In this document: in pieces, positions 1 through 64,000 of the stretch
How the letters are laid out: each line of letters begins with the position of its first letter
Numbering within the stretch: position 1 is the stretch's first letter
The notes under the pieces: model-generated
Database searches by the model: none
What the model saw: the letters and a program-made list of their open reading frames with translations, nothing else
What the model was told of the DNA's origin: nothing
Source of the DNA: an uncultured bacterium
GTDB taxonomy: Bacteria; Fidelibacterota; Marinisomatia; Marinisomatales; UBA1611
Length of the DNA: 64,000 bases
Direction: 5' to 3'
NCBI GenBank assembly: GCA_913020665.1
Contig: CAJVZI010000003.1
Coordinates: 6,122-70,121 of the forward strand
Program-made: the position numbers and the translations under genes

Positions 1-1311
1 ATCAATACCAGTCAATATGATGCTCTTTTGAGCAGTGCTGGATCGGTAGGGGGAGCATATACGAACTACGCTATTGATTTCGATGGAAATAACGACTACA
101 TAAGGATCAATAATTCTGGTGATATAAATACAGGTAACAATCATACACAAAAGACGATCGAGGCCTGGTTCAAAGTAGATAATAAAAATATAACATCAAG
201 AAAGCAGACGATATATGAGCAGGGTGGTACTGTAAGAGGTCTAAATATCTATGTATTTGATGGTAAGCTATACGTGGGAGGATGGAACGAACCAGGTGGA
301 GAGAGCAATTGGAACGGAACCTGGCTATCGACCAACTCCATTCAGAGTAATACCTGGCACCACGTCGCACTTACATTAAATGGTGGTAACTCTTTGTCAA
401 ACAATGCATTCAAAGGATACTTGGATGGAACCCAGTTTGGCTCTGGACAAGGATCTAAACTATGGAACCATCCCGGAGATGTAAGTATCGGGCGCAATAG
501 AGATACAAAATTCCATAGCGGGGACTATAGTAGCTCCAGATATTTTGCTGGTCTTATCGATGAGGTCAGATTGTGGAATAGCACAAGGACCCAGTCGCAG
601 ATCGCTGCGAAGAAGGATACGGTCCTAGTGGGTAATGAACCTGGCTTAACAGCATATTATAACTTCCAAGAAAATTCAGGAACCGTTACCAATGATACAC
701 AGACACAATCAAATAATGATGGATCAATAAGGAATGGAGCCTCATGGACGTCGGGCCCAGTGCTTTCAAAAATGAATAGTTCTTCCTTTACCAACAAAAC
801 AATAAATCTCAGTACGTATAGTGAAAGTAAACTATTGGTCAACAGTGACCTTACGATCTCAAACTCCACGATCAATGGTCCAGGATATATTGTGGCCGCT
901 GGTGATATTACCATTAATTCCAACTCGGTCATTAACGGCAATATATATATTGTCTGTAATGGTGATATCAATGTATCTGCCTCCCAACTTGGGACAGGGT
1001 TGACCGCTGCTGTCATCATTTATTCTAAGGGTAATGCAGAATATGAAAATTCAACCGTATATGGTCTCATGGTTTCAAAAGGGAATAGTCTTGAACTAGA
1101 TGGTACCGCACACTATGGAGGGATCTTGAATTATGGTTCTTCTTTTTCTCTAGTGGGAAATAGTGATATTGTTGGTTCAGTTGTTTCTAAATATTCAGTT
1201 GTTTTTCAAGGCAATAACGCTTCTATCACTAGAGGAAATATACCTGAGTTTGCGGGTAAGGATATTGGGCTAGACCCATTTGTATTGCCCGGGTCCTATC
1301 TGGAATTTTAA
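1..1311 (+). CDS. LamG (concanavalin-A-like lectin) domain secreted protein with C-terminal bactofilin-like beta-helix repeats; 5'-partial (frame is open to the window edge)
   Basis: The frame-1 ORF has no stop between nt 1 and 28. It carries a LamG_3-type signature (FDGNNDYIRI ... WHHVALT ... FAGLIDEVRLWNSTRTQSQI). The C-terminal part has repeated short beta-strand units (ITINSNSVINGNIYIVCNGDINV, GNSDIVGSVVS). Confidence 0.6.
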   Translation: MNTSQYDALLSSAGSVGGAYTNYAIDFDGNNDYIRINNSGDINTGNNHTQKTIEAWFKVDNKNITSRKQTIYEQGGTVRGLNIYVFDGKLYVGGWNEPGGESNWNGTWLSTNSIQSNTWHHVALTLNGGNSLSNNAFKGYLDGTQFGSGQGSKLWNHPGDVSIGRNRDTKFHSGDYSSSRYFAGLIDEVRLWNSTRTQSQIAAKKDTVLVGNEPGLTAYYNFQENSGTVTNDTQTQSNNDGSIRNGASWTSGPVLSKMNSSSFTNKTINLSTYSESKLLVNSDLTISNSTINGPGYIVAAGDITINSNSVINGNIYIVCNGDINVSASQLGTGLTAAVIIYSKGNAEYENSTVYGLMVSKGNSLELDGTAHYGGILNYGSSFSLVGNSDIVGSVVSKYSVVFQGNNASITRGNIPEFAGKDIGLDPFVLPGSYLEF

Positions 1312-1372
1312 AAATATTCACATTTATAGAATCATATAACATATATATACCAAATTCAGCATCAATTAAACA

Positions 1373-3385
1373 ATGATACGTAGTATTGTAATAACGATTG
1401 TTTGTACCATGATGTTGAACGGTAAGGAATATGAACCCAGCTGGAACTCTTTGGATTCCCGTCCAACACCACAATGGTTCAAAGATGCAAAGTTTGGGAT
1501 ATTCATTCATTGGGGTCTCTACTCCGTGCCTGCCTGGGGTCCAAAAGGTAGCTATGCTGAGTGGTATCTCAATGGCCTGAACTCTGGAGACAGCTTACGG
1601 CTTACGTACCACGAAGAGAATTATGGTAAAGACTTTCCTTACCGGAAGTTCATTGATCTCTTTGACCCTATCGATTACCAGCCGGATCAATGGGCAGAGT
1701 TGTTCAAACAGTGCGGAGCAAAATACGTAGTGCTTACATCGAAACATCATGATGGATTTTGTCTCTGGCCTAGTGAGCAGAGTAATGGTTATAACTCTGT
1801 GGATGGTGCAGCAAAGAGGGATCTTCTAGGTGATCTGAATACAGCGGTGAAGAATTCTGGTCTTAGATCTGGTTTTTATTACTCTCTCTATGAGTGGGAC
1901 CATCCAGACTACCCTGACAATGTAAACGATTACGTCAATGATCATATGCTTCCGCAGATCAAGGATGCGGTACAGCGTTATAAGCCTGATATTATTTTTT
2001 CTGATGGTGAATGGGACAGAGACAGCAAAGAATGGCGGAGTGAAGAATTCTTGGCCTGGCTTTATAATGATTCAAACGCTCCAGAGGATGTAGTTGTCAA
2101 TGACCGTTGGGGAGGAGAGACCCGTTTTAAGCATGGTGGCTATTATTCTACAGAATATGATCCTGGCTCTGACCAGATCAATGAGGAATTCATTATTCGT
2201 GGCTGGGAAGAGTGCAGAGGCATTGGAAAGTCATTTGGTTATAATCGGAATGAAGGTCCAGAAGATTATAATACATCGGATCAGCTGATCCGTTTGCTAG
2301 TTGATATCGTGAGCCGGGGAGGGAATCTTCTTTTGAATATTGGTCCGAGATCGGATGGAACCATACCAAGGATCATGGTGGACCGTCTTAAAGACATTGG
2401 AGACTGGCTAGATCATAATGGTGAGGCGATCTATGGTACAACCGTCAATAGGGTCACTCGCTCTGGCAAGGTAAAGTTCACTTTATCAAAAGACCGTGGG
2501 TATCTATTTGCATTTATAGAACAGCTGCCCAAGAAAAAGTTAACGATCAAGGGAGTCAATGGGGCTGGAAATGAACTGATCTCTTTACTTGGTAAGAAAA
2601 AGAAATTGAATTGGAGAAATTTTCAAAATAGCCTGGTCATTGATATCCCAGAAGGGCTGCATAGATCACTTGGGAGCTGGCCAGTATATGTTTTGAAGAT
2701 CCCTGTGTTTCCATACCTGGATGATCCATTGGTTGATATCAAATTGGATGAAGGTCATGCAGAGGTCTTCATTTCATCTGATGATGTGTCCGCTGATTAT
2801 AGATATACATTTGGTACTGACCTTGTTGACCCAGCATCATCCAACAGATACAATGGACCCTTTAAGGTCAAAGAGCCTGGTATGCTCAATGTCCAGGCAT
2901 ATGCAAGCGAGAGTCAGCCTAGCAGGGTCGTGAGAACACCCATTAATATTCTTAATACAAATAATGGACTGATCAGAAGAACATTTCAAGGACAATGGGA
3001 GACCTGTTCTGAGATGCTGGACCAATCACCAATTGAGGAAATCATGGTATATGACCTAACGCTTGACCCAAAATTGAAGAATGATTTTGGACATGTTTTT
3101 TCTGGTTTTATCCAAATAGAAAGAGATGGCACTTATGAGTTCCAGACCACATCAGATGATGGATCAGTATTAATGGTCAATGGCTTTCCGATCGTTGATA
3201 ATGATGGACTTCATAGTAGAAAGACCGTTTCTGGCGATATCCCGTTAAAAGTGGGACTTCATAAGTTCGAGGTTCAATATTTTGAAAGAGGCGGCCAAGA
3301 ATCATTGGATGTAAAATGGAGGGGGCCAGGATTTGAATGGGTACCGATCCCCGCATTTAGACTCTTTAGAACCGATGTTCAATAA
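1373..3385 (+). CDS. alpha-L-fucosidase (GH29) with C-terminal PA14 domain
   Basis: The N-terminus shows GH29 hallmarks (WFKDAKFGIFIHWGLYSVPAW, KYVVLTSKHHDGFCLWPS). The C-terminal about 140 aa are PA14-like (GTYEFQTTSDDGSVLMVNG ... VQYFERGGQESLDVKWRGPG). Confidence 0.9.
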   Translation: MIRSIVITIVCTMMLNGKEYEPSWNSLDSRPTPQWFKDAKFGIFIHWGLYSVPAWGPKGSYAEWYLNGLNSGDSLRLTYHEENYGKDFPYRKFIDLFDPIDYQPDQWAELFKQCGAKYVVLTSKHHDGFCLWPSEQSNGYNSVDGAAKRDLLGDLNTAVKNSGLRSGFYYSLYEWDHPDYPDNVNDYVNDHMLPQIKDAVQRYKPDIIFSDGEWDRDSKEWRSEEFLAWLYNDSNAPEDVVVNDRWGGETRFKHGGYYSTEYDPGSDQINEEFIIRGWEECRGIGKSFGYNRNEGPEDYNTSDQLIRLLVDIVSRGGNLLLNIGPRSDGTIPRIMVDRLKDIGDWLDHNGEAIYGTTVNRVTRSGKVKFTLSKDRGYLFAFIEQLPKKKLTIKGVNGAGNELISLLGKKKKLNWRNFQNSLVIDIPEGLHRSLGSWPVYVLKIPVFPYLDDPLVDIKLDEGHAEVFISSDDVSADYRYTFGTDLVDPASSNRYNGPFKVKEPGMLNVQAYASESQPSRVVRTPINILNTNNGLIRRTFQGQWETCSEMLDQSPIEEIMVYDLTLDPKLKNDFGHVFSGFIQIERDGTYEFQTTSDDGSVLMVNGFPIVDNDGLHSRKTVSGDIPLKVGLHKFEVQYFERGGQESLDVKWRGPGFEWVPIPAFRLFRTDVQ

Positions 3386-3405
3386 AAAATTAATAGGAGT
3401 ATATC

Positions 3406-4764
3406 ATGGCTAAGAAGATAAGTCGCAGATCCTTTATAAAAACATCTGTTGCAGCAGGTGGAGCAGCCGCTCTATTACCACAGACCCTTTTATCCTCACG
3501 TATGAAGACCAGAGTAAAATTAGGATTTATTGGTACAGGTCTTCGGGGCCAGTGGATGCTTTGGCTTGCAGCAAAATATCCAGAGGTTGAGATCCCTGCC
3601 ATATGCGATATTGATGAACAGATGATCGCTTCTGCGTTAAAGATCCTTAAAGATGCAGGTAGACCTGAGCCAAGGATATATAAAAAGAATGAAGAAGATT
3701 TCAGGACCATGCTAGATAATGAGACCCTTGATGGTGTTTATATTGCGACCCCTTGGGAGTGGCACCATCCCATGGCCATCGCAGCAATGAATAATGGTAT
3801 TCATGTTGGGACGGAGGTTCCAGCCGCGCTAACAGTGAAAGAATGTTGGGATCTGGTCAATGTGTCAGAAAAGACCAACAAATTTTGCATGATCATGGAG
3901 AATGTATGTTATCGTCGTGATATTATGGCTGTATTGAATATGGTTCGTAAGAATATGTTTGGTGAATTACTACATTGTCAGGGTGGCTACCAGCATGATC
4001 TAAGGCATGTAAAATTCAATGATGGTATCAATCCGTATGGCGGCGGAGTTGAGTTTGGTGAAAAAGGTTTTTCTGAGGCAAAGTGGAGAACACAACACTC
4101 GATCGACCGTAATGGAGATCTTTACCCCACACATGGCCTTGGGCCTGTGAGTCCAATGTTGGACATTAACCGCGGCAATCGCATGTTGCATCTCACATCC
4201 ACAGCAACTCAATCAAGAGGTCTTCATAAATATATTGTAGATAAGGGAGGGAAGGATCATCCCAATGCTGCGATCGATTTTAAGTGTGGAGATATTGTAA
4301 CAACGGTCATTAAATGCGCCCAGGGCCAGACCATTATGCTGAGCCATGACACAAATAGCCCACGCCCTTATTCGTTGAATTTTCGAGTTCAGGGTACTCA
4401 GGGTATTTGGCAAAAAGATGCTCGCTCTATATATATTGAAGGTGTTAGCAAAGAGGAGCATAGATGGGAAGAAGAGGATCAATATCTAGCTGAGTATGAT
4501 CATCCTCTTTGGAAACGTTTCGAAGACCAGGCGGAAGGATCTGGACATGGTGGAATGGATTTTTTTATTTTACGAGCATTCATTGAGGCCTTGAAAGGAG
4601 CGGAACCCATTCTAGATGTTTATGATGCCGCAAGTATGAGTGTGGTCTCTCCTTTGAGTGAAAAATCGATCCGCTTAGGTAGTGCGGCTGTCAAGGTGCC
4701 AGATTTTACTCGTGGGAAATGGAAAGATAATGCTCCTATATTTGGAACAAATGATTATATATAA
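3406..4764 (+). CDS. Gfo/Idh/MocA-family NAD-dependent oxidoreductase with Tat signal, GH109-like (candidate alpha-N-acetylgalactosaminidase)
   Basis: It has a twin-arginine leader (SRRSFIKTSVAAGGAAALL) and a Rossmann motif (KLGFIGTGLRG). Its length and glycosidase neighbours fit the GH109 family. An AGGAG RBS lies upstream. Confidence 0.75.
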   Translation: MAKKISRRSFIKTSVAAGGAAALLPQTLLSSRMKTRVKLGFIGTGLRGQWMLWLAAKYPEVEIPAICDIDEQMIASALKILKDAGRPEPRIYKKNEEDFRTMLDNETLDGVYIATPWEWHHPMAIAAMNNGIHVGTEVPAALTVKECWDLVNVSEKTNKFCMIMENVCYRRDIMAVLNMVRKNMFGELLHCQGGYQHDLRHVKFNDGINPYGGGVEFGEKGFSEAKWRTQHSIDRNGDLYPTHGLGPVSPMLDINRGNRMLHLTSTATQSRGLHKYIVDKGGKDHPNAAIDFKCGDIVTTVIKCAQGQTIMLSHDTNSPRPYSLNFRVQGTQGIWQKDARSIYIEGVSKEEHRWEEEDQYLAEYDHPLWKRFEDQAEGSGHGGMDFFILRAFIEALKGAEPILDVYDAASMSVVSPLSEKSIRLGSAAVKVPDFTRGKWKDNAPIFGTNDYI

Positions 4765-6498
4765 ATGACCTTATCATTCATAGACTGGTGTATTGTCGCT
4801 GCCTATTTTGCTATATCATTGGCTGTAGGGATCTGGGCCTCAAGAAATGCGGGGGATGATACAAGGTCTTTCTTTCTAGCGGGACGGAATATGCCCTGGT
4901 GGCTATTGGGTATTAGCATGGTGGCCACGACCTTTTCAACAGATACACCCAATCTAGTAACAGATCTTGTAAGAAGAGATGGTGTGTCAGGTAACTGGGG
5001 ATGGTGGGCTTTCCTGCTGACAGGAATGCTTACCGTTTTTGTGTATTCTAAGTTATGGCATCGGTCAGGTGTCTTGACCGATATTGAATTCTATGAACTA
5101 AGGTATAGTGGAAAAGCCGCAGCGTTTCTACGGGGGTTTCGTGCTGTATATCTGGGTCTGGTCTTTAATGTTTTGGTCATGGGAGCCGTGAGTCTTGCTG
5201 CTATAAAATTTGGTGAGATCGTACTTGGTTTGCCTGGATGGTTAACATTACTGATCGCCGGTTCTATTACGATCGCATATTCTACTTTGGGCGGTTTAAA
5301 GGCCGTGATCATCACAGACCTTATTCAATTTACCTTAGCTATGATCGGCTCTATTTGGGCTATGTTATATATACTGGGCCTTCCTGAGATCGGAGGGCTT
5401 AGTAATCTCATAACCCATTCAAATGTCATTGATAAACTTTCTCTCATTCCAGACCTATCCGACCCTGATGTATGGGTTCCTGTATTATTGGTACCGCTTG
5501 CGGTACAGTGGTGGGCCAGTTATTATCCTGGGGCTGAACCTGGAGGAGGTGGATATATTGCTCAGCGTATGTTCTCAGCAAAGGATGAAGCCAATGCCTT
5601 GGGTGCGACCCTTCTATTCAATGTGGCACATTATGCATTGAGGCCATGGCCATGGATCCTGATCGCGCTTTCTTCATTGGTCATTTATCCTGAGCTGTCA
5701 GATATACAAAAAGCATTTCCAGATCTGCCACCAGATAAGCTAGGCCATGATATCGCCTACCCGGCAATGCTTACTTTATTACCTACAGGCCTTCTTGGTT
5801 TGGTATCCGCGTCCTTGATCGCTGCTTTCATGAGTACCATGTCTACTCAATTGAATCTAGGAGCAAGCTACCTTGTGAATGATCTGCACCATCGTTTTAT
5901 AAAGCCCAATGCATCTGAAAAAGAATTGGTCATGATGGGCAGGATCTTTACTGTTATATCGATCATCCTTGGTGCTGGCCTTGGGCTAGTACTTACCAGT
6001 GCCGGGCAGGCATTTAATTTATTGCTCATGATCGGTGCGGGCACAGGCCTTATATACATTCTCCGCTGGTTCTGGTGGAGGATCAATGCTTATACGGAGA
6101 TCGTTGCTATGATCAGTTCTCTCATTATAGCAGGCTATATGAATTTTGGAGGCCTGGAGATTCCTGGTTGGTTAAAGATCGTGTATGGTGCAGGCATCAC
6201 TACAATAGTATGGATCATTGCCACGTATGTCACGCCACCTGATGATGATGAGACCTTACAGAATTTTGTGAATAAGATCAATCCAGGAGGCCCTGGTTGG
6301 AAAAAATATTCGAGTAGCGTAGCGAGTGAAACTTGGGAGGTTCCTAAAGGTATCTTGTCAATGGTATTGGGATGCTTTTCAGTTTATGGTCTTCTATTGG
6401 GCGTTGGACAATTGATCTATGGAAATTTTTATCCCGGGATCCTTATCTGTGGTTTTGGCTTGATCGCTTCAATTGGGCTAATAAAGATTTGGAAATAA
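4765..6498 (+). CDS. sodium:solute symporter (SSS family) transporter
   Basis: The protein is multi-pass hydrophobic with an SSS-type N-terminus (FFLAGRNMPWWLLGISMVATTFSTDTP) and a GGLKAVIITD motif. Its ATG immediately follows the upstream stop codon. Confidence 0.85.
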   Translation: MTLSFIDWCIVAAYFAISLAVGIWASRNAGDDTRSFFLAGRNMPWWLLGISMVATTFSTDTPNLVTDLVRRDGVSGNWGWWAFLLTGMLTVFVYSKLWHRSGVLTDIEFYELRYSGKAAAFLRGFRAVYLGLVFNVLVMGAVSLAAIKFGEIVLGLPGWLTLLIAGSITIAYSTLGGLKAVIITDLIQFTLAMIGSIWAMLYILGLPEIGGLSNLITHSNVIDKLSLIPDLSDPDVWVPVLLVPLAVQWWASYYPGAEPGGGGYIAQRMFSAKDEANALGATLLFNVAHYALRPWPWILIALSSLVIYPELSDIQKAFPDLPPDKLGHDIAYPAMLTLLPTGLLGLVSASLIAAFMSTMSTQLNLGASYLVNDLHHRFIKPNASEKELVMMGRIFTVISIILGAGLGLVLTSAGQAFNLLLMIGAGTGLIYILRWFWWRINAYTEIVAMISSLIIAGYMNFGGLEIPGWLKIVYGAGITTIVWIIATYVTPPDDDETLQNFVNKINPGGPGWKKYSSSVASETWEVPKGILSMVLGCFSVYGLLLGVGQLIYGNFYPGILICGFGLIASIGLIKIWK

Positions 6499-7541
6499 CC
6501 ACGCCAGGGAGAGTATGTCTTTTCGGCGAGCACCAGGATTACCTTGGCCTACCGGTCATTGCAATGGCAATATCCTTAAGAGCAAATATGTCAGGAGAGA
6601 AGCGATCGGATCGACAGGTTATCATTCACAAACCTGACATAGGCGAGGTCGAGACTTTTTCACTTGATGATCTTAGCTATAATAAGCCAAGGGATTATTT
6701 TAAAAGCGCTATCAATATCTGCCATGCTGAGGGATTAAGATTTTCATATGGATTCGAATGTGAGATAAAAAGCAGCATCCCCATTAAAGCAGGTACCAGT
6801 AGTTCATCCGCAATTACTGTAAGCTGGATACACTTTTTATCGCTGATGGCAGATGAGAAAGTGAGCTGGGATAAACAGAAAATAGGAGAACTCGCTTATA
6901 AGGCAGAGGTAACCGAGTTTCAAGAACCAGGCGGAATGATGGACCAGTACAGTACTGCAATTGGGGACCTATTATATATTGCATCAGAGCCTTCCATGGA
7001 TATCCAACCTTTGGATGCATCGCTTGGTAGTTTTGTCCTAGGAGATTCTAAAGAACCGAAAGAAACACTAGAGATACTTAAAAAATGCCGGGATGTAAGA
7101 CTGGAATTATTTAATACTATCCGTTTAAAAAATGAGGCCTTTGACCTTCATTCGTATGATATGGACCTAGATCTTTCTGGCCTTGACCATGAAGAAAGAA
7201 ACTTATTCCATGGGACCATAAGAAATAGAGATATTTTAATAAAGGCACGTTCAGAATTGAATAAGAGTAGCCCTGACCATCAACTTATAGGCTCCCTTTT
7301 AAATGATCATCATGCTATTCTAAGAGACCATCTACATGTAAGCACTACCAAGATAGAAGCGATGTTGAGCTCTGCGATCAATGCAGGTGCTTTTGGTGGA
7401 AAGATCAATGGTTCAGGCGGCGGTGGATGTATGTTTGCATATGCTCCAGAAGACCCGGAGTCTGTTGCGCGTGCAATAGAATCAGTTGGTGGAAAAGCGT
7501 ATATAATATATGCTGATGATGGAACAAAGGCCTTAACTTGA
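6489..7541 (+). CDS. GHMP-family anomeric sugar kinase (galactokinase-like)
   Basis: It carries the galactokinase-type motif TPGRVCLFGEHQDY, GHMP motif II (PIKAGTSSSSA) and motif III (GSGGGGCMF). I place the start at the in-frame TTG at 6489. The ORF-track start at 6372 would overlap the symporter by 127 nt and adds non-homologous residues. Confidence 0.8.
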   Translation: MEITTPGRVCLFGEHQDYLGLPVIAMAISLRANMSGEKRSDRQVIIHKPDIGEVETFSLDDLSYNKPRDYFKSAINICHAEGLRFSYGFECEIKSSIPIKAGTSSSSAITVSWIHFLSLMADEKVSWDKQKIGELAYKAEVTEFQEPGGMMDQYSTAIGDLLYIASEPSMDIQPLDASLGSFVLGDSKEPKETLEILKKCRDVRLELFNTIRLKNEAFDLHSYDMDLDLSGLDHEERNLFHGTIRNRDILIKARSELNKSSPDHQLIGSLLNDHHAILRDHLHVSTTKIEAMLSSAINAGAFGGKINGSGGGGCMFAYAPEDPESVARAIESVGGKAYIIYADDGTKALT

Positions 7542-7559
7542 AGAAGAAAATTTGATAGG

Positions 7560-8447
7560 TTGATAATGAAGGATATAACACTTTTGATCATGGCAGCAGG
7601 GATGGGTTCCAGATATGGAGGACTAAAACAATTGGACCCAGTAGGTCCAAGCGGAGAGACCATTATTGATTATTCTGTATATGATGCCATACGTTCCGGT
7701 TTCAATAAGATCGTATTTATAATACGAAAGGACTTTGAAAAAGAATTCAGGTCTCAGATCACCGATAAATACCAAGATAGGATCAAGGTTGAATTTGCAT
7801 TTCAGGACCTGAACGACCTGCCTCAAGGATTTACTTGCCCTGAAGGCAGGATAAAACCCTGGGGTACCGGGCATGCTATTTTGACTGCTTCCGAACTGAT
7901 CCAGGAACCATTTGTAGCTATAAATGGTGATGACTTTTATGGCTATGAATCATTTAAGATCGTAGCTGATTATTACCAAGGTGAAGGTGCAACCTTCTCT
8001 ATGGTAGCATTTCAATTAGATAAAACACTTTCTGAATTTGGAGGGGTGACCCGTGGCCTATGTACTGTGAGAACAGACTTATTGGATACAGTGGTTGAGA
8101 CTGGTGACCTGATGCGAACAGAGGATGGAATATCTTCAGATCGTGATATAGAATTAGATGGGAGCGAGCCCGTATCAATGAATGTGTGGGGTTTTACTCC
8201 CGATCTGTTCAAGCATCTAAAGGCCATGTTCATTGATTTTCTTGATAAAGAGGGTAGTGAAATGAAGAGTGAATATCTTATCCCAACAGTGGTCAATAAC
8301 TTGATACGATCAGGCCAAAAGCAGGTACATGTTCTTCGTACCAGTTCAAAGTGGTTTGGGGTGACATATAAAGAAGATAAGCCATTTGTTAGTCAACAGA
8401 TCCAAGAGCTCATTGACGATGATACTTATCCAAAACAATTATTTTAA
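7560..8447 (+). CDS. sugar-1-phosphate nucleotidyltransferase (NTP_transferase fold)
   Basis: The N-terminus has the pyrophosphorylase glycine-rich loop (LIMAAGMGSRYGGLKQLDPVG) and an NGDDFYG motif. An alternative ATG lies at 7566. Confidence 0.75.
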   Translation: MIMKDITLLIMAAGMGSRYGGLKQLDPVGPSGETIIDYSVYDAIRSGFNKIVFIIRKDFEKEFRSQITDKYQDRIKVEFAFQDLNDLPQGFTCPEGRIKPWGTGHAILTASELIQEPFVAINGDDFYGYESFKIVADYYQGEGATFSMVAFQLDKTLSEFGGVTRGLCTVRTDLLDTVVETGDLMRTEDGISSDRDIELDGSEPVSMNVWGFTPDLFKHLKAMFIDFLDKEGSEMKSEYLIPTVVNNLIRSGQKQVHVLRTSSKWFGVTYKEDKPFVSQQIQELIDDDTYPKQLF

Positions 8448-11675
<3,228 letters not shown>

Positions 11676-11704
11676 TAGAATGTATGTTATAAAGATTATA
11701 TACG

Positions 11705-12529
11705 TTGAAGATATCGGTCATTATTCCTACATATAATAGGAGGCATACCCTAGAAAGAGCTATTGATTCTGTTCTATCTCAAACATTCAAACCATTTGAG
11801 ATCATTATAGTAGATGATGGATCTGAGGATGGAACAAGGAACTGGCTACAAGAAGCATATCCGTCTATCAAAACTATTTATCAACCGAATAATGGTGTGA
11901 GCTCAGCCAGAAATAAAGGGATTAGATCATCTAGTGGTTCTTGGATAGCACTTTTGGATTCTGACGATGAATGGATGCCTGAAAAATTAGAAGATCAAGT
12001 TATATTCATTAATGAAAATCCTGGCTCATTATTTTGTCATACGAATGAGATCTGGATTAGAAATGGTGTTCGTGTAAATCAAATGAAGAAACACAAAAAA
12101 TATGGGGGTGATATATTTAAGTATTGCTTAGATATGTGCAGGATCTCTCCCTCTTCTTCATTGATAAAGAAAGAAGTGTTTGAAGATGTAGGTCTATTTG
12201 ACGAATCACTGACCGTTTGTGAGGATTATGATCTTTGGCTACGGATAACAGCAAATTATACTATTCTATTTTTAGATAGACCATTGATCAAAAAATATGG
12301 TGGTCATGCTGATCAATTATCAAGGGTTCCTGAGGGTATAGAACAGTATCGTATCCAGTCTTTAGAAAAAATATTATCAATGAGCATACTTGATCAAGAC
12401 CAGTTCCTTTCTGCAAAAGATATGTTGATCCATAAGCTAAAGATATATTCTCAAGGGTTGAAAAAAAGGAATAGGTCTAAGGAATTTATATCTATAGAAA
12501 AAAAGATAGAGGATTGGCTTATTATATAA
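11705..12529 (+). CDS. glycosyltransferase family 2
   Basis: The N-terminus has the GT2 signature ISVIIPTYNRRHTLERAIDSVLSQTF ... IIVDDGSEDGT, followed by LDSDDEW (DxD). Confidence 0.85.
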   Translation: MKISVIIPTYNRRHTLERAIDSVLSQTFKPFEIIIVDDGSEDGTRNWLQEAYPSIKTIYQPNNGVSSARNKGIRSSSGSWIALLDSDDEWMPEKLEDQVIFINENPGSLFCHTNEIWIRNGVRVNQMKKHKKYGGDIFKYCLDMCRISPSSSLIKKEVFEDVGLFDESLTVCEDYDLWLRITANYTILFLDRPLIKKYGGHADQLSRVPEGIEQYRIQSLEKILSMSILDQDQFLSAKDMLIHKLKIYSQGLKKRNRSKEFISIEKKIEDWLII

Positions 12530-12624
12530 AACTTGAACTAGATTCTGAGGCTAAGTAGTGATATGAGTTCTTTGTTCGTATAGAACGTATTATGTATATG
12601 TAGCGCACTTAGGTGTATTAAAAA

Positions 12625-15600
12625 ATGAGATCAATTAAAAAGTATTTAATTATGGTGTCCTGCCTATTGGCAGGTGTCTCTGCTTCCGAATGGGTGGATA
12701 TGGGAGGCCCACGTCCGGTACAGCCAACCTGGAATGTCAATTCAATATCAGAGAGCAATATTGAGATCTCTTTTGAGCTCAATGGATATCATCACGAACT
12801 ACTTGAAAATGGTAAAAATCGTATCTCTTTTCCAGGAGGAGTTCCGATCCTTGAAAGAGGTGCCCCTGAAATGCCTCGTATGGCTCGCTCTATTATTATT
12901 CCCGATCTTGCAAATATGGAATTATCAATAATTAGCTCCGAATTTATTGATATCCCTATGGAAAATATTGAGCCATCAAAAGGGAATTTGACCCGTGATG
13001 TCGACCCCACGACCATCCCATACACCTACGGGAAACCATATGAAACAAATGAATTTTATCCATCAGAAATTGCCTTTCTAAGAGACCCCTATATCCTACG
13101 TTCTTTAAGGGGACAGACAATTGTTTATCAGCCTATACAATATAACCCCATAGAAAGAATGCTCAGGGTCTATACAAGTATAGAGATATCTATTCAGCAG
13201 AATGGACAAAGTCAGATCAATCCTCTAACAAGGCGCCCTTATAATGGAGGCTCCAGAGAATTTGAAAATATGTATAAAGATCATTTCATTAACTATAATA
13301 CAGATGAGCGGTATGATGTCCTTAGCGAGCAGGGGCCGATGCTTGTGATCAGCTATGGTGATTTTATGGATGAGATGCAGACATTTGTGGACTGGAAGAA
13401 TTATAAAGGTATCCCCACAGAAATGGTAGATGTAGCAGATGTTGGGGATGTTGATGATATGGCACAGTTGATAGAAGACCAATATTATGAGAATGGTATA
13501 GCATTTGTGTTATTGGTTGGAGATATTGACCAGATAGAGACCATACGAAGATCAAATGGTGCAGGGTCTAACAGTCCTTCTGACAATTCACTTACGTTTG
13601 TAGCGGGCAATGATTATTACCCTGATCTGATCATCGGCCGTTTTTCAGCGGAAACTGGAGACCATGTGGAAACCATGGTTGAGCGAACCATTGCCTATGA
13701 AATGGATCCTGACCCGTCTGCTGATTGGTATAAAAAAGGTTCTGGGTTCGCTTCAAATCAAGGGCCTGGGGATGATGGCGAGGATGATGATGAACACATG
13801 GATAATATCCGCGACCTCTTGCTTGATTATACCTACGATGAAGTTGATCAGATCTATGATCCGGATGGTACTGTTGCACAGGGAGAAGCAGCTTTGAATG
13901 ATGGAAGGTCTATTGTTAATTATACTGGTCATGGTTCTAATGGTTCTTGGGGTAATGGATGCCCAATGAATAATACAGATGTCAATAGCCTAGTAAATAT
14001 GGGTATGTATCCATTTATTTGGTCAGTTGCGTGTGTCAATGGAGAATTTGAGCAGGGAACTTGTTTTGCTGAGACCTGGCTTCGTGCAACCCATTCTGAT
14101 GGCACTCCCACAGGTGCTATCGCAACTCTAATGTCTACGGTTAACCAAGCATGGAACCCTCCGATGGAAGGGCAAGATGAAATGAATGCGATCTTTGTTG
14201 AATCGTATTCTGACAACATTAAACGTACGTTTGGTGGACTTTCTTTTAACGGCATGAATCAAATGAATGATAGCTACGGTTCCCAAGGTTATAATGAGAC
14301 GTATTATTGGACCATTTTTGGAGACCCTTCAGTTGTCGTCCGCTCTGATACTCCAACAGAATTAGAAGTAAGCCATAGTGGCGTGATAATAATAGGTGCG
14401 ACAAGTCTCAGCATTGAAACAGGCGTAAGTGGTGCTCTAGTATCCGTATCAAGAGATGGTGAGCTTCTATCGTCAACATACAGTGACCCATCTGGTAATG
14501 CGGACCTAGAATTTGAGGACGCCTTGAATATTCCTGGCTCTGTTGACCTTGTTGTCACAGCCTATAATAAGATACCATATGAGGAATCGATCAATGTGAT
14601 TGCCCCTGAAGGTGCTTACATGCTTATGGGCGATATAACAGTCAGTGGTGGTGATGATGATGTGCTAGACTATGGTGAAGTTGCGCAGATTTACTCTACA
14701 TTTGAGAATGTAGGCTCAGACCCGTCAGCAGAGTTAACCTTCATACTTTCGAATGAAAGCCCTGTGGTCAATATTATCACACAAGAAATTATCATAGAGT
14801 CTGTTCCTGCAGGTGAAGAAGTAACGATTGGTCCTTTTGATATTGAAGTGGGTTGGAACGTAGAGAATGGTGAAGAGGTCACCTTGACTGTAACAGCTAC
14901 GGATGGCGCTGATATATGGGAATATGATGCAGACGTTATTGTAGAAGCACCTGCATATCAATTGCTTTCAACAGAATATTTTGATAATGGCAATGGGACA
15001 CTAGATCCAGGTGAATCAACTACGCTCCGTGTTGTAATAAAAAATATTGGTCATGCACCGGTCCTTTATCCAACATTTGAGGCAACTACAAGTGATCCCT
15101 ATATTAATCTTGGTAATGTTAGTAGTGATAATGACTATTACTGGGATATAGATACTGACATAACATTGACCATTGAGATCTCGGCTGAGTCAGATGCTCC
15201 TGTTGGACACTCTGCACTCGCGGCACTCGTTATTGGCTCTCTTAATACAGAATATGAGTTTGTTTTTCCATTGCCTATCACACTTGGTATAATGATCGAA
15301 GACTTTGAGACAGGCACATTTCTATCCTATGATTGGTTACATAGTGGTAATTCAGATTGGATCATTGATGCCGATGCTTATTCTGGTGGTTTTTCAGCCA
15401 GGTCTGGTGATATTGGTCATGGCCAAACATCTGAGCTATCTATCAATATGAATATACTTTATGAAGGGGAGATACAATTTTGGTCTAAAGCTTCATCAGA
15501 GCAAGGTGCCTCTGGAACAGTTTATGATTATCTAGAATTTTATATTGATGATCAACCGCAAGACCTGGTGATCGGTGGTGAGATCGATTGGACCGAGTAT

Positions 15601-15918
15601 ACTGTTGACCTTCCTGTTGGTGAGCATTTACTAAGATGGGTGTATGAAAAAGATGATGCACAAAGTTCTGGAGAAGATTGTGCATGGATAGATATGATAC
15701 AGTTCCCAGCTGGAGCCGTTCCGCCATTAAATATAGACTTTGGCGATCTGAATTTTGACAGCATGGTAAATATTCTTGATGTGATAGTGACCGTTAATTA
15801 TGTTGTTGGGCATATTGAATTGAATAATGAACAGATCCAAAATGCTGATATGAATCTTGATGGTGCGATCAATGTATTTGATATCCTGATGATCGTGGAC
15901 CATGCACTTTCTAATTGA
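12625..15918 (+). CDS. secreted peptidase C25 (gingipain-like cysteine protease) with C-terminal 58-aa dockerin-like module
   Basis: It has a signal peptide and a gingipain propeptide-like N-terminus. The C25 core is recognisable (VLLVGDIDQIETIRRSNGAGSNSPSDN ... YYPDLIIGRFSA ... YTGHGS ... WSVACVNGEF). The tail is GDLNFDSMVNILDVI ... NADMNLDGAINVFDILMIVD. Confidence 0.8.
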   Translation: MRSIKKYLIMVSCLLAGVSASEWVDMGGPRPVQPTWNVNSISESNIEISFELNGYHHELLENGKNRISFPGGVPILERGAPEMPRMARSIIIPDLANMELSIISSEFIDIPMENIEPSKGNLTRDVDPTTIPYTYGKPYETNEFYPSEIAFLRDPYILRSLRGQTIVYQPIQYNPIERMLRVYTSIEISIQQNGQSQINPLTRRPYNGGSREFENMYKDHFINYNTDERYDVLSEQGPMLVISYGDFMDEMQTFVDWKNYKGIPTEMVDVADVGDVDDMAQLIEDQYYENGIAFVLLVGDIDQIETIRRSNGAGSNSPSDNSLTFVAGNDYYPDLIIGRFSAETGDHVETMVERTIAYEMDPDPSADWYKKGSGFASNQGPGDDGEDDDEHMDNIRDLLLDYTYDEVDQIYDPDGTVAQGEAALNDGRSIVNYTGHGSNGSWGNGCPMNNTDVNSLVNMGMYPFIWSVACVNGEFEQGTCFAETWLRATHSDGTPTGAIATLMSTVNQAWNPPMEGQDEMNAIFVESYSDNIKRTFGGLSFNGMNQMNDSYGSQGYNETYYWTIFGDPSVVVRSDTPTELEVSHSGVIIIGATSLSIETGVSGALVSVSRDGELLSSTYSDPSGNADLEFEDALNIPGSVDLVVTAYNKIPYEESINVIAPEGAYMLMGDITVSGGDDDVLDYGEVAQIYSTFENVGSDPSAELTFILSNESPVVNIITQEIIIESVPAGEEVTIGPFDIEVGWNVENGEEVTLTVTATDGADIWEYDADVIVEAPAYQLLSTEYFDNGNGTLDPGESTTLRVVIKNIGHAPVLYPTFEATTSDPYINLGNVSSDNDYYWDIDTDITLTIEISAESDAPVGHSALAALVIGSLNTEYEFVFPLPITLGIMIEDFETGTFLSYDWLHSGNSDWIIDADAYSGGFSARSGDIGHGQTSELSINMNILYEGEIQFWSKASSEQGASGTVYDYLEFYIDDQPQDLVIGGEIDWTEYTVDLPVGEHLLRWVYEKDDAQSSGEDCAWIDMIQFPAGAVPPLNIDFGDLNFDSMVNILDVIVTVNYVVGHIELNNEQIQNADMNLDGAINVFDILMIVDHALSN

Positions 15919-15950
15919 TTTAATATAGATTTTAAATGGTACGCAGTTTT

Positions 15951-15976
15951 AGCTCCAGATTTGGAGCTATTTTTTT
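15951..15976 (+). terminator. Rho-independent terminator after the C25 peptidase gene
   Basis: A 7-bp stem (AGCTCCA, loop GATT, TGGAGCT) is followed by ATTTTTTT. It lies 33 nt after the stop codon. Confidence 0.6.
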
Positions 15977-15999
15977 ACCGATATGATAAAAATTAAAAT

Positions 16000-18402
16000 A
16001 TGAATTCTAATTCCAATTCCTGTCTGACCTTCACAGCTGCTGTTTTACTCTTCCATGGTCTTATTCTTGGGAAAACAGATTATTTGAAAAATTTTCACCC
16101 TGATTCATTACGTTTAAAAAAAGTTGACGCTCAAAGATGTGATGAGGCGCCCATAATTGATGGGTATATAACAGATAGCTGTTGGGAGACAACTAGACCT
16201 GTTGATGAGTTCTTTCAAAATGAACCTAAAGAGCTTTCAGTTCCATCAGAGAATACTGTAGCGAGGGTCTGCTTCGATAATGAGGCCTTATATATTTTTA
16301 TAGAGGCCTTTGATTCCCAACCCGAAAATATAAAGAAGACACTTGTGCGTAGAGATAGGTGGATGGATGGATTTGCTAATAATTCTGATTGGGTCGGGGT
16401 TACAATTGACTCAAAGAATGATGATTATAATGGATATTTTTTTGCGGTAAATGCATCTGGGGTCATAATGGACGTTGCACTTTCAGGCGAGTGGGACTAT
16501 GATCCTACATGGAATCCGGTATGGGACGTTGATATCGCTTTTAATGATTCTGGGTGGACCGCAGAATTCAAGTTGCCATTTGCTGTTTTCCAGTTTGAAA
16601 ATAAACCAGATATGGAGTGGGGTATAGAGTTTGAAAGATCGATACATCGATTACAAGAACGCGTTGGATGGCCTGGACGTAGTAAATCTATACGAGGTCT
16701 TATTCTACCTTTGGGTGTATTAAGTGGTATAAATAATATCCCGACGCCTAAACAACTTGAGGTCATACCCTATGGATTGACGGGTTATAGTGATAAGACC
16801 CATGGAAATATTGGACTAGATATGCGCTATGGTTTGACCTCAAACAGCATGATGAAATTAACATTCAACCCCGACTTTGGTCAGGTTGAGGCAGATCCAT
16901 CTGTATTGAACCTTACTGCATTTGAGACCTTCTATGAAGAAAAGCGCCCATTTTTTTCAGAAGGCTCTGAATTCTTTAGCCATCGAATATCGTTATTTAA
17001 TTCAAGAAGGATCGGTAGGAGGCCAAATTATAATATTCCAGATGATGGTGAATTAGAAGGTATTCCCGAGTACACCACCATTCTTGGAGCTAGTAGAATA
17101 ATGGGCAGCACATCATCTGGCATCAATTATGGTTTTATTGGAGCTTTAACAGCAGAAGAATCTGCTACACATGTTGATAGTCTTGGTAATCGTAAGAAGA
17201 TAGTGGTCGAGCCAATGACAAATTACTCTATTGGTCGGATTGAGGTTCCAATGATCAATAAAGTTTCAAGATTTGGTATTATGACAACAAATGTATCAAG
17301 AAAAAATAACCCCGGTGCTAATGTTGTTGGTACAGATTGGGCGTTAGGATTCTACGACAATAGGCTTTACACAAGTGGTCAGCTGATCCAATCGAAAACA
17401 AATGACATAATAGGGAATGCGTATATCTTTAGGTTTGGATATTTAGACCCTAAATGGTGGAGCATTCGTTTTTGGCATGGCAACTCTAATGAAAAGTTTG
17501 ATATCAATGATCTAGGATATATCAGGAGGAGTGGTAATTCCTATGTTGGCGGAAGATTAGAGCTTCGCAAACAAGAACCATGGGGAAGATTTATTAATAA
17601 TAATTTAGAGCTTAAGGTCGATCAAGGATGGAATCAAGATGGGCTAGTAATTGCTAGGGGAATTGATATAGAGCAAGATAATCTATTTTCAAATTATTGG
17701 AGTATGGGTCTTTTTGGAAAAATATTTTTACCGGCATACGAAGATGGAGATATTTTTAGGAATGACAATGCGTGGGCGTATAAAACAGAACTTTGGGGAT
17801 ATGCTGGTCCAAGGTTCACCACTGATCGTCGAAAAAAAGTAGTGATCGAATCTAGTATTGGACTTGGTTATGGAAAAAATAGGGGGCATGGATATCGAGC
17901 TAGCTTGGAATTAGAAATGAAACCGATCGAACCACTTAATATTGAAATAGAAGCTATGCAGGACAGAAGCCCTAATTACATGCAGTGGGTGGATATTTTA
18001 GAAAATATAGATGATACAGTTCGTGTATATGCTAATTCGGTCCTATTAACACGAGATATAACCTTGCGTCTTGATTGGACATTCTCCCCCCAAATGTCTC
18101 TACAGTGTTTTGTGCAACCTTTTTATGCAAATATGGATTATGAGAGGTTTTATCGTTTGCTAGCTCCTAAGACCATGGATCTCCAAGAGTATGATTATCT
18201 TCAAGAGCATGAAGATCCAGATTTTAAGCTTTATAATACTGTAGGTACCTTTGTGTTTCGCTGGGAATATCGTTCTGGAAGTACTTTGTTCTTAGTATAT
18301 AATCTTAATCAAAGTAGATACTATTCTCCATCCGAAAATGAATGGTCTTATGAAAATGAAAATGCATTATATTTTAAAATAAATTACTGGTTTAAAAATT
18401 AA
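16000..18402 (+). CDS. outer-membrane protein, CBM9-like N-terminal domain plus DUF5916-type beta-barrel
   Basis: It has a signal peptide and an N-terminal DGYITDSCWETTRPVDEFFQNEP ... ALYIFIEAFD segment typical of CBM9/DOMON-like modules. The remaining about 550 aa are rich in alternating aromatic/Gly strands and end in YFKINYWFKN. Confidence 0.55.
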   Translation: MNSNSNSCLTFTAAVLLFHGLILGKTDYLKNFHPDSLRLKKVDAQRCDEAPIIDGYITDSCWETTRPVDEFFQNEPKELSVPSENTVARVCFDNEALYIFIEAFDSQPENIKKTLVRRDRWMDGFANNSDWVGVTIDSKNDDYNGYFFAVNASGVIMDVALSGEWDYDPTWNPVWDVDIAFNDSGWTAEFKLPFAVFQFENKPDMEWGIEFERSIHRLQERVGWPGRSKSIRGLILPLGVLSGINNIPTPKQLEVIPYGLTGYSDKTHGNIGLDMRYGLTSNSMMKLTFNPDFGQVEADPSVLNLTAFETFYEEKRPFFSEGSEFFSHRISLFNSRRIGRRPNYNIPDDGELEGIPEYTTILGASRIMGSTSSGINYGFIGALTAEESATHVDSLGNRKKIVVEPMTNYSIGRIEVPMINKVSRFGIMTTNVSRKNNPGANVVGTDWALGFYDNRLYTSGQLIQSKTNDIIGNAYIFRFGYLDPKWWSIRFWHGNSNEKFDINDLGYIRRSGNSYVGGRLELRKQEPWGRFINNNLELKVDQGWNQDGLVIARGIDIEQDNLFSNYWSMGLFGKIFLPAYEDGDIFRNDNAWAYKTELWGYAGPRFTTDRRKKVVIESSIGLGYGKNRGHGYRASLELEMKPIEPLNIEIEAMQDRSPNYMQWVDILENIDDTVRVYANSVLLTRDITLRLDWTFSPQMSLQCFVQPFYANMDYERFYRLLAPKTMDLQEYDYLQEHEDPDFKLYNTVGTFVFRWEYRSGSTLFLVYNLNQSRYYSPSENEWSYENENALYFKINYWFKN

Positions 18403-18420
18403 TTTACTCACCCCCTAGAA

Positions 18421-19122
18421 ATGTTTAGTGATATTATAAATGTTGTGATCTCACTTCCTAGCCAGCATGTGCTCTTTGGTATGATAAGTACTGTTCTTTG
18501 CATCGCTGCAGCATGGGTCTACAGCAATAGTTCTAGTAGAGTCAAACAGGTCATTTTAATGACAATTGGATACCTTGTAATATTTAATGAGATCGTTTTT
18601 CAGGTCTACATGATCTATTATGGCATTTGGTCTTTAAAGACCTCATTACCTATGGAAATGTGTTATTTGTCAGCGTTATTAATACCAGTATATGCAAAAA
18701 ATCAACATATTAGACTGTTAAAGACCTGGTTCTTTTTTGCTGGGTTTGGTGGCTCCCTTTTTGCATTTATAAATACAAATCTCTCTGAGATGGAACACAT
18801 ATACGTATCCATCCATTATTTTTTTGCGCATGGCCTCGTCATTTTTGTAATGTTAAGTATCGTTGTAGATGGATACAGGCCTATGTGGAAAGACTATTTT
18901 ATTGCTATTCAATGGACAACGGTACTTGTTGTTTTTATCATTCTGGTCAATTTGACCCTTGATAGTAATTATATGTTCACCTTTGAAAAACCTGAAGGGG
19001 TTAATTTCACTTTACTTATGCCTGGTTGGCCATATTACTTTTTGATCATGCTTTGCATTGGTCTTGTTTTCTATACATTGATGATGGTAGGCTCTGTTGC
19101 TATAACAAAACGTAATAAATAA
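18421..19122 (+). CDS. multi-pass integral membrane protein of unknown function (possibly YwaF/TIGR02206-like)
   Basis: About 7 hydrophobic segments are visible. The family assignment rests only on size and topology, so it is weak. Confidence 0.5.
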   Translation: MFSDIINVVISLPSQHVLFGMISTVLCIAAAWVYSNSSSRVKQVILMTIGYLVIFNEIVFQVYMIYYGIWSLKTSLPMEMCYLSALLIPVYAKNQHIRLLKTWFFFAGFGGSLFAFINTNLSEMEHIYVSIHYFFAHGLVIFVMLSIVVDGYRPMWKDYFIAIQWTTVLVVFIILVNLTLDSNYMFTFEKPEGVNFTLLMPGWPYYFLIMLCIGLVFYTLMMVGSVAITKRNK

Positions 19123-19138
19123 CGCCCATAACGCCTAT
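19121..19138 (+). promoter_or_regulatory. tandem 9-mer site a (AACGCCCAT AACGCCTAT), candidate operator upstream of the 10-gene lipid operon
   Basis: This is a degenerate copy of the AACGCTCAT x2 motif. It sits 51 nt before the ATG at 19190 and 6 nt upstream of a TTGTAT -35-like hexamer. Confidence 0.45.
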
Positions 19139-19189
19139 TTTATATTGTATTTGAATTATATTTAAAATAAACTAAACATAGACGAAATT

Positions 19190-19711
19190 ATGAAAACTAT
19201 AGTTAATGTTCTTGGATTCAAGTTGAGCTGGTGGGCGTGTGTCCTTGGTGCTGTAAATGGACTGAAGTATCTCGGTCCTGTCGCAATGCTCATATTCTTG
19301 ATCCTTCACTTATATCTAAACTCTACAAACAGATCTGAGCTAAAGCTCATAATCATTTTTGCTTTTGTTGGAACGATCATAGATACTTTGATGGCTTATT
19401 CAAATTTAATTGGATATGTTGGCCTTTATAGTGAGGATATAATCATCGCTCCCTTGTGGATAACTGCTATGTGGTGCGGTTTCTCTGCATTGGTAAATCA
19501 TTCACTTGCATGGCTAAAAGATAAGTGGTCATTGGCATTTCTGTTTGGAGCTATTGGTGGTCCATTAGCATATATAGGAGGAGAAAAACTCGGAGCCATC
19601 TATTTTTATGGAGGTCTTTTCGAGATCTTGGTCATGCTTGGAATAGTCTGGGGAGCAAGCATTCCATTTATGTATTGGGTCAATGACAGACTGGGTCTTG
19701 GAAATAAATGA
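19190..19711 (+). CDS. DUF2878-family small membrane protein
   Basis: It is a four-to-five-TM protein of about 170 aa. Its position at the head of a DUF1365/CFA-synthase cluster matches the usual DUF2878 context. Confidence 0.55.
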   Translation: MKTIVNVLGFKLSWWACVLGAVNGLKYLGPVAMLIFLILHLYLNSTNRSELKLIIIFAFVGTIIDTLMAYSNLIGYVGLYSEDIIIAPLWITAMWCGFSALVNHSLAWLKDKWSLAFLFGAIGGPLAYIGGEKLGAIYFYGGLFEILVMLGIVWGASIPFMYWVNDRLGLGNK

Positions 19712-20415
19712 TCAGATCAATCCAAAAATATAAAATTTTGATATTGATCTTGATATCTAGTTATGGAAATGCTGAAATAAAAGATAACAGGACCGAAGAA
19801 TTATTAAAGACACTCTATAATAATGAAGGTTGGGTTGTTGATAATATTAAAGAGGGCATTTCATTAAGCAGGAAAACAATTGAAAATATGGAACTAACGG
19901 CACTGATGGTAAGACAGAAAATAATGATACCTAAAGAGATCGTACAGAGTGTTATAATGGATGTGAATAACTATGAAAATTTTCTAAATAATAAAGGGCT
20001 TATTTCAAAGGTGATAAATAGGGGTATAAATTGGGTAGATGGCTATCAGTATATTCCTATTGATATTCCGATGATCGCTGATCGTGAATATCTATTTCGA
20101 ATGTATCCTGATGGCCATAATAAAGAGGACACTACCTCCATCATTCATTGGTATTTGCTAAATAAAAAACAGGATGTATTAGTTGAATTGGATGAGAGGC
20201 TAAAAGATGCGGTCTATTTAGATCATGGCGCTGGGCTATGGGTTGCAGAAGAGATCGAGAAAGATACCATAATTTTATCCTATAGAATATATATGGATCC
20301 TGGAGGTTCATTGCCAGATCTATTGATCGATATAATGAACAAGGTCAGCGTTGTGAATGTATTTAAAGATGCTGTCACTGAAGCCCAAAATAGATATAAT
20401 CTAACTATTCAATAA
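19708..20415 (+). CDS. START/SRPBCC lipid-binding domain protein (secreted)
   Basis: It has a signal peptide and START-like spacing (ALMVRQKI ... VMDVNNYENF ... ADREYLFRMY ... YRIYMDPGGSLP). It overlaps the upstream gene through an ATGA. Confidence 0.55.
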   Translation: MIRSIQKYKILILILISSYGNAEIKDNRTEELLKTLYNNEGWVVDNIKEGISLSRKTIENMELTALMVRQKIMIPKEIVQSVIMDVNNYENFLNNKGLISKVINRGINWVDGYQYIPIDIPMIADREYLFRMYPDGHNKEDTTSIIHWYLLNKKQDVLVELDERLKDAVYLDHGAGLWVAEEIEKDTIILSYRIYMDPGGSLPDLLIDIMNKVSVVNVFKDAVTEAQNRYNLTIQ

Positions 20416-20427
20416 TTATATTATATT

Positions 20428-20973
20428 TTGCGATATTTGATTCTTCATATCTTTTTCTTGGTCTCCTTATTAATTATAGGTTGTAATAACAATTTAGATA
20501 AAAGTGAATTATCAGAAATGAAGACAGTTGATTATGTAGATATAGAGCGATTTATGGGTGATTGGTATGTGATCGCTAATATCCCTACTTTTATTGAAAA
20601 AGGAGCAACCAATGCTATAGAGTCATATAAACTTGGTGATAAAGGGGTTATAGAAACAACTTTCACATTTTATCAGGACTCACCCGATGGAGAAAAAAAA
20701 GTTTATAGACCCAAAGGGTTCATATATAATACAGAGACCAACGCTGAATGGAGGATGCAATTTATTTGGCCATTCAAAATGCCATTTTTGATAATCGATC
20801 TAGATGATAATTATCAATTTACTGTTATTGGTTACCCATCTAGGAAGTATGTATGGATCATGGCGCGGGAACCAAAACTATCTGATGAAGTATATGAGGG
20901 TATTTTATCCAATCTTGCTGAAGTCGGGTATGATATATCTCAGATAAATAAAATACTGCAGCAATGGAATTAA
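20428..20973 (+). CDS. blc: bacterial lipocalin (Blc-like outer-membrane lipoprotein)
   Basis: It has a lipobox (LLIIGC), the lipocalin motif FMGDWYVIANIP and a later VIGYPSRKYVWIMAR segment. The start codon is TTG. Confidence 0.8.
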   Translation: MRYLILHIFFLVSLLIIGCNNNLDKSELSEMKTVDYVDIERFMGDWYVIANIPTFIEKGATNAIESYKLGDKGVIETTFTFYQDSPDGEKKVYRPKGFIYNTETNAEWRMQFIWPFKMPFLIIDLDDNYQFTVIGYPSRKYVWIMAREPKLSDEVYEGILSNLAEVGYDISQINKILQQWN

Positions 20974-20982
20974 TATCATAAA

Positions 20983-22233
20983 ATGAAGATCGCAATAATC
21001 GGCTCAGGTATCTCTGGGCTTACTGCAGGATATTTGCTTAGCAGGAACCATGATGTTACAATGTTTGAAAAGAACAATTATATAGGGGGCCATACACATA
21101 CTCATGATATTGAGTATGAAGGAAAAAATTGGGCAGTTGACTCTGGATTTATTGTATATAATGAATGGACCTATCCAAATTTTATTAAACTTCTTGACCA
21201 ACTTGATGTTGAACGTCAAGTAACTAGAATGGGTTTTAGCGTGAAATCTGAGAGTGAAGATCTCGAATATGCTGGACACTCCTTGAATGGACTTTTTGCT
21301 CAAAGGTCCAATCTTATAAGGCCATCTTTTTTAAAGATGTTGTATAATATGAAACGTTTTAACCAAGAGGCCAGAAAAGATCTCGCGGCCATTGATCCTC
21401 AAACAACATTAGGTGAGTATTTATTATCTAATAACTATTCTAATGAATTTATTCAACATTATATAATTCCAATCGGAGCTGCGATCTGGTCAACCGTGCC
21501 TAATAATATGATGAATATTCCTGCTGTTTTCTTCATTAGGTTTTTTGAGAATCACGGCCTATTGCAGATCGTTGATAGACCTGCATGGTGGGTCATAAAG
21601 GGGGGGTCAAAAACATATGTTGAAAAGATCACCTCTGGTTTCAAAGATAGTATAAGGCTTTCGACACCGGTGAAAAATGTGAAACGAGAAAAGGACTCTA
21701 TTATAGTACACTTTGGAAGCGAAGGAGAAAATACAGAAAGCTTTGATGCTATAGTTTTCGCTACACACAGTGACCAGTCCCTTGAAATCTTAGAGCAGCC
21801 AACAAAAGATGAAGAAGAGATACTTGGTGCCATAGAATACCAAAATAATAGTGCGATATTGCACTTCGATGAATCTATCCTTCCCAAAAGAAAAAATGCC
21901 TGGTCCAGCTGGAATTATTTACTTGATCAAGATCAAAATAAGCCTGTGGCTTTAACATACAATATGAATATTTTGCAAGGTCTCACTTGCTCACGAACTT
22001 TCTGTGTAACGTTGAATAGTCAAGATCTGGTTGACCCTGAGAAGGTCATTAAATATCTTAATTATGAACACCCACTCTTCACCGTGCCAAGTATAAATGC
22101 GCAGAAACAAAAACATAAGATCAATGGAGAAAACAACACCTATTATTGCGGAGCATATTGGCGCAATGGATTCCATGAAGATGGGGTGGTCAGTGCGCTG
22201 GATGTATGCAGTCATTTTGGAGAGACATTATGA
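20983..22233 (+). CDS. FAD-dependent oxidoreductase (amine-oxidase / phytoene-desaturase-like fold)
   Basis: The N-terminus has the dinucleotide-binding motif KIAIIGSGISGLTAGYLL ... FEKNNYIGGH. The C-terminal YCGAYWRNGFHEDG segment is typical of the cfa-cluster oxidoreductases. Confidence 0.85.
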   Translation: MKIAIIGSGISGLTAGYLLSRNHDVTMFEKNNYIGGHTHTHDIEYEGKNWAVDSGFIVYNEWTYPNFIKLLDQLDVERQVTRMGFSVKSESEDLEYAGHSLNGLFAQRSNLIRPSFLKMLYNMKRFNQEARKDLAAIDPQTTLGEYLLSNNYSNEFIQHYIIPIGAAIWSTVPNNMMNIPAVFFIRFFENHGLLQIVDRPAWWVIKGGSKTYVEKITSGFKDSIRLSTPVKNVKREKDSIIVHFGSEGENTESFDAIVFATHSDQSLEILEQPTKDEEEILGAIEYQNNSAILHFDESILPKRKNAWSSWNYLLDQDQNKPVALTYNMNILQGLTCSRTFCVTLNSQDLVDPEKVIKYLNYEHPLFTVPSINAQKQKHKINGENNTYYCGAYWRNGFHEDGVVSALDVCSHFGETL

Positions 22234-23012
22234 GTGTGTCTAATAAGAGTTTCATTTTTAGAGGGACTATCCGCCATAGACGTTTTACTCCATTTGATCA
22301 TTTTTTTACCTACCCTTTATTCATGATATATGTTGATCTAAATACGATCAAGGAAACTATCAAACGCTCATGGATGTGGAATATTGACAAACCAGCTATG
22401 ATCTCATTTAATAGAAATGACTATCATGGTGCAGGAAATGGTGATCTTGATTCGGCTGTTCGTAAGACCATATATAAACAAACTGGACATGAGGTTAAAG
22501 GGCCTATACGATTACTCACCCATTTAAGATATTTTGGATATTGTTTTAATCCAGTGAGTTTTTATTATTGTTTTAATGAAAGTGATACAGAGGTCGAACT
22601 GATCATGGCAGAAGTAACAAATACCCCATGGGATGAACGACATTCTTATGTAATAGATAAAAAAGCTAAAAAAGGAAAAGTGGATAATCTTGCAGCGGAT
22701 CTTAAAAAGAAATTACATGTTAGTCCATTTTGGGGGATGGATCATGAATATGAATGGCTTTTTAGTCAACCCAAAAAGAATTTAATGGTCAATATGATCA
22801 ATTATAAAGATGAAGAAAAGGTATTTGATGCCACATTGAATATGAAAAGGATACCATTTACCTTAGGAAACCTACTGAAACAGGTCGCAAGATTTCCATT
22901 TATCACCTTATTGGTTGTCTTTCGAATTCACTGGCAAGCATTTAAACTCTGGCTCAAAAAAGCGCCATATTTTATACATCCTGATAAGATCAAACTAATG
23001 AAAGGCAATTAA
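22230..23012 (+). CDS. DUF1365-family protein
   Basis: It carries GTIRHRRFTPFDHFFTYPLFMIYVDL and RLLTHLRYFGYCFNPVSFYYC, both characteristic of DUF1365. I chose the ATG at 22230, which forms an ATGA overlap with the upstream stop. The track start at 22206 is less likely. Confidence 0.75.
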   Translation: MSVSNKSFIFRGTIRHRRFTPFDHFFTYPLFMIYVDLNTIKETIKRSWMWNIDKPAMISFNRNDYHGAGNGDLDSAVRKTIYKQTGHEVKGPIRLLTHLRYFGYCFNPVSFYYCFNESDTEVELIMAEVTNTPWDERHSYVIDKKAKKGKVDNLAADLKKKLHVSPFWGMDHEYEWLFSQPKKNLMVNMINYKDEEKVFDATLNMKRIPFTLGNLLKQVARFPFITLLVVFRIHWQAFKLWLKKAPYFIHPDKIKLMKGN

Positions 23013-23016
23013 ATAT

Positions 23017-24288
23017 ATGAGTACAACGATGCAAGTAGATCATCTTGCGGATGGGGTCAAGACACATAAAAGATCCAGCTTCCTCATCTCTATATTCAAA
23101 AGTGGACTATTAAAGAAATTCCAAGGTCTAAGAACGGGGAACATACTAGTTTATGATGGGAACGATGAATTTTCTTTTGGAGATGATGGGTCAGATGAAA
23201 AAGTAGTTGTGAATATCCATTCGCAGGAATTCTATGTTATGGTTGGAAGCGGCGGAGCTTTAGGCCTTGCGGAGGCTTATATGGCAGGGTTCTGGTCTTC
23301 GGATAATGTGGTAAAGCTCTTTCAAATAATCTTAAGGAATAGGGATATCCTACTATCTCTTGAAAGAGGTTTTGCTAAACTTATTAAACCGATAAATAAA
23401 ATGATCCACCGTAGTAGACAAAATACACTTCAAGGCAGCAAAAAGAATATTGTAGCACATTATGATCTTAGTAATGATTTTTATAAGCTTTGGCTTGATC
23501 CAACAATGACATATTCTTGTGCATTTTTTAAGGATGAATCAGTAACCCTTGAAGAAGCATCCAAAGAAAAGTTGGATCGAATATGCAGAAAATTAAATTT
23601 ATCGGAGCAGGATTCTGTTCTGGAGATAGGTACAGGTTGGGGTAGCTTTTCAATTCATGCCGCAAAAAATTATGGTTGCAATGTTACCACTACAACCATA
23701 TCTGATGCTCAGTATGAATATGCAAGCTCTCGAATAAAAGAGGAGGGATTAGAATCAAAAATAACTCTCATTAATAAAGACTATCGTGAGTTGGATGGTA
23801 AATATGATAAGATTGTTTCAATAGAGATGATCGAAGCGGTTGGATACGAGTATATCTCAGGATTTTTCTCAAAATTATCATCTTTATTAAAAAGTAATGG
23901 ATTCATTGCGCTGCAGGGTATTACATACAATGATCAAAATTTTGATGTCTATAAAGATTCAGTAGATTTTATAAAAAAATACATATTTCCAGGTTCATGT
24001 TTAATCTCTATTTCGCAGATCACTGAAGTGATAAAAAAAGATACAGATCTTGCGATGATAGATATGGAAGATATTACAAAGCACTATGCCATAACCTTGA
24101 ATAGATGGAGGAAAAATTTTATTGATGTACTCCCTAAGGTAAAAGAGATGGGATATTCTCAAGCATTTATTAATATGTGGGAGTTTTACTTTTTATATTG
24201 TGAGGCTGGTTTTCTAGAAAGGAATATTGGAGATGTCCAATTGGTCTTTGCAAAATCTGGCACCAGAGATATAAATATTAATTATTAA
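23017..24288 (+). CDS. cyclopropane-fatty-acyl-phospholipid synthase family SAM-dependent methyltransferase (long form)
   Basis: It shows HYDLSNDFYKLWLDPTMTYSCAFF, the SAM motif VLEIGTGWGSF and a C-terminal WEFYFLYCEAGF segment. Confidence 0.9.
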   Translation: MSTTMQVDHLADGVKTHKRSSFLISIFKSGLLKKFQGLRTGNILVYDGNDEFSFGDDGSDEKVVVNIHSQEFYVMVGSGGALGLAEAYMAGFWSSDNVVKLFQIILRNRDILLSLERGFAKLIKPINKMIHRSRQNTLQGSKKNIVAHYDLSNDFYKLWLDPTMTYSCAFFKDESVTLEEASKEKLDRICRKLNLSEQDSVLEIGTGWGSFSIHAAKNYGCNVTTTTISDAQYEYASSRIKEEGLESKITLINKDYRELDGKYDKIVSIEMIEAVGYEYISGFFSKLSSLLKSNGFIALQGITYNDQNFDVYKDSVDFIKKYIFPGSCLISISQITEVIKKDTDLAMIDMEDITKHYAITLNRWRKNFIDVLPKVKEMGYSQAFINMWEFYFLYCEAGFLERNIGDVQLVFAKSGTRDININY

Positions 24289-24291
24289 CAT

Positions 24292-25326
24292 ATGATATCA
24301 AAACTAATTGAATTAGCAGAAAAGGGTTTGATCCCTGATTTTATGATCAGAGCAGGGATTGTGAGAAATTGTAAAAATCGACTACGAAATGAAAGCTCTT
24401 TTTCAAAACAAGAACTGGATGCAAAAAAGCAAAAGTGGGTCGAGCAAATGAAAGAGAGTCCTATTGCCCTTGTTCCAGAAAAAGCCAATGAACAACATTA
24501 TGAGGTCCCCCCATCATTTTTTGAAGAGGCTTTAGGCTCTAATCTAAAGTATAGCTCTGGCTATTGGCCTAGTAGCGAAACAACCCTTGATCAATCTGAA
24601 GTTTCTATGTTAGAGTTAAGCTGTGAAAGAGCAGAATTGAAAGATGGACAAAATATTCTTGAGCTTGGGTGTGGATGGGGTTCTCTAACTTGTTTTATGG
24701 CAAGCCAATATCCAAACAGTCAGATCACAGCAGTTAGTAATTCAAAAGACCAAAAGGAACATATTTTGAAAAGATGCGAAGATAGTGGTCTAGCAAATGT
24801 AAATGTTATTACGGCTGATATGAATGAATTTAGCACAGACCAAAGTTTTGATCGGGTTATATCAATAGAGATGTTTGAGCATATGAGGAATTATAAAAAA
24901 CTATTATCGAGAATTTCAACTTTCCTAGATATTAAAGGAAAATTATTTGTTCATATTTTCGCACATGATCATTTAGTCTATCCATTTGAGAATAAGGGAG
25001 ATGCAGATTGGATGGCCAGAGAATTTTTTTCAGGTGGGATGATGCCTTCTCATGACCTATTTGAATATTTTCAAGACGATCTTAAGGTTGAGAAGAGCTG
25101 GAGGGAGTCAGGGACTCATTATGAAAAGACATCCCTAGCCTGGCTAAATAAAATGGATAAGAATAAAAGCAAGATCATGGGAATATTTGAAAGCACTTAT
25201 GGCTTAGAAGATGCAAAAAAATGGTTTCAGAGATGGCGCATATTTTTTATGTCATGTGAAAAATTATTTGGATATAAAAATGGGACAGAGTGGGGTGTAT
25301 CCCATTACCGTTTCATCAAACATTAG
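24292..25326 (+). CDS. second CFA-synthase/mycolic-acid-methyltransferase-like SAM-dependent methyltransferase (short form)
   Basis: It shows QHYEVPPSFFEEALGSNLKYSSGYW, ILELGCGWGSL, ISIEMFEHM and WRIFFMSCEKLF. Confidence 0.85.
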   Translation: MISKLIELAEKGLIPDFMIRAGIVRNCKNRLRNESSFSKQELDAKKQKWVEQMKESPIALVPEKANEQHYEVPPSFFEEALGSNLKYSSGYWPSSETTLDQSEVSMLELSCERAELKDGQNILELGCGWGSLTCFMASQYPNSQITAVSNSKDQKEHILKRCEDSGLANVNVITADMNEFSTDQSFDRVISIEMFEHMRNYKKLLSRISTFLDIKGKLFVHIFAHDHLVYPFENKGDADWMAREFFSGGMMPSHDLFEYFQDDLKVEKSWRESGTHYEKTSLAWLNKMDKNKSKIMGIFESTYGLEDAKKWFQRWRIFFMSCEKLFGYKNGTEWGVSHYRFIKH

Positions 25327-25334
25327 ATCAATCT

Positions 25335-26051
25335 ATGGAAATACTAATATTTCTTTTCTGTCACTGGTATCTGTCGCTGTTCTTTCAGACATTCTTTTTA
25401 CATCGTTATGCTTCACACAATATGTTTAAAATGAGTCCGTTTTGGGAGAAGACCTTTTTCTTTCTTACTTTTATATTCCAAGGTTCATCATTTCTACATC
25501 CTGCAGCATATAGTGTAATGCATAGAAGACATCATTCGCATGCTGATACACCAAAAGACCCTCATTCGCCTGTTCATCTTAAAAATATTATTTCCTTCAA
25601 CCTGGCAACAGTGGTAGAATATAGAAAACTGGTCAACGAATTTATGAAAGGTGAAAGGACCATCACGGATGCTCCTAGGTGGCATCGATTAGAGTCGATT
25701 GCAGAATCTTTGTGGACCAGAGTAGCTTTTATATTCTTATATTTTTTATTTTATGTTTTTTTTGCAACCTCTACGTGGCAATACTTATTATTCCCATTAC
25801 ATATTACTATGGGTTCTATGCATGGCTTTATCGTTAATTGGTTTGGACATAAGACAGGTTACAGGAATTATGATTCAATGCCTGATAACTCAAAAAATAC
25901 TCTGCCTGTAGATTTTTTAATGATGGGGGAGCTATACCAGAATAATCATCATCGAAAGCCAAAAGAACTCAATTTCGCAGTGCGATGGTTTGAACTAGAT
26001 TTCGGGTACCTCGCAACATCAGTACTCAAAAGATTAAAAATAATATACTAA
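25335..26051 (+). CDS. membrane fatty-acid desaturase (acyl-lipid/acyl-CoA desaturase-like)
   Basis: Three histidine boxes are present: HRYASH, HRRHHSH and NNHHRKP. I chose the ATG at 25335 to avoid overlap with the upstream gene. Confidence 0.8.
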   Translation: MEILIFLFCHWYLSLFFQTFFLHRYASHNMFKMSPFWEKTFFFLTFIFQGSSFLHPAAYSVMHRRHHSHADTPKDPHSPVHLKNIISFNLATVVEYRKLVNEFMKGERTITDAPRWHRLESIAESLWTRVAFIFLYFLFYVFFATSTWQYLLFPLHITMGSMHGFIVNWFGHKTGYRNYDSMPDNSKNTLPVDFLMMGELYQNNHHRKPKELNFAVRWFELDFGYLATSVLKRLKIIY

Positions 26052-26057
26052 AGAATA

Positions 26058-26939
26058 ATGCCTCAGAATATTAAAGATTATATAGCGGTTATAATTGCTT
26101 TCTCTTTGGGCGCTTTAGTGGCAGTCGCAGGCTCTAATGGTGGTTATGAATATAAAGGTTACTCGATCTTGTTAATATGCATGGCCTTCAGCTTCCTATT
26201 ACATTGGATCGCTTTTTTACCATCATATTTGGCAAGAACAGAAAAATTTTATGATATAATAGGGACTGTTGCATATCTTACAGTTTTAGCTACAGCATCT
26301 TACTTAACAATCCTTTCAACTAATGGTCACCTGCAAATAAGGTCAATTATAACGATAGCTCTTGTTACCATATGGGCACTAAGATTAGGCTTATTTCTTT
26401 TCATTCGTGTTCTTAAGGCGGGAGAGGATCGAAGATTTCGAGAAGTGAAACAAAATTTCTCAAAGTTTTTAGTTTGGTGGAGTGTATCAGCGTTATGGGT
26501 CTTTCTTACTTCTGCAAATGCATTAACAATGATCATTAATAATGTTGGTTATTCTGATGATCTATATCTTTTTCTTGGTCTTCTTCTCTGGTTAGTAGGA
26601 TTTTCTTTCGAGGCCATAGCAGACGAGCAGAAAAGAAGGTTTAAATCTGATGTAAATAACAAAGATTCTTTTATTCAAACAGGTCTCTGGAGTATATCCA
26701 GGCATCCAAATTATTTTGGTGAAATATTATTATGGATAGGAATGGCGGTTATTGCCTTTCCTACGCTGGAAGGTTGGCAGTATGTAACATTGATCTCACC
26801 CTTTTTTATTTATGTACTCCTCACTAGGGTGAGTGGTGTAAATCTTTTAGAGCAACGTGCAGATCAAAAATGGGGTGGCGACGAAGACTATGAGATATAC
26901 AAGAAGAATACACCTGTCTTAATTCCATATATAAAATAA
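26058..26939 (+). CDS. DUF1295 / steroid-5-alpha-reductase-like membrane protein
   Basis: It is multi-pass and carries the family hallmark GLWSISRHPNYFGEILLWIG. Confidence 0.8.
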   Translation: MPQNIKDYIAVIIAFSLGALVAVAGSNGGYEYKGYSILLICMAFSFLLHWIAFLPSYLARTEKFYDIIGTVAYLTVLATASYLTILSTNGHLQIRSIITIALVTIWALRLGLFLFIRVLKAGEDRRFREVKQNFSKFLVWWSVSALWVFLTSANALTMIINNVGYSDDLYLFLGLLLWLVGFSFEAIADEQKRRFKSDVNNKDSFIQTGLWSISRHPNYFGEILLWIGMAVIAFPTLEGWQYVTLISPFFIYVLLTRVSGVNLLEQRADQKWGGDEDYEIYKKNTPVLIPYIK

Positions 26940-26949
26940 GAGATATGGA

Positions 26950-27525
26950 ATGCCCCGCTCCCTTTTTATCACTACAGTTATAATATTACTCTTTTTACAA
27001 AATTCAATTATGGCCATTGAAACTCCAAATTTTAAATTAATAAAAAAAGAAGGCGAATTTGAGATCCGTGAATATGAGCCTATGATCATTGCTATGACAA
27101 AGGTAAAAAGTGGATACAGGGAAGCATCTAGTACAGGATTTAGAAGAATTGCAAATTATATTTTTGGTGGAAATCAGAAGCAAATGGAAATCAAAATGAC
27201 AGCACCTGTTATCACTGATGTGCCTAATGTAAAAGGTATGTATGATATACTTTTTGTAATGCCATCCCAGCATAAATTTGATGATCTCCCAATTCCTGAT
27301 GATGATAATGTTGAACTCAAGGTGAAAGAACTAGGTAAAACAGCTGTTATACAGTTTGGTGGTTGGGCAACTGAGAGCAGAGCAACTCACTACAAGGAAA
27401 AATTAGAACAGTTTATTGAAACTAGTGGATATGAGATCAACAGCGATTACATGGTAGCTCAGTATAATTCGCCATGGGCTCTACCCCCATTTAGAAGAAA
27501 TGAAATTATTATAATGATAAAATAA
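26950..27525 (+). CDS. SOUL heme-binding family protein (secreted)
   Basis: It has a signal peptide and SOUL motifs (ETPNFKLIKKEGEFEIREYEP, GFRRIANYIFGGN, KMTAPV, YNSPWALPPFRRNEI). Confidence 0.8.
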   Translation: MPRSLFITTVIILLFLQNSIMAIETPNFKLIKKEGEFEIREYEPMIIAMTKVKSGYREASSTGFRRIANYIFGGNQKQMEIKMTAPVITDVPNVKGMYDILFVMPSQHKFDDLPIPDDDNVELKVKELGKTAVIQFGGWATESRATHYKEKLEQFIETSGYEINSDYMVAQYNSPWALPPFRRNEIIIMIK

Positions 27526-27529
27526 TAAT

Positions 27530-27547
27530 AACGCTCATAACGCTCAT
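27530..27547 (+). promoter_or_regulatory. tandem 9-mer site b (AACGCTCAT AACGCTCAT), candidate operator
   Basis: This is a perfect direct repeat. It sits 7 nt upstream of TTGAAG (27555-27560) and 60 nt before the ATG at 27608. An inverted half-site AGCGTT follows at 27559-27564. Confidence 0.5.
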
Positions 27548-27607
27548 TTAATACTTGAAGCGTTTAGAAATATTTTATAACCTTCCACTATCAATTATCA
27601 GCAAAGT

Positions 27608-28099
27608 ATGTCTTTTGAACAAAAAGTATTAATTAGAGGTGTAGAGCCACTCGATGTGATCAGGTGTTTTCATGACCGTAAGTTCGTAGAGTTTCTTACA
27701 GCGTTACAACCAGTGAAGATAAAAAGTTGGAGAGGGATTAACGATGAAATGGAAGCTTCCTTTTCCTTTTGGTTTTTTGGTTGGAGAGAGATAAGAGTTG
27801 TGCACAAGAATTATAGAGTTACTAGGAGCTCACTAGAGTTTGAGGATTTAGGGATGAAGCTTCCTTTTGGCTTATCCCACTGGAACCATCATCATATTGT
27901 TGAGTTACATGAGAAAGGTACCGTTATTGTAGATAAAGTTGAGATGAGCCATCAAAGCCTAGTAAAAAAATATTTTATAATTCCCATCATGTTGTTTCCT
28001 GTTTTTATTAGGCGCTTTACTTATAGAATTTGGTTCTATCTAATGGAGGGCAATACATGGGATTCCTTTAAGAGATTTAAGTCCAATGAAAAAATTTAG
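27608..28099 (+). CDS. hypothetical protein, possibly SRPBCC-fold with C-terminal hydrophobic helix
   Basis: It is an ORF in the operon context behind motif site b. There is no confident family match by eye. Confidence 0.4.
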   Translation: MSFEQKVLIRGVEPLDVIRCFHDRKFVEFLTALQPVKIKSWRGINDEMEASFSFWFFGWREIRVVHKNYRVTRSSLEFEDLGMKLPFGLSHWNHHHIVELHEKGTVIVDKVEMSHQSLVKKYFIIPIMLFPVFIRRFTYRIWFYLMEGNTWDSFKRFKSNEKI

Positions 28100-28571
28100 T
28101 GCCATTTTAATATTATTTGTATTTGCTTGTGAACCAAAAGAGAAATCTAGTGGATATATGTTCAATGAGAGATGGATTTCAGTAGATGGTCAAAGAAGCG
28201 AGGTCTGGTTTCAAGATTGGTCTAGTTATATACGGCTTTTTATTAAGACGCAAAAAGATACTCTGAAAGTCAGTCCAAGTCCCTATGCAACTAGAACAAA
28301 AAACAAACCATATCTCTATCCCAAGCCGTATAAGTTATATGAGGTTGACCAATTAATAGGAAACTTGACATGGGAAAAAGAATTTTCCTGGGAAAATGGG
28401 TACGAAAATAACTTTGCATGGAAGGTCGACCGAAGTAATCCAAAGAGAACGTTACCTCTTGACTATGAGGGTATGGCCAAAAATGAGGGTGGAAAACTTA
28501 GGCTAATCATCAAAGAAAATGATAAATTGATCTTTAATACCCTGCTTGAACCTCTCAAATATAAAAAATAA
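28086..28571 (+). CDS. hypothetical lipoprotein
   Basis: It has a lipobox (LILFVFAC) and overlaps the upstream gene by 14 nt. Confidence 0.5.
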   Translation: MKKFSAILILFVFACEPKEKSSGYMFNERWISVDGQRSEVWFQDWSSYIRLFIKTQKDTLKVSPSPYATRTKNKPYLYPKPYKLYEVDQLIGNLTWEKEFSWENGYENNFAWKVDRSNPKRTLPLDYEGMAKNEGGKLRLIIKENDKLIFNTLLEPLKYKK

Positions 28572-28581
28572 TATATAATAT

Positions 28582-28599
28582 AACGCTCATAACGCTCAT
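28582..28599 (+). promoter_or_regulatory. tandem 9-mer site c (AACGCTCAT AACGCTCAT), candidate operator
   Basis: This perfect direct repeat is identical to site b over 25 nt (28580-28604 versus 27528-27552). It sits 7 nt upstream of a consensus TTGACA. Confidence 0.5.
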
Positions 28600-28606
28600 T
28601 TAATTC

Positions 28607-28634
28607 TTGACATTGATTATATGGGCATTATAAT
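28607..28634 (+). promoter_or_regulatory. sigma-70-type promoter (TTGACA, 16-nt spacer, TATAAT) for the 28658-31035 operon
   Basis: A perfect -35 lies at 28607-28612 and a perfect -10 at 28629-28634, 23 nt before the ATG at 28658. Confidence 0.55.
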
Positions 28635-28657
28635 TTTCGTCAACTTATGGAGCAATT

Positions 28658-28939
28658 ATGTCAATATTAGATGCAGTCGCCAGAGGCGCAGACCTCAAAC
28701 ACTTTAACGAGAAAAAAGAGGTCAAGAATAATTTTGATGCGCGGAAAGCAGACCAAGACCTCAAAGCTTGCCCTGTGTGCAAGGCGGTATGGGAAATTAT
28801 GGTCTTCAATAAGACCATTGATTACAAATATTATCACAACTTCCCCAGATATGGAAAAGAGAAAGCCGTCTGTCCAAGTTGTACGATCAGGATTAGGAAT
28901 AAGTATTATCACAATGCAGAGGTGCAGGACCCAGCATGA
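28658..28939 (+). CDS. small zinc-ribbon protein (CPVC ... CPSC), unknown function
   Basis: Two CxxC pairs lie 35 aa apart. It has an SD-like GGAG and an ATGA overlap with the next gene. I prefer it over the overlapping alternative-frame ORFs. Confidence 0.55.
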   Translation: MSILDAVARGADLKHFNEKKEVKNNFDARKADQDLKACPVCKAVWEIMVFNKTIDYKYYHNFPRYGKEKAVCPSCTIRIRNKYYHNAEVQDPA

Positions 28940-29241
28940 GCCTAACTTTTATCGATCATCTCGCACTCGAATCCTCCGATATCAATAGATCGGTAAGGTG
29001 GTATAAAAAGCAATTTAATTGTGAGATAAAATATCAAGATAGCTCATGGGCTCTTATCAGGTTCGATAACATTTCATTAGCCTTAGTTACTCCTGGTGAA
29101 CATCCTCCTCACTTTGCAATAGTTGATGAGAACGTAAGGCGCCTTAGAGGCCACAAGGTGCACAGGGATGGAATTGCATACAAGTATGAACCCGATCCCG
29201 ATCTAAATGTAATTGAAAAAATAGATAGGAGATCATCATGA
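28936..29241 (+). CDS. VOC (glyoxalase/bleomycin-resistance/dioxygenase) family protein
   Basis: It shows the VOC pattern FIDHLALESSDINRSVRWYKKQF ... ISLALVTPGEHPPHFA. Confidence 0.75.
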   Translation: MSLTFIDHLALESSDINRSVRWYKKQFNCEIKYQDSSWALIRFDNISLALVTPGEHPPHFAIVDENVRRLRGHKVHRDGIAYKYEPDPDLNVIEKIDRRSS

Positions 29242-29417
29242 CTAGCGTTGATGTAATTACAAATGATAACTACTGCATTATTTCATCATTTATAGAAGAT
29301 GCTGAACAGCTAGTTATTAAAGTTCAAGAATTAACAGCTGATGGTTGGGCGGTATCAGGTGGAATAGCGTCTTCAAGTAGCAAGCTTTTTCAAGCGATGA
29401 CCCGTAAAACAATATGA
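29238..29417 (+). CDS. unlisted 59-aa ORF, DUF1737-like small protein
   Basis: It translates to MTSVDVITNDNYCIISSFIEDAEQLVIKVQELTADGWAVSGGIASSSSKLFQAMTRKTI. It has ATGA overlaps at both ends (29238-29241 and 29414-29417). It falls just below the 60-aa cutoff of the ORF track. Confidence 0.5.
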   Translation: MTSVDVITNDNYCIISSFIEDAEQLVIKVQELTADGWAVSGGIASSSSKLFQAMTRKTI

Positions 29418-30109
29418 ACGTCTTAATATTAGGAGCAGCCGGTGGTATTGGTTCTCAACTGGTTTCTGATTTAGCAGAGTTGCATAATCTCCTTCTGGGT
29501 TACAATCAGAATATGCCTGTAGCCCAATCTGCTAAATTGGAGCCAGTTGATGCTTGTAGTTTTGAATCAGTACAATCGTTTGTGCAGACAGGGCTAGATG
29601 AATTTGGCTCAGTCGATTCCATTGTAAACTTGCCTGGAAACCTGATCCTTAAACCCGCTCACCTTTCGACGGAAGAAGAATTCTATCAGTCCATCGATAT
29701 CAATCTTAAATCAGCTTTTGCTGTTGTCAGAGCTGCTGGATCTATACTAAGGGACTGTTCAATTGTACTCATGTCGACCGCAGCGGTGAGAGTGGGGTTA
29801 GCTAATCACGAGCTCATCTCCTGTGCAAAATCAGGTGTGGAGGGCCTCGCACGGTCTGCTGCCAAGACCTATGCTAAAAAAAATATTAGAGTGAATACGG
29901 TTGCACCGGGGCTAGTTGACACCCCACTTTCTTCTAAAATAGTTAATAACCAAATGGCACTCAATGTCAGCAAAAAAATGCATGCTACAGGTGAAATAGG
30001 AAAACCAAAAGATATTAGTAATATGATCTCCTTTTTGATCGATCCTGAAAATAATTGGATAACAGGTCAAAAATTTGTCGTAGATGGAGGTCTAAGTTCT
30101 ACAAAATAG
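29414..30109 (+). CDS. short-chain dehydrogenase/reductase (SDR)
   Basis: It shows ILGAAGGIGSQL, a catalytic-region segment (CAKSGVEGLARSAAKTYA) and IRVNTVAPGLVDTP. Confidence 0.85.
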   Translation: MNVLILGAAGGIGSQLVSDLAELHNLLLGYNQNMPVAQSAKLEPVDACSFESVQSFVQTGLDEFGSVDSIVNLPGNLILKPAHLSTEEEFYQSIDINLKSAFAVVRAAGSILRDCSIVLMSTAAVRVGLANHELISCAKSGVEGLARSAAKTYAKKNIRVNTVAPGLVDTPLSSKIVNNQMALNVSKKMHATGEIGKPKDISNMISFLIDPENNWITGQKFVVDGGLSSTK

Positions 30110-30118
30110 GAGTAAACA

Positions 30119-30442
30119 ATGAAAAAACCAGCCTTAAGAGAAAAAAGATCAAAATCAAAAGTTTTTAACGAAACGAACTGGACCAAGTCATCAAAGACTG
30201 TGGGACAGTATATTTTTAGGCGTTTATCATTAGATCAGTCAGATAAGGAACTTTCCAGAATAAGACCACGTCATTGCCAAAGTCAATTAATTGTCTCAAG
30301 CAAAGAAATTGATATGTATGTCAGTGACTACCTTAATATGGTTGATAGAAAGAAAAAAGAATCAACACGTCAAAATGGTAATTGGTCAAAAGCAAGATCA
30401 TCAACTAATGGAAAACAAAGCAACGTTATAGCTCGCTGTTAA
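30119..30442 (+). CDS. hypothetical Lys/Arg/Ser-rich basic protein
   Basis: It is an ORF within a tight operon. I recognise no family. Confidence 0.4.
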   Translation: MKKPALREKRSKSKVFNETNWTKSSKTVGQYIFRRLSLDQSDKELSRIRPRHCQSQLIVSSKEIDMYVSDYLNMVDRKKKESTRQNGNWSKARSSTNGKQSNVIARC

Positions 30443-30444
30443 TT

Positions 30445-31035
30445 ATGTTAATTAGATCATGGAGGAAAAAGATAATGGTAGGAATTCTAGTAACAGCAGT
30501 ATCAGGGCTTGCATCAGCCATGTTTAGTAAGAGCTCAATATCAGCAGAGCCTGGAGCTAGGTCTAGTAGTTCATTTTATGATATTAGCCTGCCAGACATA
30601 AATAACGAGCAAATACAACTTGATAAATTTAAAGGTAAAAAACTACTTATTGTGAATGTCGCATCCCGTTGCGGTTACACTTCTCAGTACAAAAAGCTAC
30701 AAGAGCTATATGAGAGACACGGTGATAAATTGGAGATAATTGCAGTACCCTGTAATGATTTTGGATATCAAGAGCCTGGTTCCGCTGAACAGATCAAAAA
30801 CTTTTGTGATATTAATTATGGCGTAACATTTTCAATCGCATCAAAACAAAAGATCAAATCGTCGCCCCAAAGTGAGATCTACAACTGGCTTTCAGATCCT
30901 AAATTAAATGGATGGAATGATCAGCTCCCTTCCTGGAACTTTTGTAAGTACTTAATAAGTGAGCAAGGTGAGCTTATGCATTTCTACAGGAGCAGTGTCG
31001 ATCCGATGAGTGAAGAGATTTTAAGTATTCTATAA
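30445..31035 (+). CDS. glutathione peroxidase (Cys-type), membrane-anchored or secreted
   Basis: It shows the GPx signatures LLIVNVASRCGYTSQY and IIAVPCNDFGYQEPGS, plus WNFCKYLI. Confidence 0.9.
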   Translation: MLIRSWRKKIMVGILVTAVSGLASAMFSKSSISAEPGARSSSSFYDISLPDINNEQIQLDKFKGKKLLIVNVASRCGYTSQYKKLQELYERHGDKLEIIAVPCNDFGYQEPGSAEQIKNFCDINYGVTFSIASKQKIKSSPQSEIYNWLSDPKLNGWNDQLPSWNFCKYLISEQGELMHFYRSSVDPMSEEILSIL

Positions 31036-31107
31036 AGAATATATAGATCTCTTTTAAACCTGTTAAGGTTTCACAGTCTTTTATTTAAGTCACTATCATA
31101 GATAAGA

Positions 31108-32592
31108 ATGAAGGCCGTATTCATATATCCCAACCAGTTGTTTGAGAATCATCCATCTTTATCAAGGAGTAGAAAGATATTCTTGGTGCAAGACCCTCTA
31201 TTTTTTTCTGATAAACAATATCCAGTGGCATTTCACAAAAAGAAAATACTTTTACATTTCCTATCAATGGATGATTACAGAGATAATCTGGTGGATAGAG
31301 GATATGATGTTGAAGTCATTGCGTTCAATAGATTGCAAACAAAAGATCATACGCAGAAGATCATTAAAGAATATGAACTGTCAGAGATACATATTGCTGA
31401 TGTTGTAGACTATACTCTTGAAAAAAGAATCAAAGATGCAGCTTCTAAATTAAATGTAAGGCTATATTGGTATAACTCACCGATGTTCTTGCTCAACAAG
31501 GATGAAGTAGAAAATGATTTTAGAAAAAAGAATTTTCACTTTATGTCCAACTTCTACAAAAAACAAAGACGCAGGTACAATCTATTGATGGATGATGAAG
31601 GTAAACCGGAAGGAGGGAAATGGAGTTTTGATTTAGAAAATAGAAAAAAATTACCAAAGGGCATTCAAATTCCAGCAATAACAAAATTTGAGTACAACAA
31701 TAATAAAATTTTACGTGGAAATAGATTTATTAATAAATATTTTAAAAATAATATAGGGACTTCCAAAGATTTCAACTATCCTGTAAATCACAAACAAAGC
31801 AGGTTTGCATTTGATCAGTTTTTAGAGCATAAATTTCAATTATTTGGTCCTTATGAAGATGCTATATCTAAGCACAACCATAGCTTATTTCACTCAATAT
31901 TAACTCCATATCTTAATATTGGATTAATTACACCTAAGGAAATAATACAGAAAGTTATGGACTTCTCAGGTCTTAACTCTATACCATTGAATTCTATCGA
32001 GGGGTTTCTTAGGCAGATAATAGGATGGCGTGAGTTCATTAGGGGTGTATATACTGTGGATGGCGTAAAACAAAGAACGAGGAACTATTGGGGTTTTACA
32101 AAGGCTATTCCAAAAACATTTTATGATGGAACAACAGGTCTTGAACCCCTAGACAATTCTATTTCTCGTTGCTTGAAACATGGATATGCACATCATATCG
32201 AGAGACTGATGATCTTAGGTAATATTATGATACTCTCTCGCTTTGATCCAGACTCTGTATATCAATGGTTTATGGAATTTTTTATTGATGCTTATGATTG
32301 GGTTATGGTACCAAATATTTATGGGATGAGTCAATTTGCTGATGGCGGTTTAATGTCTACAAAGCCATACATAAGTGGAAGTAATTACATATTAAAAATG
32401 AGCGACTATAAAAAGGGTAGGTGGTCAGGTGTCTGGGATGCTCTATATTGGGAATTTATCAATTCAAATAGAGAATTCTTTTTGAAAAACCATAGAATGG
32501 CAATGATGGTATCAATGTATGATAAAAAACCAAAAAATATTAGATCAGAGTATTCATTTATCTATAAAGATTATCAATTAATGATTAGTTAA
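31108..32592 (+). CDS. cryptochrome/photolyase-family protein of the COG3046 / prokaryotic (6-4)-photolyase (CryB/PhrB) type
   Basis: It shows IGWREFIRGVY, GYAHHIERLMILGN, FIDAYDWVMVPNIYGMSQFADGG and KPYISGSNYILKMSDY. Confidence 0.8.
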   Translation: MKAVFIYPNQLFENHPSLSRSRKIFLVQDPLFFSDKQYPVAFHKKKILLHFLSMDDYRDNLVDRGYDVEVIAFNRLQTKDHTQKIIKEYELSEIHIADVVDYTLEKRIKDAASKLNVRLYWYNSPMFLLNKDEVENDFRKKNFHFMSNFYKKQRRRYNLLMDDEGKPEGGKWSFDLENRKKLPKGIQIPAITKFEYNNNKILRGNRFINKYFKNNIGTSKDFNYPVNHKQSRFAFDQFLEHKFQLFGPYEDAISKHNHSLFHSILTPYLNIGLITPKEIIQKVMDFSGLNSIPLNSIEGFLRQIIGWREFIRGVYTVDGVKQRTRNYWGFTKAIPKTFYDGTTGLEPLDNSISRCLKHGYAHHIERLMILGNIMILSRFDPDSVYQWFMEFFIDAYDWVMVPNIYGMSQFADGGLMSTKPYISGSNYILKMSDYKKGRWSGVWDALYWEFINSNREFFLKNHRMAMMVSMYDKKPKNIRSEYSFIYKDYQLMIS

Positions 32593-32639
32593 AAATTTTA
32601 TATAATCTATTTGATTTAACTACAAACACCTAAGTAAAT

Positions 32640-32657
32640 TTGAGCGTAATAAGCGTT
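32640..32657 (-). promoter_or_regulatory. tandem 9-mer site e, reverse orientation (AACGCTTAT TACGCTCAA on the minus strand)
   Basis: This is a degenerate copy of the same motif, within the 203-bp non-coding gap. Confidence 0.35.
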
Positions 32658-32719
32658 ATTAAGACTGTAAAATTAAATATTTAAAGAATTAGGTTTACTT
32701 TATAACATCATATATAAGG

Positions 32720-32753
32720 GTCCCTGTGACTAAGTGGTGAGAGTCACAGGGAC
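32720..32753. other. perfect 12-bp stem / 10-nt loop hairpin (GTCCCTGTGACT ... AGTCACAGGGAC)
   Basis: It is a GC-rich perfect inverted repeat in an AT-rich gap. Neither side has a clean U-tract. Confidence 0.5.
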
Positions 32754-32795
32754 TAAAATAGTTCAAACAAATTTTATTACGATTACTTATATAAA

Positions 32796-33188
32796 ATGAC
32801 TTACAAAAACATTTACTGGTATTTTTGCATACTCATTTTTGTTCTAGGCCAGCCATTATTATTTATTGATTTTAATACAGGGGCGTCCATTTTCCTTGGT
32901 ATGCTCGCACCAGCAATTATGAGCTATATAAATATTCAATTAATTGAAAGATTGAGTAAAGAAAAGGGAAACCTAATGGCATTTGGTTTCAATATGATGC
33001 AATTTATCGTCAAATCTATATTTTTGTGTTCTCTTACATATTTAGGAGTCAAGATCATTAAACTTGATTTTAGGATTTTTGTACCTCTCCTTTGTTTAAC
33101 ATGGTTTGTTTTTCATTTGATCGAGGCATTCTTTACAAATAGCCTGATTAAGAAAAGCATAATAAATAGCGTAAAAACTGAATTGTGA
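32796..33188 (+). CDS. small four-TM membrane protein, unknown function
   Basis: It is a hydrophobic 130-aa ORF lying between motif sites e and d. Confidence 0.5.
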   Translation: MTYKNIYWYFCILIFVLGQPLLFIDFNTGASIFLGMLAPAIMSYINIQLIERLSKEKGNLMAFGFNMMQFIVKSIFLCSLTYLGVKIIKLDFRIFVPLLCLTWFVFHLIEAFFTNSLIKKSIINSVKTEL

Positions 33189-33211
33189 TATAAATGTATT
33201 ATTAATAATAT

Positions 33212-33229
33212 AATGCTCAAAACGCTCAT
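33212..33229 (+). promoter_or_regulatory. tandem 9-mer site d (AATGCTCAA AACGCTCAT), candidate auto-regulatory operator
   Basis: It sits 41 nt before the ATG of the MerR-like regulator gene. Confidence 0.4.
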
Positions 33230-33270
33230 AATATGTTTTAATTATTAAGAAATTAGGAGTATATTTAACT

Positions 33271-34155
33271 ATGAGATACCTCAGTTCTAAAGATGTCGCA
33301 GAAATACTAGGCATAAACATCTCAACTCTCAAACGCTGGACAGACAGTGGTGTATTGGAGTGTTCTAAAACAGCAGGTGGGCATAGGAAGTTCACTATGC
33401 AACATATTCGTAATTTCTATAAAAACAAGGGTGCCTCTGGAAGAAATAGTAATCTTGGTCTTGAAAATATCCAACATAAGAAAGTATATGATCTAATTAA
33501 CAAAAAAGATTTTAGTGGGCTTGCAAGAATACTAGCAGATGCCAGCTTGGAATCGGATGAGTTAAGTGTCAACACGGTCATAAATGGTGCTTATATGAAG
33601 GGAATCAACGTAGAGCTTATCTGTGATGAAATAGTTGAGCCTGCAAGTATGATAGTTGAGAACGCTCTTAGGCAAGGATACCTAAGTCATGTTGAAACAT
33701 TTATAAGTAGGAAAATGATGACACGTGTAGTAGAGGGTCTCAACCAAAATAAACCTAACGGTTCATTCAATGGTAAGACCGCTCTCTGTGTCAACTTTGA
33801 AGATAATTTACCTGACCTAGGTGTGGTTATGTCAGAAGTCGTACTTAGACATAATGGATATAATGTACTCAATACTGGATCTCATGCGGACCTTGGGAAT
33901 CTTCAAACAGTGATTGAAAAGAAGAGAGTCGACCTGGTTCTATTCTTTCTTTGTGATATGCAATGTTGTATGGCAACAGTAAAAGATAATCTAGAAAAAA
34001 CAGAAATAAAGACAAAAGAAATTACTGAATTAGCTAGGGAGCAAGGCGTTAAGGTATTGTTTGGTGGAACAGGCCTGCAGTTTTTACCAAGTGTTATCAA
34101 TTCAACAGATGCCACTTTTATAAAATATTCCGATCTCAAACAGATCATAGTTTAA
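33271..34155 (+). CDS. MerR-family HTH regulator fused to a B12-binding-like (helical bundle + Rossmann) domain; CarH/LitR-like architecture
   Basis: The N-terminus is a MerR/excisionase-type HTH (YLSSKDVAEILGINISTLKRWTDSGVL). The C-terminal GKTALCVNFEDNLPDLGVVMSEVVLRHNGYNVLNTG ... VDLVLFF segment follows the cobalamin-binding Rossmann pattern. Confidence 0.7.
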   Translation: MRYLSSKDVAEILGINISTLKRWTDSGVLECSKTAGGHRKFTMQHIRNFYKNKGASGRNSNLGLENIQHKKVYDLINKKDFSGLARILADASLESDELSVNTVINGAYMKGINVELICDEIVEPASMIVENALRQGYLSHVETFISRKMMTRVVEGLNQNKPNGSFNGKTALCVNFEDNLPDLGVVMSEVVLRHNGYNVLNTGSHADLGNLQTVIEKKRVDLVLFFLCDMQCCMATVKDNLEKTEIKTKEITELAREQGVKVLFGGTGLQFLPSVINSTDATFIKYSDLKQIIV

Positions 34156-34183
34156 CTTATATTAATCTACCTTTGTACTCCGT

Positions 34184-35524
34184 ATGATCGATCCAAGTAG
34201 GATTCGTACTCTCAAAGCTGGTGCGTTTGGTGGGAAAGCTGTCCTCTATTGGATGATCAGAGACAAGAGAGTATCAGATAATTGGTCTTTGCTTGTAGCG
34301 CAACAGATCGCTATAAAAAATAAGGTACCCCTAATTGTTTGCTTCCAATTTATCGGGAATTTCCCGGACTCAAACATCAGACAAAATGGATTTTTATTTA
34401 AAGGGCTATTAGAAACACGACATACATTACAAAAATTGAATATTGAGTTTTTATTTTTACAAGGTAGGCCTGAAAAAGTAATTAATCAACTAATTGAAAA
34501 GAGGTCTATTGGTACGGTCGTCGTTGATCATAATCCTTTAAATGTTTACCGTAAGAGAATAAAAAGGGTGATTGGTAAAACGGATATCCCGTTTTACCAA
34601 GTAGATGCTCACAACATTGTTCCATGCTGGAAAGCATCCGGCAAAAAAGAGTATGCGGCATATACAATAAGGCCAAAGATCAAAAATAATTTGAAGAGAT
34701 ATCTAACGGATATACCTCAGGTTATTAGACATCCTTATGGTACTTCACAAATGAAAGATCTATCACTAAATAGCCTTTTAAGTGGTATTGTCCAAGATAG
34801 CACAGTTAAAGAAGTCGATTGGGTCAATCCTGGTGAAATAGCTGCAAAAGATATCTTGAACAAATTAAAGACTACATTAAAAGGTTATAGCTCTAATCGA
34901 AATGATCCAACAAAAGCAGCATTAAGTGATTTAAGCCCCTATTTTCATTTTGGTCATATTGCTCCACAAAGAGTTGCATGGGAGATACATAAATCAAAAT
35001 TGCAAAAAGAGGACAAGGATGCATTTCTTGAAGAGATGATCATACGGCGCGAATTATCTGATAACTTTTGTGAATATGAACCAGAATATGATCAATTTGA
35101 AGGGTTCCATGCCTGGTCACAAAAAACATTAAATGAACACCGTAATGATGAAAGAGAATATATTTATCCATTAGGTCAATTTGAAGCTGCGGAAACTCAT
35201 GATGATTTGTGGAATGCAGCCCAGAATGAGATGAAAATTACTGGAAAAATGCATGGTTATATGCGTATGTATTGGGCAAAGAAAATATTAGAATGGACCC
35301 CATCACCTGAGATCGCTCAACAGATTGCTATCGATTTGAATGATAAATACGAGTTAGATGGAAGAGACCCCAATGGATATACAGGTATTGCTTGGAGCAT
35401 AGGTGGGATACATGACAGGGCTTGGTTTGAAAGGCCTATATTTGGCAAGATAAGATATATGAATTATAATGGATGTAAATCTAAGTTTGATGTCATGAAA
35501 TATATTGAAATGCATAACTCATAA
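34184..35524 (+). CDS. phr: class II CPD deoxyribodipyrimidine photolyase
   Basis: The N-terminus is class II-specific (IRTLKAGAFGGKAVLYWMIRDKRVSDNWSLL). The C-terminus shows GKMHGYMRMYWAKKILEW and DGRDPNGYTGIAWSIGGIHDRAW. Confidence 0.9.
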   Translation: MIDPSRIRTLKAGAFGGKAVLYWMIRDKRVSDNWSLLVAQQIAIKNKVPLIVCFQFIGNFPDSNIRQNGFLFKGLLETRHTLQKLNIEFLFLQGRPEKVINQLIEKRSIGTVVVDHNPLNVYRKRIKRVIGKTDIPFYQVDAHNIVPCWKASGKKEYAAYTIRPKIKNNLKRYLTDIPQVIRHPYGTSQMKDLSLNSLLSGIVQDSTVKEVDWVNPGEIAAKDILNKLKTTLKGYSSNRNDPTKAALSDLSPYFHFGHIAPQRVAWEIHKSKLQKEDKDAFLEEMIIRRELSDNFCEYEPEYDQFEGFHAWSQKTLNEHRNDEREYIYPLGQFEAAETHDDLWNAAQNEMKITGKMHGYMRMYWAKKILEWTPSPEIAQQIAIDLNDKYELDGRDPNGYTGIAWSIGGIHDRAWFERPIFGKIRYMNYNGCKSKFDVMKYIEMHNS

Positions 35525-35548
35525 AATGTCCAAATTGCAAAATACCTA

Positions 35549-36175
35549 ATGAATGATGAAGATCGATCACAGTTTTGGGAAGACATTTATCTAGCTGACG
35601 ATACAGGGTGGGATCTCAGTGGTCCTACACCTGTGTACGTAGACCTAATATCTAAATTGAAAAAAGGGGATGTTTGTATCATCGGCTGCGGTAGAGGATA
35701 CGATGCGGTCATGTTTGCAAAAAAAGGTTTTCATGTGACAGCAGTAGATTTTGCACCATCAGCGATCCAAGCTCTTAAGGAAATGGTAGCAGAGTCAAAA
35801 GTAGAGGTCAATGCCCTTCAGTTAGATATTTTCAGTCTGTTACCATCCTATCAAAATTCATTTGATTATGTAATTGAGCAGACCTGTTTTTGCGCTATAC
35901 ATCCAAGCCGTCGAAAAGAATATGAGATCCTAGTGCGAGGTCTTCTGAAAACGAACGGTAAATTAGTTGGTCTATGGTTTCCTCTTGATAAGCATATTGA
36001 TGAGGGAGGACCTCCCTATGGCACCACTGTGAATGAGGTAAAATCAATTTTCAATGATGGTTGGGAGGTTGTGAAAGAAGAATTTTCTGAGTATTCTATA
36101 AAGCCAAGGAAGGATAGAGAGAAATTGATCATATTTAAAAAAACAACTAATATTGATAAAGATCAAAATTTGTAA
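35549..36175 (+). CDS. TPMT-family (thiopurine/halide-thiol) SAM-dependent methyltransferase
   Basis: It shows FWEDIYLADDTGWDL and CIIGCGRGYDAVMFAKKGFHVTAVDFAPSAI. Confidence 0.75.
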   Translation: MNDEDRSQFWEDIYLADDTGWDLSGPTPVYVDLISKLKKGDVCIIGCGRGYDAVMFAKKGFHVTAVDFAPSAIQALKEMVAESKVEVNALQLDIFSLLPSYQNSFDYVIEQTCFCAIHPSRRKEYEILVRGLLKTNGKLVGLWFPLDKHIDEGGPPYGTTVNEVKSIFNDGWEVVKEEFSEYSIKPRKDREKLIIFKKTTNIDKDQNL

Positions 36176-36183
36176 AATATAGA

Positions 36184-38103
36184 ATGAGATATATATTGAT
36201 CACTATTTATTTGATCATTATAATGGGATGTGAAAAACAATCAGACCTACCCAATATAATTATCATTTTTACAGATGATCAAGGTTATGGTGATGTTGGT
36301 TGCTATGGGGCAGAAGGGTTTGTTACTCCCAACATTGATTCAATGGCAAAAGAAGGAATTTTATTTACTGATTTCTATGTTTCTCAGGCGGTTTGCAGTG
36401 CCTCACGTGCTTCTTTAATGACTGGGAGTTATGCAGAGAGAGTTGGAGTCCAGGGAGCGCTAAGCCCATGGAATGTTACAGGTTTAGATCCCGACAGAGA
36501 GACTATTGCAAAGCTTCTAAAACGGTATGGATATACCAATGCAATTTTTGGGAAATGGCATCTTGGGCATAAAGAAAAGTATCTTCCATTGCAAAATGGG
36601 TTTGATGAATACGCAGGACTAATTTGTTCCAATGATATGTGGCCTGTTGATTATGATGGTAATCCTCTTATTGGTGAAAAACGTAGCTATTATCCACCAA
36701 TGGCATTTTGGAGAGGAAATGAGCCCTCCGAGAAGATTGAATCCTTAAAAGACCAAGGAAAGCTTACCACAAAGATCACAGAACTTGCTGTGGATTTTAT
36801 ATCAAGAAATAAGAACAATCCTTTTTTCCTTTATGTCCCTCACCCAATGCCGCATCAGCCAATTGCGGTATCAGAAAAATTTGAAGGTAAAAGTGAATTG
36901 GGCTTGTATGGTGATGTGATAATGGAGATAGATTGGTCTGTTGGGCAGATCCTAGAAGCACTTAAAATAAATGAGATCGATGAAAATACTTTGGTTATTT
37001 ATGCTAGCGATAATGGTCCATGGTTGAATTACGGGGAATGGGGAGGTTCAGCTGGCCCGCTGAGGGAAGGTAAAGGAACAATGTGGGAGGGAGGAGCTCG
37101 AGTACCGTGTATTATGCGTTGGCCGAAAACAATCAATTCGGGACGGATCAATAATAAGATAGCGGCTACAATAGATATATACCCAACGATTGCAGATATC
37201 GTTGGTCATAAAAAATTTAAAAATAAGATTGATGGCGTAAGTCTGATGCCTATCCTTGAGGAGCTACCTGAGGCAGAGCCAAGGAATGAATTGTATTATT
37301 ATTATGGTAAGGAATTGATCGCAGTCAGAAAAGGAAAATGGAAATTGGTTTTTCCTCATACATATCGTTCGTATGAAAATGTTGAGCCTGGAAAAGATCT
37401 TCATCCGGGCCCTTATGGAAGGGGCAAGGCTGGATTAGAACTTTATGATCTTGCGAATGACATAGGTGAGCGTGTTGATCTGGCCCAAACATATCCTGAT
37501 GTTGTAATGGACCTAGAGATCTTGGGTGAAAAAGCACGTTCTATTTTAGGTGATAAATTGACAGATCGTATTGGTGTAGAATCATATGATGCTGTTTGTG
37601 GTTTTGATCCACCCCATGAAATACTTGAAAATTCAGCAGTTGGAAAAAGTATTTTAATGGAGAATTATGCGAATAAAAAATATCCTGGAGAGAGTAAAGA
37701 CGCATTGATAAATGGGTTAGGAGCTAGCATTAATTATCGTGACCCCTCATGGCAAGGCTTTGAGGCCGAAGATCTAATTGCAACAATCGATCTTGGTTCA
37801 ATAACAAAGATCAATTCTGTTAATGTTAGATTTCTCCAAGATCAAGTCGTATGGATCTTCTTACCAAAAAAAGTAGAGATTGAGCACTCTTTAGATGGTG
37901 ATAACTTTGATATGCTTTATGAATCATACCAAGATAATGATTTTAGCTTTGATCAAAATATTTATAATTATTTAGTTGAACCTAAGGGCATTGAGTCGCG
38001 TTATATACGAATAAAGGGTTACAACCTAGATCAATGTCCAGATTATCATCCTGGTGCAGGTAGGCCTTGTTGGCTATTTACAGATGAGATAATTATTAAT
38101 TGA
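36184..38103 (+). CDS. sulfatase (arylsulfatase-A family) with C-terminal F5/8 type C (discoidin) domain; lipoprotein
   Basis: It shows PNIIIIFTDDQGYGDVGCYG, the formylglycine motif CSASRASLMTG and GKWHLG. It has a lipobox (IIMGC). The C-terminal about 150 aa are discoidin-like. Confidence 0.9.
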   Translation: MRYILITIYLIIIMGCEKQSDLPNIIIIFTDDQGYGDVGCYGAEGFVTPNIDSMAKEGILFTDFYVSQAVCSASRASLMTGSYAERVGVQGALSPWNVTGLDPDRETIAKLLKRYGYTNAIFGKWHLGHKEKYLPLQNGFDEYAGLICSNDMWPVDYDGNPLIGEKRSYYPPMAFWRGNEPSEKIESLKDQGKLTTKITELAVDFISRNKNNPFFLYVPHPMPHQPIAVSEKFEGKSELGLYGDVIMEIDWSVGQILEALKINEIDENTLVIYASDNGPWLNYGEWGGSAGPLREGKGTMWEGGARVPCIMRWPKTINSGRINNKIAATIDIYPTIADIVGHKKFKNKIDGVSLMPILEELPEAEPRNELYYYYGKELIAVRKGKWKLVFPHTYRSYENVEPGKDLHPGPYGRGKAGLELYDLANDIGERVDLAQTYPDVVMDLEILGEKARSILGDKLTDRIGVESYDAVCGFDPPHEILENSAVGKSILMENYANKKYPGESKDALINGLGASINYRDPSWQGFEAEDLIATIDLGSITKINSVNVRFLQDQVVWIFLPKKVEIEHSLDGDNFDMLYESYQDNDFSFDQNIYNYLVEPKGIESRYIRIKGYNLDQCPDYHPGAGRPCWLFTDEIIIN

Positions 38104-38162
38104 TTATGTGCTTTAAGTATAGGATTTTCAGGGCCTTTAAATTTTAATTTAACTTTAATCCA

Positions 38163-38939
38163 ATGAATGCCGAATTATCAATTGCAAAAGATGCTGCTAT
38201 AGAAGCAGGTGGTTTAATTCTTTCATATTATAAGGCAGACTATGAAATAAAGGATAAGGGATACCATAACCCTGTTACGACCGCTGACCATGCCGCAGAT
38301 GCTAGATTAAAAGAAATACTTACAGGTAATTACCCTAATTATGGATGGCTATCTGAAGAAACTGTAGATTCAAAAGAAAGATTAGAAAGAGATAGGGTAT
38401 GGGTAGTTGACCCGCTTGATGGTACCAAAGAGTTCATAGAAGGGGTGCCGCATTTTGTAGTGAGTATTGCATTGGTTGAAAATGGACAGCCAATTCTGGG
38501 AGTATTATATAATCCCGTCACTGCTGAAACATTTACAGCTGTAAAAGATCAAGGAGCTTATTTAGATGGGCAAAAGATCAACTGCTCTGAAAAACAAAAT
38601 ATTAATGAAATGGTGATACTGAATAGTCGATCGGAAACGAAAAAAGGCCTATGGGAACCTTTTGATAGTACGTTTAAAGAATTGAAAGCCATCGGTTCAG
38701 TCGCATATAAGCTTGGTCTTACTGCTGCAGGTAGAGCGGATATTTTTGCTTCTCTAAGACCAAAGAATGAATGGGATATCTGTGCTGGGAATTGCATTAT
38801 AAATGAGGCCGGTGGTAAGTTGGTAGATCTCTATGGGAATGCCAGAGAATACAATAGCTCAAATACACTTATCACTCCAGGTCTGATAGCAGGCCAAGTC
38901 ACCGCAGTTGACAAAACATTTTCTGTACTAGGGCAATAA
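38163..38939 (+). CDS. inositol-monophosphatase family phosphatase (CysQ / 3'(2'),5'-bisphosphate nucleotidase-like)
   Basis: It shows WVVDPLDGTKEF and WDICAGNCIINEAGG. Confidence 0.8.
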   Translation: MNAELSIAKDAAIEAGGLILSYYKADYEIKDKGYHNPVTTADHAADARLKEILTGNYPNYGWLSEETVDSKERLERDRVWVVDPLDGTKEFIEGVPHFVVSIALVENGQPILGVLYNPVTAETFTAVKDQGAYLDGQKINCSEKQNINEMVILNSRSETKKGLWEPFDSTFKELKAIGSVAYKLGLTAAGRADIFASLRPKNEWDICAGNCIINEAGGKLVDLYGNAREYNSSNTLITPGLIAGQVTAVDKTFSVLGQ

Positions 38940-39577
38940 TGAATATTACACCAAAAGAAATTGAAGATTATTGTAAAGAATTTTCACTTCAAGACACTGA
39001 ATTATTATCTCAATTAACAACTAAAACTTGGGAAACAGAAGAGATGCCACAAATGCTATCAGGATCGCTGGTTGGAGGACTGTTGCAAATGTTAGTTAAG
39101 ATATCTGGGGCCGAGCGTATATTAGAGATCGGTATGTTTACTGGATATAGCGCATTAAAAATGGCAGAAGCGTTGCCCGAGAATGGTACGATTGATTGTT
39201 GTGAATTAATTGAAAAGCATATAAATACTGCAAAAAGTTGGTTTAATAAAACCAAACTAGGGGAAAAGATCACTGTCCACAAAGGCGCAGCAATTAAATC
39301 ACTGGATAAGTTTGAAGACCAAACATACGATCTATTATTTGTTGATGCAGACAAAAGTAATTATCCTAGCTATCATAAAAGGGGACTATCTTTATTAAAA
39401 GTAGGTGGTATTGCAATTTTTGATAATATGTTGTGGAGTGGCACGGTTTTAGAACCCAGCGATATCGATGCCATTGCATTAAGAGAAACCGCTGAACTGA
39501 TAAAAAATAATGATAGATTAGAACCCTTACTTATACCTATTCGTGATGGAGTGATGGTATATAGAAAATGTTATTAG
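38939..39577 (+). CDS. class I SAM-dependent O-methyltransferase (caffeoyl-CoA OMT-like)
   Basis: It shows ILEIGMFTGYSALKMAEAL, YDLLFVDADKSNY and GGIAIFDNMLWSG. Confidence 0.85.
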   Translation: MNITPKEIEDYCKEFSLQDTELLSQLTTKTWETEEMPQMLSGSLVGGLLQMLVKISGAERILEIGMFTGYSALKMAEALPENGTIDCCELIEKHINTAKSWFNKTKLGEKITVHKGAAIKSLDKFEDQTYDLLFVDADKSNYPSYHKRGLSLLKVGGIAIFDNMLWSGTVLEPSDIDAIALRETAELIKNNDRLEPLLIPIRDGVMVYRKCY

Positions 39578-39586
39578 AGATTTAAT

Positions 39587-40549
39587 ATGTCAAAAATTCC
39601 TGAAGATGCTATTCAATGTTTAGATAAAGGTTTTGTACGTCTAGTGGACTCTATGGGAGGCGATGAAGCAATTGTACAAGCAGCCCGTGTCAGCTATGGT
39701 AAAGGGACAACAAAGCTTTCTCAAGATAGAGGTTTGATCCGATATCTTATGCGACATCGACACACGACTCCGTTTGAAATGGTTGAATTTAAATTCCATT
39801 GTAAAATGCCTATATTCGTAGCGCGCCAGTGGGTTAGGCATCGTACAGCAAATATAAATGAGTATTCACTCAGATACTCAGAAGCCCGGGATGAATTTTA
39901 TTATCCAGATCCAGAGCATATCCAATTTCAGTCTGCATTAAATAAGCAGGGTAGGATGGGAGATGTCCCAGATGATCTAAAGAAAAAGGTCCAAGATTAT
40001 TTCAAAGAGATATCCAATAGGAGTTTTGAAATCTATTCTGAATTAAATACCGCCGGTGTTTCACGAGAATTAGCCCGTGCTATTTTACCGGTGAACCTAT
40101 ACACAGAATGGTACTGGAAGAATGATCTACATAACCTCCTTCACTTTGTAGGACTTCGATCTGATAGCCATGCTCAGTATGAGATACGTGTTTTTTCAGA
40201 TGCTATGGCAGAGTCTGTTAAAGCCGTAGCCCCATTTGCCTGGGAAGCCTATCAAGATTATGCGGTTAGTGGTCTACGATTTTCTAAGATCGAGCAAGGT
40301 CTACTTGAGCAAAATTTACCAGAGAGAGTGATTGATGATATAATAGAAGATGTTGTATACCAGATCACGGCAACCCTTCATCATAATAAACCACGCCAAG
40401 AAAATGAGATATACCCCCTTTATCAAAAGCAGAATGGAACTGATTCTGAAGCAGATTTCAAATTAAAATGGGATTCAGGCGAGATCAAGACTGGTAATGT
40501 CCGGGAACTTCGTGAGTTCAAGGAAAAGCTACTTTCCCTAAAAAAATAA
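39587..40549 (+). CDS. thyX: FAD-dependent thymidylate synthase ThyX with about 90-aa C-terminal extension
   Basis: It shows the ThyX motif RHRTANINEYSLRYS and RHRHTTPFEMVEFKFH. Confidence 0.9.
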   Translation: MSKIPEDAIQCLDKGFVRLVDSMGGDEAIVQAARVSYGKGTTKLSQDRGLIRYLMRHRHTTPFEMVEFKFHCKMPIFVARQWVRHRTANINEYSLRYSEARDEFYYPDPEHIQFQSALNKQGRMGDVPDDLKKKVQDYFKEISNRSFEIYSELNTAGVSRELARAILPVNLYTEWYWKNDLHNLLHFVGLRSDSHAQYEIRVFSDAMAESVKAVAPFAWEAYQDYAVSGLRFSKIEQGLLEQNLPERVIDDIIEDVVYQITATLHHNKPRQENEIYPLYQKQNGTDSEADFKLKWDSGEIKTGNVRELREFKEKLLSLKK

Positions 40550-40575
40550 GATGACTTCATCGGATTAATCTGACC

Positions 40576-42789
40576 ATGTCTTTATTCAATAGGGCAGAGG
40601 TTATTGATCAAAACTTTACTCAATGGGTAGACTCAGGAGATTTTCCTCAGTCCAAATCAAATTCTTCTTTATCAAGATCTAATATTAAAAAGACAGATCT
40701 GGTATCTATATTTGAATCACAGGTATTAAGTCGCCATATGGATATAAAAGCTCGGCTTTTGAAGGATGAAGGAAAATGTTACTATACCATAGGTAGTTCG
40801 GGGCATGAAGGCAATGCGGTATTCGGACATGTTTTTTCATATAATGACATAGCTTTCCTGCATTATAGAAGCGGACCATTTTTTTTACAACGTTCTAAGC
40901 AAATACCAGATTCAACTCCGATCTTTGATATGGCACTCTCTTTCATGGCCTCTTCAGAAGACCCTATAAGCGGAGGTAGACATAAAGTACTGGGAAGCGA
41001 AGTTCTCAATATACCTCCTCAGACGAGCACGATTGCCAGCCATTTACCAAAAGCGGTTGGAACTGCATTCTCAATAGATCGCGCTAAAGATCTTGACATA
41101 ATTGAAAGAAAATTGAATAAGGATAGTATTGTCCTATGCAGTTTTGGAGATGCAAGCGTCAATCATGCAACTGCTCTATCAGCATTCAACACAGCCACAT
41201 GGATATCTACTCAAGGAGGTCATGTCCCTATCATATTTATATGTGAAGACAATGGAACAGGAATTTCTGTTCCTACAGATGAAAATTGGATCGAGAAGAA
41301 TTTCAATGATCGTTATGGCATGGAATATATCCAGGCAAATGGATTAGACATTTTAGATCTAATTGAAAAAGCAATCAAAGCGGATAAGATCTGCAGATTA
41401 AATAGAGTCCCTGTTTTCTTGCACATGAGAACTGTGAGGCTCATGGGACATGCAGGTTCAGATATCGAAGTAGGATATAGATCAATTCAAAAAATAGAAG
41501 AGTCAGAGAGAAATGACCCATTGGTTCATTCCGCACGTATTTTAATTGAAAATAACTGTTTATCTAAAGATGAGATAATCAAATATTATGAATCTGCTAG
41601 AGAGCAGATATCTCATGTATTTGATTCAGTGACCTCAAGACCAAAAATCCAATTGGCTTCTGAGGTAATGTCAACTATCACAGCTAGTAACCTCGATCGC
41701 CCTGCGCTTAAATATTGTTCCACCCAAAAACGTAAGCAGATATTTGGGAAAGAATTTGAACGTATGAAAAACCCACAGCATATGGCAAAATTGATCAATT
41801 ATGCCTTATCAGACATTCTATTGCATTATCCCAATACAATGGTTTTTGGAGAAGATGTTGCACAAAAAGGCGGTGTCTATCATGTTACTGCGGATCTTTA
41901 TAAACAGTTTGGTGTGCGCAAGGTCTTTAATAGCCCGTTAGATGAGACCTCTATTATTGGTTTTGGTATCGGTCTTGCTCATAATGGATTTATTCCAATT
42001 CCAGAGATCCAATTTTTAGCATATCTCCATAATGCAGAAGATCAGCTAAGAGGAGAAGCTGCCACACTTCCATTTTTTTCTGAAGGACGTTTTACTAATC
42101 CAATGGTACTGAGAGTCCCTGGCCTGGCATATCAAAAAGGGTTTGGTGGACATTTTCATAATGATAATTCACTCACGATATTTAGGGATATTCCTGGTCT
42201 TATTTTAGCAGTACCATCTAATGGTGCTGATGCTGTTGGGATGTTAAGAACTGCGGTCAGGGAAGCTTATTATAATGGTCGTATAGTTGTCTTTATAGAA
42301 CCAATAGCATTATACATGACCAAAGATCTTTTTAATGCAAAAGATGGGAAATGGGCATTTGAATATCCGGATATAAAAGAGGAAATACCCATAGGTGAAT
42401 TCAAAACTTATGGGGGTGGTAATACCCTTACGATCATTACATATGGTAATGGGTTGTATTTGTCATTGCAAGCCCAGAAAGAGATCGAGAAAAAGATAAA
42501 GAAAAAGATCAGAGTGATTGATCTAAGATGGCTATCATCAATAAATATTCAAGGACTTTTGGATTCTATTAGAAATTGCAAAAATGTTTTGATCGTAGAC
42601 GAGTGTAGAAGAACAGGGTGCCATGGTGAGAACATTTTTTATCAGTTGAAGACACTATCTGATAAGGAGATCAAAATAAAGCTTCATGCTGCAGAAGATA
42701 GCTTTATTCCACTTGGTGTTGCTGCAACAGCGACCCTTCCAAGTAAAGACTCGATCATTGAAAATTCCATGGCAATGATAAATGAATAA
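40576..42789 (+). CDS. fused alpha/beta E1 component of a TPP-dependent 2-oxoacid dehydrogenase
   Basis: The N-terminal half is E1-alpha-like (GSSGHEGNA, GDASVNHA ... ICEDNGTGIS). The C-terminal half is E1-beta-like (VFGEDVAQKGGVYHVT, FNSPLDETSIIGFGIG). Confidence 0.8.
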   Translation: MSLFNRAEVIDQNFTQWVDSGDFPQSKSNSSLSRSNIKKTDLVSIFESQVLSRHMDIKARLLKDEGKCYYTIGSSGHEGNAVFGHVFSYNDIAFLHYRSGPFFLQRSKQIPDSTPIFDMALSFMASSEDPISGGRHKVLGSEVLNIPPQTSTIASHLPKAVGTAFSIDRAKDLDIIERKLNKDSIVLCSFGDASVNHATALSAFNTATWISTQGGHVPIIFICEDNGTGISVPTDENWIEKNFNDRYGMEYIQANGLDILDLIEKAIKADKICRLNRVPVFLHMRTVRLMGHAGSDIEVGYRSIQKIEESERNDPLVHSARILIENNCLSKDEIIKYYESAREQISHVFDSVTSRPKIQLASEVMSTITASNLDRPALKYCSTQKRKQIFGKEFERMKNPQHMAKLINYALSDILLHYPNTMVFGEDVAQKGGVYHVTADLYKQFGVRKVFNSPLDETSIIGFGIGLAHNGFIPIPEIQFLAYLHNAEDQLRGEAATLPFFSEGRFTNPMVLRVPGLAYQKGFGGHFHNDNSLTIFRDIPGLILAVPSNGADAVGMLRTAVREAYYNGRIVVFIEPIALYMTKDLFNAKDGKWAFEYPDIKEEIPIGEFKTYGGGNTLTIITYGNGLYLSLQAQKEIEKKIKKKIRVIDLRWLSSINIQGLLDSIRNCKNVLIVDECRRTGCHGENIFYQLKTLSDKEIKIKLHAAEDSFIPLGVAATATLPSKDSIIENSMAMINE

Positions 42790-43792
42790 AAAAAGAGTTA
42801 TAGTGGTTTGTCCAGGGCGTGGTTCATACACAAGAGAAACCAAAGGATATGTATCAGAGTTTGGCGGCCCAGCACAAGAATATATTAAATGGATGGATGA
42901 TCAACGTGTAAATGATAACTGCGAGCCATTAACTAAGCTGGACTCTATGCCATTTAGATCAAAGACGCATATGACTGGAGAAAATGCATCCCCATTAATA
43001 TATGCGTGTAGCCTATCTGATTTTTTATCTATAGACCAAACTAAATATGATATTGTAGCAATAACTGGCAACTCAATGGGCTGGTATACTGCACTTTCAT
43101 TATCTGGATCCATTTCATTAAAAAATGGTTATCATTTGATTCAGACCATGGGGTCTATGATGAAAGAAAAACTAATAGGTGGACAGATCATATATCCATT
43201 ATTAGATGAAAACTGGGAATTAGATGCCAAAATAAATAGTTTGGTCTTGGATGAGATAAAAAATTCAGATGCTCACATTTCAATAACATTAGGGGGATAT
43301 TTGGTAATTGGTGGAACGCAGAGATCATTAGATATTTTATTAAAAAAACTTCCTAAGAATGATAATTATCCATTACAACTTCCCTTCCATGCGGCATTTC
43401 ACACTCCATTACTTAGCGAAGTATCAAAAAAGGCACTTGACCTTATAGATCATACAATCTTTGAAAAACCAAAAATACCATTGATTGATGGACGTGGTAA
43501 GGTCTGGTCTACTATCAGCACAGATATTGAAGAATTAATGGACTATACCCTTAGGCATCAGGTTATAGAAACATATGATTTTACATCATCTATCACCGTA
43601 GCGATCAAAGAATACTGCCCAGATTTGATCATTTTACTAGGGCCTGGAAATTCTTTAGGTGCTCCTGTCGGTCAGATCTTAACGAAGAACAAATGGATTG
43701 GGATGAATTCTAAAAAAGATTTTATTGACCTACAGGCTACTGACCCATTTATTTTATCTATGGGCCTTAAGGAACAGAGAGTAATTATTTAA
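42782..43792 (+). CDS. acyltransferase-domain protein (divergent malonyl-CoA:ACP transacylase-like)
   Basis: It shows VVCPGRGSY, the nucleophile-elbow motif ITGNSMGWYTAL and AAFHTPLL. Confidence 0.6.
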   Translation: MNKKRVIVVCPGRGSYTRETKGYVSEFGGPAQEYIKWMDDQRVNDNCEPLTKLDSMPFRSKTHMTGENASPLIYACSLSDFLSIDQTKYDIVAITGNSMGWYTALSLSGSISLKNGYHLIQTMGSMMKEKLIGGQIIYPLLDENWELDAKINSLVLDEIKNSDAHISITLGGYLVIGGTQRSLDILLKKLPKNDNYPLQLPFHAAFHTPLLSEVSKKALDLIDHTIFEKPKIPLIDGRGKVWSTISTDIEELMDYTLRHQVIETYDFTSSITVAIKEYCPDLIILLGPGNSLGAPVGQILTKNKWIGMNSKKDFIDLQATDPFILSMGLKEQRVII

Positions 43793-43872
43793 TTATTATT
43801 TATGAAAGAATTAAACCACCCTTATTCAACTAGATTTATATCTTAATTTCAAGGTATATATTAGGATTAATT

Positions 43873-45045
43873 ATGAAATTATTTGGACCTGACTTTTATA
43901 ATATAACTGAATTGTTAACAGAAGAAGAACTTATGATTCAGCGGACTGCCTATGAATTTGTTCAGGCCGAATTCATGCCTCTGGTCCATGAGCATTATGA
44001 GAAGGGGACATTCCCTATGGAGTTAGCTACTAAATTGGGTGAATTGGGTTTTATGGGTTCATCTCTACCAGAAGAATCTGGTGGCTCAGGTGTAAGTAAC
44101 GTAGCCTACGGTCTTATTCTTCATGAACTTGAAAGAGGGGACTCAGGTCTGAGGTCATTTGCTAGTGTACAAGGAGCTCTTGTTATGTATCCGATACACG
44201 CTTATGGATCCCAAGAACAAAGATCAAAGTGGCTGCCCGGTCTGGGAGCAGGTACAAAAATAGGATGCTTTGGACTAACTGAACCTAATTTTGGTTCAAA
44301 CCCTGGAGGTATGACAACCCGTTGTAAAAGAGATGGTGATGATTGGATCATTAATGGTAATAAAATGTGGATCACTAATGGTTCTCTAGCAGATGTCGCT
44401 GTGGTTTGGGCGAGAGATGATGAAGGTATAATTAGAGGCTTTTTACTTGAGAAAGGCATGGAAGGATTTACGTCAAGCGATATCCATGGAAAATTAAGTT
44501 TGAGAGCATCAATTACGTCAGAGCTATCAATGTCTGATGTCCGCGTGCCAGATTCATCAAGGCTACCAAATATTGAAGGTCTCAAAGGACCACTTGGTTG
44601 TTTGACCCAAGCACGGTACGGGATTGCATGGGGAATGATAGGAGCAGCAGTAGACTGTTACAATACAGCTCTAGATTATTCAAAAGAGCGAAAACAATTT
44701 TCTAAGCCAATTGCTGGTTATCAATTAACCCAGGCAAAGTTTGCTGAAATGATCACTCGAATCACAGAAGCACAACTTATGGTATATCGTTTAGGTCGCT
44801 TAAAAGATGAGGGATCAATGAATTTCCAGCAAGTCTCAATGGCAAAAAGAAATAATTGTGATATGGCGCGTGATATTGCAAAGATGGCTAGGGAAATATT
44901 AGGTGCAAATGGCGTAACGGAAGATTATTCTCCCATAAGGCATATGGCAAATATTGAATCTGTATATACTTATGAAGGGACTCATGAAATGCATACATTG
45001 ATATTGGGTCAAGATGTCACTGGCATAGCAGCATTTGATTCCTAG
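43873..45045 (+). CDS. gcdH: acyl-CoA dehydrogenase, glutaryl-CoA dehydrogenase-like
   Basis: It shows GCFGLTEPNFGSNPGGMTT, WITNGSLADVAVVWA and YTYEGTHEMHTLILG. Confidence 0.85.
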   Translation: MKLFGPDFYNITELLTEEELMIQRTAYEFVQAEFMPLVHEHYEKGTFPMELATKLGELGFMGSSLPEESGGSGVSNVAYGLILHELERGDSGLRSFASVQGALVMYPIHAYGSQEQRSKWLPGLGAGTKIGCFGLTEPNFGSNPGGMTTRCKRDGDDWIINGNKMWITNGSLADVAVVWARDDEGIIRGFLLEKGMEGFTSSDIHGKLSLRASITSELSMSDVRVPDSSRLPNIEGLKGPLGCLTQARYGIAWGMIGAAVDCYNTALDYSKERKQFSKPIAGYQLTQAKFAEMITRITEAQLMVYRLGRLKDEGSMNFQQVSMAKRNNCDMARDIAKMAREILGANGVTEDYSPIRHMANIESVYTYEGTHEMHTLILGQDVTGIAAFDS

Positions 45046-45082
45046 ATAATTTATAAAATACTCAACTTCTCTATTTAATTAG

Positions 45083-46246
45083 ATGTTCTTTGTTGTTGCC
45101 TTAATTATTCTTTGGGTCATACATGGATATGTTGCCTGGCGAGTTGTACCTACCTTTGGATTGCCTTCTAGTTATTCTATATTGGCCTATTCTTTTATTT
45201 TCATTCTTAGCATTCTTCCAATAGTTCCTATTCTGCTTAGGGTCAGTGGTAGTGAAGCAAAGATCATTGATAGGTTATCTCTTTTGGGTTACACAAGCTT
45301 AGGCTTTTTTACATTGTCATTTCTTATTTTTTTAGCTAAAGATATTTTTATTCAAGCTATATCTATTTTTGATGGATTAATAAATGGTGCCCAGGCTGTT
45401 GATGAGTCCAAAAGAGATTTTTTGAAAGGTTCATTATCAATTGGTCTATTAGGGATCACAGGCACTGCGAGTACCTATGGGTATTATTCTGCTAGGAGTG
45501 GTCCTAAAGTTTTACATCAAGATATATTTTTAGAATTTCTACCAGATGAATTCGAAAACTTCACTATAGCTCAGATCTCAGACCTACATGTAGGATCAAC
45601 AATTAAAAGACCGTATGTTGAGAAGGTCCTTAGTATGATCGGCCATCTAAATCCAGACCTTATTGCGGTAACAGGAGATCTTGTAGATGGGTCTGTAGCT
45701 TATCTCCGTGAAGATGTTGAACCTCTAAAAAATATGATTGCTAATTACGGGACGTATTTTGTTACAGGAAATCATGAGTATTATAGCGGGGTTGATCAGT
45801 GGCTCGATGAGACAAGTAGGTTGGGTATGACTAACTTGATAAATGAAAATAGGATCATATCCAAAGAAGGTCAACAAATTGCTATTGCAGGTATCACTGA
45901 TTTTAGAGCGCACCAGATCAAACCTGAACATATATCAGATCCTAAAAAAGCAATCGATTCAGTATCTGATAATATGATAAAGATCATGCTAGCCCATCAA
46001 CCTAATAGTATACATGCTGTACATGATGCAGGCGTAGACCTTCAATTATCAGGGCATACACATGGTGGCCAATTCTGGCCATTAACCTATCCAACAAAAC
46101 TTGCAAATGCTTACCTCGCAGGGTACTATGATCATTTTGGCACACAGATATATGTTAATCGTGGCACAGGATATTGGGGACCACCATTACGAATAGGTGT
46201 TCCATCTGAGATCACGGTTTTCCGATTAAAGAAGAAAGTGCTTTAA
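45083..46246 (+). CDS. membrane-anchored metallophosphoesterase (YkuE-like)
   Basis: It has N-terminal TM helices followed by the DLHVGS, GDLVDG, GNHEY and GHTHGGQ motifs. Confidence 0.85.
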   Translation: MFFVVALIILWVIHGYVAWRVVPTFGLPSSYSILAYSFIFILSILPIVPILLRVSGSEAKIIDRLSLLGYTSLGFFTLSFLIFLAKDIFIQAISIFDGLINGAQAVDESKRDFLKGSLSIGLLGITGTASTYGYYSARSGPKVLHQDIFLEFLPDEFENFTIAQISDLHVGSTIKRPYVEKVLSMIGHLNPDLIAVTGDLVDGSVAYLREDVEPLKNMIANYGTYFVTGNHEYYSGVDQWLDETSRLGMTNLINENRIISKEGQQIAIAGITDFRAHQIKPEHISDPKKAIDSVSDNMIKIMLAHQPNSIHAVHDAGVDLQLSGHTHGGQFWPLTYPTKLANAYLAGYYDHFGTQIYVNRGTGYWGPPLRIGVPSEITVFRLKKKVL

Positions 46247-46338
46247 TGATATTATAGATATAACTTGTCAATAATTATTCTATTAGAAACGAATTTCTAA
46301 TACTATTTATTTACAATAATTTTCTAAGTAGGTATCAA

Positions 46339-47292
46339 ATGAAAAGACGAAAATTTTTAATGGCAGGTTTAGCCAGTGCGGCATCTCCCATGATATTTGC
46401 AAGATCAAAAATGTTAAAAAACAATAAAAATAATCCTATAATACTTTCCACTTGGAATTTTGGATTACCCGCAAATGAAGTTGCTAGCAAGGTTTTGTCT
46501 GAAGGTGGTAATGCAATGGATGCAGCGGAAGCAGGAGCTAGACATGCTGAATCTGATGAAGAAAATAACTCGGTTGGTTATGGTGGACTTCCTGATGAGA
46601 ATGGAAATGTTACCCTTGATGCTTGTGTAATGGATTCAAGTGGGAATGCAGGTTCTGTTGCTTTTATCCAAAATATAAAACATCCTGTATCTGTTGCTCG
46701 AAAGGTAATGGAAGAAACAAAACATGTTATGCTTGTAGGCGAAGGTGCCCGACAGTTTGCAATTTCAAAAGGCTTTCAAGAAATAGATCTGTTAACTGAA
46801 AAATCTGAAAAAGAGTGGAAAAAGTGGTTAAAAGAAAGAAGGGAAATGACACCGCATGAAACTCACGATACTATATCTGTTTTAGTTCAAGATAGCAATG
46901 GCGATCTAGCAGGAGCATGCACAACGAGCGGTTGGGCCTATAAAATGCATGGTAGAGTTGGTGATAGTCCAATTATAGGCGCTGGACTATTTGTAGATAA
47001 TGAAGTTGGTGGTGCAGCAGCTACAGGCCTTGGTGAAGAAGTGATAAAGACAACAGGAAGCTTTCTTGTGGTTGAATTAATGCGTCAAGGTTATAGCCCT
47101 AAAGAAGCATGTGCTGAAGCATTAAATAGAGTGATCAAAGCACATAATGGTAATCCAGATTTTCAAATTGGATATATTGCTCTTAGAAAAGATGGAAAAG
47201 AAGGTGCAGCCTGTTTAAAATGGTCTTTTGATTATGCTCTTGCCAAAAATGGTAAAAATAAATTATATACTATTAAAGGAATGTTGGAATAA
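46339..47292 (+). CDS. N4-(beta-N-acetylglucosaminyl)-L-asparaginase / isoaspartyl peptidase (Ntn hydrolase), Tat/Sec exported
   Basis: It has the leader KRRKFLMAGLASAASP and shows HDTISVLVQD ... CTTSGWAYKMHGRVGDSPIIGAGLFVD. Confidence 0.8.
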   Translation: MKRRKFLMAGLASAASPMIFARSKMLKNNKNNPIILSTWNFGLPANEVASKVLSEGGNAMDAAEAGARHAESDEENNSVGYGGLPDENGNVTLDACVMDSSGNAGSVAFIQNIKHPVSVARKVMEETKHVMLVGEGARQFAISKGFQEIDLLTEKSEKEWKKWLKERREMTPHETHDTISVLVQDSNGDLAGACTTSGWAYKMHGRVGDSPIIGAGLFVDNEVGGAAATGLGEEVIKTTGSFLVVELMRQGYSPKEACAEALNRVIKAHNGNPDFQIGYIALRKDGKEGAACLKWSFDYALAKNGKNKLYTIKGMLE

Positions 47293-47312
47293 GCTCCAAA
47301 ATTTTTGCATCT

Positions 47313-48146
47313 TTAATTTATAAATGATGAATTCAATTTTGGGGTGGATTCTTTTTTATCTATCAATTCAACTATAGTATCCCATAACTGCATCCTGTAT
47401 TGGATAGATTCTTTGGCTACAGATAAGGCCTCGTCCCATTTCTTCATATTTTTTCCACATAATTCTTCCATCATTTGCAGAGCTAATGGACCATGTAGGT
47501 CCCCATCAATTTCAATATGTCTTCCCAAATAATATTTTAATTTATTGAAATGAACGTTTTTCGGATCGATCTTCGCTAATATTTTAATGAACATGTCGGG
47601 TATAATATCCTCGCGACCAAATGTAAATGCGGATCCTATCGCATGTGGTCTTTTTGTATTTATAATACTGAATGTGAATCCCATGAATTCTTTTACTCTC
47701 TTATCTACATTGATTTTATTTATGCAAACTTCGATACCATGTCCTGATTGGATCAGGTCTATAAGGGTATCGATCTGGTTTCTATTAGCCCCTATTTGCT
47801 CCATAGCATCTAAATACATTTCAAAATGACTTTTTGGTTGCTCTAATTCATTGATATCACTTTCTTCTCCATAAACGATCTCATTTATAAAGCGCGTGAT
47901 AACAGGGTTACTATTTGGTGTCCATGGTATTGATACATTTGTTAATTCTAACTGCAATGCTTTCAGTAGTGACATAAAATCCCATACTGCAAAAACATGG
48001 TTTTCCATAAATATTTGTATATGCCTTATCGATCTTAACGATTGATATACTTTATGTTTATTTAACTTTTCTATGAAAGGACTTAGTTCACTGTTTAGAT
48101 CAATATAAGATGAGCTATGTCTATTTGATTCTTTATTAGGGTGCAT
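47313..48146 (-). CDS. DUF3050 family protein (heme-oxygenase-like fold)
   Basis: The segment [35 protein letters not shown] matches my recollection of DUF3050. Confidence 0.65.
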
Positions 48147-48207
48147 ATTTAAATTTTATAAATAATGATTTTTGGATTTTAAAGAATAATCCAGATATAT
48201 GACTATT

Positions 48208-49584
48208 TTACCAGTCCAAAATTATATTTGATAATAATAGTAAGTCAAAAACATCAATATATGTATCAAAATTAATATCTGCTCTATTGAATTGATCTTG
48301 TTCTAGTTCAGTCACTCCTATGATATGATCAATGATCGCTAACATATCATATACTGAAATGACCCCATCTTGATCTATGTCTCCGGGGAGGCGCTGATAT
48401 TCATCTACAACTTTTATCACCTCTCGCAACGTTATCTCTGCGGCTTGCCGCACTGTATCCCAATCGATCAATCCACCTACATGCACGTGTCCAGCTACTA
48501 CACAAGGGATATTTACAGAATCCATTTTTGCTTTATGCCAAACTCCATGATATCCCATAAACTCAGATAAATACATTCCAGCACCTTGCGTGTAATCAAT
48601 ATATGGAGTGAGCCCTAGTCCAGAAGATTCTATTTTTGAGACTATACTATCCATAGGCAGACTTGAATATCTTCGAGTATTTGTTGGAACAGTAGAGTCA
48701 GGAGGGGTGGGAGTTGGATAAAATGGTTCTGTAAAGTCAGCAGTCCAATAAAAATAGTTAAAATATTGCCACTCTAATTCCCAACTATGATCAATATAAC
48801 CACGACTAAATGTTATAATTGCTATAGGGTTTATGCTGTCAACAATATTCCACCAGTCTTCAGATGTATCTTGATAATCCACTTCTAGATCACCATATCC
48901 TTGTCCGCAGGATTGGCAATCAGGATCTGTAAAAATTGGGAAATAGGAAACGATGTCAAAGCCTCTATTCTCCCAGTTCCCTCCAATCCAACCTTCAGGA
49001 TTTAGTAAATGATTTTGGCTAAATGGCCTTATCGCTTCATTAGAAGGAGGCCAATATCCTGTTAATAGTATTTTGTTATTCGGTTCTCTATAAATGTTCC
49101 TTCGAATAATTTTAGAATCAGGAACTTTCATTTTTTTTGGATGAATAATAGAGCTCAAATGATTTTTTGGTGTTGTAGATCTAGATATAGATAATTCAAT
49201 AAGAATATTTTTTGTTTTCATTTGTCCAGTAATAATTTGACTATTATTCAAAAAGCTATTTTTTGTATAAGGCCCTACCCATCCGTTATTATTCAAATCA
49301 ATGAAATAAAGTGTTGAACTTTTATGAAAGATAGAATCCAATAAAATAAAATGAATAGGTTCACCTCTATCAAGTTCAAACTCTAAATAATATATGTCAT
49401 TATCTGCTTCTGCAACTGGATTGGTCTGGTCAAATAAACTGGTATCAAATACGTTTGGTATATCAGTAGTTATTTTTTTAATTGGTTCATTTAATTCAAT
49501 GTTGAAATAGCGAGGTAAGCCATATGGAATTTCTTGGGCCTGCATCATACATAATGTAAAAAGAATGAAGATACTACGAAGCAT
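48208..49584 (-). CDS. secreted protein with C-terminal 58-aa dockerin-like module; central region weakly peptidase-C15-like
   Basis: It has a signal peptide. The central ILLTGYWPPSNE segment resembles the pyroglutamyl-peptidase start. The tail is GDIDQDGVISVYDMLAIID ... RADINFDTYIDVFDLLLL. Confidence 0.55.
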   Translation of the reverse strand: MLRSIFILFTLCMMQAQEIPYGLPRYFNIELNEPIKKITTDIPNVFDTSLFDQTNPVAEADNDIYYLEFELDRGEPIHFILLDSIFHKSSTLYFIDLNNNGWVGPYTKNSFLNNSQIITGQMKTKNILIELSISRSTTPKNHLSSIIHPKKMKVPDSKIIRRNIYREPNNKILLTGYWPPSNEAIRPFSQNHLLNPEGWIGGNWENRGFDIVSYFPIFTDPDCQSCGQGYGDLEVDYQDTSEDWWNIVDSINPIAIITFSRGYIDHSWELEWQYFNYFYWTADFTEPFYPTPTPPDSTVPTNTRRYSSLPMDSIVSKIESSGLGLTPYIDYTQGAGMYLSEFMGYHGVWHKAKMDSVNIPCVVAGHVHVGGLIDWDTVRQAAEITLREVIKVVDEYQRLPGDIDQDGVISVYDMLAIIDHIIGVTELEQDQFNRADINFDTYIDVFDLLLLSNIILDW

Positions 49585-49592
49585 AAATAAAC

Positions 49593-50357
49593 TTATTCTA
49601 ATATGATGGATGGGAATGTTTTTAAGTTATTATCAATATCTATCAATGCATGGCCTTTATCATTTATGCCTTTAAATATGCCATTATGATTTGATTTATT
49701 ATAAGAAAAAGCAACTTTGTCATTTAAATGTGAACAATAATGTTCCCATAGTCCAATACTTGAACCCAGATCATTTATTTGTTGTTCAAAAAATGTTGTG
49801 ATGATAGCACAGACCAATTCTCTTTGAGTAGAATATCCTGTCTCCATTGATAATGAAGTAGCGGACTCTACTATGTCGCTTGGGAAATCATTCTCATTTT
49901 CATTGATATTCAGACCAATACCTACCACCATGTTTTTTACCATATTATTTGCCACTTTACTTTCGCAGAGGATACCCCCACATTTTTTATCACCAATTAA
50001 AATATCATTAGGCCATTTTAGATGTGGAACTGCACCTCTGTTCTCTAATGTTTTTGCAGCAGCAACTCCTACAGCTATAGGTATTAATTCAGCTTCATCT
50101 ATTGATAAAGGCTCAGTAAGTATTATAGACATCGCCAATCCTTTGCTAGGACTCATGAACCATGAATTATTATTTCGCCCTTTCCCTTTGTATTGGTCAT
50201 CAGTAATAACGATCATACCGTGACTTGCATTTCCTTCTTCAATAAGTTCCCAAGATTCTATATTAGTTGACTCTAGACGTTGATAGTACTCTATGTCCTT
50301 ACCAAAAATTTTGGTTCTAAGATTTGTTTGAATAAGATTAGTGAAAATCATGATCAA
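49593..50357 (-). CDS. birA: biotin--[acetyl-CoA-carboxylase] ligase (group I, no HTH)
   Basis: It shows the GKGRNNNSWFMSP motif and KWPNDILIGDKKCGGIL. Confidence 0.85.
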   Translation of the reverse strand: MIMIFTNLIQTNLRTKIFGKDIEYYQRLESTNIESWELIEEGNASHGMIVITDDQYKGKGRNNNSWFMSPSKGLAMSIILTEPLSIDEAELIPIAVGVAAAKTLENRGAVPHLKWPNDILIGDKKCGGILCESKVANNMVKNMVVGIGLNINENENDFPSDIVESATSLSMETGYSTQRELVCAIITTFFEQQINDLGSSIGLWEHYCSHLNDKVAFSYNKSNHNGIFKGINDKGHALIDIDNNLKTFPSIILE

Positions 50358-50980
50358 AGGAATAATAACGTTAATTCTACATAAGCTAAGACCATAGCAA
50401 ATATTGTGCCTGTTATGACCTGAGCAGGAGTATGTGCTCTTAATATAATACGTGCTATACCAACTAAAATTATTATAACCCCCATTATAATAGGGTGATC
50501 AAAACCCGAAAACCAAAGTGCAATAATTGGACCACCTATACCTACCATATGTATTGATATTTTCCAATAAATTGTAATACCCCACACAATAGCTGTATTA
50601 ATTGCATAGCAGAACATAAGTCCTTTTATAAGTTGCGATGCTCCAAGATGATCTAAAAGAATAAAACCGATCGCATTATAGATCGCAGCAATTACAAGTA
50701 GTTCGATTCTTTCTTGCCTTAATGGCGCATCATATGCAGATAATTTCCCTAATTTTTTATAATAGATAATTGTAAAGAAGGGTAATATGGTTGTAAACAA
50801 TATGGAAATAAAAAAAAGTAGATGTCTTGGAATATGTGTTTGATCATGATATATCAACAACCCAAAAGTGATGGGTGCGACAACCAATGGATTAATGACT
50901 GTAGATATTATTTTAGATAATTTTATCAAAATATAGATAACAAGATCACTGATATTCTCCAAATGTAGATCGGAATACAT
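50354..50980 (-). CDS. multi-pass membrane protein, distant PAP2-superfamily-like
   Basis: It is hydrophobic, with degenerate PAP2-like C-terminal motifs (ISIHMVG ... [13 protein letters not shown]). The start is uncertain: TTG at 50995, ATG at 50980 or TTG at 50929. Confidence 0.45.
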
Positions 50981-52433
50981 CTGCGATCTCTCCAAGAGTA
51001 CATTTACTCCTTATACAACTAATTACAAAAGGCATAATATTGTCATTACTCTTTGCAGCAGACTCTAATTGTTCTAGTAAAAATTTACTCTGGCCATTAT
51101 CACGATTGGCCTTTAATTCTTTCAAATTATTTATCTGTTTATGAACCTTAGTTTGATCAATGTCAAGTAGATCTTGTTCTTGCTCTTCATCCATTTGGTG
51201 AATATTCTGGCCTACAATATATTTTTCTTTATTTTCTATTTCTTTTTGAAACTCATATGCGCTTCTAGTTATTTCATTTTCAATAAAACCATTTTCGATT
51301 GCAGCGATGGCACCTCCAATAGAATCTATCTTCTCAATTATTTCAGAAGCATTTTTAATAAGATCTTGCGTCAGCTTTTCTACAACATAACTCCCTCCAA
51401 ATGGATCAGGATACTCAGGTATACCACTTTCTAAGGCAATGATCTGTTGAGTTCTCAATGCTAGTTGTGCTGCTTCATTGGATGGAAGTGCTAAAGCTTC
51501 ATCCTTGCTATTTGTGTGTAAAGATTGGGTTCCTCCAAGAACTGCTGACAATGCTTGAATAGTTGTTCGCACTACATTATTTTCAATTTGATGGGCCGTT
51601 AGAGTGGATCCACCCGTCTGAGTATGGAACCTACAATACATAGCTTTTTCATTGGTTACATTAAAACGTTCTTTCATTATGGACGCCCACAACTTTCTTG
51701 CTGCTCTAAATTTTGCTATCTCCTCTAAAAACCCATTGTGAGAATTAAAGAAAAAAGAAAGTCTTGACCCAAATTTATTTGGATCAAGACCTTTTTCTAT
51801 ACCTGCTTCAATGTAAGCAATTGCATTCGCGAAAGTAAATGCGAGTTCTTGTACAGCTGTGCTACCAGCTTCCCTGATATGATAACCTGAAACTGAGATC
51901 GTATTCCAATTAGGGATATGATTATCACAAAACTCCATAACATCCGTCACCAATCTCATTGATGGACCAGGTGGATATATATACGTTCCTCTCGCGGAAT
52001 ACTCTTTTAAAATGTCATTCTGTATAGTTCCGCTTAATTTATTTACCGCAACACCTTGATTCTCTGCAGCAACAATATATAGGGCTAATAAAATTGGCGC
52101 AGTAGAGTTAATGGTCATAGAAGTTGATACTTTATCAAGCTGTATGTTTTTGAATAAGGTCTCCATATCATCAAGAATAGATACGGGTACCCCAACTTTA
52201 CCTACTTCACCAGATGACATTGGATGATCGGAGTCATACCCTATTTGTGTTGGGAGATCAAATGCTACTGAGAGTCCCGTAACCCCTTGTTCAATAAGAT
52301 CAATAAATCGTTTATTTGATTCCTTTGCAGATGTAAAACCAGCATATTGACGCATGGTCCATAGCCTATTCTTATACATCTCTTTATATATACCACGAGT
52401 ATAAGGAAATTCACCTGGTATCTCTTTTGTCAC
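50946..52433 (-). CDS. methylmalonyl-CoA mutase family, catalytic (large, N-terminal) subunit only
   Basis: It shows [42 protein letters not shown] and [13 protein letters not shown]. It has no C-terminal B12-binding domain. Confidence 0.9.
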
Positions 52434-53149
52434 GATATATTACGATCCTTCTTTATTTGTTGATAAGCATCATTAACCGCTTTGAATTTATCTTCAGCCA
52501 ATTTTTGCATTTCTTTTCCTAAATGAGAAACTTTATCAGGGTGATACTTATTCGCCATTTTTCTGAAAGCACGTTTTACTTCATTATCACTAGCAGATCT
52601 GGAAATTTCAAGTACACGATAGGGAGCCTCTTCATCTTTAGCAAACATTGCTTTTATCGATTCATAATCATTATTGTTTACATTTAAATAGTTTGCTATA
52701 GTTTGTATCACTCGTACCTCATCCGGGTGTACATGACCGTCTGATGCAGATAGACCATATAATATATGTATTAGTTCTAGTCGGCTAGGGTGATCCATTG
52801 ATCGTTGAATCTGCCTACAAACATCTTTTAAGGGATACTCTTGGTCAAGTATATCTTTGAAGACCGACATTAGTTGTCTTGTCTGCTGGATTCCAAACTG
52901 TTGCTTTAAGAAATTTTTAACATAGTCTAATTCTGATTTTAGTAATTGCCCATCTGCTTTCATTACCTTTGCAAATAGAACTAAAACCGAAATAACAAAA
53001 TCACCATGCTTAGTTTGAGTACTTTGGCTAGTCCATTGAGATGATTGCCCCTCACTCATAGATGCATAAGTATATCCTAAAATCGCACCTATTGGTCCTG
53101 CAAATACCCATCCTAATCCGCCCCAAAGAAGTTTTTTATTAAATGACAT
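52430..53149 (-). CDS. djlA: DjlA-like co-chaperone (N-terminal TM, TerB domain, C-terminal J domain)
   Basis: The TerB-like segment is [21 protein letters not shown]. The J domain is [31 protein letters not shown]. Confidence 0.75.
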
Positions 53150-53254
53150 TAAAAACTGTGACCTATTTATTTATCTAAAATTTATACATTATATCTTATA
53201 ACATTACTATCTCGTGACAGTTTTAGTAGGGCTAACCTATACTTATATTCTGAT

Positions 53255-53800
53255 ATGAAAATCCCAATACGTATTAAGATACTATTGCTTTGGTACAAGA
53301 TCTTTTATTCAAGCTCAAAAGATATTTCCTTAATAAAGATCAGTAGTTCTGGTAAAGGTGTTAATAATATCCTTTTTTTTCTTCCATCAGAAAAAAACCT
53401 TGCTCAGGTAGTTTCTCATTTTATAAAAAGAGATAGAGATAAAGATTCAATGTACATCAAATATATAGTTCACAGAGATGGAATAGATCATTATCGGCAA
53501 ATACCAAATAGTAATTTAATAACCTATTCAGAAAAAGATCTAAACTGGTTTGGGGCATTAAAATTTGATAAGATCAAACAAAAGATTGGTGATAGAGCCT
53601 ACGATGCATTGGTTGATCTTAATCAGTCTACAGATCAACCCCTCTCGTTAATAGCTACAAGATTAGATATCCCTATAAAGGTTGGTTTTTTATCACCCAT
53701 TTCAGATTCCTTATATACTCTGGTGATTGATTCCTCAGATAATAAATTCTTAGAAAACAACTATATATTGATAGAAAAAATGCTAGGGTTAGATAAATAA
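53255..53800 (+). CDS. hypothetical protein
   Basis: It is a 181-aa ORF divergent from the djlA-like gene. I recognise no family. Confidence 0.4.
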   Translation: MKIPIRIKILLLWYKIFYSSSKDISLIKISSSGKGVNNILFFLPSEKNLAQVVSHFIKRDRDKDSMYIKYIVHRDGIDHYRQIPNSNLITYSEKDLNWFGALKFDKIKQKIGDRAYDALVDLNQSTDQPLSLIATRLDIPIKVGFLSPISDSLYTLVIDSSDNKFLENNYILIEKMLGLDK

Positions 53801-53886
53801 TAAACAAAATTATTTTTATCTTTAAAATTATTGCTGACACAAATACGGTCAATTATATTAACCGCCAGTTTTAGAGAGAAAAACAT

Positions 53887-54291
53887 ATGCTTGAAGGCCT
53901 AATTTGCCCTGTTTGCGAAAACACGATTGAAGAAATAGATCTTAGGGATTCCCTAAAGTGCCCCAGTTGCTCCGTTGATCTTAAGGATAGAAAATATCTT
54001 GATTTTTTGGAGTTCTTAATGGCCAATGGGATAGTAGAAAACCTAGACTTCTTTGACCAAGAAGTTTATAGTGACGATGTTGATGATCTTGATCAGACCA
54101 AGGAAGAAGAGGGTGATCCTAGTGAATACGAAAAGAAAAAAGATCTATTTAATATATATGAGAATGAATTACACCCAAAAAATGTTGAAGAAGATGAGGG
54201 TATAAAGGATTATACACAATTTGATGGGATCAATGATGATTGGGAGGAATTCAACGAAAGAGATTTTAGTGCTAGCAAGGGGGGCAAATAA
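53887..54291 (+). CDS. zinc-ribbon protein with highly acidic C-terminal tail
   Basis: It has a CPVC ... CPSC pair at the N-terminus, and its second half is rich in D/E. Confidence 0.45.
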   Translation: MLEGLICPVCENTIEEIDLRDSLKCPSCSVDLKDRKYLDFLEFLMANGIVENLDFFDQEVYSDDVDDLDQTKEEEGDPSEYEKKKDLFNIYENELHPKNVEEDEGIKDYTQFDGINDDWEEFNERDFSASKGGK

Positions 54292-54293
54292 AA

Positions 54294-54620
54294 ATGAGTA
54301 AAGAAAAGAAAAATGTCCAACAGATAAATATTGAATTGGATGAGAAAATAAGTTCAGGAGAGTATGCTAATTTTGTAGTTGTCACTCACTCTCCAGCTGA
54401 ATTTGTTATGGATTTCACAAGGATATTACCAGGCGTCCCAAAGGCGAAAGTACATTCAAGAATTATAATGGCCCCTCAGCATGCGAAGGCGTATTTAGCT
54501 GCATTAAATGATAATATAAAGAAATTTGAAGCGAAAAATGGTGAGATCAAAATGCCTAGCCGAGATGAAGGGTTCTCTGGTTTTGGTGTTAAACCATCTG
54601 AAGACGTACTTCCAAATTAG
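54294..54620 (+). CDS. DUF3467 family protein
   Basis: It shows GEYANFVVVTHSPAEFVMDFTRILPG ... RIIMAPQHAKAYLAAL. Confidence 0.6.
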   Translation: MSKEKKNVQQINIELDEKISSGEYANFVVVTHSPAEFVMDFTRILPGVPKAKVHSRIIMAPQHAKAYLAALNDNIKKFEAKNGEIKMPSRDEGFSGFGVKPSEDVLPN

Positions 54621-55246
54621 TTTTTGAAAATGGGTGGGGTACTTTCGTACCAGACCCAAGACTGCCTTCTTTTTAGTTCCCTCATTTTTAATATGACCCA
54701 AAGGGTTAGTATTATCCATCCTAGTGCATATCCGAATATTGAACCGACCAACACATCTCCTGGATAATGAACCCCGACATAGACGCGAGAAAATGCTATC
54801 AGATATGCAAGTAAGAATAATGGTGTTTTATATCTTTCATAAAAGTAGGATAAAATGACTGCAAATGTGAAAATATTTGCCGCATGATTTGATGGCATAC
54901 TCCATTTTCCGCCTTTAGAAACAAGAAGATGTAAGCCCTCAAGTCCATAATGTGAAGGCCTGATCCTTTCAAAGAATGGCTTTAATAATTGTGCGCAGAT
55001 CGAATCAGCTAAAGTGAGTGCAATAATCAATAATACTAAAGTGATCTTGCCTCTTTTTTGACCTTTGATACCAAGATAAAATATTAAAACTAAGATTGGT
55101 AAGATCCAATTATCAGCATCAGTTACAAATGGCATGAAAAGATCAAAAATATTATTATGGTGATCATGAACCCATATAAGGACGGCTGTATCTATTTTAT
55201 TGAGAGCTTCAAACATATTTAATTTCAGATGCTTGTCATAACTCAA
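54617..55246 (-). CDS. PAP2-family phosphatase (phosphatidic acid / undecaprenyl-diphosphate phosphatase-like)
   Basis: It shows the three PAP2 motifs KPFFERIRP, PSNHAAN and SRVYVGVHYPGDV. Confidence 0.85.
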   Translation of the reverse strand: MSYDKHLKLNMFEALNKIDTAVLIWVHDHHNNIFDLFMPFVTDADNWILPILVLIFYLGIKGQKRGKITLVLLIIALTLADSICAQLLKPFFERIRPSHYGLEGLHLLVSKGGKWSMPSNHAANIFTFAVILSYFYERYKTPLFLLAYLIAFSRVYVGVHYPGDVLVGSIFGYALGWIILTLWVILKMRELKRRQSWVWYESTPPIFKN

Positions 55247-56225
55247 GCAATATGCGACCAGTTTGTTTACCTTTGAGAATTTTAGCTATCTCAGGTATTA
55301 CTCCATCAAGATCAACCGTTTTACAAATTTTATCTAACCCATTTAATTTCCAATCCTTAGAAAAACGTTCCCAAACAATTTTCCGACGCTCGATTAGACA
55401 ATTAGCAGAATCAATTCCAATCAAATGATTGCCTCTTAGAATAAATGGAAAAACAGTTGATTCAAATTTAGGACCTCCCGCATTCCCACATGCTGCAATT
55501 ATACCATTATAGTCCATGCTAGCAATTATGCAAGATAGTATATCGCCTCCCACTACATCTATCGCGCCATTATATAGCCCCTTATTGAGTGGGTGTCTGG
55601 TCCCATTAATAAATTCATCTCTTTCTATGATCTTTGAAGCTCCAAGGTCTAATAAAAAATCTTTTTTACTCATTTTTCCGGTGATGGCAGTAACCCTTGC
55701 GCCAAGTAGGCTACATAGTTTAACAGCTAAACTGCCTACACCACCGGTAGCACCACTTATAATTATATTCGCATCTTTTATCTTACATCTTTCATTGATC
55801 TCTGCGATAGATAGCCCGGCTGTTAAACCAGCAGTACCTATCATCATAGCTTCTTTAGTTGTAAGGTTATTTGGGCATCTTATGGCCCATTTACTTGGTA
55901 CGCAAATATATTCTGAAAACCCTCCACTAGTATTCATCCCTAGATCAAAACCAGTCACTATTACAGAAGTTCCGGGAGGGAAGTCACTATTATTTGATTT
56001 TTCCACTATGCCTGCGGCATCTATGCCAGGGGTATGAGGATATTGAGTAGTTATTCCTTTGATGCCAGAGGCCGATAGAGCATCTTTATAGTTCAATGAT
56101 GAATATTCAACTTGGATCAATAGATCACCATCTGGAAGTTCATTTGTGGTCCTTTCCTTTACAATATTTATATACGTACCATCATTATTTTGCATGGTCA
56201 CTAATGCCTTAAAAGATTTTTTCAC
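55236..56225 (-). CDS. acuI: YhdH/AcuI-type MDR NADPH-dependent acryloyl-CoA / quinone reductase
   Basis: The segment VEYSSLNYKDALSASG ... YPHTPGIDAAGIV is close to the E. coli YhdH N-terminus. A GATGGVGS segment is also present. Confidence 0.85.
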   Translation of the reverse strand: MKKSFKALVTMQNNDGTYINIVKERTTNELPDGDLLIQVEYSSLNYKDALSASGIKGITTQYPHTPGIDAAGIVEKSNNSDFPPGTSVIVTGFDLGMNTSGGFSEYICVPSKWAIRCPNNLTTKEAMMIGTAGLTAGLSIAEINERCKIKDANIIISGATGGVGSLAVKLCSLLGARVTAITGKMSKKDFLLDLGASKIIERDEFINGTRHPLNKGLYNGAIDVVGGDILSCIIASMDYNGIIAACGNAGGPKFESTVFPFILRGNHLIGIDSANCLIERRKIVWERFSKDWKLNGLDKICKTVDLDGVIPEIAKILKGKQTGRILLEL

Positions 56226-56227
56226 AC

Positions 56228-57019
56228 TTAGCTCCAGGATGGTTTCCTTTTTTCAAAAAAAGAGGCAAACCCTTCACGACCCTCTTCATGTATAACACAA
56301 TCAGCAAAGAACTCTGCAGCCTTTTGGGCGTCAATAACATGGTTTTCAGAAATGATTCTTTTTGTGATCGCAATTGCATTAGGAGCACATTTTCTAACAT
56401 CAGATTTTACTTTATCAATTAGATTATTAAGACCATCATCATTTTGAGCAATATGATCTGCCATTCCCATATTGAATGCTTCTTGTCCATCGAATGAACT
56501 TCCTAAAAGCAAAAGTCTTCTTGCTTGGGCAAAGCCAAGCCGGTTTAATACATATGGTACGATCTGGGCTGGTGTTAAACCGATCTTTGTTTCAGTTAGG
56601 GCATAGCGGGCGTCATCCTTAGTGATCAAGATATCAGTTGCACAAGCGAAGCCAAAGCCACCTGCCATACTAGCCCCTTCAACAACTGAAACTGTTATCT
56701 GGGGAGCTTTATTTATGGTCTCAAGGGTAGAACCTACTTTTTTACTCATGTCAATAGCAAGGTCACGAGCATTCTCACCTGAAGAAGCTATTTTTTTTAT
56801 GCCATCGAGGTCAGCGCCGGAACAAAAACTTCCACCTCTTCCACGAAATAGTATACCTCTTACCGATCTGTCGTCATGTACAGATTTGACCGTATCCTTG
56901 ATATCATCTAGCAGTACGTCAGATAAAGCATTTTTCTTTTCAGGTCTATTAAACCATATTGTTAACCAGCCATTATCAAATTCTAATATGCAATTTTTGG
57001 TTTTTGGTAGCTCTCTCAT
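56228..57019 (-). CDS. enoyl-CoA hydratase/isomerase (crotonase) family
   Basis: It shows RPEKKNAL, FRGRGGSFCSGADL and the oxyanion-hole GASMAGGFGFA. Confidence 0.85.
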   Translation of the reverse strand: MRELPKTKNCILEFDNGWLTIWFNRPEKKNALSDVLLDDIKDTVKSVHDDRSVRGILFRGRGGSFCSGADLDGIKKIASSGENARDLAIDMSKKVGSTLETINKAPQITVSVVEGASMAGGFGFACATDILITKDDARYALTETKIGLTPAQIVPYVLNRLGFAQARRLLLLGSSFDGQEAFNMGMADHIAQNDDGLNNLIDKVKSDVRKCAPNAIAITKRIISENHVIDAQKAAEFFADCVIHEEGREGFASFFEKRKPSWS

Positions 57020-57102
57020 ATCACTATTCCTGATTTGAATTATTTTTATCTTTGATCATTTGCTTTACAAAACATTTTTAGAAAGCCTCATAGCAATCAA
57101 TA

Positions 57103-58890
57103 TTAATCCAGTTCTTTGGCTATACTATCAGAAATTGGTATCTCATGATCGAGTAGTTGTTGTGCATAGGACTTACCTTGTGGATCAATATTCAAGCTTG
57201 ACATCCCACCACCCCCCAGAGAGTTTTTTAATAAGAAATTAATCCCATTAATACCTGGCACATCCCAACTCATCACCTCGCCATGAATGACATGATCAAA
57301 ATATTTTGATATAGCCTCTGGTGTGAGTGCGTTTTGAATAAATGGGAGGAATTCCGGCCTCCTTGCTATCACGCCAATATTTGCGTGGTCACCTTTATCC
57401 CCACTACGTGCGAATGCAAGTTTTATCAGTGGTACTGAAACTTGCATTTCTTGATTTGAAATACCTGAGATCGATCGTTGGTTACCTGGAAGCGGGACAA
57501 AGCCACCATCGCAAGAAATATCAACGTTGAGTAATTGATCATTAATGTCTACTCCTACAGGCACCTGATCCTTAGGGAAAAGGAAGGAATATAAATGTAT
57601 TGAAGAGGAGACAGAGGGCCGGCCTCCAAGGTAATTCATCACACCTGCAGCCATCCCTGTAGCAGCCTGCGCCATTTCTTTGGATAAAATAACTAACGCA
57701 TCCTTTTGAGGATGAGTGGCCACTAACCTGAGTAAGATCTCTTTTGAATTCTCCTTAGATCGTTCAGGCCCGTATATAGAATCTGTACCTACAAGATCAT
57801 AAGATGTATTGCTAAATGGTTCAAAACCTTTATTAGAAAGAATTCGATCACACTTTTTTATAATAGCCTCTGAAATTAATTCGCCTTTTTTCTTTGAAGA
57901 GTGTCCTCCAATTATTAGCGTGCCCACCACCCGGTAACCGTCCATATAAGTGGCTGAAACCTTATATACATCAGTAGGTGGTGATCCAAGTGCCCCTTTT
58001 ACTAACACACGATCATCTCCAAGATCATCTATGGTCACTTGGGTAAAATCACAAACGACATCAGGAAGTAGATATTCTGAAGGATTTCCTATCTCATATA
58101 AGAATTGTTCAGCAACAGTTCCAAATGTTACCATTCCACCAGTGTCCTTAGGCTTAGTAACAATAAATTGACCGTTAGGTTCTACTTCTACAATAGGGAA
58201 TCCCATATTATCAAACCTGTCAACCTTTCGCCAGTCTGTAAAGTTCCCACCAGTACACTGAGCACCGCATTCAATAATATGTCCAGCCAAACTTCCGGCA
58301 GCTAATAGATCATAGTCATTCATTGTCCAGCCAAATTCATAAATGAGAGGCGCCAATACCATTGCGCTATCAACGCATCTACCTGTAATAATAATATCAG
58401 CCCCTTGTTCTAACGCTGCAACTATTCCAGGCGCTCCAAGGTATGCATTAATGCTTAAGCAAGGATCAGGAAGAGGGTGATTGGTTTCGATCTCTTTAAC
58501 TCCAAGCTCCATAAGTCTAGGGAATTCTTCCATTAGGTCATCTCCAATAACTAAAGCAATCTTTAGATCGATCCCTGCTTTTTCGGCTTCATTCATCAGT
58601 GCTTTTCGGCATGCACTTAGGTTTAGTCCGCCTGCATTAGACAGTACCGTTATATTTTTCTCTTTAATTTGGCTTAATAGTGGAGCTAGTTGTTCAACAA
58701 AATCGGTTGCATATCCCATTTCCGTATTTTTCTTCTTTGCTCCGGCCAATATTGACATGGTGACCTCTGCGAGGAAATCAAATACAAGATAATCTAATGT
58801 GCTTTTTTCAACAAGTTGTTTTGCAGCGGTAGTTGTATCGCCCCAAAATGCAGATGCACATCCGATCCTTACTTTCTTTTCATGATTCAT
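57103..58890 (-). CDS. AtuA-like protein, DUF1446 fused to DUF4387
   Basis: The N-terminus is RIGCASAFWGDTTTAA ... LDYLVFDFLAEVTMSILA. The C-terminus is ARSGDKGDHANIGVIAR. I prefer the ATG at 58890 over the TTG at 58914. Confidence 0.8.
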   Translation of the reverse strand: MNHEKKVRIGCASAFWGDTTTAAKQLVEKSTLDYLVFDFLAEVTMSILAGAKKKNTEMGYATDFVEQLAPLLSQIKEKNITVLSNAGGLNLSACRKALMNEAEKAGIDLKIALVIGDDLMEEFPRLMELGVKEIETNHPLPDPCLSINAYLGAPGIVAALEQGADIIITGRCVDSAMVLAPLIYEFGWTMNDYDLLAAGSLAGHIIECGAQCTGGNFTDWRKVDRFDNMGFPIVEVEPNGQFIVTKPKDTGGMVTFGTVAEQFLYEIGNPSEYLLPDVVCDFTQVTIDDLGDDRVLVKGALGSPPTDVYKVSATYMDGYRVVGTLIIGGHSSKKKGELISEAIIKKCDRILSNKGFEPFSNTSYDLVGTDSIYGPERSKENSKEILLRLVATHPQKDALVILSKEMAQAATGMAAGVMNYLGGRPSVSSSIHLYSFLFPKDQVPVGVDINDQLLNVDISCDGGFVPLPGNQRSISGISNQEMQVSVPLIKLAFARSGDKGDHANIGVIARRPEFLPFIQNALTPEAISKYFDHVIHGEVMSWDVPGINGINFLLKNSLGGGGMSSLNIDPQGKSYAQQLLDHEIPISDSIAKELD

Positions 58891-59890
58891 TATTTTTTTC
58901 CAACGATTCACCAAGGCGTCGCATTACTGTTGTAGCTGATTCAATATTTTTCACTGTATGAGCGCTCTTTCCTGCAGAATAGTATTTTTTATTTTTTTTG
59001 ATATTATCAGAACTACTTTTTCTTAATAGATATTTTAATCTTATTAGTGAATTGAGATTTAATAGCATCCTAGTTTGATGTTTGAATCTACTATTAAGTA
59101 ACTTTTGAATAATCCACGAATTTTCATCCTTATGATCTTTAGATCGAATTATTGAAATAGGTTTCCCTGTCATACGAGTAGTTGAAACTATATCATTTTC
59201 TGAGGCTTTTACTATGGCATCTTTATAGTCTTCTGGTGTATTACACTCCAATGTCGCAATGAACCGCGTCCCCATCTGTACCCCATCATACCCAATATTC
59301 ATTACCGATGCTAGCTGATCTTCATTTCCAATCCCACCAGCACATATTAAAGGAAGACCAAGGTCATGTAAGTCATCAAACATTTTTTCTATCGAGTCTG
59401 CCCCAAGATGTCCCCCTGCTCGGTTATTAACACATATAAGTCCATCAACTCCACAATCCTGACCTTTCTGTGCAAAGTAGCGATTGGTAACATCATGGTA
59501 TACAAACCCTCCAACCTGATGTACTCGATCACATACCCAATCAGGCTTGCCAAGTGATGTGACAAAAAATCGTATTCCTTCTTCTATCGCTATATCGATC
59601 CAATTTGACATCTTATCAATATACTTTTTACTGCCCTTTTCAATCAGTGCGTTAAACCCGATTGGTTTGTTGGTCATAGAACGAATATATCTTATTCCAT
59701 CCCTAAGATCATATCCATGTACAAATGTAAGGCTAACCGGCTGTAAGATCGCCATGCCTCCACCTTTTGAAGCAGCAGCGACAAGCTCTGGATTGGAACA
59801 AGGAAACATTGCTCCACATATTATTGGGTATTCAACGCCTGTGTGTTCTATCAAGCGATTATTTATTTTCTTTGATTTTTCCATGATCAA
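58880..59890 (-). CDS. nitronate monooxygenase / FabK-like FMN oxidoreductase (NMO family)
   Basis: It shows YPIICGAMFPCSNPELVAAASKGGGMAIL, AGGIGNEDQ and GVQMGTRF. Confidence 0.8.
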   Translation of the reverse strand: MIMEKSKKINNRLIEHTGVEYPIICGAMFPCSNPELVAAASKGGGMAILQPVSLTFVHGYDLRDGIRYIRSMTNKPIGFNALIEKGSKKYIDKMSNWIDIAIEEGIRFFVTSLGKPDWVCDRVHQVGGFVYHDVTNRYFAQKGQDCGVDGLICVNNRAGGHLGADSIEKMFDDLHDLGLPLICAGGIGNEDQLASVMNIGYDGVQMGTRFIATLECNTPEDYKDAIVKASENDIVSTTRMTGKPISIIRSKDHKDENSWIIQKLLNSRFKHQTRMLLNLNSLIRLKYLLRKSSSDNIKKNKKYYSAGKSAHTVKNIESATTVMRRLGESLEKNNES

Positions 59891-60306
59891 GATACCATTA
59901 TTGTAGACTCACCAATTAATTTTTCATCATTATCCTGGTCTAATACCTTTAATTCTATTTTTAATAATTTACCCATTTCAGTTTGATCCATGTGAGTTAT
60001 CGTACCATTGCAAGTAAGTACATCACCAATGTTTGTCATAGAGGAGAACTTTACTTCATATTCCTTTACACTAGATTGATCAATATTGTTTGTCAGTACC
60101 TGACCTAGATAGCTCATGACCAACATGCCATGAGCTATCACGTCTGGTAAACCTACCTGCCTAGCAAAACCCTGGTCAATATGTATTGGGTTATGGTCAC
60201 CGGAAGCATCTGCATAAATTGTAAGAGAATTTCTACTGATTGGTCCAATGACCAATTCAGGCAATTTATCTCCTACCTTTATATTATTGGTGTTTAATAG
60301 TCTCAT
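59887..60306 (-). CDS. MaoC-like (R)-specific enoyl-CoA hydratase hot-dog protein
   Basis: It shows YADASGDHNPIHIDQGFARQVGLPDVIAHGML. Confidence 0.8.
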   Translation of the reverse strand: MRLLNTNNIKVGDKLPELVIGPISRNSLTIYADASGDHNPIHIDQGFARQVGLPDVIAHGMLVMSYLGQVLTNNIDQSSVKEYEVKFSSMTNIGDVLTCNGTITHMDQTEMGKLLKIELKVLDQDNDEKLIGESTIMVS

Positions 60307-60746
60307 ATATTATTTCTGTACGCAATTATAGCCAAAGATTCTGCAACCATTATATCTCTCTGGTTAGTATAGTATGATTTGAATTCTACAAACTGGAGAT
60401 CACCATTATTTTTTTCATATATATTGCTAATTTTTCCTCGCTTCGTTATAACGTCTCCAGAATATATTGGATGGTGATACATATACTTTTGACCTGCATG
60501 AAGGATTCGCCCAAGATCCATACCCAGATCAATGATATATTGATATGGTTTTTTCTGTTTATGATCAATAACAGTTAAAAATGTTAGTGGGGCCAGGAGG
60601 GAAGGACGCTTTTTTTTGGAAATATTTTCATTGAAATACAACGGATCTGTTTGTCCTGTTGCTTCTGAAAACGATTTGATCTGATGTTTTGTGACATGAA
60701 AAACTACTGCCGGATAGTTTTTATTTAATAGTGAGCTACCAAGCAT
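60303..60746 (-). CDS. MaoC N-terminal-type hot-dog protein (non-catalytic partner of a heteromeric hydratase)
   Basis: Its size fits a hot-dog fold, it overlaps the MaoC gene by 4 nt, and it shows FSEATGQTDPLYF. Confidence 0.65.
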   Translation of the reverse strand: MLGSSLLNKNYPAVVFHVTKHQIKSFSEATGQTDPLYFNENISKKKRPSLLAPLTFLTVIDHKQKKPYQYIIDLGMDLGRILHAGQKYMYHHPIYSGDVITKRGKISNIYEKNNGDLQFVEFKSYYTNQRDIMVAESLAIIAYRNNI

Positions 60747-60755
60747 ATAGGCGGC

Positions 60756-61988
60756 CTATTTAAATTTTTCGCCAGAGGCTGCCATCTGCTTCAATAATTT
60801 TGGAGCCTTGAATCTCTTTCCATATTGTTCTTCTAGCTTATTTGATCTTTCCACAAATCTTTTAATTCCATACTCATTTACAAAGCTCAATATCCCACCA
60901 GTATTTTTTGGAAAACCCCAACCTAAAATACTTCCGGTATTTGCATCCTCGTAAGAGCAGATAATTTCCTCTTCAAAACAACGGATGGTTTCTAAAGCCT
61001 GAGAAAAGTAAAATCTATCTATAATATCTATTTCTAAAATGGGAATATTTGATATAGAAAAATAATTTTTTAACTCCTCCCATAGATATTTTTTTTCATT
61101 TACAGGGTATTCATAGAAACCAGCTCCATTTGAGCGACCAGTTCTTTTTAATTTTGACACCATAAGATCGATCACTTTGTCCCAAGGTTCATCGGAAGAG
61201 CTTTTTGTTTTATCCGAGTATTTTCTAATTTGACCACTTATGTGGGATGCGAGGTTGATACTTATCTCATCCAAAATAGCCAGTGGCCCTACAGGATAAC
61301 CCGCTTTTTTTGCAAGCTTTTCAATAGCAAATGGGTCAACACCTTCGTATAGCATAGCCATTCCCTCATTTGTGTAACATTGGAATACCCTCGTTGTAAA
61401 GAATCCTGGACCATCATTGACAACGATTGGCTGCTTGCCAATTAGTTTTACAAAATCTAGGGCAGTGGATAAAGAATCATTACTTGTTTTATCTCCTTTG
61501 ATCAACTCAACTAATTTCATTTTGTTTACAGGAGAGAAAAAGTGAATCCCAATAAACCTTTCTTCTCTAGTAATTGCTTTAGATAGTATACTAATAGGGA
61601 TAGTAGATGTGTTTGAGGCGAAAACTCCATCTTTAGATAAAAATTTACTTGTGTTTGATATGACGGAGTCTTTCAAGTCTTTATCTTCATAGACCGCCTC
61701 AATGATAATGTCACAACCATCTAACATATTATAATCATCACTAATGATAATACGGTTTATGGAAGATTGAAATTTCTCGTTTGATATGTTTTCTTTTTTT
61801 AAATCATTATGCAATATAGTTTTAATTCTTTCTAGAGCATATTCTAGCTTTTCCATTGATGTATCGATCATTACTACTTCCAGGCCAGAGGTAGCAGCGG
61901 CATGTGTGATACCATGGCCCATAAGACCAGCACCTACAACACCTACTTTTTCTAACGATCTAATTGTGCCCTTATCAACCATAAACAA
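60756..61988 (-). CDS. 3-hydroxyacyl-CoA dehydrogenase (NAD-binding plus C-terminal domains)
   Basis: It shows KVGVVGAGLMGHGITHAAA, SNTSTIPI, GIHFFSPV and GPGFFTTR. Confidence 0.85.
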   Translation of the reverse strand: MFMVDKGTIRSLEKVGVVGAGLMGHGITHAAATSGLEVVMIDTSMEKLEYALERIKTILHNDLKKENISNEKFQSSINRIIISDDYNMLDGCDIIIEAVYEDKDLKDSVISNTSKFLSKDGVFASNTSTIPISILSKAITREERFIGIHFFSPVNKMKLVELIKGDKTSNDSLSTALDFVKLIGKQPIVVNDGPGFFTTRVFQCYTNEGMAMLYEGVDPFAIEKLAKKAGYPVGPLAILDEISINLASHISGQIRKYSDKTKSSSDEPWDKVIDLMVSKLKRTGRSNGAGFYEYPVNEKKYLWEELKNYFSISNIPILEIDIIDRFYFSQALETIRCFEEEIICSYEDANTGSILGWGFPKNTGGILSFVNEYGIKRFVERSNKLEEQYGKRFKAPKLLKQMAASGEKFK

Positions 61989-61996
61989 TAAATCAA

Positions 61997-62012
61997 AACT
62001 ATAATTATAGTT
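61997..62012. promoter_or_regulatory. perfect 16-bp palindrome AACTATAATTATAGTT directly upstream of the acyl-CoA operon
   Basis: The sequence is self-complementary and lies 9-24 nt upstream of the start codon at 61988 (minus strand). It contains TATAAT on both strands. Confidence 0.4.
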
Positions 62013-62084
62013 CTAAGCAAGGTCGTATGGAATTTCTTATATGAAGTTGTGTTTTAAAAGAGGACTTCGATAAAATAATATACA

Positions 62085-63467
62085 TTAAAAATTAGTTTGC
62101 AATCTTAATAGCATAACTCTGCCAAGTGAAGGGCCACCTATTATTTGTGTGTGACGATGGTTCAAAAGATTTGTTACAGTAAAGTTTGCCTTTAGAAACT
62201 TATTAAACTCATATCCAAGATGAATATCAAATAGTGTATATGGAGTGATATTCCCAAAATAAATACCAGAAGACCATTTGAACCCATCTACATATCTGGC
62301 GTTTATAGAACCCGTAATCGGCAACTTTCTAGAGTTGTATTGCAGTTTCATCCCCATTTTATGTCTGGGTGCATTGATCGGATCCATAGAGTTCGTTATG
62401 GGATTTAAAAATTCAGTCATTCCAAGATAAGAGTAGTTTGCGTCAATGGACCATTCTAGGTTTAATAATGCAGTTAGACTTGCATCAAAGCCCCACATAT
62501 CAACCTCTCCATAATTAATATACCCAACAACAACAGGAGGTGTATAACCTGGAATAGTATCCATCGCTGTTACTCCTTGAATTGCCCCGCGCCAATGATT
62601 GAAAGATTCATCATAATCCTCTCGGTCAGAAATATCATTATTTGATATATCTTCAATTGTATTTATAGTCCCATCTCCATCATAATCTGTTTCAAGGACT
62701 GATTTTTCAATTACGATCGGAGTGATGAAAGTAACCGGACTTACAAAACTACTATAGTGGCTGGTATACACATCTAGAGTTCCAAATAATAGGTTACTCA
62801 ACCTTCCTTTGTAGCCAAATTCCCATGTTCTTACGATCTCAGGTTTGATCTCAGGTAGATCTTTTACCTGTCTTCCATAAAAGCCTTCTATCTTTGGATC
62901 AGTTGAAGGGTAAAAATATATTGAGTTGCTCGTATCAACTGTTTCATATACACCCTCATATGGTTTATAATAATATGGATTACCAATGGAATCTCTTGGG
63001 AATACATATCCACCATCAGCTCCCTGAGCATAAACTTTAAATACAGAAACTCGTGTTACAAAAATATCTAAAAACAAAGCTTGATTGCTTGGTGTATTGA
63101 ATGCCTGTGCCCAGGTTAATCTAAAATTCTGATTCTCTTTTGGTCTATGTACAATACCAACTTTTGGAGAGATCTGAAGCCCATCACTACTATTAAAATT
63201 GAATTTCCAATCAAATGGACTATAGCCCATTCCATAGCCTTGGTTATTGAATTGAATTACATCCGTCAAGCGATCATGGGCATCAAGTCTAGTCGCTTGA
63301 ATGAATTCCCATTTTTTGTTTATCTTCCAGTTTAACTGATAATATGCACCCAATTCATTTACAGTATAACGATTATCTTCCGCTCTTTCATCAATACCTT
63401 CATCTATATTCTCATCAACCTTTCCATCTCCATCGTTATCGACCCCATCTGCATATGCGCGGTAAAG
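62085..63467 (-). pseudogene. TonB-dependent receptor, C-terminal beta-barrel portion only (5'-truncated; no plug, TonB box or signal peptide)
   Basis: It has a TBDR-type barrel ending in RLQTNF. The reading frame stays open upstream of the track start (..YADGVDNDGDGKVDENIDEG..) until a stop at 63468-63470, where sequence character changes. Confidence 0.65.
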
Positions 63468-63799
63468 TTATGACGATGGAAGCGATTTTCCCTGATGGCA
63501 CAAAGGAAGTTTTAAACCAAGTGAATAAATACGATCACAATTGGCAGATCGCCTACATCTATGAAGAAGATGCAAAACCATTATTGCCAACTGGCACTAT
63601 CCTTCAGTTCACTTCGGTATTCGATAACACTGCGAACAATCCAATTAATCCTGATCCCGAGCAGTGGGTTGTGTTCGGTCGTCGCGGAGTTGATGAAATG
63701 AGTCATGCCTGGGTAGGTATTACCTATATAAATGAAGAGCAGTATGCCCAAGCTGTCGCTGAAAAACGGGCGCGCCAGGAAACTTTAAGACTCGAATAG
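63447..63799 (+). CDS. C-terminal fragment of an unidentified protein (5'-truncated at the about 63.45-kb junction)
   Basis: Only the distal about 115 aa (HLHMRGKVMTMEAIFPDG ... DEMSHAW ... ) look protein-like. The upstream part of the ORF is a His-rich antisense shadow of the TBDR. This segment has higher GC and different Arg codons (CGT/CGC). Confidence 0.4.
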
Positions 63800-63810
63800 A
63801 GAAGAAAGCT

Positions 63811-64000
63811 ATGCAACCCAGATTGTTATTGCTGATCGCCATAGTATTTACACCCATGCTACACGGTCAGCAATTACAGCAGGCGAGCTATACTGAGTCA
63901 CAAGCCCAGTCCGGGGAATCGATTTACATCCAAAGCTGCGCCGCATGTCATTTGCCTGATTTAACCGGTTCTTTCGAAGCACCCGCACTTAACGACGCAA
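63811..64000 (+). CDS. cytochrome c domain protein, 3'-partial (runs off the window)
   Basis: It has a signal peptide (MQPRLLLLIAIVFTPML) followed by the heme-binding motif CAACH. Confidence 0.6.
   Translation, partial: MQPRLLLLIAIVFTPMLHGQQLQQASYTESQAQSGESIYIQSCAACHLPDLTGSFEAPALNDA

What the first reader, a model, noticed from the sequence alone, without database searches (positions are those of the whole stretch)
19121..36175. A roughly 17-kb photo-oxidative-damage island joins lipid remodelling, ROS detoxification and DNA photorepair with its own candidate light regulator
All genes in this stretch are co-directional and packed, many with ATGA overlaps. It contains four groups:
- A 10-gene lipid-modification operon.
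- A small SRPBCC-like/lipoprotein pair.
- A six-gene operon: zinc ribbon, VOC, DUF1737-like, SDR, a basic protein and glutathione peroxidase.
- A CryB/PhrB-type photolyase-family gene, a MerR/B12-binding-like regulator, a class II CPD photolyase and a TPMT-like methyltransferase.

In alphaproteobacteria, similar gene sets belong to the singlet-oxygen (RpoE-ChrR) regulon. Here I see no ECF sigma or anti-sigma pair. Instead, a CarH/LitR-like gene and a recurring tandem-repeat motif sit at the operon heads. This suggests the same functional module has been rewired under a different, photoreceptor-type controller.
Basis: partly seen in the sequence, partly recalled or inferred. Interest (0 to 1): 0.7.

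Follow-up and report, generated by a model that had tools for sequence, protein, structure and literature searches.

The report
B12-free LitR-type light-stress regulon in SAR406
A conserved 17-kb gene cluster of an uncultured marine bacterium (SAR406/Marinimicrobia) for membrane-lipid protection, peroxide removal and DNA photorepair shares one repeated DNA control site, and its own regulator is a relative of vitamin-B12 light sensors that has lost every B12-binding residue.

Summary
Window 19119-36175 is a packed, co-directional cluster. Most family calls are confirmed: a UfaD/UfaO/CFA-synthase-type lipid operon, an SDR, a glutathione peroxidase, a CryB/PhrB-type protein, a class II CPD photolyase and a TPMT-like methyltransferase. 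The SRPBCC-like and DUF1737-like calls had no HMM support, and the VOC call is sub-threshold.

The "recurring motif" is real. It is a tandem 9-bp direct repeat, (A/T)AACGCTC x2, found five times in 64 kb against 0.01 expected, and only at operon heads. It is conserved at orthologous heads in diverged SAR406 genomes. In 47 of 72 compiled sites a sigma-70-like -35 follows exactly one repeat unit downstream.

The regulator (33271-34155) is a homologue of the AdoCbl photoreceptors CtMerR and CarH. It has a BldC-type wHTH and a B12-domain fold. All four AdoCbl signature elements are replaced, and a conserved Cys/His insertion has been gained. Sister Marinimicrobia keep a canonical B12-type paralogue that uses the same operator on orthologous genes, and one contig carries both paralogues.

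The cluster is under LitR/CarH-family control and has no ECF pair. But LitR control of photolyase and fatty-acid genes is already known in Pseudomonas, and a MerR-like blue-light regulator sits beside phr in Vibrio. This regulator is probably not itself a B12 photoreceptor. I rate it a new variant of a known kind.

The parts
19119..19138 (+). Operator site 1 (ATAACGCCCATAACGCCTAT, degenerate) at the head of the lipid operon. It overlaps the stop codon of the TMEM164-family gene.
   Evidence: Orthologous heads in other SAR406 contigs carry perfect copies after TMEM164 and before DUF2878 (L017, L070, L110, L120). L004 has a degenerate copy.
19190..27525 (+). Ten-gene lipid-modification operon, in order: DUF2878, 235-aa unknown, lipocalin, UfaD-like amine oxidase (20983-22233), UfaO-like DUF1365 (22206-23012), CMAS 423 aa, CMAS-like 344 aa, fatty-acid desaturase, DUF1295, SOUL.
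   Evidence: Pfam. NCBIfam gives a family-level CFA-synthase match. UfaD (FAD/NAD-binding, phytoene-desaturase-like) and UfaO (DUF1365) make furan fatty acids in Rhodobacter (PMC7380195). Synteny is kept in L001-L004, L127 and L128.
27528..27547 (+). Operator site 2 (perfect). It is followed by CTTGAA (-35-like), which overlaps an inverted single unit AAGCGTT at 27558-27564.
   Evidence: Conserved in L001, L004, L127, L094, L117 and L054.
27608..28571 (+). Two-gene unit: a 163-aa protein with a WxHxH motif (no family hit) and a 161-aa lipoprotein.
   Evidence: no Pfam hit. There is only a weak local similarity (E 6e-5) to the 167-aa protein that follows the regulator or photolyase in other lineages. 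The N-terminus, read from the translation, looks like a lipobox (LILFVFAC).
28580..28599 (+). Operator site 3 (perfect).
   Evidence: Conserved before the zinc-ribbon gene in L001-L003, L128, L009, L024, L046, L054, L056, L096 and L117.
28607..28634 (+). Consensus sigma-70-type promoter TTGACA-16-TATAAT. It starts one 9-bp unit after the second repeat.
   Evidence: the only 12/12 match in the 20 kb scanned. The same geometry is seen in orthologues.
28658..31035 (+). Six-gene operon: 93-aa CxxC...CxxC protein, weak VOC/glyoxalase-like protein, 59-aa acidic protein, SDR, 107-aa basic protein, glutathione peroxidase.
   Evidence: All six are called as genes in L001-L003. The operon is wholly or partly absent in L127, L128 and L046.
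31108..32592 (+). CryB/PhrB-family (FeS-BCP/CryPro) photolyase-related gene lacking the four [4Fe-4S] cysteines.
   Evidence: No operator lies upstream, so it is probably read through from the preceding operon (inference).
32640..32659 (-). Operator site 5 in inverted orientation (ATAACGCTTATTACGCTCAA on the - strand). It lies just downstream of a possible TTGATT-17-GTAAAT promoter at 32611-32639.
   Evidence: A degenerate inverted copy occupies the same place in L001. The promoter assignment is my reading of the sequence.
32719..32754 (.). 13-bp-stem hairpin between the DPRP gene and the 130-aa membrane-protein gene.
   Evidence: dG -23.1 kcal/mol. It is conserved in L001 with a compensatory A:T to G:C change. 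No Rfam match. Function unknown.
32796..33188 (+). 130-aa membrane protein with no family hit.
   Evidence: Present in L001, L003, L046 and L128; absent in L002 and L127.
33210..33229 (+). Operator site 4, upstream of the regulator gene (candidate autoregulation). A -10-like TATATT ends 6 nt before the ATG, which suggests a leaderless mRNA.
   Evidence: Conserved before the regulator in L001-L003, L046, L073, L077, L106, L127 and L128. The leaderless reading is an inference from aligned promoters.
33271..34155 (+). Regulator: BldC/excisionase-type wHTH plus a B12-binding-domain fold without the AdoCbl ligands ('type B').
34184..35524 (+). Class II CPD photolyase.
   Evidence: It follows the regulator in every type-B locus examined.
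35549..36175 (+). TPMT-family methyltransferase.

Best explanation
The cluster is the local regulon of a LitR/CarH-family transcription factor of Marinimicrobia (SAR406).

**DNA binding (inferred from family and sequence).** The regulator's BldC-type winged helix binds head-to-tail to 9-bp direct repeats, (A/T)AACGCTC. Two strong repeats are followed by an A/T-rich pseudo-repeat that ends in C. The next unit is the -35 hexamer of a sigma-70-type promoter.

**Action (inferred).** An oligomer held together by the C-terminal B12-domain-like module therefore covers or abuts the -35. It most likely represses at least four transcription units and its own gene in the dark or unstressed state. Those units are the furan/cyclopropane-type lipid operon, the 163-aa/lipoprotein pair, the Zn-ribbon-to-glutathione-peroxidase operon (probably reading into the CryB-like gene), and the regulator-photolyase-TPMT operon. 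A fifth, inverted site just downstream of a candidate promoter may additionally control the 130-aa membrane-protein gene.

**Signal (inferred, not identified).** Derepression would follow light or photo-oxidative stress. Unlike its ancestors, this 'type B' protein cannot use adenosylcobalamin in the known way. The Trp and Glu-His that contact the upper ligand, the lower-ligand His (now Pro) and the GxxxP loop are all replaced. The loops that line the former B12 pocket carry an invariant set of new residues: C173, H205, C228, C232 and C233, plus the nearly invariant H140. The signal is therefore read either by a different cofactor or thiol switch in that remodelled pocket, or through a partner protein.

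**What is shown:** the gene families, the operator, its fixed geometry, its conservation, its co-occurrence with this regulator family, and the loss of the B12 signature.

**What is inferred:** which protein binds the operator, repression rather than activation, and the nature of the signal.
For: **The operator is real and sits at fixed geometry**
- It gives 5 hits against 0.01 expected, all at operon heads.
- In a compilation of 72 distinct sites from related loci, TTG begins 7-9 nt after the 19-mer in 47 sites, and at exactly 8 nt in 32.
- The best promoter match in the island follows site 3 directly.

**Phylogenetic footprint**
- The same sites occur at orthologous heads where regulators are 64-86% identical and the flanking intergenic DNA has diverged.

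**Link between operator and regulator family**
- A metagenome scan used the motif alone as bait. It returned contigs encoding regulator homologues of 25-72% identity, with the motif in their own upstream or divergent region (L008, L011, L035, L050, L073, L077, L106, L114).
- The other genes behind the motif are photolyase/cryptochrome genes, lycopene cyclase, a DoxX-like gene and island genes; at L114 crtI-crtB lie divergent from the regulator gene across the motif-bearing intergenic region.

**DNA-binding domain**
- The best NCBIfam match is HTH_BldC (E 1.4e-8, below cut-off). The PDB search matches BldC 6ama.
- Each BldC protomer binds a 9-bp direct repeat AATTxxxx(C) head-to-tail (PMC5859096). 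That is the same period and the same layout as ATAA-CGCT-C.

**Sensor domain**
- Sequence E-value 3e-24 to CtMerR 8JBS.
- The AF2 model has pLDDT 82 and a TM-score of 0.80 to the 8JBS CBD, followed by TtCarH.
- CtMerR and CarH are dark-state tetramers that fall apart in light (PMC11796333).
- CarH operators are tandem direct repeats overlapping -35 or -10 (PMC9304148).

**Loss of the B12 signature**
- GxxW becomes ENAL, EH becomes TF, GxxH becomes DNLP and GxxxP becomes GSHAD.
- P181, C173, C228, C232, C233 and H205 are invariant in 30 homologues of 64-86% identity.

**Replacement series**
- Marinimicrobia contigs with only a canonical paralogue (L129, L130) have the same operator before orthologous genes: the DUF2878/DUF1295/SOUL genes, the regulator, and the 167-aa gene.
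- L106 has both paralogues side by side. L073, L077 and the window lineage have only type B.
Against: - No binding, expression or light-response data exist for this phylum.
- Two strong repeats centred near -53 is also a classic activator position. The regulon promoters other than site 3 are only moderate matches to consensus.
- Only 64 kb of this genome is seen, so a canonical B12-type paralogue elsewhere in it cannot be excluded. That paralogue could be the true light sensor.
- The CryB-like gene, the most obvious candidate partner, is missing next to the regulator in L046, L127 and L128.
- No 3D coordinates were available, so clustering of the conserved Cys/His in the pocket is inferred from alignment to B12-contacting loops only.
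Many hits were unrelated: phage-like contigs, simple 9-mer arrays and high-GC contigs.
Confidence: 0.6

Rival explanations
1. The regulator is an activator. Bound at about -62 to -44, it recruits RNA polymerase to the target promoters when it senses light or oxidative stress.
For: - The operator sits at a fixed distance upstream of -35 rather than between -35 and -10.
- Most -35 elements are imperfect (TTGnnn).
- The V. cholerae MerR-like regulator was reported to act as 'suppressor or enhancer' (PMC5241685).
Against: - All characterised CarH/LitR proteins, including class II PmlR2, are repressors (PMC9758184, PMC9304148).
- The zinc-ribbon promoter is a perfect TTGACA-16-TATAAT that should not need an activator.
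- The pseudo-repeat and the 9-bp register put a further binding unit on the -35.
- The inverted site 5 lies downstream of a candidate promoter.
Confidence: 0.22
2. The regulator is still a corrinoid (B12) photoreceptor. It would bind cobalamin in a non-canonical way, for example base-on or with another His such as H205 or H140.
For: - The full B12-domain fold is kept.
- The GG motif and the Thr of SxT are retained.
- New invariant His residues sit in pocket loops.
- Its closest relatives are proven AdoCbl sensors (PMC11796333).
Against: - All four signature elements used to recognise light-responsive CBDs are substituted.
- In the SignatureFinder study, a CBD protein without the signature bound neither AdoCbl nor MeCbl.
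- The Pfam B12-binding match is below threshold, and the CarH equivalog model scores 27 against a cut-off of 400.
- An 8-residue Cys-rich insertion replaces the SxL/T region.
Confidence: 0.1
3. The operator is read by another protein, for example a canonical B12-type paralogue encoded elsewhere in the genome. The type-B protein would be an accessory or competing factor, like CarA beside CarH in Myxococcus.
For: - L106 encodes both paralogues 1.4 kb apart.
- Canonical paralogues in Marinimicrobia use the same operator.
- CarA/CarH is a precedent (PMC9304148).
Against: - L073, L077, L001-L003, L046, L127 and L128 show type B alone in the locus where L106 has both. In L073 the slot of the canonical gene is empty.
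- The recognition-helix region is nearly identical between the types, so type B should bind the same DNA.
- The operator precedes the type-B gene itself in every lineage.
Confidence: 0.12
4. The repeat is not regulatory. It would be a chance or structural repeat, such as a REP-like or terminator-associated element, that happens to sit between operons.
For: - Every site lies just after the stop codon of the preceding gene.
- The same 19-mer also occurs in unrelated metagenomic contigs, including simple 9-mer arrays (L115, L058).
Against: - Shuffles give 0.01 matches.
- The distance to -35 is fixed.
- The repeat stays conserved while its flanks diverge.
- It co-occurs with one regulator family down to 25% identity.
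- It is a direct repeat, so it forms no hairpin.
Confidence: 0.03

Closest known systems
CtMerR of Chloracidobacterium thermophilum (PDB 8JBS/8JBT), an AdoCbl-dependent MerR-family photoreceptor
   Same: - It is the best sequence match (E 3e-24 over residues 5-268) and the best structural match (TM 0.80).
- Both have an HTH_17/BldC-like DNA-binding domain rather than the CarH RxWERRY type.
- Both have a four-helix bundle plus a Rossmann module.
   Different: - Its GxxW, EH, GxxH and GxxxP elements all contact AdoCbl. In the window protein every one is replaced.
- The window protein has an 8-residue LCDMQCC insertion.
- No operator is given for CtMerR in the passages I read, which mention only an 'alternative DNA-binding site'. 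Here an operator is predicted for the family.
CarH / class I LitR (Thermus, Bacillus, Myxococcus)
   Same: - A repressor with a B12-domain fold.
- Operators made of tandem direct repeats that reach the -35.
- Autoregulated, and linked to photoprotective genes (PMC9304148).
   Different: - The repeats are 11 bp (nnnnTnnACAn) rather than 9 bp.
- Wx9EH and the His ligand are present in CarH and absent here.
- The NCBIfam CarH model scores 27 bits against a cut-off of 400.
CarA of Myxococcus xanthus and class II LitR (PplR1/PmlR2 of Pseudomonas)
   Same: - Both are B12-independent members of the family that still repress light-inducible genes.
- The P. putida class II regulon includes phrB, ufaM, folE and cryB, a very similar functional set.
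- Their signal comes from a partner: the CarS antirepressor, or a short LOV protein (PMC9304148, PMC9758184).
   Different: - CarA keeps the classic B12 motif.
- Class II keeps only the helix bundle, and its operator is TGTACA-N12-TGTACA.
- The window protein keeps the whole fold without the ligands and uses a different operator.
- No LOV-type or CarS-like family was detected in the island, although seven of its proteins have no family assignment.
RpoE-ChrR singlet-oxygen regulon (Rhodobacter, Vibrio, Shewanella)
   Same: The target functions match: a UfaD/UfaO/CFA-synthase-type operon with an SDR, a glutathione peroxidase and photolyase (PMC7380195, PMC5241685, PMC4336711).
   Different: It is controlled by an ECF sigma factor and a zinc anti-sigma factor. 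None is present here, and the target promoters are sigma-70-like.
AppA SCHIC domain with CryB (Rhodobacter sphaeroides)
   Same: - A B12-binding-like domain that no longer uses cobalamin: it binds heme and is redox-tuned by a Cys-rich region.
- That domain is bound by a CryB-type cryptochrome.
- AppA SCHIC is among the Foldseek matches (PMC3760249, PMC3401432).
   Different: - AppA has no DNA-binding domain and acts as an antirepressor of PpsR.
- Its heme His lies in the His loop, which here carries Pro.
- The analogy is a lead only.

Membership tests
CarH / class I LitR (AdoCbl photoreceptor-repressor) | N-terminal MerR-type winged-helix DNA-binding domain | tested here: met
   HTH_17 38 bits, MerR_1 37 bits. 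The subtype is BldC/excisionase-like, not the CarH RxWERRY type.
CarH / class I LitR (AdoCbl photoreceptor-repressor) | C-terminal four-helix bundle plus Rossmann B12-binding fold | tested here: met
   AF2 model with pLDDT 82. Foldseek gives TM 0.80 to the 8JBS CBD and 0.7-0.78 to TtCarH CBDs.
CarH / class I LitR (AdoCbl photoreceptor-repressor) | Wx9EH motif contacting the 5'-deoxyadenosyl group | tested here: not met
   The aligned residues are L133 and T143-F144, and they are conserved as such in 30 homologues.
CarH / class I LitR (AdoCbl photoreceptor-repressor) | D/ExHxxG ... SxT/V ... GG motif with His as the lower axial ligand | tested here: not met
   N179-L180-P181-D182-L183-G184, with invariant Pro in place of His. 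The Ser is replaced and an 8-residue insertion lies before MAT. GG is kept.
CarH / class I LitR (AdoCbl photoreceptor-repressor) | Curated equivalog score (NCBIfam NF052513 TransRegCarH) | tested here: not met
   27.2 bits against a cut-off of 400.
CarH / class I LitR (AdoCbl photoreceptor-repressor) | Light-dependent loss of oligomerisation and of DNA binding | not testable with these tools
   Needs purified protein.
BldC-type wHTH DNA binding | Head-to-tail binding to 9-bp direct repeats with an AT-rich start and C at position 9 | tested here: inconclusive
   The operator has exactly this period and layout. The HTH matches HTH_BldC at E 1.4e-8 but below the cut-off (34 against 77 bits). Binding itself was not tested.
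Class II LitR (Pseudomonas PplR1/PmlR2) | Only the helix-bundle subdomain retained; operator TGTACA-N12-TGTACA; adjacent short LOV partner | tested here: not met
   The Rossmann module is present, the operator is different, and no LOV-type family was detected in the island.
RpoE-ChrR singlet-oxygen regulon | ECF sigma / ChrR anti-sigma pair and ECF-type promoters at target genes | tested here: not met
   No Sigma70_r2/r4 or anti-sigma hits in the island or in ten other small ORFs of the window. Target promoters are TTGnnn-17-TAnnnT. The rest of the genome is unseen.
FeS-BCP / CryPro (PhrB, CryB) | DPRP N-terminal domain and photolyase-like FAD domain | tested here: met
   PF04244 at 173 bits. 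E 2e-77 to 3.7e-71 against 8ijy, 4dja and 3zxs over about 440-480 residues.
FeS-BCP / CryPro (PhrB, CryB) | Four cysteines ligating a [4Fe-4S] cluster (PhrB C350, C438, C441, C454) | tested here: not met
   A 10-residue deletion removes CxxC, and the other two positions are not Cys. The same holds in six orthologues, though the L002 C-terminus is truncated in the alignment.
Class II CPD photolyase | Curated model TIGR00591 (phr2) above cut-off; full-length similarity to solved class II enzymes | tested here: met
   587.5 bits against a cut-off of 550. E 3e-143 to 2xry and 2e-128 to 3umv.
Furan fatty-acid pathway (UfaM/UfaD/UfaO) | Adjacent FAD desaturase (UfaD-like), DUF1365 protein (UfaO) and SAM-dependent fatty-acyl methylase | tested here: met
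   Amino_oxidase, DUF1365 (264 bits) and two CMAS proteins lie in a row. The family definitions come from PMC7380195.
Furan fatty-acid pathway (UfaM/UfaD/UfaO) | Production of methylated furan fatty acids | not testable with these tools
   Needs lipid analysis.

The most novel reading that the evidence does not exclude
The SAR406 'type B' regulator is a new class of LitR/CarH protein. Its former B12 pocket has been rebuilt, with four invariant Cys, an invariant His (H205), a nearly invariant His (H140) and an 8-residue insertion. The rebuilt pocket would hold a non-corrinoid cofactor (heme, Fe-S or another chromophore) or act as a thiol switch.

The protein has replaced a B12-dependent paralogue on an unchanged operator. 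The cryptochrome-like gene that accompanies it in most, but not all, lineages has also shed its Fe-S cluster.

If true, this would be a documented case of a photo-oxidative stress circuit being freed from scarce cofactors (B12, iron) in the oligotrophic surface ocean.
Probability: 0.35. Interest if true: 0.75.

Novelty: new variant of a known kind. Interest (0 to 1): 0.55.

Why it matters
Marinimicrobia (SAR406) are abundant, uncultured ocean bacteria. Their surface clades are known to have gained photolyases and peroxide defences (PMC6143742). In the literature I searched I found no description of how these genes are controlled.

This work gives three things:
- **A testable regulon.** It names a regulator, a 9-bp tandem-repeat operator and about 23 target genes.
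- **A predicted DNA site for the CtMerR-type branch of B12 photoreceptors.** This branch was recognised only recently, and I found no operator reported for it in the passages I read.
- **A natural replacement series.** A B12-dependent sensor only, then both paralogues, then a B12-signature-less paralogue only, all on the same operator.

Such a series is rare material for asking how a sensory domain changes its input while the output wiring stays fixed. It also bears on whether cofactor scarcity (B12, iron) shapes regulatory proteins in the open ocean.

The protein is small and soluble-looking, and the operator is short. Cofactor identification and EMSA are therefore straightforward.

Tried and rejected
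- **Rfam search of the whole window.** Nothing was found, so the hairpin at 32719-32754 and the intergenic regions match no known RNA family or riboswitch.
- **Promoter/terminator scan.** Overall counts equal chance in this AT-rich DNA. Only the perfect promoter after site 3 is informative, and no terminators separate the units.
- **Pfam and NCBIfam on seven proteins.** No family was found for the 235-, 163-, 161-, 93-, 59-, 107- or 130-aa proteins. The SRPBCC and DUF1737 calls could not be confirmed. I ran no further search on them.
- **CryB-like protein as obligate photoreceptor partner of the regulator.** I downgraded this idea. The gene is absent next to the regulator in L046, L127 and L128, and it has no operator of its own.
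- **ECF-type promoter reading of the motif.** I rejected it. The AAC-to-CG spacing within the tandem repeat is too short (my reading of the sequence and of typical ECF promoters), and a sigma-70-type promoter follows at fixed distance.
- **Mobile 'island'.** I rejected this. The flanks (TMEM164 upstream; IMPase-OMT-ThyX downstream) are syntenic across lineages, and no mobility gene families were detected in the island.
- **Literature search for diel or light expression data on SAR406 photolyase genes.** Nothing specific was found.
- **The paper on P. putida class II LitR (PMC7515241).** It is not held in the library. Its content is cited second-hand from PMC9758184.

Full report
**1. What is in the window**

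The window has about 36% G+C. From 19190 to 36175 every substantial ORF lies on the + strand. Junctions range from a 37-nt overlap to a 12-nt gap, and four are ATGA overlaps. Six longer intergenic regions of 67-203 nt break the run.

- DUF2878, Lipocalin_2, Amino_oxidase and DUF1365 (264 bits)
- two CMAS-family methyltransferases
- FA_desaturase, DUF1295 and SOUL
- an SDR and a glutathione peroxidase
- a DPRP-domain photolyase-related protein
- a MerR/HTH_17 protein with a sub-threshold B12-binding match
- a class II photolyase (TIGR00591, 587 bits, cut-off 550; E 3e-143 to PDB 2xry)
- a TPMT-family methyltransferase

Three calls are not confirmed. 'SRPBCC-like' and 'DUF1737-like' had no hit. 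'VOC' scored 17 bits against a cut-off of 20.6.

The adjacent amine-oxidase-type flavoprotein, DUF1365 protein and CFA-synthase-type methylases correspond at family level to UfaD, UfaO and UfaM/RSP1089. These make singlet-oxygen-scavenging furan fatty acids in the RpoE-ChrR regulon of Rhodobacter (PMC7380195).

No ECF sigma or anti-sigma factor is encoded in the island or among ten other small ORFs of the window.

**2. Whose genome**

The closest homologues of the regulator (64-98% identity) come from marine metagenomes. Where named, they belong to 'Candidatus Neomarinimicrobiota', that is Fidelibacterota/Marinimicrobia/SAR406.

Contigs with regulators 64-86% identical show the same gene order and the same flanks: a TMEM164-family gene upstream and inositol monophosphatase, O-methyltransferase and ThyX downstream. 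The cluster is therefore a conserved chromosomal region, not a mobile island.

It is modular, however:
- L127 lacks the six-gene operon, the CryB-like gene and the membrane-protein gene.
- L128 and L046 lack the SDR-to-CryB-like stretch.

In the type-B contigs that span the region, the lipid operon is present and the regulator is always followed directly by the photolyase. TPMT follows in the SAR406 lineages closest to the window.

**3. The motif**

ATAACGCTCATAACGCTCAT with up to 3 mismatches occurs five times, against 0.01 in shuffles. The sites are 19119+, 27528+, 28580+, 33210+ and 32640-. All are intergenic and none lies elsewhere in the 64 kb.

The motif is a tandem direct repeat of a 9-bp unit, (A/T)AACGCTC. 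No copy precedes the CryB-like gene. That gene is probably transcribed from the promoter of the preceding operon (inference).

The sites are conserved at orthologous positions in L001-L004, L127 and L128, while the surrounding intergenic DNA has diverged. The weakest window site, the lipid-operon head, is a perfect copy in other SAR406 contigs (L017, L070, L110, L120).

I compiled 72 distinct sites from related loci. A TTG begins 7-9 nt after the 19-mer in 47 of them, and at exactly 8 nt in 32. This places the -35 one repeat unit after the second repeat. A TAnnnT box follows 16-17 nt later. The only 12/12 sigma-70 match in the 20 kb scanned is the one after site 3 (28607-28634).

The 9 bp between repeat 2 and the -35 are A/T-rich and usually end in C, so they look like a degenerate third unit.

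Before the regulator gene the same geometry puts the -10 box 5-6 nt from the ATG. This suggests a leaderless mRNA (inference).

Site 5 is inverted. It lies just after a possible TTGATT-17-GTAAAT promoter and is followed by a 13-bp-stem hairpin (dG -23 kcal/mol). Both the inverted site and the hairpin recur in L001, the hairpin with a compensatory A:T to G:C change.

**4. Who binds it**

I scanned JGI metagenome contigs with the motif alone (AWAACGCTCAWAACGCTCA). Many were unrelated: phage-like contigs, simple 9-mer arrays and high-G+C DNA.

A large fraction were low-G+C marine contigs in which the motif precedes one of the following:
- island genes
- photolyase/cryptochrome genes (FAD_binding_7)
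- a DoxX-like gene
- lycopene cyclase; at L114, crtI-crtB lie divergent from the regulator gene across the motif-bearing intergenic region

Eleven of these motif-selected contigs encode a homologue of the regulator, or in one case (L048) of its HTH alone. Six of them are only 25-40% identical. In those that encode a full regulator the motif lies in the homologue's own upstream or divergent region.

That co-occurrence, across such distance and with bait that contained no protein information, is the main argument that the repeat is this family's operator.

The N-terminal domain is closest to BldC (NCBIfam HTH_BldC, E 1.4e-8, below cut-off; PDB 6ama). Each BldC protomer binds a 9-bp direct repeat AATTxxxx(C), head-to-tail, in arrays of two to four (PMC5859096). 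The unit found here, ATAA-CGCT-C, has the same period, the same AT-rich start and the same C at position 9. So does the pseudo-repeat.

**5. What kind of regulator**

The protein's best solved relative is CtMerR of Chloracidobacterium (8JBS; E 3e-24 over residues 5-268). CtMerR is an AdoCbl-binding tetramer that monomerises in light, like CarH (PMC11796333).

An AlphaFold model (pLDDT 82) matches the CtMerR B12-binding domain with TM 0.80, then TtCarH.

All four elements that contact AdoCbl in CtMerR are replaced:

| CtMerR element | Window protein |
|---|---|
| GxxW | ENAL |
| EH | TF |
| GxxH (lower ligand His) | DNLP |
| GxxxP | GSHAD |

The SxT region carries an 8-residue insertion, F(F/Y)LC(D/N)MQCC.

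Thirty homologues of 64-86% identity were aligned:
- P181, C173, C228, C232, C233 and H205 are invariant.
- H140 is nearly invariant.

By alignment, these residues all sit in loops that line the B12 pocket of canonical domains. The AF2 model is least confident exactly there, at 205-207 and 234-236. The pocket looks rebuilt rather than decayed (inference).

The NCBIfam CarH equivalog model scores 27 bits against a cut-off of 400.

An exhaustive phmmer search of 1.8 billion representatives found 1635 relatives. Of the 150 best-scoring ones, 102 were full-length:
- 67 have the intact signature.
- Only P0121 and P0122, the shorter P0131 (no insertion) and the intermediate P0132 share the 'Pro-for-His' loop; all but P0131 also carry the LCxxQCC insertion.

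**6. A replacement series**

The distant homologues found through the motif (L008, L011, L035, L050, L114, L106b) keep the upper-ligand signature (GxxW and EH); the four that are full-length (L035, L050, L114, L106b) also keep the His ligand, and all but L114 the GxxxP loop. I call these 'type A' and the window protein 'type B'.

Type A proteins also exist in Marinimicrobia (P0281 is named so). In contigs L129 and L130 a type A gene sits among DUF2878/DUF1295/SOUL genes and a 167-aa/NmrA-like/AhpC group. Operator variants with the same geometry precede the DUF1295/SOUL operon head in both contigs and, in L130, also the regulator and the 167-aa gene.

- **L106** carries VOC-SDR-CryB-like-typeB-photolyase immediately upstream of typeA-167aa-NmrA.
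- **L073 and L077** have the same arrangement without the type A gene.

Within one phylum there are therefore lineages with A only, with A plus B, and with B only. All use the same operator on overlapping targets.

The CryB-like proteins that accompany type B all lack the four Fe-S cysteines of FeS-BCPs.

**7. Mechanism proposed**

- *Shown:* the families, the operator and its geometry, its conservation, its linkage to the regulator family, and the loss of the AdoCbl signature.
- *Inferred from characterised relatives:* an oligomer binds DR1-DR2-pseudo-repeat head-to-tail and occludes the -35, repressing four to five units including its own gene. A light or photo-oxidative signal releases it.
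- *Unknown:* the signal.

I consider a B12-independent input the most likely, at about 0.75. It could be intrinsic (a new cofactor or thiol switch) or arrive via a partner protein. Precedents exist:
- CarA with CarS (PMC9304148)
- class II LitR with a short LOV protein (PMC9758184)
- the heme-binding, B12-like SCHIC domain of AppA, which is itself bound by CryB (PMC3760249, PMC3401432)

The CryB-like neighbour is an attractive partner, but it is missing beside the regulator in three lineages.

**8. Comparison and verdict**

The target set is that of known photo-oxidative regulons. LitR-family control of phr, ufaM and cryB genes is already described for Pseudomonas. A MerR-like gene beside phr is required for the blue-light response in Vibrio. 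The 'rewiring' as a concept is therefore not new.

Four things are new:
- the phylum
- a predicted 9-bp direct-repeat operator for the CtMerR-type branch
- a distinct, well-conserved subclass that keeps the whole B12-domain fold but none of the ligands
- the apparent in-phylum replacement of a B12 sensor by it

I rate this a new variant of a known kind, with interest 0.55.

Noticed in passing
window 31108-32592; L001 7969-9294, L003 8052-9539, L073 1703-3175, L077 2573-4048 (-), L106 1768-3132: The CryB/PhrB-family protein lacks all four cysteines that hold the [4Fe-4S] cluster in FeS-BCPs. A 10-residue deletion removes the CxxC. The same is true of every orthologue found next to a type-B regulator, so this is a conserved Fe-S-free clade.
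   Followed up: partly
window 32719-32754 (and L001 about 9420-9460): A 13-bp-stem hairpin (dG -23 kcal/mol) lies between the CryB-like gene and the 130-aa membrane-protein gene. It is conserved in L001 with a compensatory A:T to G:C change. It has no T-tract and no Rfam match, and its role is unknown.
   Followed up: partly
L106 3156-4037 and 5456-6328: One metagenomic contig encodes both a B12-signature-less (type B) and a canonical (type A) paralogue of the regulator. They are separated only by the class II photolyase gene, and operator copies precede both.
   Followed up: yes
L010, L021, L033, L038, L060, L081, L116 (metagenome contigs): The same 19-mer tandem repeat sits 13-90 nt (about 47 nt in most) upstream of a conserved ORF of about 90 aa, on low-G+C contigs whose genes look phage-like. 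HTH_17 is the excisionase fold, so marine phages may carry a related DNA-binding system, or may borrow the host's light operator.
   Followed up: no
window 18421-19122: A TMEM164-family gene always lies immediately upstream of the lipid-operon head in SAR406 contigs (L004, L070, L110, L120). From memory, this family is known from eukaryotic ether-lipid acyl remodelling. The operator overlaps its stop codon.
   Followed up: no
L130 12820-13239: In a Marinimicrobia contig with only the B12-type regulator and no photolyase nearby, the regulon neighbourhood contains a pyrimidine-dimer DNA glycosylase (Pyr_excise). This is a light-independent UV-repair route.
   Followed up: no
window 27558-27564: A single inverted repeat unit (AAGCGTT) overlaps the -35/spacer of the promoter after operator site 2. 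It is partly conserved in L004, L117 and L127, and could be an extra contact for an oligomeric regulator.
   Followed up: no
window 36184-38103: A sulfatase with an F5/8 type C domain follows the TPMT gene after 8 nt. It is absent at this position in L001 and L003, so it looks like a lineage-specific insertion unrelated to the regulon.
   Followed up: partly

What the first reader, a model, noticed from the sequence alone, without database searches (positions are those of the whole stretch)
19190..27525. A ten-gene operon resembles furan / methylated fatty-acid biosynthesis, expanded with lipid carriers, a desaturase, DUF1295 and SOUL
The core is an FAD oxidoreductase, a DUF1365 protein and two CFA-synthase-family methyltransferases. 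As far as I recall, this is the gene set implicated in bacterial methylated furan fatty-acid synthesis in Rhodobacter and Rhodopseudomonas: a UfaM-type methylase, a UfaD-type FAD desaturase, a UfaO-type oxygenase and a second FufM-type methylase. My memory of which family maps to which name should be verified.

Here the core is co-transcribed with a DUF2878 membrane protein, a secreted START protein, a lipocalin lipoprotein, a three-His-box membrane desaturase, a DUF1295 membrane protein and a SOUL protein. Gaps between genes are at most 12 nt. The three predicted envelope lipid- or tetrapyrrole-binding proteins suggest the modified lipid is trafficked across the envelope. The roles of DUF2878, DUF1295 and SOUL in this pathway are not established.
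Basis: partly seen in the sequence, partly recalled or inferred. Interest (0 to 1): 0.6.

Follow-up and report, generated by a model that had tools for sequence, protein, structure and literature searches.

The report
Light-regulon furan-fatty-acid-type operon in SAR406
An uncultured ocean bacterium (SAR406/Marinimicrobia) carries a ten-gene version of the known bacterial gene set that turns membrane fatty acids into protective methylated furan fatty acids, here placed in a candidate light-stress regulon with three exported lipid- or pigment-binding proteins; it is a new variant of a known system, not a new pathway.

Summary
Ten co-directional genes at 19190-27525 are packed with gaps of -4 to +12 nt.

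The core order is FAD oxidoreductase, then DUF1365, then a CFA-synthase-family methylase. This matches ufaD-ufaO-ufaM of Rhodopseudomonas palustris (Lemke 2020) and is consecutive in 43 of 44 loci from many phyla.

- The first methylase falls in a DUF1365-linked clade separate from E. coli Cfa.
- The second methylase belongs to the coclaurine-N-methyltransferase-like subfamily that the literature links to FufM.

DUF2878, DUF1295, lipocalin and a delta-9-type desaturase are common companions. Stenotrophomonas maltophilia has a published sigma-ChrR-controlled nine-gene operon with the same set. Only the START protein and SOUL are lineage-specific.

A tandem 9-mer sits directly upstream of the operon. 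It is shared with four other promoters of an island that holds photolyases, an SDR, glutathione peroxidase and a MerR/B12-like regulator.

The product was not shown, and the characterised proteins could not be fetched for direct comparison. This scan has already noted this cluster type 244 times on other DNA.

Verdict: new variant of a known kind, moderate interest.

The parts
19121..19138 (+). Tandem 9-mer (AACGCCCAT AACGCCTAT), candidate operator directly upstream of the operon
   Evidence: One search found 5 matches to AACGCTCATx2 (up to 3 mismatches) in the window against 0.04 expected. The others lie at 27530, 28582, 32640(-) and 33212. The same position (between TMEM164 and DUF2878) holds the motif with 1 mismatch in relative L008.
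19139..19168 (+). Promoter-like hexamers TTTATA-18-TAAAAT abutting the repeat
   Evidence: This is a weak consensus match only; the scan as a whole is not enriched over shuffles.
19190..19711 (+). DUF2878 small integral membrane protein (5 hydrophobic segments)
   Evidence: Pfam PF11086 1.9e-38. Hydropathy. Linked to the core in 17 of 38 non-SAR406 loci.
19708..20415 (+). Exported START-fold lipid-binding protein (no Pfam family)
   Evidence: AF2 pLDDT 77. Foldseek gives 3qsz at E 7e-12, plus STARD10, StarD4 and CERT. Only about 80 homologues exist, all from marine sources and the few named ones Marinimicrobia.
20428..20973 (+). Blc-type lipocalin lipoprotein (lipobox LIIGC)
   Evidence: PF08212 7e-36; NF007786 Blc 5.8e-24, below its cut-off.
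20983..22233 (+). UfaD-like FAD-dependent oxidoreductase (amine-oxidase fold)
   Evidence: PF01593 and PF13450. The nearest solved structure is LkcE at 151 bits. It lies immediately upstream of DUF1365 in 43 of 44 loci.
22230..23012 (+). UfaO-like DUF1365 protein (ATGA overlap with the FAD gene; the longest ORF starts at 22206)
   Evidence: PF07103 264 bits. AF2 pLDDT 90, with no solved homologue at E<=0.001. Residues H16, R18, E136, K160, H163 and Y174 are invariant across phyla.
23017..24288 (+). UfaM-like two-domain CFA-synthase-family SAM methyltransferase (CMAS1)
   Evidence: PF02353 5.9e-84. It scores below the equivalog cut-offs of E. coli, Brucella and CfaB cyclopropane synthases. It sits in the DUF1365-linked clade, apart from E. 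coli Cfa.
24292..25326 (+). FufM-like short CMAS-family methyltransferase of the coclaurine-N-methyltransferase type (CMAS2)
   Evidence: 6gkv scores 252 bits over the full length against 95 bits for E. coli Cfa. It is 24% identical to CMAS1 and forms its own clade of 46 rows.
25335..26051 (+). Short delta-9/SCD-type membrane fatty-acid desaturase (longest ORF from GTG 25290)
   Evidence: PF00487. His boxes HRYASH, HRRHHSHADTPKDPHSP and QNNHH. It is 27% identical to the Stenotrophomonas cluster desaturase. It is present in 5 of the 6 SAR406-type loci with at least 6 kb of flank on both sides, including the reduced five-gene operons.
26058..26939 (+). DUF1295 polytopic membrane protein (steroid-5-alpha-reductase/ICMT-like superfamily)
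   Evidence: PF06966 1.9e-57 and Steroid_dh 2.4e-8. 7c83 at E 0.001 over the C-terminal PNY(F/L)GEI region. Never found without CMAS2 in 44 loci.
26950..27525 (+). Exported SOUL/HEBP-family protein
   Evidence: PF04832 6e-47. Human HEBP2 at 5.9e-14 over the full length. Signal-like N-terminus.
18421..19122 (+). TMEM164-family membrane acyltransferase, conserved immediate upstream neighbour; it lies before the operator, so membership of the unit is uncertain
   Evidence: PF14808 4.7e-30. TIGR02206 scores 91 bits against a cut-off of 75. Adjacent to DUF2878 in L002, L008 and a third SAR406 contig.
27530..27547 (+). Second, perfect copy of the tandem 9-mer. It marks the 3' end of the ten-gene unit and the start of the next unit (27608-28571).
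   Evidence: The same arrangement follows SOUL in L008.

Best explanation
This is the SAR406 (Marinimicrobia) version of the conserved photo-oxidative-stress lipid-modification operon whose core makes methylated furan fatty acids on membrane phospholipids.

Proposed sequence of steps:
1. The short delta-9-type desaturase uses O2 to make a cis-monoenoic acyl chain.
2. The UfaM-like methylase (23017-24288) adds a SAM methyl group and shifts the double bond, giving a methyl-trans-monoene.
3. The UfaD-like flavoprotein (20983-22233) introduces a second double bond, giving a conjugated diene.
4. The DUF1365 UfaO-like protein (22230-23012) inserts an O2-derived oxygen and closes the furan ring.
5. 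The CNMT-type second methylase (24292-25326) adds the second ring methyl, as FufM does, in some way together with its constant partner DUF1295.

Proposed roles of the exported proteins: the START protein and the lipocalin lipoprotein carry the modified (or damaged) lipid in the periplasm and outer membrane. SOUL binds tetrapyrrole photosensitisers.

Proposed regulation: transcription starts behind a tandem 9-mer shared with four other promoters of the island (photolyases, SDR, glutathione peroxidase, the regulator's own gene). The operon is therefore probably de-repressed by light through the neighbouring MerR/B12-like regulator rather than by the sigmaE-ChrR pair used in Proteobacteria.

Shown here: gene families, folds, order, conservation, clade placement and the shared motif.

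Inferred: every chemical step, the product, the carrier roles and the light control.
For: - Families and tight packing.
- The order FAD-DUF1365-CMAS equals R. palustris RPA2571-2570-2569. Those three genes restore 9M5-FuFA synthesis in a triple mutant (PMC7380195).
- The same trio is consecutive in 43 of 44 loci from many phyla, among them Pseudomonadota, Nitrospirota, Acidobacteriota, Planctomycetota, Actinomycetota and Chloroflexota.
- CMAS1 lies in a starred clade of 72 DUF1365-linked methylases. That clade is separate from E. coli Cfa and from two Cfa-like unlinked paralogues found in genomes that also hold the linked gene.
- In P. syringae the best match of UfaM (RSP2144) is the cfa gene of the phrB-SDR-amine oxidase-DUF1365-cfa locus (PMC5507510).
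- CMAS2 is 24% identical to CMAS1, against 26% for FufM and UfaM. It is a full-length CNMT-type protein. FufM is 37.9% identical to the CNMT-like Arabidopsis LIME1 (PMC10940516).
- The island also holds an SDR, a lipoprotein and a photolyase. These are the other members of the core sigmaE-ChrR singlet-oxygen regulon.
- In Chlamydomonas, CFA1, CFA2, two SOUL genes, GPX5, DUF1365 and DUF1295 are co-induced by singlet oxygen (PMC4067076).
- The operator-like repeat lies upstream of the operon and is conserved in position in L008.
- In the phylum sample, 5 of 7 DUF1365-positive genomes have a photolyase, against 34 of 194 others.
Against: - No lipid data exist for SAR406 or for any member outside two alphaproteobacteria.
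- I could not fetch UfaD, UfaO, UfaM or FufM sequences. Orthology therefore rests on synteny, family and literature statements, not on direct comparison.
- In C. sphaeroides the operon genes RSP1087-1089 are dispensable for FuFA, and UfaM is unlinked. Linkage therefore does not prove function.
- FufM alone sufficed in vivo and in vitro, so DUF1295 has no assigned step.
- The S. maltophilia cluster gave menadione tolerance but no singlet-oxygen phenotype.
- The desaturase lacks the usual N-terminal membrane helices.
- The regulator's B12-binding match is below Pfam's cut-off, and light control is untested.
- The photolyase association counts related genomes: 4 of the 7 positives come from one family.
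Confidence: 0.6

Rival explanations
1. The operon modifies fatty-acyl chains, but the end product is not a furan. It could be, for example, a methyl-branched, methylene, cyclopropane, conjugated-diene or other oxygenated acyl chain. In this reading CMAS2 plus DUF1295 act as a methylase/reductase pair, as in sterol C24-methylation/reduction or tuberculostearate synthesis.
For: - DUF1295 shows steroid-5-alpha-reductase-type similarity.
- DUF1295 never occurs without CMAS2 in 44 loci: 26 with both, 5 with CMAS2 only, 0 with DUF1295 only.
- The authors of the S. maltophilia and V. cholerae studies read the genes as CFA synthases.
- The products of members outside two alphaproteobacteria are unknown.
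Against: - Every characterised FAD+DUF1365+CMAS trio makes 9M5-FuFA.
- FufM needs no reductase.
- CMAS1 is not in the E. coli Cfa clade.
- The DUF1295-CMAS2 coupling has only 3 phylogenetically independent contrasts and is not significant.
Confidence: 0.22
2. The enzymes act on a non-acyl lipid such as a carotenoid, quinone or other isoprenoid. The START, lipocalin and SOUL proteins would be its carriers.
For: - The FAD protein has the CrtI/amine-oxidase fold.
- START domains also bind carotenoids (BmCBP hits).
- DUF1295 resembles sterol reductases.
- CNMT-type methylases act on non-lipid substrates in plants.
Against: - Matches to CrtI/CrtD models cover only the N-terminal dinucleotide fold.
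- No isoprenoid synthesis gene is in the island.
- The same trio is experimentally tied to phospholipid acyl chains.
- The desaturase carries acyl-CoA/acyl-lipid delta-9 His boxes.
Confidence: 0.07
3. The ten genes are only neighbours, not one functional unit. The accessory genes are unrelated passengers.
For:
- The promoter and terminator scans are uninformative in this AT-rich DNA.
- Reduced five-gene forms exist.
Against: - Gaps are -4 to +12 nt on one strand.
- The whole order is conserved at 50-73% protein identity.
- The same families cluster in unrelated phyla and are co-induced 165-700-fold in S. maltophilia.
Confidence: 0.03

Closest known systems
Rhodopseudomonas palustris ufaD-ufaO-ufaM (RPA2571-2570-2569) plus fufM (RPA0924); Lemke et al. 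2020, PMC7380195
   Same: - The gene order FAD oxidoreductase, DUF1365, CFA-synthase-family methylase is the same.
- There is a second, distant methylase: about 25% identity between the two in both organisms.
- fufM is translationally coupled to an upstream gene RPA0923 (ATGA overlap, read from the published primers). This resembles the DUF1295-then-CMAS2 pairs seen in many loci.
   Different: - In the window both methylases sit in one operon together with a desaturase, DUF2878, DUF1295 and three exported binding proteins.
- The host is SAR406, not an alphaproteobacterium.
- The family of RPA0923 is not stated in the paper.
- Sequences could not be compared directly.
Cereibacter (Rhodobacter) sphaeroides sigmaE-ChrR singlet-oxygen regulon: RSP1091-1087, RSP2143 (phrB), RSP2144 (ufaM)
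   Same: It has the same family set: FAD oxidoreductase, DUF1365, CFA-like methylase, SDR, lipoprotein and photolyase. It has the same physiological theme, photo-oxidative stress.
   Different: - No ECF sigma or ChrR lies on the window's contig. None with a ChrR cupin domain was found in the 70%-complete MAG.
- Control is instead suggested by a tandem 9-mer and a MerR/B12-like regulator.
- In C. sphaeroides ufaM is unlinked to ufaD-ufaO.
Stenotrophomonas maltophilia smlt2375-smlt2367 nine-gene cluster (PMC11832516)
   Same: - Eight of the ten families occur in one operon: desaturase, FAD oxidoreductase, DUF1365, two CFA-family methylases, two inner-membrane proteins (DUF2878 confirmed by Pfam in the S. 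rhizophila homologue; DUF1295 seen there by tblastn only) and a lipocalin.
- The cluster is shown to be one stress-induced regulon, 165-700-fold up in a chrR mutant.
   Different: - Gene order differs.
- An ECF sigma/anti-sigma pair controls it.
- It has no START or SOUL gene.
- The authors interpret it as cyclopropane synthesis.
- Its phenotype is superoxide (menadione) tolerance, not singlet-oxygen tolerance.
MerR-phrB-NTF2-SDR-FAD-DUF1365-cfa-DUF2878 operons of Aeromonas/Vibrio (Aeromonas sp. BC14 plasmid p1; PMC10012899; V. cholerae blue-light regulon, PMC5241685)
   Same: A MerR-family regulator and a photolyase are physically joined to the same lipid core. The Vibrio homologues are induced by blue light.
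   Different: - These operons have no second methylase, DUF1295, desaturase, START or SOUL.
- The regulator sits at the head of the operon.
- In the window the regulator lies 6 kb downstream and acts, if at all, through dispersed operator repeats.
Chlamydomonas SAK1 singlet-oxygen regulon and Arabidopsis lipid-droplet UFAMD1/UFAO1/LIME1
   Same: The same families are co-regulated or co-localised: CFA1 and CFA2, SOUL, GPX, DUF1365 and DUF1295. This supports a functional tie of SOUL and DUF1295 to the core.
   Different: These are eukaryotic, dispersed genes. The FAD and methylase domains are fused in plants. Products are not demonstrated there either.

Membership tests
Methylated furan fatty acid pathway (UfaD/UfaO/UfaM) | A DUF1365 protein (UfaO family) | tested here: met
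   PF07103 264 bits against a cut-off of 25, covering 234 of 235 profile positions.
Methylated furan fatty acid pathway (UfaD/UfaO/UfaM) | A FAD amine-oxidase-type gene immediately upstream of the DUF1365 gene (as in RSP1091-1090 and RPA2571-2570) | tested here: met
   ATGA overlap at 22230-22233. The same adjacency holds in 43 of 44 loci.
Methylated furan fatty acid pathway (UfaD/UfaO/UfaM) | A CFA-synthase-family SAM methylase that is not an ordinary cyclopropane synthase | tested here: inconclusive
   CMAS1 lies in the DUF1365-linked clade (72 rows, SH-aLRT 100), apart from E. coli Cfa and Cfa-like paralogues. It scores below all three cyclopropane-synthase equivalog cut-offs. UfaM itself was not in the tree, and the tree was a quick search.
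Methylated furan fatty acid pathway (UfaD/UfaO/UfaM) | Reciprocal best match to the characterised proteins Q3IYV7, Q3IYV8 and Q3J4I7 | not testable with these tools
Methylated furan fatty acid pathway (UfaD/UfaO/UfaM) | Production of 9M5-FuFA-type lipid from monoenoic phospholipid, SAM and O2 | not testable with these tools
   This needs expression and FAME GC-MS.
FufM (FuFA ring methylase) | A second, distant CMAS-family methylase of the short CNMT/LIME1 type | tested here: inconclusive
   CMAS2 is 24% identical to CMAS1. CNMT 6gkv scores 252 bits over the full length. The link to FufM is indirect, through the 37.9% identity of LIME1 to FufM reported in PMC10940516.
SigmaE-ChrR core regulon | An ECF sigma plus ChrR anti-sigma controlling the genes | tested here: not met
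   No ChrR cupin (PF12973) is present in the MAG. Four sigma genes exist, none on the window's contig. The MAG is only 70% complete, so absence from the genome is not proven.
CarH/LitR-type light regulon | A shared operator upstream of the unit and a MerR regulator with a B12-binding domain nearby | tested here: inconclusive
   The repeat is present upstream at 19121-19138 with 3 mismatches and conserved in L008. The regulator at 33271-34155 has a MerR HTH, but its B12-binding match scores 24 bits, below the cut-off of 32. The CarH model scores 27 bits against a cut-off of 400. No binding or light data exist.
START lipid-transfer domain | Helix-grip fold with a long C-terminal helix | tested here: met
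   Foldseek gives E 7e-12 to 3qsz, and ranks 1-42 are START-type lipid/carotenoid-binding domains. The sequence models (Pfam) do not detect it.
Delta-9 (SCD/DesC-type) membrane desaturase | Three His boxes and four membrane helices | tested here: inconclusive
   The His boxes are present. Only two strongly hydrophobic segments are found and the N-terminus is short. The DesA_fam model scores 91 bits against a cut-off of 400.

The most novel reading that the evidence does not exclude
The operon is a self-contained, light-switched system with two parts.

- It makes dimethyl furan fatty acids from scratch. The desaturase supplies the monoene, and CMAS2 acts with DUF1295 on a step not yet described.
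- It ships them, or their oxidised remains, across the periplasm by a dedicated START protein and a lipocalin, while SOUL mops up porphyrin photosensitisers.

If so, abundant heterotrophic SAR406 and the marine Proteobacteria that share this operon type would be a so far uncounted bacterial source of the F-acids that accumulate in marine food webs.
Probability: 0.2. Interest if true: 0.65.

Novelty: new variant of a known kind. Interest (0 to 1): 0.38.

Why it matters
Furan fatty acids are potent radical and singlet-oxygen scavengers. They accumulate in fish and reach humans through diet. Their marine producers are poorly defined, and the bacterial pathway is proven in only two alphaproteobacteria.

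This locus places a complete candidate pathway in SAR406, one of the most abundant uncultured ocean lineages. The pathway has its own desaturase, a FufM-type second methylase and exported lipid carriers. It sits under what looks like a light-responsive repressor rather than the classical sigmaE-ChrR switch.

The locus also sharpens three open questions that can be tested with simple constructs:
- What does DUF1295, the constant partner of the FufM-type methylase, do?
- What does DUF2878 do?
- Are SOUL/START/lipocalin proteins part of a lipid-protection route to the outer membrane?

None of this changes the known chemistry, so the value is incremental.

Tried and rejected
1. Fetching the characterised proteins. 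I searched JGI metagenome contigs for a 19-mer taken from the published R. palustris primers. It gave 43 contigs, none with any ufa-type gene.
2. The PNAS 2014 and JMB 2008 papers are not held.
Co-transcription and day/night expression could therefore not be checked.
4. The sigma-70 promoter and terminator scan is not enriched over shuffles and does not define the unit.
5. Pfam, even at E up to 5, gives nothing for the START-like protein or for the two downstream genes 27608-28571.
6. A phylogenetically independent-pairs test of DUF1295, DUF2878 and lipocalin against CMAS2 found only 3 supported contrasts (p >= 0.25). The raw coupling must not be read as statistics.
7. The DUF1365 model found no solved homologue. 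The best hit is 3bdr at E 0.016, followed by weak lipocalin-like barrels. No mechanistic inference was drawn from it.
8. I considered and rejected a carotenoid pathway. Only the N-terminal dinucleotide fold matches the CrtI models.

Full report
WHAT IS THERE

The window is contig C3 of a 1.83-Mb, 70%-complete MAG. The nearest homologues of its proteins come from ocean metagenomes, and where named they are Candidatus Marinimicrobia/SAR406.

Ten + strand ORFs fill 19190-27525. Pfam and NCBIfam confirm nine of them: DUF2878, a Blc-type lipocalin, a FAD amine-oxidase-type oxidoreductase, DUF1365, two CMAS-family methyltransferases (423 and 344 aa), a FA_desaturase, DUF1295 and SOUL.

The second ORF has no sequence-family hit. 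Its AlphaFold2 model (pLDDT 77) matches START lipid-transfer domains: 3qsz at E 7e-12 and TM 0.76, with STARD10, StarD4 and CERT next.

Using the internal ATGs at 22230 and 25335 (the first gives the 260-aa length of most homologues; for the desaturase, called genes in relatives are 209 or 238 aa), the intergenic distances are -4, 12, 9, -4, 4, 3, 8, 6 and 10 nt. An 82-nt gap follows.

Simple hydropathy and N-terminal inspection give the following picture:
- Three exported proteins: START with a signal peptide, lipocalin with the lipobox LIIGC, and SOUL with a signal peptide.
- Three integral membrane proteins: DUF2878, the desaturase and DUF1295.
- Four soluble enzymes.

IS IT A UNIT, AND HOW WIDESPREAD IS IT?

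In SAR406 relatives whose proteins are 50-73% identical, the full order recurs on three contigs. That order is TMEM164, DUF2878, START, lipocalin, FAD, DUF1365, CMAS1, CMAS2, desaturase, DUF1295, SOUL. A reduced five-gene form (FAD, DUF1365, CMAS1, CMAS2, desaturase) occurs in others.

A scan of species-representative genomes with a DUF1365 alignment gave 80 named loci from many phyla. I ran tblastn of the window's proteins against them. FAD-DUF1365-CMAS1 is consecutive in 43 of the 44 loci that have at least 6 kb on both sides.

Outside SAR406 (38 loci) the companions occur as follows:
- CMAS2: 23
- DUF1295: 22
- DUF2878: 17
- a desaturase: 12
- lipocalin: 11
- SOUL: 2
- the START protein: 1

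DUF1295 never occurs without CMAS2 (26 with both, 5 with CMAS2 only, 0 with DUF1295 only). This rests on only three phylogenetically independent contrasts, so it is not statistically secure.

Within the phylum the operon is patchy. DUF1365 was found in 7 of 201 sampled genomes. Five of those 7 have a PF00875 photolyase, against 34 of 194 others. Four of the seven belong to one family, so this is only suggestive.

Loci from Thioglobus, a PS1-clade alphaproteobacterium and a Piscirickettsiaceae MAG nest inside the SAR406 clade for both methylases. This hints at transfer among surface-ocean bacteria.

WHAT THE LITERATURE ESTABLISHES

Lemke et al. 2020 (PMC7380195) establish the pathway:
- UfaM (RSP2144, CFA-synthase-like) methylates cis-vaccenate to 11Me-12t-18:1.
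- UfaD (RSP1091, FAD protein) makes the 10t,12t diene.
- UfaO (RSP1090, DUF1365) inserts O2-derived oxygen to give 9M5-FuFA.
- R. palustris RPA2571-2570-2569 do the same.
- FufM (RPA0924, 26% identical to UfaM) methylates 9M5- to 9D5-FuFA.

The window's order equals that of R. palustris.

In P. syringae, UfaM's best match is the cfa gene that follows the DUF1365 gene (PMC5507510).

The core sigmaE-ChrR regulon comprises a photolyase, cfaS, an SDR, a lipoprotein, DUF1365 and the amine oxidase. All six kinds are present in the window's 17-kb island.

S. maltophilia has a nine-gene, sigmaEc-ChrR-controlled cluster: desaturase, FAD oxidoreductase, hypothetical, CfaS2, two inner-membrane hypotheticals, CfaS1, lipocalin and a periplasmic hypothetical. 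It is induced 165-700-fold in a chrR mutant (PMC11832516). In S. rhizophila I confirmed by Pfam that the homologous cluster holds the desaturase, DUF2878, the second methylase and the lipocalin next to an ECF sigma/anti-sigma pair. FAD, DUF1365, CMAS1 and DUF1295 are seen there by tblastn only; the ORF I picked for DUF1295 gave no Pfam hit.

Most of the 'expansion' is therefore a known companion set. Only the START protein (about 80 homologues, all from marine sources and the few named ones Marinimicrobia) and SOUL are specific to this and a few marine lineages.

Independent support that SOUL and DUF1295 belong with the core comes from Chlamydomonas. There CFA1, CFA2, two SOUL genes, GPX5, DUF1365 and DUF1295 are all SAK1-dependent singlet-oxygen genes (PMC4067076).

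TESTS OF THE TWO METHYLASES

The MAG has no CMAS gene other than these two.

I built a tree of 124 CMAS proteins (quick IQ-TREE, SH-aLRT). It included E. coli Cfa and unlinked paralogues from five genomes that also hold the cluster.
- The window's CMAS1 falls in a group of 72 DUF1365-linked proteins (support 100).
- E. coli Cfa groups with unlinked paralogues of Stenotrophomonas and Methylotetracoccus (support 100).
- CMAS2-type proteins form a third clade of 46 rows (support 100).

CMAS1 scores below the equivalog cut-offs of all three characterised cyclopropane-synthase models.

CMAS2 matches plant coclaurine N-methyltransferase over its whole length (6gkv, 252 bits), against 95 bits for E. 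coli Cfa. It is 24% identical to CMAS1. PMC10940516 reports FufM to be 37.9% identical to the CNMT-like Arabidopsis LIME1.

However, UfaM and FufM themselves were not in my comparisons.

REGULATORY CONTEXT

I re-ran the search. It gave five matches against 0.04 expected:
- 19121-19138, with 3 mismatches, ending 51 nt before the first start codon and abutting a weak -35/-10;
- 27530, right after SOUL;
- 28582;
- 32640 on the - strand;
- 33212, upstream of the regulator gene.

In relative L008 the repeat (1 mismatch) lies at the same place, between TMEM164 and DUF2878, and again after SOUL.

The regulator (33271-34155) has a MerR HTH. Its B12-binding-like domain scores below Pfam's cut-off, and it matches the CarH model only weakly.

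No ChrR cupin domain was found in the MAG, and none of its four sigma genes is on this contig.

Gammaproteobacterial MerR-phrB-...-FAD-DUF1365-cfa-DUF2878 operons (Aeromonas plasmid p1; PMC10012899) and the MerR/ChrR blue-light regulon of V. cholerae are the nearest regulatory parallels.

ACCESSORY PROTEINS

- The desaturase carries delta-9/SCD-type His boxes (HRYASH, HRRHHSHADTPKDPHSP, QNNHH). It is 27% identical to the cluster desaturase of Stenotrophomonas but is short at the N-terminus.
- DUF1295 shares the C-terminal PNY(F/L)GEI region with bacterial steroid-5-alpha-reductase (7c83, E 0.001).
- SOUL aligns full-length with human HEBP2 and HEBP1.
- The FAD protein's nearest structure is the amine oxidase LkcE.
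- DUF1365 gives a confident model (pLDDT 90) with no solved homologue. The best hit is a calycin-like barrel at E 0.016. Across phyla H16, R18, N107, W134, E136, K160, H163 and Y174 are invariant.
- The upstream TMEM164-family gene passes NCBI's acyltransferase model. It lies before the repeat.

MOST LIKELY MECHANISM

The proposed mechanism is given under Best explanation. The steps are desaturase, then UfaM-like methylase, then UfaD-like desaturation, then UfaO-like ring closure, then FufM-like second methylation. The exported START and lipocalin would act as lipid carriers and SOUL as a porphyrin sink. The whole would be light-de-repressed.

With a delta-9 rather than a delta-11 monoene, the ring would sit two carbons nearer the carboxyl group (7M/7D-type F-acids). 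This is my inference only.

The overall diene + O2 -> furan + H2O reaction is redox-balanced. A reductant is therefore not formally needed (my arithmetic). This leaves DUF1295 without an obvious step.

NOVELTY

This is a known kind of system in a new host, with a different apparent regulator and two lineage-specific exported proteins.

The scan's own index lists 244 notes of this cluster type in at least 240 other genomes. I did not test those notes.

LIMITS

- There are no lipid or transcript data.
- No direct comparison with the characterised proteins was possible.
- The tree was a quick search.
- tblastn counts of small, divergent proteins are lower bounds.

Noticed in passing
window 18421-19122: A TMEM164-family membrane acyltransferase (TIGR02206, 91 bits against a cut-off of 75) is the conserved immediate upstream neighbour of the operon in three SAR406 contigs, even where the gene before it differs. 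It lies upstream of the operator repeat. It may be a lipid-remodelling partner.
   Followed up: partly
window 26058-26939 and 24292-25326; loci L006-L085: DUF1295 never occurs without the CNMT-type methylase in 44 loci (26 with both, 5 with the methylase only, 0 with DUF1295 only) and is often directly adjacent. The published R. palustris primers show that RPA0923 overlaps the fufM start by ATGA. Only 3 independent contrasts exist, so this is unproven.
   Followed up: partly
window 22230-23012: The DUF1365 (UfaO-like) model has pLDDT 90 and is a beta-rich fold with a long C-terminal helix. It has no solved homologue at E<=0.001; the best hit is the calycin-like Ycf58, 3bdr. Two His, one Glu, one Lys, one Arg and one Tyr are invariant across phyla.
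   Followed up: partly
L009, L010, L011 (Thioglobus, PS1 clade, Piscirickettsiaceae MAGs): Marine proteobacterial loci with the order FAD-DUF1365-CMAS1-CMAS2-DUF1295(-SOUL) nest inside the SAR406 clade in both methylase groups of the tree. DUF1365 is found in only 7 of 201 genomes of the phylum sample. Together this hints at horizontal transfer among surface-ocean bacteria.
   Followed up: partly
window 25335-26051: The cluster desaturase is unusually short (238 aa, and 209 aa as called in relatives). Its first His box lies at residue 23, so the usual N-terminal membrane helices of delta-9 desaturases are missing. It is nevertheless conserved at 54-73% identity in SAR406.
   Followed up: no
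window 27608-28571: Two genes without any family hit (163 and 161 aa) follow SOUL behind their own perfect copy of the 9-mer repeat. They are conserved in the same place in L002, L008 and a third contig.
   Followed up: no
L147 (Aeromonas sp. BC14 plasmid p1, 98 kb): A complete MerR-phrB-NTF2-SDR-FAD-DUF1365-cfa-DUF2878-(Trp-rich)-chalcone-isomerase-like-DUF3833 operon sits on a plasmid. DUF1365 is found on 102 plasmid or chromid records in PLSDB.
   Followed up: no

Follow-up and report, generated by a model that had tools for sequence, protein, structure and literature searches.

Tandem 9-bp direct repeats in a 64-kb stretch of Marinimicrobia (SAR406) DNA (hereafter the window) are probably the repressor operator of the regulator encoded at 33271-34155; the regulator would belong to a CarH-like family whose repeat code is new and would govern genes for DNA repair and membrane protection. 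This assignment was made from sequence comparison. The motif exists, is conserved in place, is exclusive to one regulon and is found together with the regulator family in several phyla.

The repeat and its sites in the window

The tandem 9-mer had been picked out by a sequence-only reading as a candidate operator with two perfect and three degenerate copies, and pattern searches recovered all of them. The consensus AWAACGCTCAWAACGCTCAW was located at five sites: perfect copies of AACGCTCATAACGCTCAT on the + strand at 27530-27547 and 28582-28599, and degenerate copies of it at 19121-19138 (+, 3 mismatches), 33212-33229 (+, 2 mismatches) and, reversed, 32640-32657 (-, 3 mismatches). The degenerate pattern AAYGCYYAWWAYGCYYAW, searched with 0 mismatches, matched exactly these five positions. 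None of 100 shuffled sequences held five or more matches (mean 0.04). A position weight matrix (PWM) was built from 73 related sites; it scored the window sites at 23.2-34.4 bits and the runner-up position in 64 kb at 10.1 bits, so the earlier claim that no further copies were present holds. All five sites are intergenic, site 1 touching the preceding gene at its stop codon alone, and all are confined to one 14-kb island. The repeat unit AWAACGCTC (9 bp) is mostly present twice and at times three or four times (L028, L003, L021 and L158). The information profile of the 73 sites has a period of 9 and shows two successive units of A W A A c G C T C. Positions in the repeat cores carry 1.2-2.7 bits each, the degenerate ones 0.7-0.8, and most of those in the distal flanks no more than 0.3.

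Candidate operator site 1 (ATAACGCCCATAACGCCTAT, 19119..19138, + strand, 23.2 bits) overlaps the TMEM164 stop codon, and TTGTAT (19145-19150) begins 6 nt downstream. The operon behind it (19190-27525) encodes DUF2878, lipocalin, amine oxidase, DUF1365, CFA synthase, CMAS-like, fatty-acid desaturase, DUF1295 and SOUL proteins. An orthologue of this site was found at the start of L003. The perfect candidate site 2 (ATAACGCTCATAACGCTCAT, 27528..27547, + strand, 34.4 bits) is followed by a candidate -35 element, TTGAAG (27555-27560), starting 7 nt past the repeat, and by genes for a 163-aa protein without known function and a 161-aa lipoprotein (27608-28571); its orthologues are at L001 4198, L002 4196, L009 4208 and L028 4377. 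Site 3, the other perfect candidate, has the same sequence and score (28580..28599, + strand). A consensus sigma-70 promoter, TTGACA-16-TATAAT (28607..28634, + strand, with TATAAT at 28629-28634), starts 7 nt after it and is the sole 12/12 promoter match in 18.9-33.4 kb. Both perfect copies share an identical stretch of 25 nt (ATAACGCTCATAACGCTCATTTAAT); the next base is a mismatch, after which both read CTTGA.

The operon behind site 3 (28658..32592, + strand) is proposed to be the main regulated one. It encodes a 93-aa Cys4 protein (Zn93), a 101-aa and a 59-aa protein, an SDR, a 107-aa protein, a glutathione peroxidase and a DPRP photolyase-related protein. Synteny of site plus operon is conserved, with orthologous sites before the Zn93 gene in L001-L005, L007-L011, L013, L014, L020, L023, L028 and L030 and, among the metagenome matches listed, in L038, L061, L110, L132 and L146. 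Site 4 (ATAATGCTCAAAACGCTCAT, 33210..33229, + strand, 29.9 bits), a candidate autoregulatory operator, ends 41 nt before the regulator ATG. It is followed by a weak -35 (TTTAAT, 33237-33242) and a -10 (TATATT, 33260-33265) 5 nt ahead of the ATG, and the regulator mRNA is probably leaderless. The regulator (294 aa, 33271..34155, + strand) is followed by a DNA photolyase (34184-35524) and a methyltransferase (35549-36175; together 34184..36175, + strand), both probably co-transcribed with it; this gene order (REG-PHR-MT208) is kept in relatives. The operator-like site 5 (ATAACGCTTATTACGCTCAA on the - strand, 32640..32659, 23.6 bits) lies 136 nt upstream of the gene for a 130-aa membrane protein (32796-33188) and was not conserved in the closest relatives. 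Reversed sites stand before rhodopsin-memb130 operons in other loci. The shared flank and the spacings of the repeats to the hexamers, to TATAAT and to the regulator ATG are as the sequence-only reading had given them.

Conservation and promoter geometry

The Marinimicrobia comparison covered 31 loci (the window and 30 genome loci). The motif was present upstream of orthologous photoprotection operons in the 30 related genomes, and in 31/31 loci a site ended 40-43 nt before the regulator start codon, at protein identities down to 52%. Scanning of 540 kb with the PWM yielded 82 hits of at least 18 bits, none at 15-18 bits and 3 at 12-18 bits; about 0.4 hits of at least 15 bits were expected from shuffling. 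All 82 strong hits were in promoter regions of one regulon, and each PWM hit was intergenic or ran into no more than the final codons of the gene before it. In relatives the regulon also includes proteorhodopsin, SRPBCC and an NmrA-like gene.

The same counts bear on whether the repeat could be a REP-like dispersed or mobile element, or an element acting at the RNA level (a 5' UTR motif or riboswitch). Like such elements it is short, repeated and located in AT-rich intergenic DNA, and copies that follow a -10 would be transcribed. It is, however, a direct repeat and not a palindrome, and so lacks hairpin potential; its five copies per 64 kb fall in a single island; and its register to promoters is fixed. 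Most copies lie upstream of the -35 and are therefore absent from the transcript they control. Rfam families gave no matches in the 64-kb window. An element of this kind is extremely improbable, and the operator reading is favored by the orthologous upstream sites, by the absence of dispersal in the 540 kb scanned and by repeats beside distant homologues in other phyla.

Distant regulator homologues with the same DNA-binding domain, in Calditrichota, Acidobacteriota and Bacteroidota, have these 9-bp repeats too, at their own promoters, and in the loci taken from other phyla (11-13 kb each) the repeat beside the regulator was the sole hit. Four loci of 12.9 kb (L152, Calditrichaceae; L154, Marinimicrobia; L156, 'Deferribacteres'; L158) contained two to three PWM hits each, all inside the divergent regulator/crt or regulator/DUF4397 intergenic region and with at least one facing each gene; in L158, TATAAT is followed immediately by four tandem units. 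In the Acidobacteriota, two repeat pairs lie at the C. thermophilum gene for the CtMerR orthologue, at about 203268-203287 and 203442-203461 of CP002514.1. A Bacteroidota regulator-photolyase operon is preceded by AATCCGCTCAATCCGCTCAT with TTGACA 7 nt on. A metagenome pattern scan returned at least 120 stretches, in which real sites are mixed with chance hits in high-GC coding DNA; some of the exact motif matches among those listed lay in such DNA, as chance hits, or in phage-like contigs. Literature searches on AACGCTCA or TGAGCGTT returned primers and aptamers only, and no mention of the 9-bp motif was found in the literature on Marinimicrobia, photolyase, MerR and CarH.

The phage-like contigs are of interest for a second alternative, in which some factor encoded elsewhere, such as a small BldC/Xis-type HTH_17 protein standing alone, occupies the repeat, and the 33271 regulator is linked to it only as a member of the regulon. 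Among the matches listed, phage-like contigs carried three repeat pairs with no obvious CarH-like gene on the fragment, and in L113 the motif is paired with a short HTH_17 protein of other architecture. Across four phyla, however, only the regulator homologue consistently adjoins the motif while the regulated genes vary (crt, DUF4397, photolyase, rhodopsin), and the distance from site to regulator is fixed in all 31 Marinimicrobia loci. No HTH gene other than that of the 33271-34155 regulator was seen among the genes of the island. Recognition by another factor is accordingly given little weight and is considered quite unlikely.

Two site-promoter geometries were found. In the first, 6-7 nt separate the end of the repeat from a strong -35 downstream; in the second, found in relatives, it lies immediately after the -10. 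Each of the four forward sites in the window occupies roughly -60 to -43, on the upstream side of the -35, and they and most SAR406 sites end 5-8 nt before it; C is enriched before the -35 (17/34). Clear TTGnnn-16/17-TAtAAT promoters in relatives have the motif right against the -10. The -35/-10 spacers measure 16-18 bp, and promoters at the best-conserved targets are near consensus (TTGACA-16-TATAAT in the window and L005, TTGACA-16-TATAAA in L002). Automatic assignment of sites to the classes 'upstream of -35' and 'after -10' suffered from noise in AT-rich DNA and left 28/73 sites unclassified, and clear cases alone were relied on. The promoter scan was likewise noisy in this DNA of 35% GC (70 matches against 65 expected).

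The same regulator could use the same site as an activator, binding at about -51 when induced and recruiting RNA polymerase via the alpha C-terminal domain, with repression only where the site follows the -10. The interval -60 to -43 is also a classic class I activator position, which counts against the repressor reading. Nor do the third and fourth protomers hypothesised over the -35 find support: no conserved third repeat was found there, only an A/T tract at +17 to +21 and the enriched C. Activation would further agree with the ends of the sites 5-8 nt before the -35 and with the weak -35 elements of several promoters (TTGAAG, TTGTAT, TTTAAT), and BldC acts positively and negatively in a promoter-dependent manner. 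Against it, the best-conserved target promoters are near consensus whereas activator-dependent promoters are usually poor, and the site-3 promoter, as a perfect consensus, would need no activator. The motif found right after the -10 in relatives has the same orientation and sequence, and the characterised CarH/LitR proteins are all repressors. Activation is thus an unlikely reading, if one with more in its favor than the two above, and repression is preferred.

Two other promoter classes were rejected. The motif does not fit an ECF-sigma promoter (AAC ... CGT) by inspection, with an AAC-CG gap of 9 nt against about 16 and separate -35 and -10 elements following it. For a classical MerR activator a palindrome in a 19-20-bp spacer was looked for; a direct repeat was found, outside spacers of 16-18 bp.

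The regulator and its relatives

The 33271-34155 protein consists of a winged HTH, a CarH/CtMerR-like four-helix bundle and a Rossmann domain. Pfam searches gave MerR_1 (37.1 bits, cut-off 21.6) and HTH_17 (38 bits, cut-off 27), and B12-binding at 24.3, under the cut-off of 32.1. The N-terminus matched the BldC structures 6AMK and 6AMA (profile E = 2e-4 to 4e-4; 32% identity over 44 residues), and BldC Arg30, Trp31, Gly44, His46, Arg47 and Arg48 aligned with the family-invariant R22, W23, G36/G37, H38, R39 and K40; Arg30, Trp31, His46 and Arg47 form the DNA-contact set of BldC. By this alignment the DNA-binding domain is homologous to BldC. Over residues 5-268 the protein matched CtMerR of Chloracidobacterium thermophilum (8JBS, E = 3.1e-20). 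Its AlphaFold model (pLDDT 81) aligned to the same structure with a target-normalised TM-score of 0.80 and also matched full-length TtCarH (5C8D/E/F); with the regulator as a sequence query, TtCarH was absent at E ≤ 1.

The sequence-only reading had likened the repeats to the operators of CarH-type repressors while noting that repeat sequence and period differ. The likeness stands for the architecture, meaning the fold and the placing of tandem direct repeats at the -35 or -10. In its DNA-binding domain and its 9-bp period the system agrees with BldC and not with CarH. Characterised CarH/LitR proteins are dark-state repressors on tandem repeats at the -35 or -10. With CarH and class I LitR (Thermus thermophilus, Bacillus megaterium, Myxococcales) the regulator, as modelled, shares a MerR-type winged helix, a four-helix bundle and a Rossmann B12-type domain. 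A tandem direct-repeat operator bound head-to-tail at the -35 or -10, and control of photoprotective genes together with the regulator's own gene, would be further points of likeness. The CarH repeats, however, are 11 bp (nnnnTnnACAn) in three to four copies, whereas the unit in the window is 9 bp and usually present twice, a repeat design not described for CarH-like regulators. The CarH operator (three TnnACA at 11-bp spacing, 1 mismatch allowed) had 0 matches in the window.

BldC of Streptomyces binds 9-bp head-to-tail repeats, AATTxxxx(C), in variable number. The layout is alike: 9-bp direct repeats with an A/T-rich 4-mer and a C-G pair at a YpG step four bases later, here AWAA-CGCT-C. The core of the optimised BldC site is AATTCGGAC, as against AWAACGCTC. 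BldC differs also in being a developmental regulator of Actinobacteria and a stand-alone domain of 68 residues, with no sensor and monomeric off DNA, whereas the window protein, at 294 residues, continues into a CarH-like C-terminal domain.

Among relatives with solved structures, CtMerR (8JBS, 8JBT) is the nearest across almost the entire length of the regulator, and it has the same HTH_17-type DNA-binding domain. Its green-light AdoCbl photochemistry has been demonstrated and its DNA target is not known; the paper describing it reports no operator, and its authors infer 'an alternative DNA-binding site'. CtMerR binds AdoCbl, is photoactive and has both the Wx9EH motif and the His ligand, whereas the window regulator, unlike CarH as well, lacks this signature. 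At the positions of Wx9EH, W is replaced by L133 and EH by T143/F144, as across the SAR406 family; the residue aligned with the cobalt-ligating His of E/DxHxxG is the invariant Pro181, in NLPDLG. Cys228, Cys232 and Cys233 are invariant. In the alignment, the cobalamin signature is kept in the canonical relatives L085, L123 and CtMerR and is gone from the SAR406 clade. As aligned, the SAR406 regulator has lost its B12 ligands, and its signal is for this reason probably not AdoCbl; since the ligands are missing, addition of AdoCbl may have no effect on the window protein.

Repressors without B12 photochemistry of their own are known. CarA (Myxococcus) and class II LitR (PplR1 and PmlR2 of Pseudomonas) come off DNA through the CarS antirepressor or through a short LOV protein, and this dependence on a partner is a plausible analogy for the ligand-less SAR406 regulator. 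Among the genes of the island no homologue of CarS or of LOV proteins was recognised. The Pseudomonas light regulon, with its photolyase, cryptochrome-like protein and furan fatty-acid synthase, contains some of the same kinds of gene as the island. The operators differ from the 9-bp motif, being inverted or 11-bp repeats for CarA and TGTACA-N12-TGTACA for class II LitR; the latter pattern gave one hit in the window, with 2 mismatches, at 53451, which is below chance expectation.

Proposed mechanism and implications

That the regulator binds the repeats, that it represses and does not activate, its oligomeric state and the kind of signal are all inferred, and we propose the following sequence of events. 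Winged-helix domains of the regulator would bind head-to-tail, one per 9-bp unit, as in BldC, with His38 and Arg39 of the wing in the A/T-rich minor groove and Arg22 contacting the G of the conserved C-G pair (CpA/TpG step). Oligomerisation would be driven by the CarH-like C-terminal domain. In the non-induced state the bound oligomer would block RNA polymerase, either from just upstream of the -35/UP region and spilling onto it (the geometry of the four forward window sites) or from directly after the -10 (the geometry in relatives). A light or photo-oxidative signal would free the regulator from DNA, and photolyase, the cryptochrome-like DPRP, lipid-remodelling genes, peroxidase and the regulator itself would be derepressed, together with proteorhodopsin in related genomes.

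A wider reading is put forward tentatively, with rather less confidence than the operator assignment itself. AWAACGCTC would be the hitherto unrecognised operator code of a phylum-spanning CarH-like family. Its members occur in Marinimicrobia, Calditrichota, Bacteroidota and Acidobacteriota, among the last the crystallised photoreceptor CtMerR, and their winged helices, of the BldC/Xis type, would form head-to-tail polymers along the 9-bp units. In pelagic SAR406 the cobalamin of the sensor would have been exchanged for another cofactor or chemistry, with the invariant Cys cluster at the former lower-ligand loop; a SCHIC-like heme site, an Fe-S cluster or thiol chemistry are possible candidates.

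The repeats would supply the missing operator for HTH_17/B12-domain regulators including CtMerR, as judged from sequence, and an operator for the CtMerR family would be of direct use in building optogenetic tools. They would also mean that the CarH sensor module can couple to a BldC-type (9-bp) as well as to the CarH (11-bp) mode of DNA binding, and that one lineage retained the operator yet dropped the B12 ligands. For Marinimicrobia, a globally abundant, uncultured ocean group, they would define a concrete light and photo-oxidative stress regulon and, in some members, tie proteorhodopsin expression to a defined cis-element. If the wider reading is true, a highly abundant uncultured ocean lineage would possess a B12-independent light or photo-oxidative switch over photolyases, lipid remodelling and proteorhodopsin.

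Repeat sites in the window and the operons behind them

A tandem 9-mer in two perfect and three degenerate copies had been described in the sequence-only reading, and this observation was fully confirmed. The 18-mer AACGCTCATAACGCTCAT is present at 27530-27547 (site 2) and 28582-28599 (site 3) and recurs with 2-3 mismatches at 19121-19138 (site 1), 33212-33229 (site 4) and 32640-32657 (minus strand, site 5). Five matches were reached by 0/100 shuffles, and a search with the degenerate pattern proposed in that reading returned exactly these five window sites. The 25-nt flank common to the two perfect copies, the 7-nt gaps from repeat to TTGAAG (27555) and TTGACA (28607), and the TATAAT 16 nt beyond the latter were as described. 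In a promoter scan, TTGACA-16-TATAAT after site 3 was the only 12/12 consensus match in 18.9-33.4 kb. On the opposite strand an 11/12 promoter-like match, TTGACG-16-TATAAT (28616-28643, minus), overlaps this promoter and probably arises because the AT-rich -10 region is nearly palindromic.

The window sites head co-directional operons. One encodes DUF2878, lipocalin, amine oxidase, DUF1365, two cyclopropane-fatty-acid-synthase-like methyltransferases, desaturase, DUF1295 and a SOUL protein; another, two unknown proteins; a third, a 93-aa Cys4 protein, SDR, glutathione peroxidase and the photolyase-related protein DPRP; and a fourth, the regulator (33271-34155), photolyase and methyltransferase. 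In kind, these genes resemble the light regulon of Pseudomonas class II LitR (photolyase, cryptochrome-like protein, furan fatty-acid synthase). The 93-aa protein, whose gene (28658-28939) opens the best-conserved of the regulated operons, contains two CxxC pairs, gave no Pfam match and is 76-85% identical in distant contigs; to propose it as a partner or antirepressor is pure conjecture. No conserved counterpart of site 5 (32640-32659, reverse strand) was found in the closest relatives compared, and the site may be left over from a rhodopsin-type promoter. Between the genes of DPRP and a 130-aa membrane protein, 32720-32753 can form a perfect 12-bp stem, GTCCCTGTGACT / AGTCACAGGGAC, around a 10-nt loop; this stem is kept at the same place in comparison locus L002. 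No T run follows it; it may serve as a terminator or as an RNA element. No Rfam family matched in the window.

Conservation of the motif in Marinimicrobia

Regulator homologues were numerous in marine metagenomes, the named ones belonging to Candidatus Neomarinimicrobiota (SAR406, Marinimicrobia). Thirty-one genome loci (20 kb each) with regulator relatives at 52-83% identity were fetched, of which 30 contain the regulator start (L029 is truncated). A site of at least 19 bits ended 40-43 nt before the regulator start codon in 31/31 loci, counted as these 30 plus the window. Further sites were present ahead of orthologous operons (93-aa protein operon, 163-aa gene, fatty-acid operon), where the sequence-only reading had asked for them, and in more distant genomes ahead of operons with proteorhodopsin, SRPBCC protein and NmrA-like protein.

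In an alignment of 73 sites, positions in the repeat cores carry 1.2-2.7 bits each, falling to 0.7-0.8 where the unit is degenerate and mostly to ≤0.3 in the distal flanks. Their consensus, A-W-A-A-c-G-C-T-C-A-W-A-A-C-G-C-T-C-A-W, runs into a stretch of A/T alone; a cTTGac signal occupies +25 to +30 and a -10 signal +49 to +54. Scored with the matrix from these sites, the five window sites reached 23-34 bits; elsewhere in the 64 kb the top score was 10 bits. Dispersal as a repeat had been named as grounds against an operator. Over the window and loci (540 kb), 82 matches scored at least 18 bits and three between 12 and 18 bits, with <1 expected from shuffles; all 82 strong matches were intergenic or overlapped just the last codons of the upstream gene. 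Over these 540 kb the motif is therefore a discrete element confined to the regulon and does not behave as a dispersed repeat.

In related genomes and metagenome contigs the motif also lies ahead of, or divergently upstream of, proteorhodopsin genes (Pfam Bac_rhodopsin; L018 6169, L019 6800, L021 6088, L040 2803, L137 7394); in the window the accompanying 130-aa membrane protein gene is present and the rhodopsin absent. Recurrent neighbours in marine contigs (L079, L127; L057, L063, L071, L089, L093, L112; L065, L121, L128, L139) include an ECF sigma factor, 25-30 nt downstream of the motif, PsiE-like membrane proteins, DoxX_2 proteins and DUF4397 lipoproteins. The window may show only part of the regulon.

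The regulator and its homologues in other phyla

The regulator-family profile matched CtMerR (8JBS), the AdoCbl photoreceptor of Chloracidobacterium thermophilum, along nearly its entire length (E = 3e-20), and BldC (6AMK, 6AMA) over the N-terminal 45 residues (E = 2e-4, 32% identity). On DNA, BldC forms head-to-tail multimers with one subunit per 9-bp direct repeat AATTxxxx(C); Arg30 contacts the G of a YpG step in bidentate fashion, Trp31 is placed at the interface between subunits, and wing residues His46, Arg47 and Arg48 enter the narrowed A/T minor groove. Aligned to the BldC contact residues, R22, W23, G36, G37, H38, R39 and K40 are invariant across the regulator family. The unit AWAA-CGCT-C then A has the layout and 9-bp period of the BldC repeat, which explains the difference from the 11-bp period of CarH.

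An AlphaFold model of the regulator (pLDDT 81) matched the CtMerR B12-binding domain (target-normalised TM-score 0.80) and full-length TtCarH; fold matches included the heme-binding SCHIC domain of AppA. Relative to canonical relatives, the SAR406 clade has Leu (residue 133) for the Trp of Wx9EH, Thr-Phe (143-144) for EH, an invariant Pro (Pro181) for the cobalt-ligating His, and an 8-residue Cys-rich invariant insertion, LCDMQCCMA (its cysteines within residues 228-233), in place of the canonical SxL region. These changes make AdoCbl photochemistry in the window protein unlikely and suggest a B12-independent cofactor or redox sensing. The signal might involve a different cofactor, redox chemistry of thiols or Fe-S, or a partner protein, for which CarA/CarS and class II LitR with a LOV protein are precedents.

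Other phyla were covered by homologue look-ups and an exact-pattern scan of metagenome contigs, whose listed matches include chance matches in high-GC coding DNA. B12-type homologues retaining Wx9EH and the His ligand were found in Calditrichaceae, a JGI contig and two MAGs, one from deep-branching Marinimicrobia and one 'Deferribacteres', divergent from carotenoid operons or a DUF4397 gene. In each of these four 12.9-kb loci the only matrix matches were two to three in the divergent intergenic region, at least one facing each gene. At L158 5832-5869 (minus), four tandem 9-bp units, AACGCTCGT ATCGCTCAA ATCGTCTAA ATCGCTTAT, directly follow TTGACT-17-TATAAT facing the DUF4397 gene, an arrangement consistent with a tetramer that engages all four of its DNA-binding domains. 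The CtMerR orthologue of C. thermophilum B (genome 62% GC) has two 9-bp repeat pairs, AAAACGCTCAAAGCGGTCAA 170 nt upstream of the gene and GAAACGTTCAAAACGTTCAC at the annotated start (L160 4830-4849, 5004-5023; CP002514.1 ~203268-203461), and in a Bacteroidota regulator-photolyase operon AATCCGCTCAATCCGCTCAT lies 7 nt ahead of TTGACA. Across these phyla the regulator-type DNA-binding domain is the motif's one constant partner, while sensor details and regulated genes vary. Two phage-like contigs carry three repeat pairs exactly 33 bp apart (L041 5386-5470, L042 4055-4139) near a terminase/transposase-type HTH gene (HTH_Tnp_1_2); the 9-bp code may be used there in an operator array of a phage.

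Promoter geometry and relation to known systems

Two geometries were found. In the window and at most sites in SAR406, 5-8 nt lie between the end of the repeat pair and an often near-consensus -35 downstream; in SAR406 relatives L014, L016, L018, L019, L020 and L030, as in other phyla on the side facing the carotenoid genes, the repeat begins 0-9 nt after a clear -10. Repression is favoured because of the after-the--10 geometry, the strong target promoters and the behaviour of characterised CarH/LitR proteins, all of which are repressors. At the upstream sites, at about -51, an activator role is a real alternative. Repression from there would call either for extension of the oligomer over the A/T tract and -35, BldC-type cooperative extension onto degenerate repeats being documented, or for competition of the oligomer with the polymerase alpha subunit. 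The regulator's own promoter has a TATATT -10 5 nt before the ATG (33260-33273), as in L001, L005, L006, L009 and L010, with no conserved Shine-Dalgarno; this arrangement suggests that the regulator mRNA is probably leaderless and autoregulated.

No CarH-type 11-bp repeats and no class II LitR site were found in the window, and a MerR palindrome within a long spacer was rejected for this operator. No description of the motif was found in the literature, within limited coverage. The CtMerR paper reported no DNA target and inferred an alternative site; no operator has been published for CtMerR. CarH-like in architecture, with its operator on the BldC 9-bp direct-repeat code instead of the 11 bp of CarH, the system would be a light or stress repressor conserved in several phyla, whose SAR406 branch has lost the B12 ligands.

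Follow-up and report, generated by a model that had tools for sequence, protein, structure and literature searches.

For light sensing through B12 the CarH-type proteins serve as the model, and they have found use as optogenetic tools. In CarH and the class I LitR proteins of Thermus, Myxococcus and Bacillus, which control photoprotective genes from tandem direct-repeat operators near the -35 element, a classical MerR helix-turn-helix (HTH) recognizes 11-bp repeats and tetramerisation depends on AdoCbl, bound via the motifs Wx9EH and ExHxxG. The cobalamin motif of the CarH-type proteins has been given as D/ExHx2G/P-x41-SxT/V-x22-27-GG (PMC9304148). For CtMerR from Chloracidobacterium thermophilum (PDB 8JBS/8JBT; Yu et al. 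2024) AdoCbl binding and the light response have been established experimentally, and GxxW, EH, GxxH and GxxxP are the contact motifs of light-responsive members of its family (PMC11796333). Cobalamin-fold regulators that are free of B12 are already known as well, for example CarA, LitR classes II-V, the SCHIC domains and a His-to-Arg negative control (PMC11796333).

Here we describe a regulator gene in a window of 64,000 nucleotides, the whole stretch of DNA that was analysed, from an uncultured bacterium of the SAR406 (Marinimicrobia) lineage. The regulator shares its architecture and the type of its DNA-binding domain with CtMerR, belongs to the same family by profile and lies inside the family tree. 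CtMerR, however, is green-light-responsive and holds AdoCbl via W, E166, H167 and the lower His, whereas the regulator has L133, T143, F144 and P181 in their place and, in addition, an inserted C-x3-CC loop. With CarH it has in common the fold, the presumed control of photoprotective genes and candidate tandem direct-repeat operators near -35, but neither the classical MerR HTH nor the 11-bp repeats nor the two AdoCbl motifs. CarA from Myxococcus xanthus is likewise a paralogue that derives from a B12 photoreceptor and coexists with the canonical form in its lineage, and its B12-free repression of the same kind of genes as its CarH-type relatives may serve as an analogy for the regulator; yet CarA keeps the His motif and the EH pair, lacks the Trp alone and is released by the antirepressor CarS, whereas in the regulator His and EH are also lost, a Cys loop has been gained and no CarS-like partner is known.

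Three further systems resemble the regulator in part. The class II LitR proteins PplR and PmlR2 of Pseudomonas exert a B12-independent, LitR-type control of photolyase, furan-fatty-acid and related genes, but they contain only the bundle (B12-binding_2), followed by an unrelated C-terminus, and receive LOV input, whereas the regulator has a Rossmann module. The SCHIC domain of Rhodobacter sphaeroides AppA is a cobalamin fold that does not bind cobalamin, serves light/redox signalling and has a CryB-type protein as binding partner; it differs in that it binds heme and in that AppA has a BLUF domain and acts as antirepressor, not as DNA binder. Streptomyces BldC, finally, has the same HTH type, for which a 9-bp direct-repeat periodicity of the DNA site is expected, but is a single-domain protein of 68 residues without a sensor module.

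Domain make-up and replaced cobalamin contacts

An initial annotation, made by eye from the sequence, had assigned a MerR-type HTH, a helical segment and a Rossmann-like module to the protein, and Pfam, an AF2 model and Foldseek agree with this layout (Table 1). In Pfam residues 3-50 matched HTH_17 with 38 bits and MerR_1 with 37.1 bits (cut-off 21.6 bits), the HTH subtype being BldC/excisionase-like and not of the RxWERRY type of CarH, and residues 171-274 matched PF02310 (B12-binding) with 24.3 bits (E=3e-5), below the gathering cut-off of 32.1 bits; in a genome-wide search the regulator scored 25.4 bits with the same family. NCBIfam gave weak matches to the corrinoid proteins MtaC and MtgC, to CarH (TransRegCarH NF052513, 27.2 bits, under the cut-off of 400 bits) and to BldC (NF033787, 34.4 bits, under the cut-off of 77 bits, the regulator being multi-domain). 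The BldC structure 6ama matched the HTH with E=0.015, and the best solved relative of the regulator was CtMerR (8jbs_A, E=3e-24, residues 5-268).

The AF2 model has a mean pLDDT of 80.5 and a pTM of 0.73 and consists of a winged HTH, a flexible linker (residues 54-65), a helical bundle (residues 67-160) and a five-stranded alpha/beta module (residues 170-293). In a Foldseek search with this model the CtMerR CBD ranked first (TM 0.82 on target), followed by full-length CarH, photocobilin, AppA SCHIC and AerR; 8jbs, 5c8d and 8c31 were matched with a probability of 1.00, CarH with E about 1e-9 and 4heh (AppA SCHIC) with TM 0.74. Thus, although PF02310 remains sub-threshold, the homology to B12-binding domains is clear from the profile and fold comparisons, and the relationship of the C-terminal domain to the B12-binding fold that had been suspected by eye is confirmed. 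The regulator is homologous to the AdoCbl photoreceptor-regulators, with their three-part fold kept, and falls, with its BldC-type HTH, into the CtMerR branch and is not a classical CarH/LitR protein, so that the original label "CarH/LitR-like" holds as far as homology to CarH is concerned but names the wrong branch.

Table 1. Positions of the regulator gene, its domains and motifs, the flanking photolyase-family genes and the tandem 9-mers in the window
Feature	Positions	Strand	Evidence and remarks
Tandem 9-mer upstream of the 163-aa/161-aa gene pair	27528..27546	-	
Tandem 9-mer ahead of the 93-aa zinc-ribbon/VOC/SDR/GPx operon	28580..28598	-	8 nt upstream of promoter 28607-28634
CryB/PhrB-family (FeS-BCP) photolyase relative	31108..32592	+	PF04244; 8ijy, 4dja, 3zxs E=1e-71 to 1e-77
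Reversed tandem 9-mer copy between the CryB-type gene and a 130-aa membrane-protein gene	32641..32659	+	
Tandem 9-mer upstream of the regulator, candidate auto-operator (plus strand ATAATGCTCAAAACGCTCA)	33210..33228	-	
Regulator gene	33271..34155	+	294 aa plus stop; HTH (BldC/CtMerR-type), helical bundle, Rossmann-like cobalamin-binding fold
DNA-binding domain, residues 1-52, winged HTH with GGHRKF wing	33271..33426	+	HTH_17, MerR_1
Helical bundle, residues 67-160; L133...T143-F144 (33667-33702) at the Wx9EH position	33469..33750	+	AF2 helices, hhalign register
Post-beta-1 loop E177-D-N-L-P181-D-L-G184 in place of (D/E)xHxxG; Pro181 codon 33811-33813	33799..33822	+	
Clade-specific 8-residue insertion at the SxT/V position; C228 (33952-54), Q231, C232 (33964-66), C233 (33967-69)	33940..33978	+	
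G265-G266, retained GG of the classic B12 motif	34063..34068	+	Invariant in clade and canonical relatives
Class II CPD photolyase, 28 nt downstream of the regulator	34184..35524	+	2xry, 8oet E about 1e-143

The register of the sensor region was determined by comparing the profiles of two alignments with hhalign, one of 23 members of the clade to which the regulator belongs (A1, on which the AF2 model was also built) and one of 22 canonical relatives (A2). Both were aligned over 289 columns in the same register with a probability of 100% (E=1.6e-63). The alignment with CtMerR places D-L-H-E-I-A over N179-L-P181-D-L-G184 of the regulator and W-x9-E-H over L133...T143-F144, and in the alignment with MtaC the ligand His also falls over Pro181. 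In the column of the cobalt-ligand His we found H in 22/22 canonical sequences and P in every row of the clade, and P181 and D182 do not vary among 122 clade sequences that reach down to 30% identity. The Wx9EH columns hold W in 22/22 canonical sequences versus L in 100% of the clade, and H in 22/22 versus F in 87%. The annotation had read EDNLPDLG as lacking the cobalt-coordinating His, had seen no Wx9EH motif upstream and had suggested a profile alignment as a check; both readings stand. Since this alignment revealed no conserved His in register, the earlier reader had not mis-aligned the domain, and a mis-alignment is rejected by the pairwise alignments with CtMerR and MtaC, the profile-profile comparison and MAFFT, which all arrive at Pro181.

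The replacements extend beyond these motifs. The canonical set shows a conservation of at least 85% in 14 sensor-region columns of the joint alignment, and the clade keeps 7/14 of them (D119, V129, L192, G196, G203, G265, G266) while the other seven are replaced (G->E130, W->L133, E->T143, H->F144, H->P181, P->D207, S->M234). The replaced columns fall at or beside the published cofactor-contact motifs (PMC11796333, PMC9304148). The Ser column of SxT corresponds to M234 of the regulator, or to F226 by spacing, and is accompanied by the 8-residue insertion. Of the light-responsive signature used by SignatureFinder (GxxW, EH, GxxH, GxxxP) the regulator retains neither the W nor the EH pair nor the lower His nor the Pro, and the invariant Gly located three positions ahead of the Trp is replaced too.

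The three-cysteine loop and its distribution in SAR406

The initial picture of a B12-binding-like domain that lacks its His is correct in this respect but incomplete, as it missed both the 8-residue insertion with three invariant Cys and the remodelling of the pocket. The insertion reads L-C228-D-M-Q-C232-C233, sits on the rim of what used to be the corrin pocket and does not occur in any of the 22 canonical relatives. C228, Q231, C232 and C233 are invariant in the 122 clade sequences down to 30% identity, and all three Cys are also kept in a 31-33% identical branch from family f17, in which C173 and H205, possible completers of a metal site, are not conserved. In the AF2 model the Cys loop has low confidence, with pLDDT <50 at residues 234-236. 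Once the clade was thinned to 41 sequences (<85% identity), mean entropy was 0.39 bits in the four loops around the old corrin pocket, 16/37 of whose positions are invariant, as compared to 1.49 bits and 3/90 positions for the remaining Rossmann module and 0.75 bits for the DNA-binding domain. On the pocket-facing helix of the bundle, H140, E142 and R147 are conserved. Constraint on the protein peaks in the remodelled pocket, which indicates that this part is functional and not decayed, and the idea of a decayed relic domain is rejected on these grounds.

In a maximum-likelihood tree of 123 sequences the form that combines Pro181 with the three Cys (Pro+Cys3) is a single branch (support 100/99); its sister group (98/90) comprises 35 canonical sequences, among them every canonical one from Marinimicrobia. 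Pro+Cys3 proteins make up one monophyletic clade within SAR406. Outside this clade 21 of the 123 representatives are His-less; they occupy several unrelated places and require at least four changes on the tree, and the homologue census contains a His-to-Tyr group. Among 101 full-length 50%-identity representatives the majority of the distant homologues keep W, EH and His. As His has been lost several times independently, B12-independent descendants may be a common fate of CtMerR-type photoreceptors.

Within a sample of 301 genomes of the phylum a close form of the regulator (at least 44% identity) is present in 16 and a 27-33% identical form in three genomes of family f17, and about 28 genomes have a distant homologue only (25-32% identity). 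We inspected the motifs of 20 distant matches, 17 of which are canonical; the remaining three, all from f17, show W->L, H->P and CDRQCC with the EH pair kept. One genome (G268) has a canonical copy beside a Pro+Cys3 one, as checked in the sequences, and two others (G254 and G300) contain a second, more distant homologue besides the regulator. The occurrence of Pro+Cys3 and canonical paralogues in one phylum parallels that of CarA and CarH in myxobacteria, with a more radical loss. A Pro+Cys3 CtMerR-type variant in SAR406 was not found in the literature searched, and neither was the combination of a BldC-type head, an invariant Pro, the loss of all signatures, a gained C-x3-CC loop and a monophyletic clade. 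The regulator would show the CarH scaffold after B12 has been dropped, with a coordinated replacement of the contacts and the gain of a strictly conserved Cys loop, in a host lineage that is among the most abundant uncultured ones of the ocean, where B12 is scarce.

Gene neighbourhood and candidate operators

The two photolyase-family genes that had been noted on either side of the regulator are a CryB/PhrB-type relative and a class II CPD photolyase, the latter probably being co-transcribed with the regulator. The order CryB-type gene, regulator, class II photolyase, or a close variant of it, recurs across 34 related loci, nearly all of which are labelled Marinimicrobia/Neomarinimicrobiota or unclassified. 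In two genomes (G293 and G280) a canonical B12-type homologue adjoins CFA/desaturase/DUF1295/SOUL genes, so that a similar gene set in sister lineages is accompanied by a B12-type regulator. The small proteins of 93, 163, 161 and 107 aa of the putative regulon match no Pfam family. The genome to which the window belongs encodes a PduO-type adenosyltransferase, two methylmalonyl-CoA-mutase-type genes and MetH, indicating that AdoCbl is not absent from the cell; the explanation that the B12 site was lost because the cell has no AdoCbl is therefore rejected. CobS was not found in this genome (70% complete), nor was a cobalamin riboswitch or any other Rfam family found in the window.

The tandem 9-mer occurs in four copies in the window, compared to 0.12 expected, and one of them lies upstream of the regulator, as had been reported. 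Counted with up to 2 mismatches, the core GCTCA[AT]AACGCTC is located 43-46 nt upstream of the regulator ATG in 31/33 related loci, which, at the level of conserved sequence, backs the earlier idea of auto-regulation. In related loci the same core also precedes the 93-aa and 163-aa genes, or VOC/SDR genes, by about 61-63 nt. Three 45%-identical loci (L033, L034, L036) carry a different repeat, and a repeat that differs along with the regulator is expected if protein and site co-evolve. BldC protomers each bind one 9-bp direct repeat in a head-to-tail arrangement, and the 9-bp spacing of the tandem fits this binding mode (PMC5859096).

The promoter at 28607-28634 is a perfect TTGACA-N16-TATAAT and, within 9 kb, the sole 12/12 match to sigma-70. 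Between the end of the repeat and the -35-like CTTGAC lie about 8 nt, an arrangement that is conserved in relatives. The predicted binding next to near-consensus promoters suggests repression; judged solely by site position and promoter strength, the regulator would be a repressor and not an activator. A TATATT element 5-6 nt before the regulator ATG is conserved in the window and in at least eight related loci, and a Shine-Dalgarno-like AGGAG is not conserved, which together suggest that the regulator transcript is leaderless.

Possible signal input of the regulator

It had been proposed initially that the protein binds cobalamin in a different mode, senses another ligand or acts independently of B12, and with the homology holding and the His being absent this is the right set of options. 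We favour, with about even confidence, that the regulator is a derived protein on the CtMerR/CarH scaffold, most likely independent of B12, which controls the island and takes its input through the Cys loop; its probable role is to control genes for the repair of light damage in response to a signal other than B12. The BldC-type HTHs would bind the 9-bp repeats head-to-tail, and the regulator would thereby repress the near-consensus promoters of the island, its own promoter included, with the remodelled pocket serving as signal input. The three Cys may act as a thiol switch or as a metal/Fe-S site that reports light-generated oxidative stress, and modification of the Cys would alter oligomerisation or DNA binding, leading to de-repression of the photolyases, the glutathione peroxidase and the lipid-protection genes. 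What speaks for the Cys loop as input is the invariance of the Cys, the make-up of the putative regulon (glutathione peroxidase, photolyase, lipid protection) and the parallel to Rhodobacter, where a homologous regulon is controlled by the zinc-thiolate anti-sigma factor ChrR. Only tentatively do we propose that the C-x3-C-C loop and its polar surroundings form a new sensory site, be it a thiol switch, a metal/Fe-S centre or a Cys-ligated corrinoid. If true, such a site would be a B12-sparing switch for photolyases and anti-oxidant genes in SAR406 and would set its bearers apart as a new class within the CarH/LitR/CtMerR superfamily; C228, C232, C233, P181, D182, H140 and R147, together with the defined candidate operator, make up a short list for residue-level tests.

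The AdoCbl metabolism of the cell counts against a B12-independent regulator, as the cofactor would be available, and a His ligand is not required for corrinoid binding, since both base-off/His-off and base-on binders exist, e.g. the corrinoid Fe-S protein. The regulator might thus bind a tetrapyrrole in a new mode, either a corrinoid, base-on or via a Cys-thiolate, or heme, and sense light or redox state directly, which we consider quite unlikely. It would be in line with the retention and high conservation of the pocket, the GG motif and the two-subdomain fold, with the EH pair in the f17 branch and with the conserved H140, E142 and R147, and SCHIC domains do bind heme in place of cobalamin (PMC3401432). 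It is at odds with the replacement of seven conserved cofactor-contact columns, including the Trp cap and the nucleotide-tail Ser, with the position of the 8-residue insertion at the mouth of the nucleotide-tail pocket and with a beta-1 loop of mostly acidic residues. Moreover, we know of no characterised CarH-type protein that uses a Cys ligand. A very unlikely reading is that the regulator is blind to any signal, the cobalamin fold being an oligomerisation scaffold of a repressor or activator that acts constitutively and owes its output to its own autoregulated level. CarA, a constitutive dimer that does not need B12 (PMC9304148), the class II LitR C-terminus, proposed as oligomerisation domain (PMC9758184), and the conserved candidate auto-operator all fit such a scaffold, but it leaves unexplained why conservation is highest in the four pocket loops instead of the known interface regions and why three Cys are invariant down to 30% identity, and a light-stress regulon without input would be odd.

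Compared to these two possibilities we regard it as merely unlikely that the regulator is a non-sensing effector to which the CryB-type protein or the class II photolyase docks in the light, releasing the DNA. Such docking has precedents in CryB, which binds the SCHIC domain of AppA (PMC3401432), itself a structural match to the regulator, and in PmSB-LOV, which inhibits the class II LitR PmlR2 (PMC9758184), and the conserved pocket surface could serve for docking as well. A LOV or BLUF protein as partner is disfavoured, as neither an NCRFL LOV signature nor a BLUF domain was found in the bacterium's own genome (70% complete). The CryB-type gene adjoins the regulator in most of 33 loci, including the 44-45% identical ones, but four loci (L009, L021, L024, L025) have no photolyase of either kind nearby. 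It was also not found in three genomes that carry the regulator (G244, 99% complete; G233, 92%; G300) or in any of 14 genomes of family f17, three of which have a Pro+Cys3 regulator, whereas 14 genomes of family f3 contain the CryB-type gene but not the regulator. This phylum-wide comparison of presence and absence weakens the case for an obligatory partner: the CryB-type protein is a frequent neighbour of the regulator, not its obligatory partner.

Promoter architecture and candidate operator copies

The hexamer TATATT is conserved 5-6 nt upstream of the ATG of the regulator gene in the window and in at least eight related loci, whereas conservation of the Shine-Dalgarno-like AGGAG preceding the gene is absent across these loci, suggesting from sequence conservation that the regulator mRNA is leaderless. 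In the relatives a -10 element also lies within ~10 nt of the ATG at several other promoters of the regulon. A perfect, GC-rich 12-bp hairpin lacking a U-tract (GTCCCTGTGACT ... AGTCACAGGGAC) is located between the reversed copy of the tandem 9-mer, the candidate operator, and the gene for a 130-aa membrane protein.

Further copies of the tandem 9-mer are found outside the window in the source assembly. The copy on C4 precedes a -35/-10 pair and a gene for a MarR-family regulator, after which come TolC-like, membrane-fusion and RND efflux genes. Upstream of regulators with 45% identity, encoded in the related loci L033, L034 and L036, the tandem repeats differ (GCGCGATAT-GAGCGAT, TTGCACGTA-TTGCACGTT) and occur as two copies that are in part inverted; these variants could help to map the specificity-determining residues of the HTH.

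Coordinates of the features
Feature	Window	Source assembly
Gene for 93-aa protein	28658-28939	
CryB/PhrB-family protein	31108-32592	
12-bp hairpin	32717-32762	
TATATT and regulator ATG	33260-33273	
Tandem 9-mer copies		C4:7892, C8:11952, C64:2386
PAS_9/UbiA-like ORF		C16:24000-26200

Proteins encoded near the regulator

No other protein of the island is as conserved as the 93-aa protein, with 95% identity in the related locus L005 as compared to 83% for the regulator, and its gene is the first of the operon downstream of the only perfect sigma-70 promoter. The 93-aa protein contains two CxxC pairs, matches no Pfam family and might act as a small partner in regulation.

Relative to its solved relative 8ijy, the CryB/PhrB-family protein shows a deletion of ~10 residues, reading 'KMSDY....KKGRWSGVW', at a position where 8ijy carries C-x2-C plus one later Cys. 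Judged from this alignment, the [4Fe-4S] cluster that characterises FeS-BCP proteins is probably missing from this one.

Other His-less lineages and a PAS fusion

The ligand His is also absent, without a Cys insertion, in at least three further lineages of the CtMerR-like family: one with a His-to-Tyr change, one of a 'GLPD/GLxE' type and one that is fully degenerate. Representatives of these lineages are P0241, P0243, P0257, P0260 and P0268; P0170, P0210, P0224, P0242 and P0251; and P0164, P0176, P0197 and P0240.

Elsewhere in the source assembly, a 397-aa ORF without a LOV cysteine motif combines, in a single chain, a PAS_9 domain and a polytopic membrane domain of the UbiA-like prenyltransferase type.
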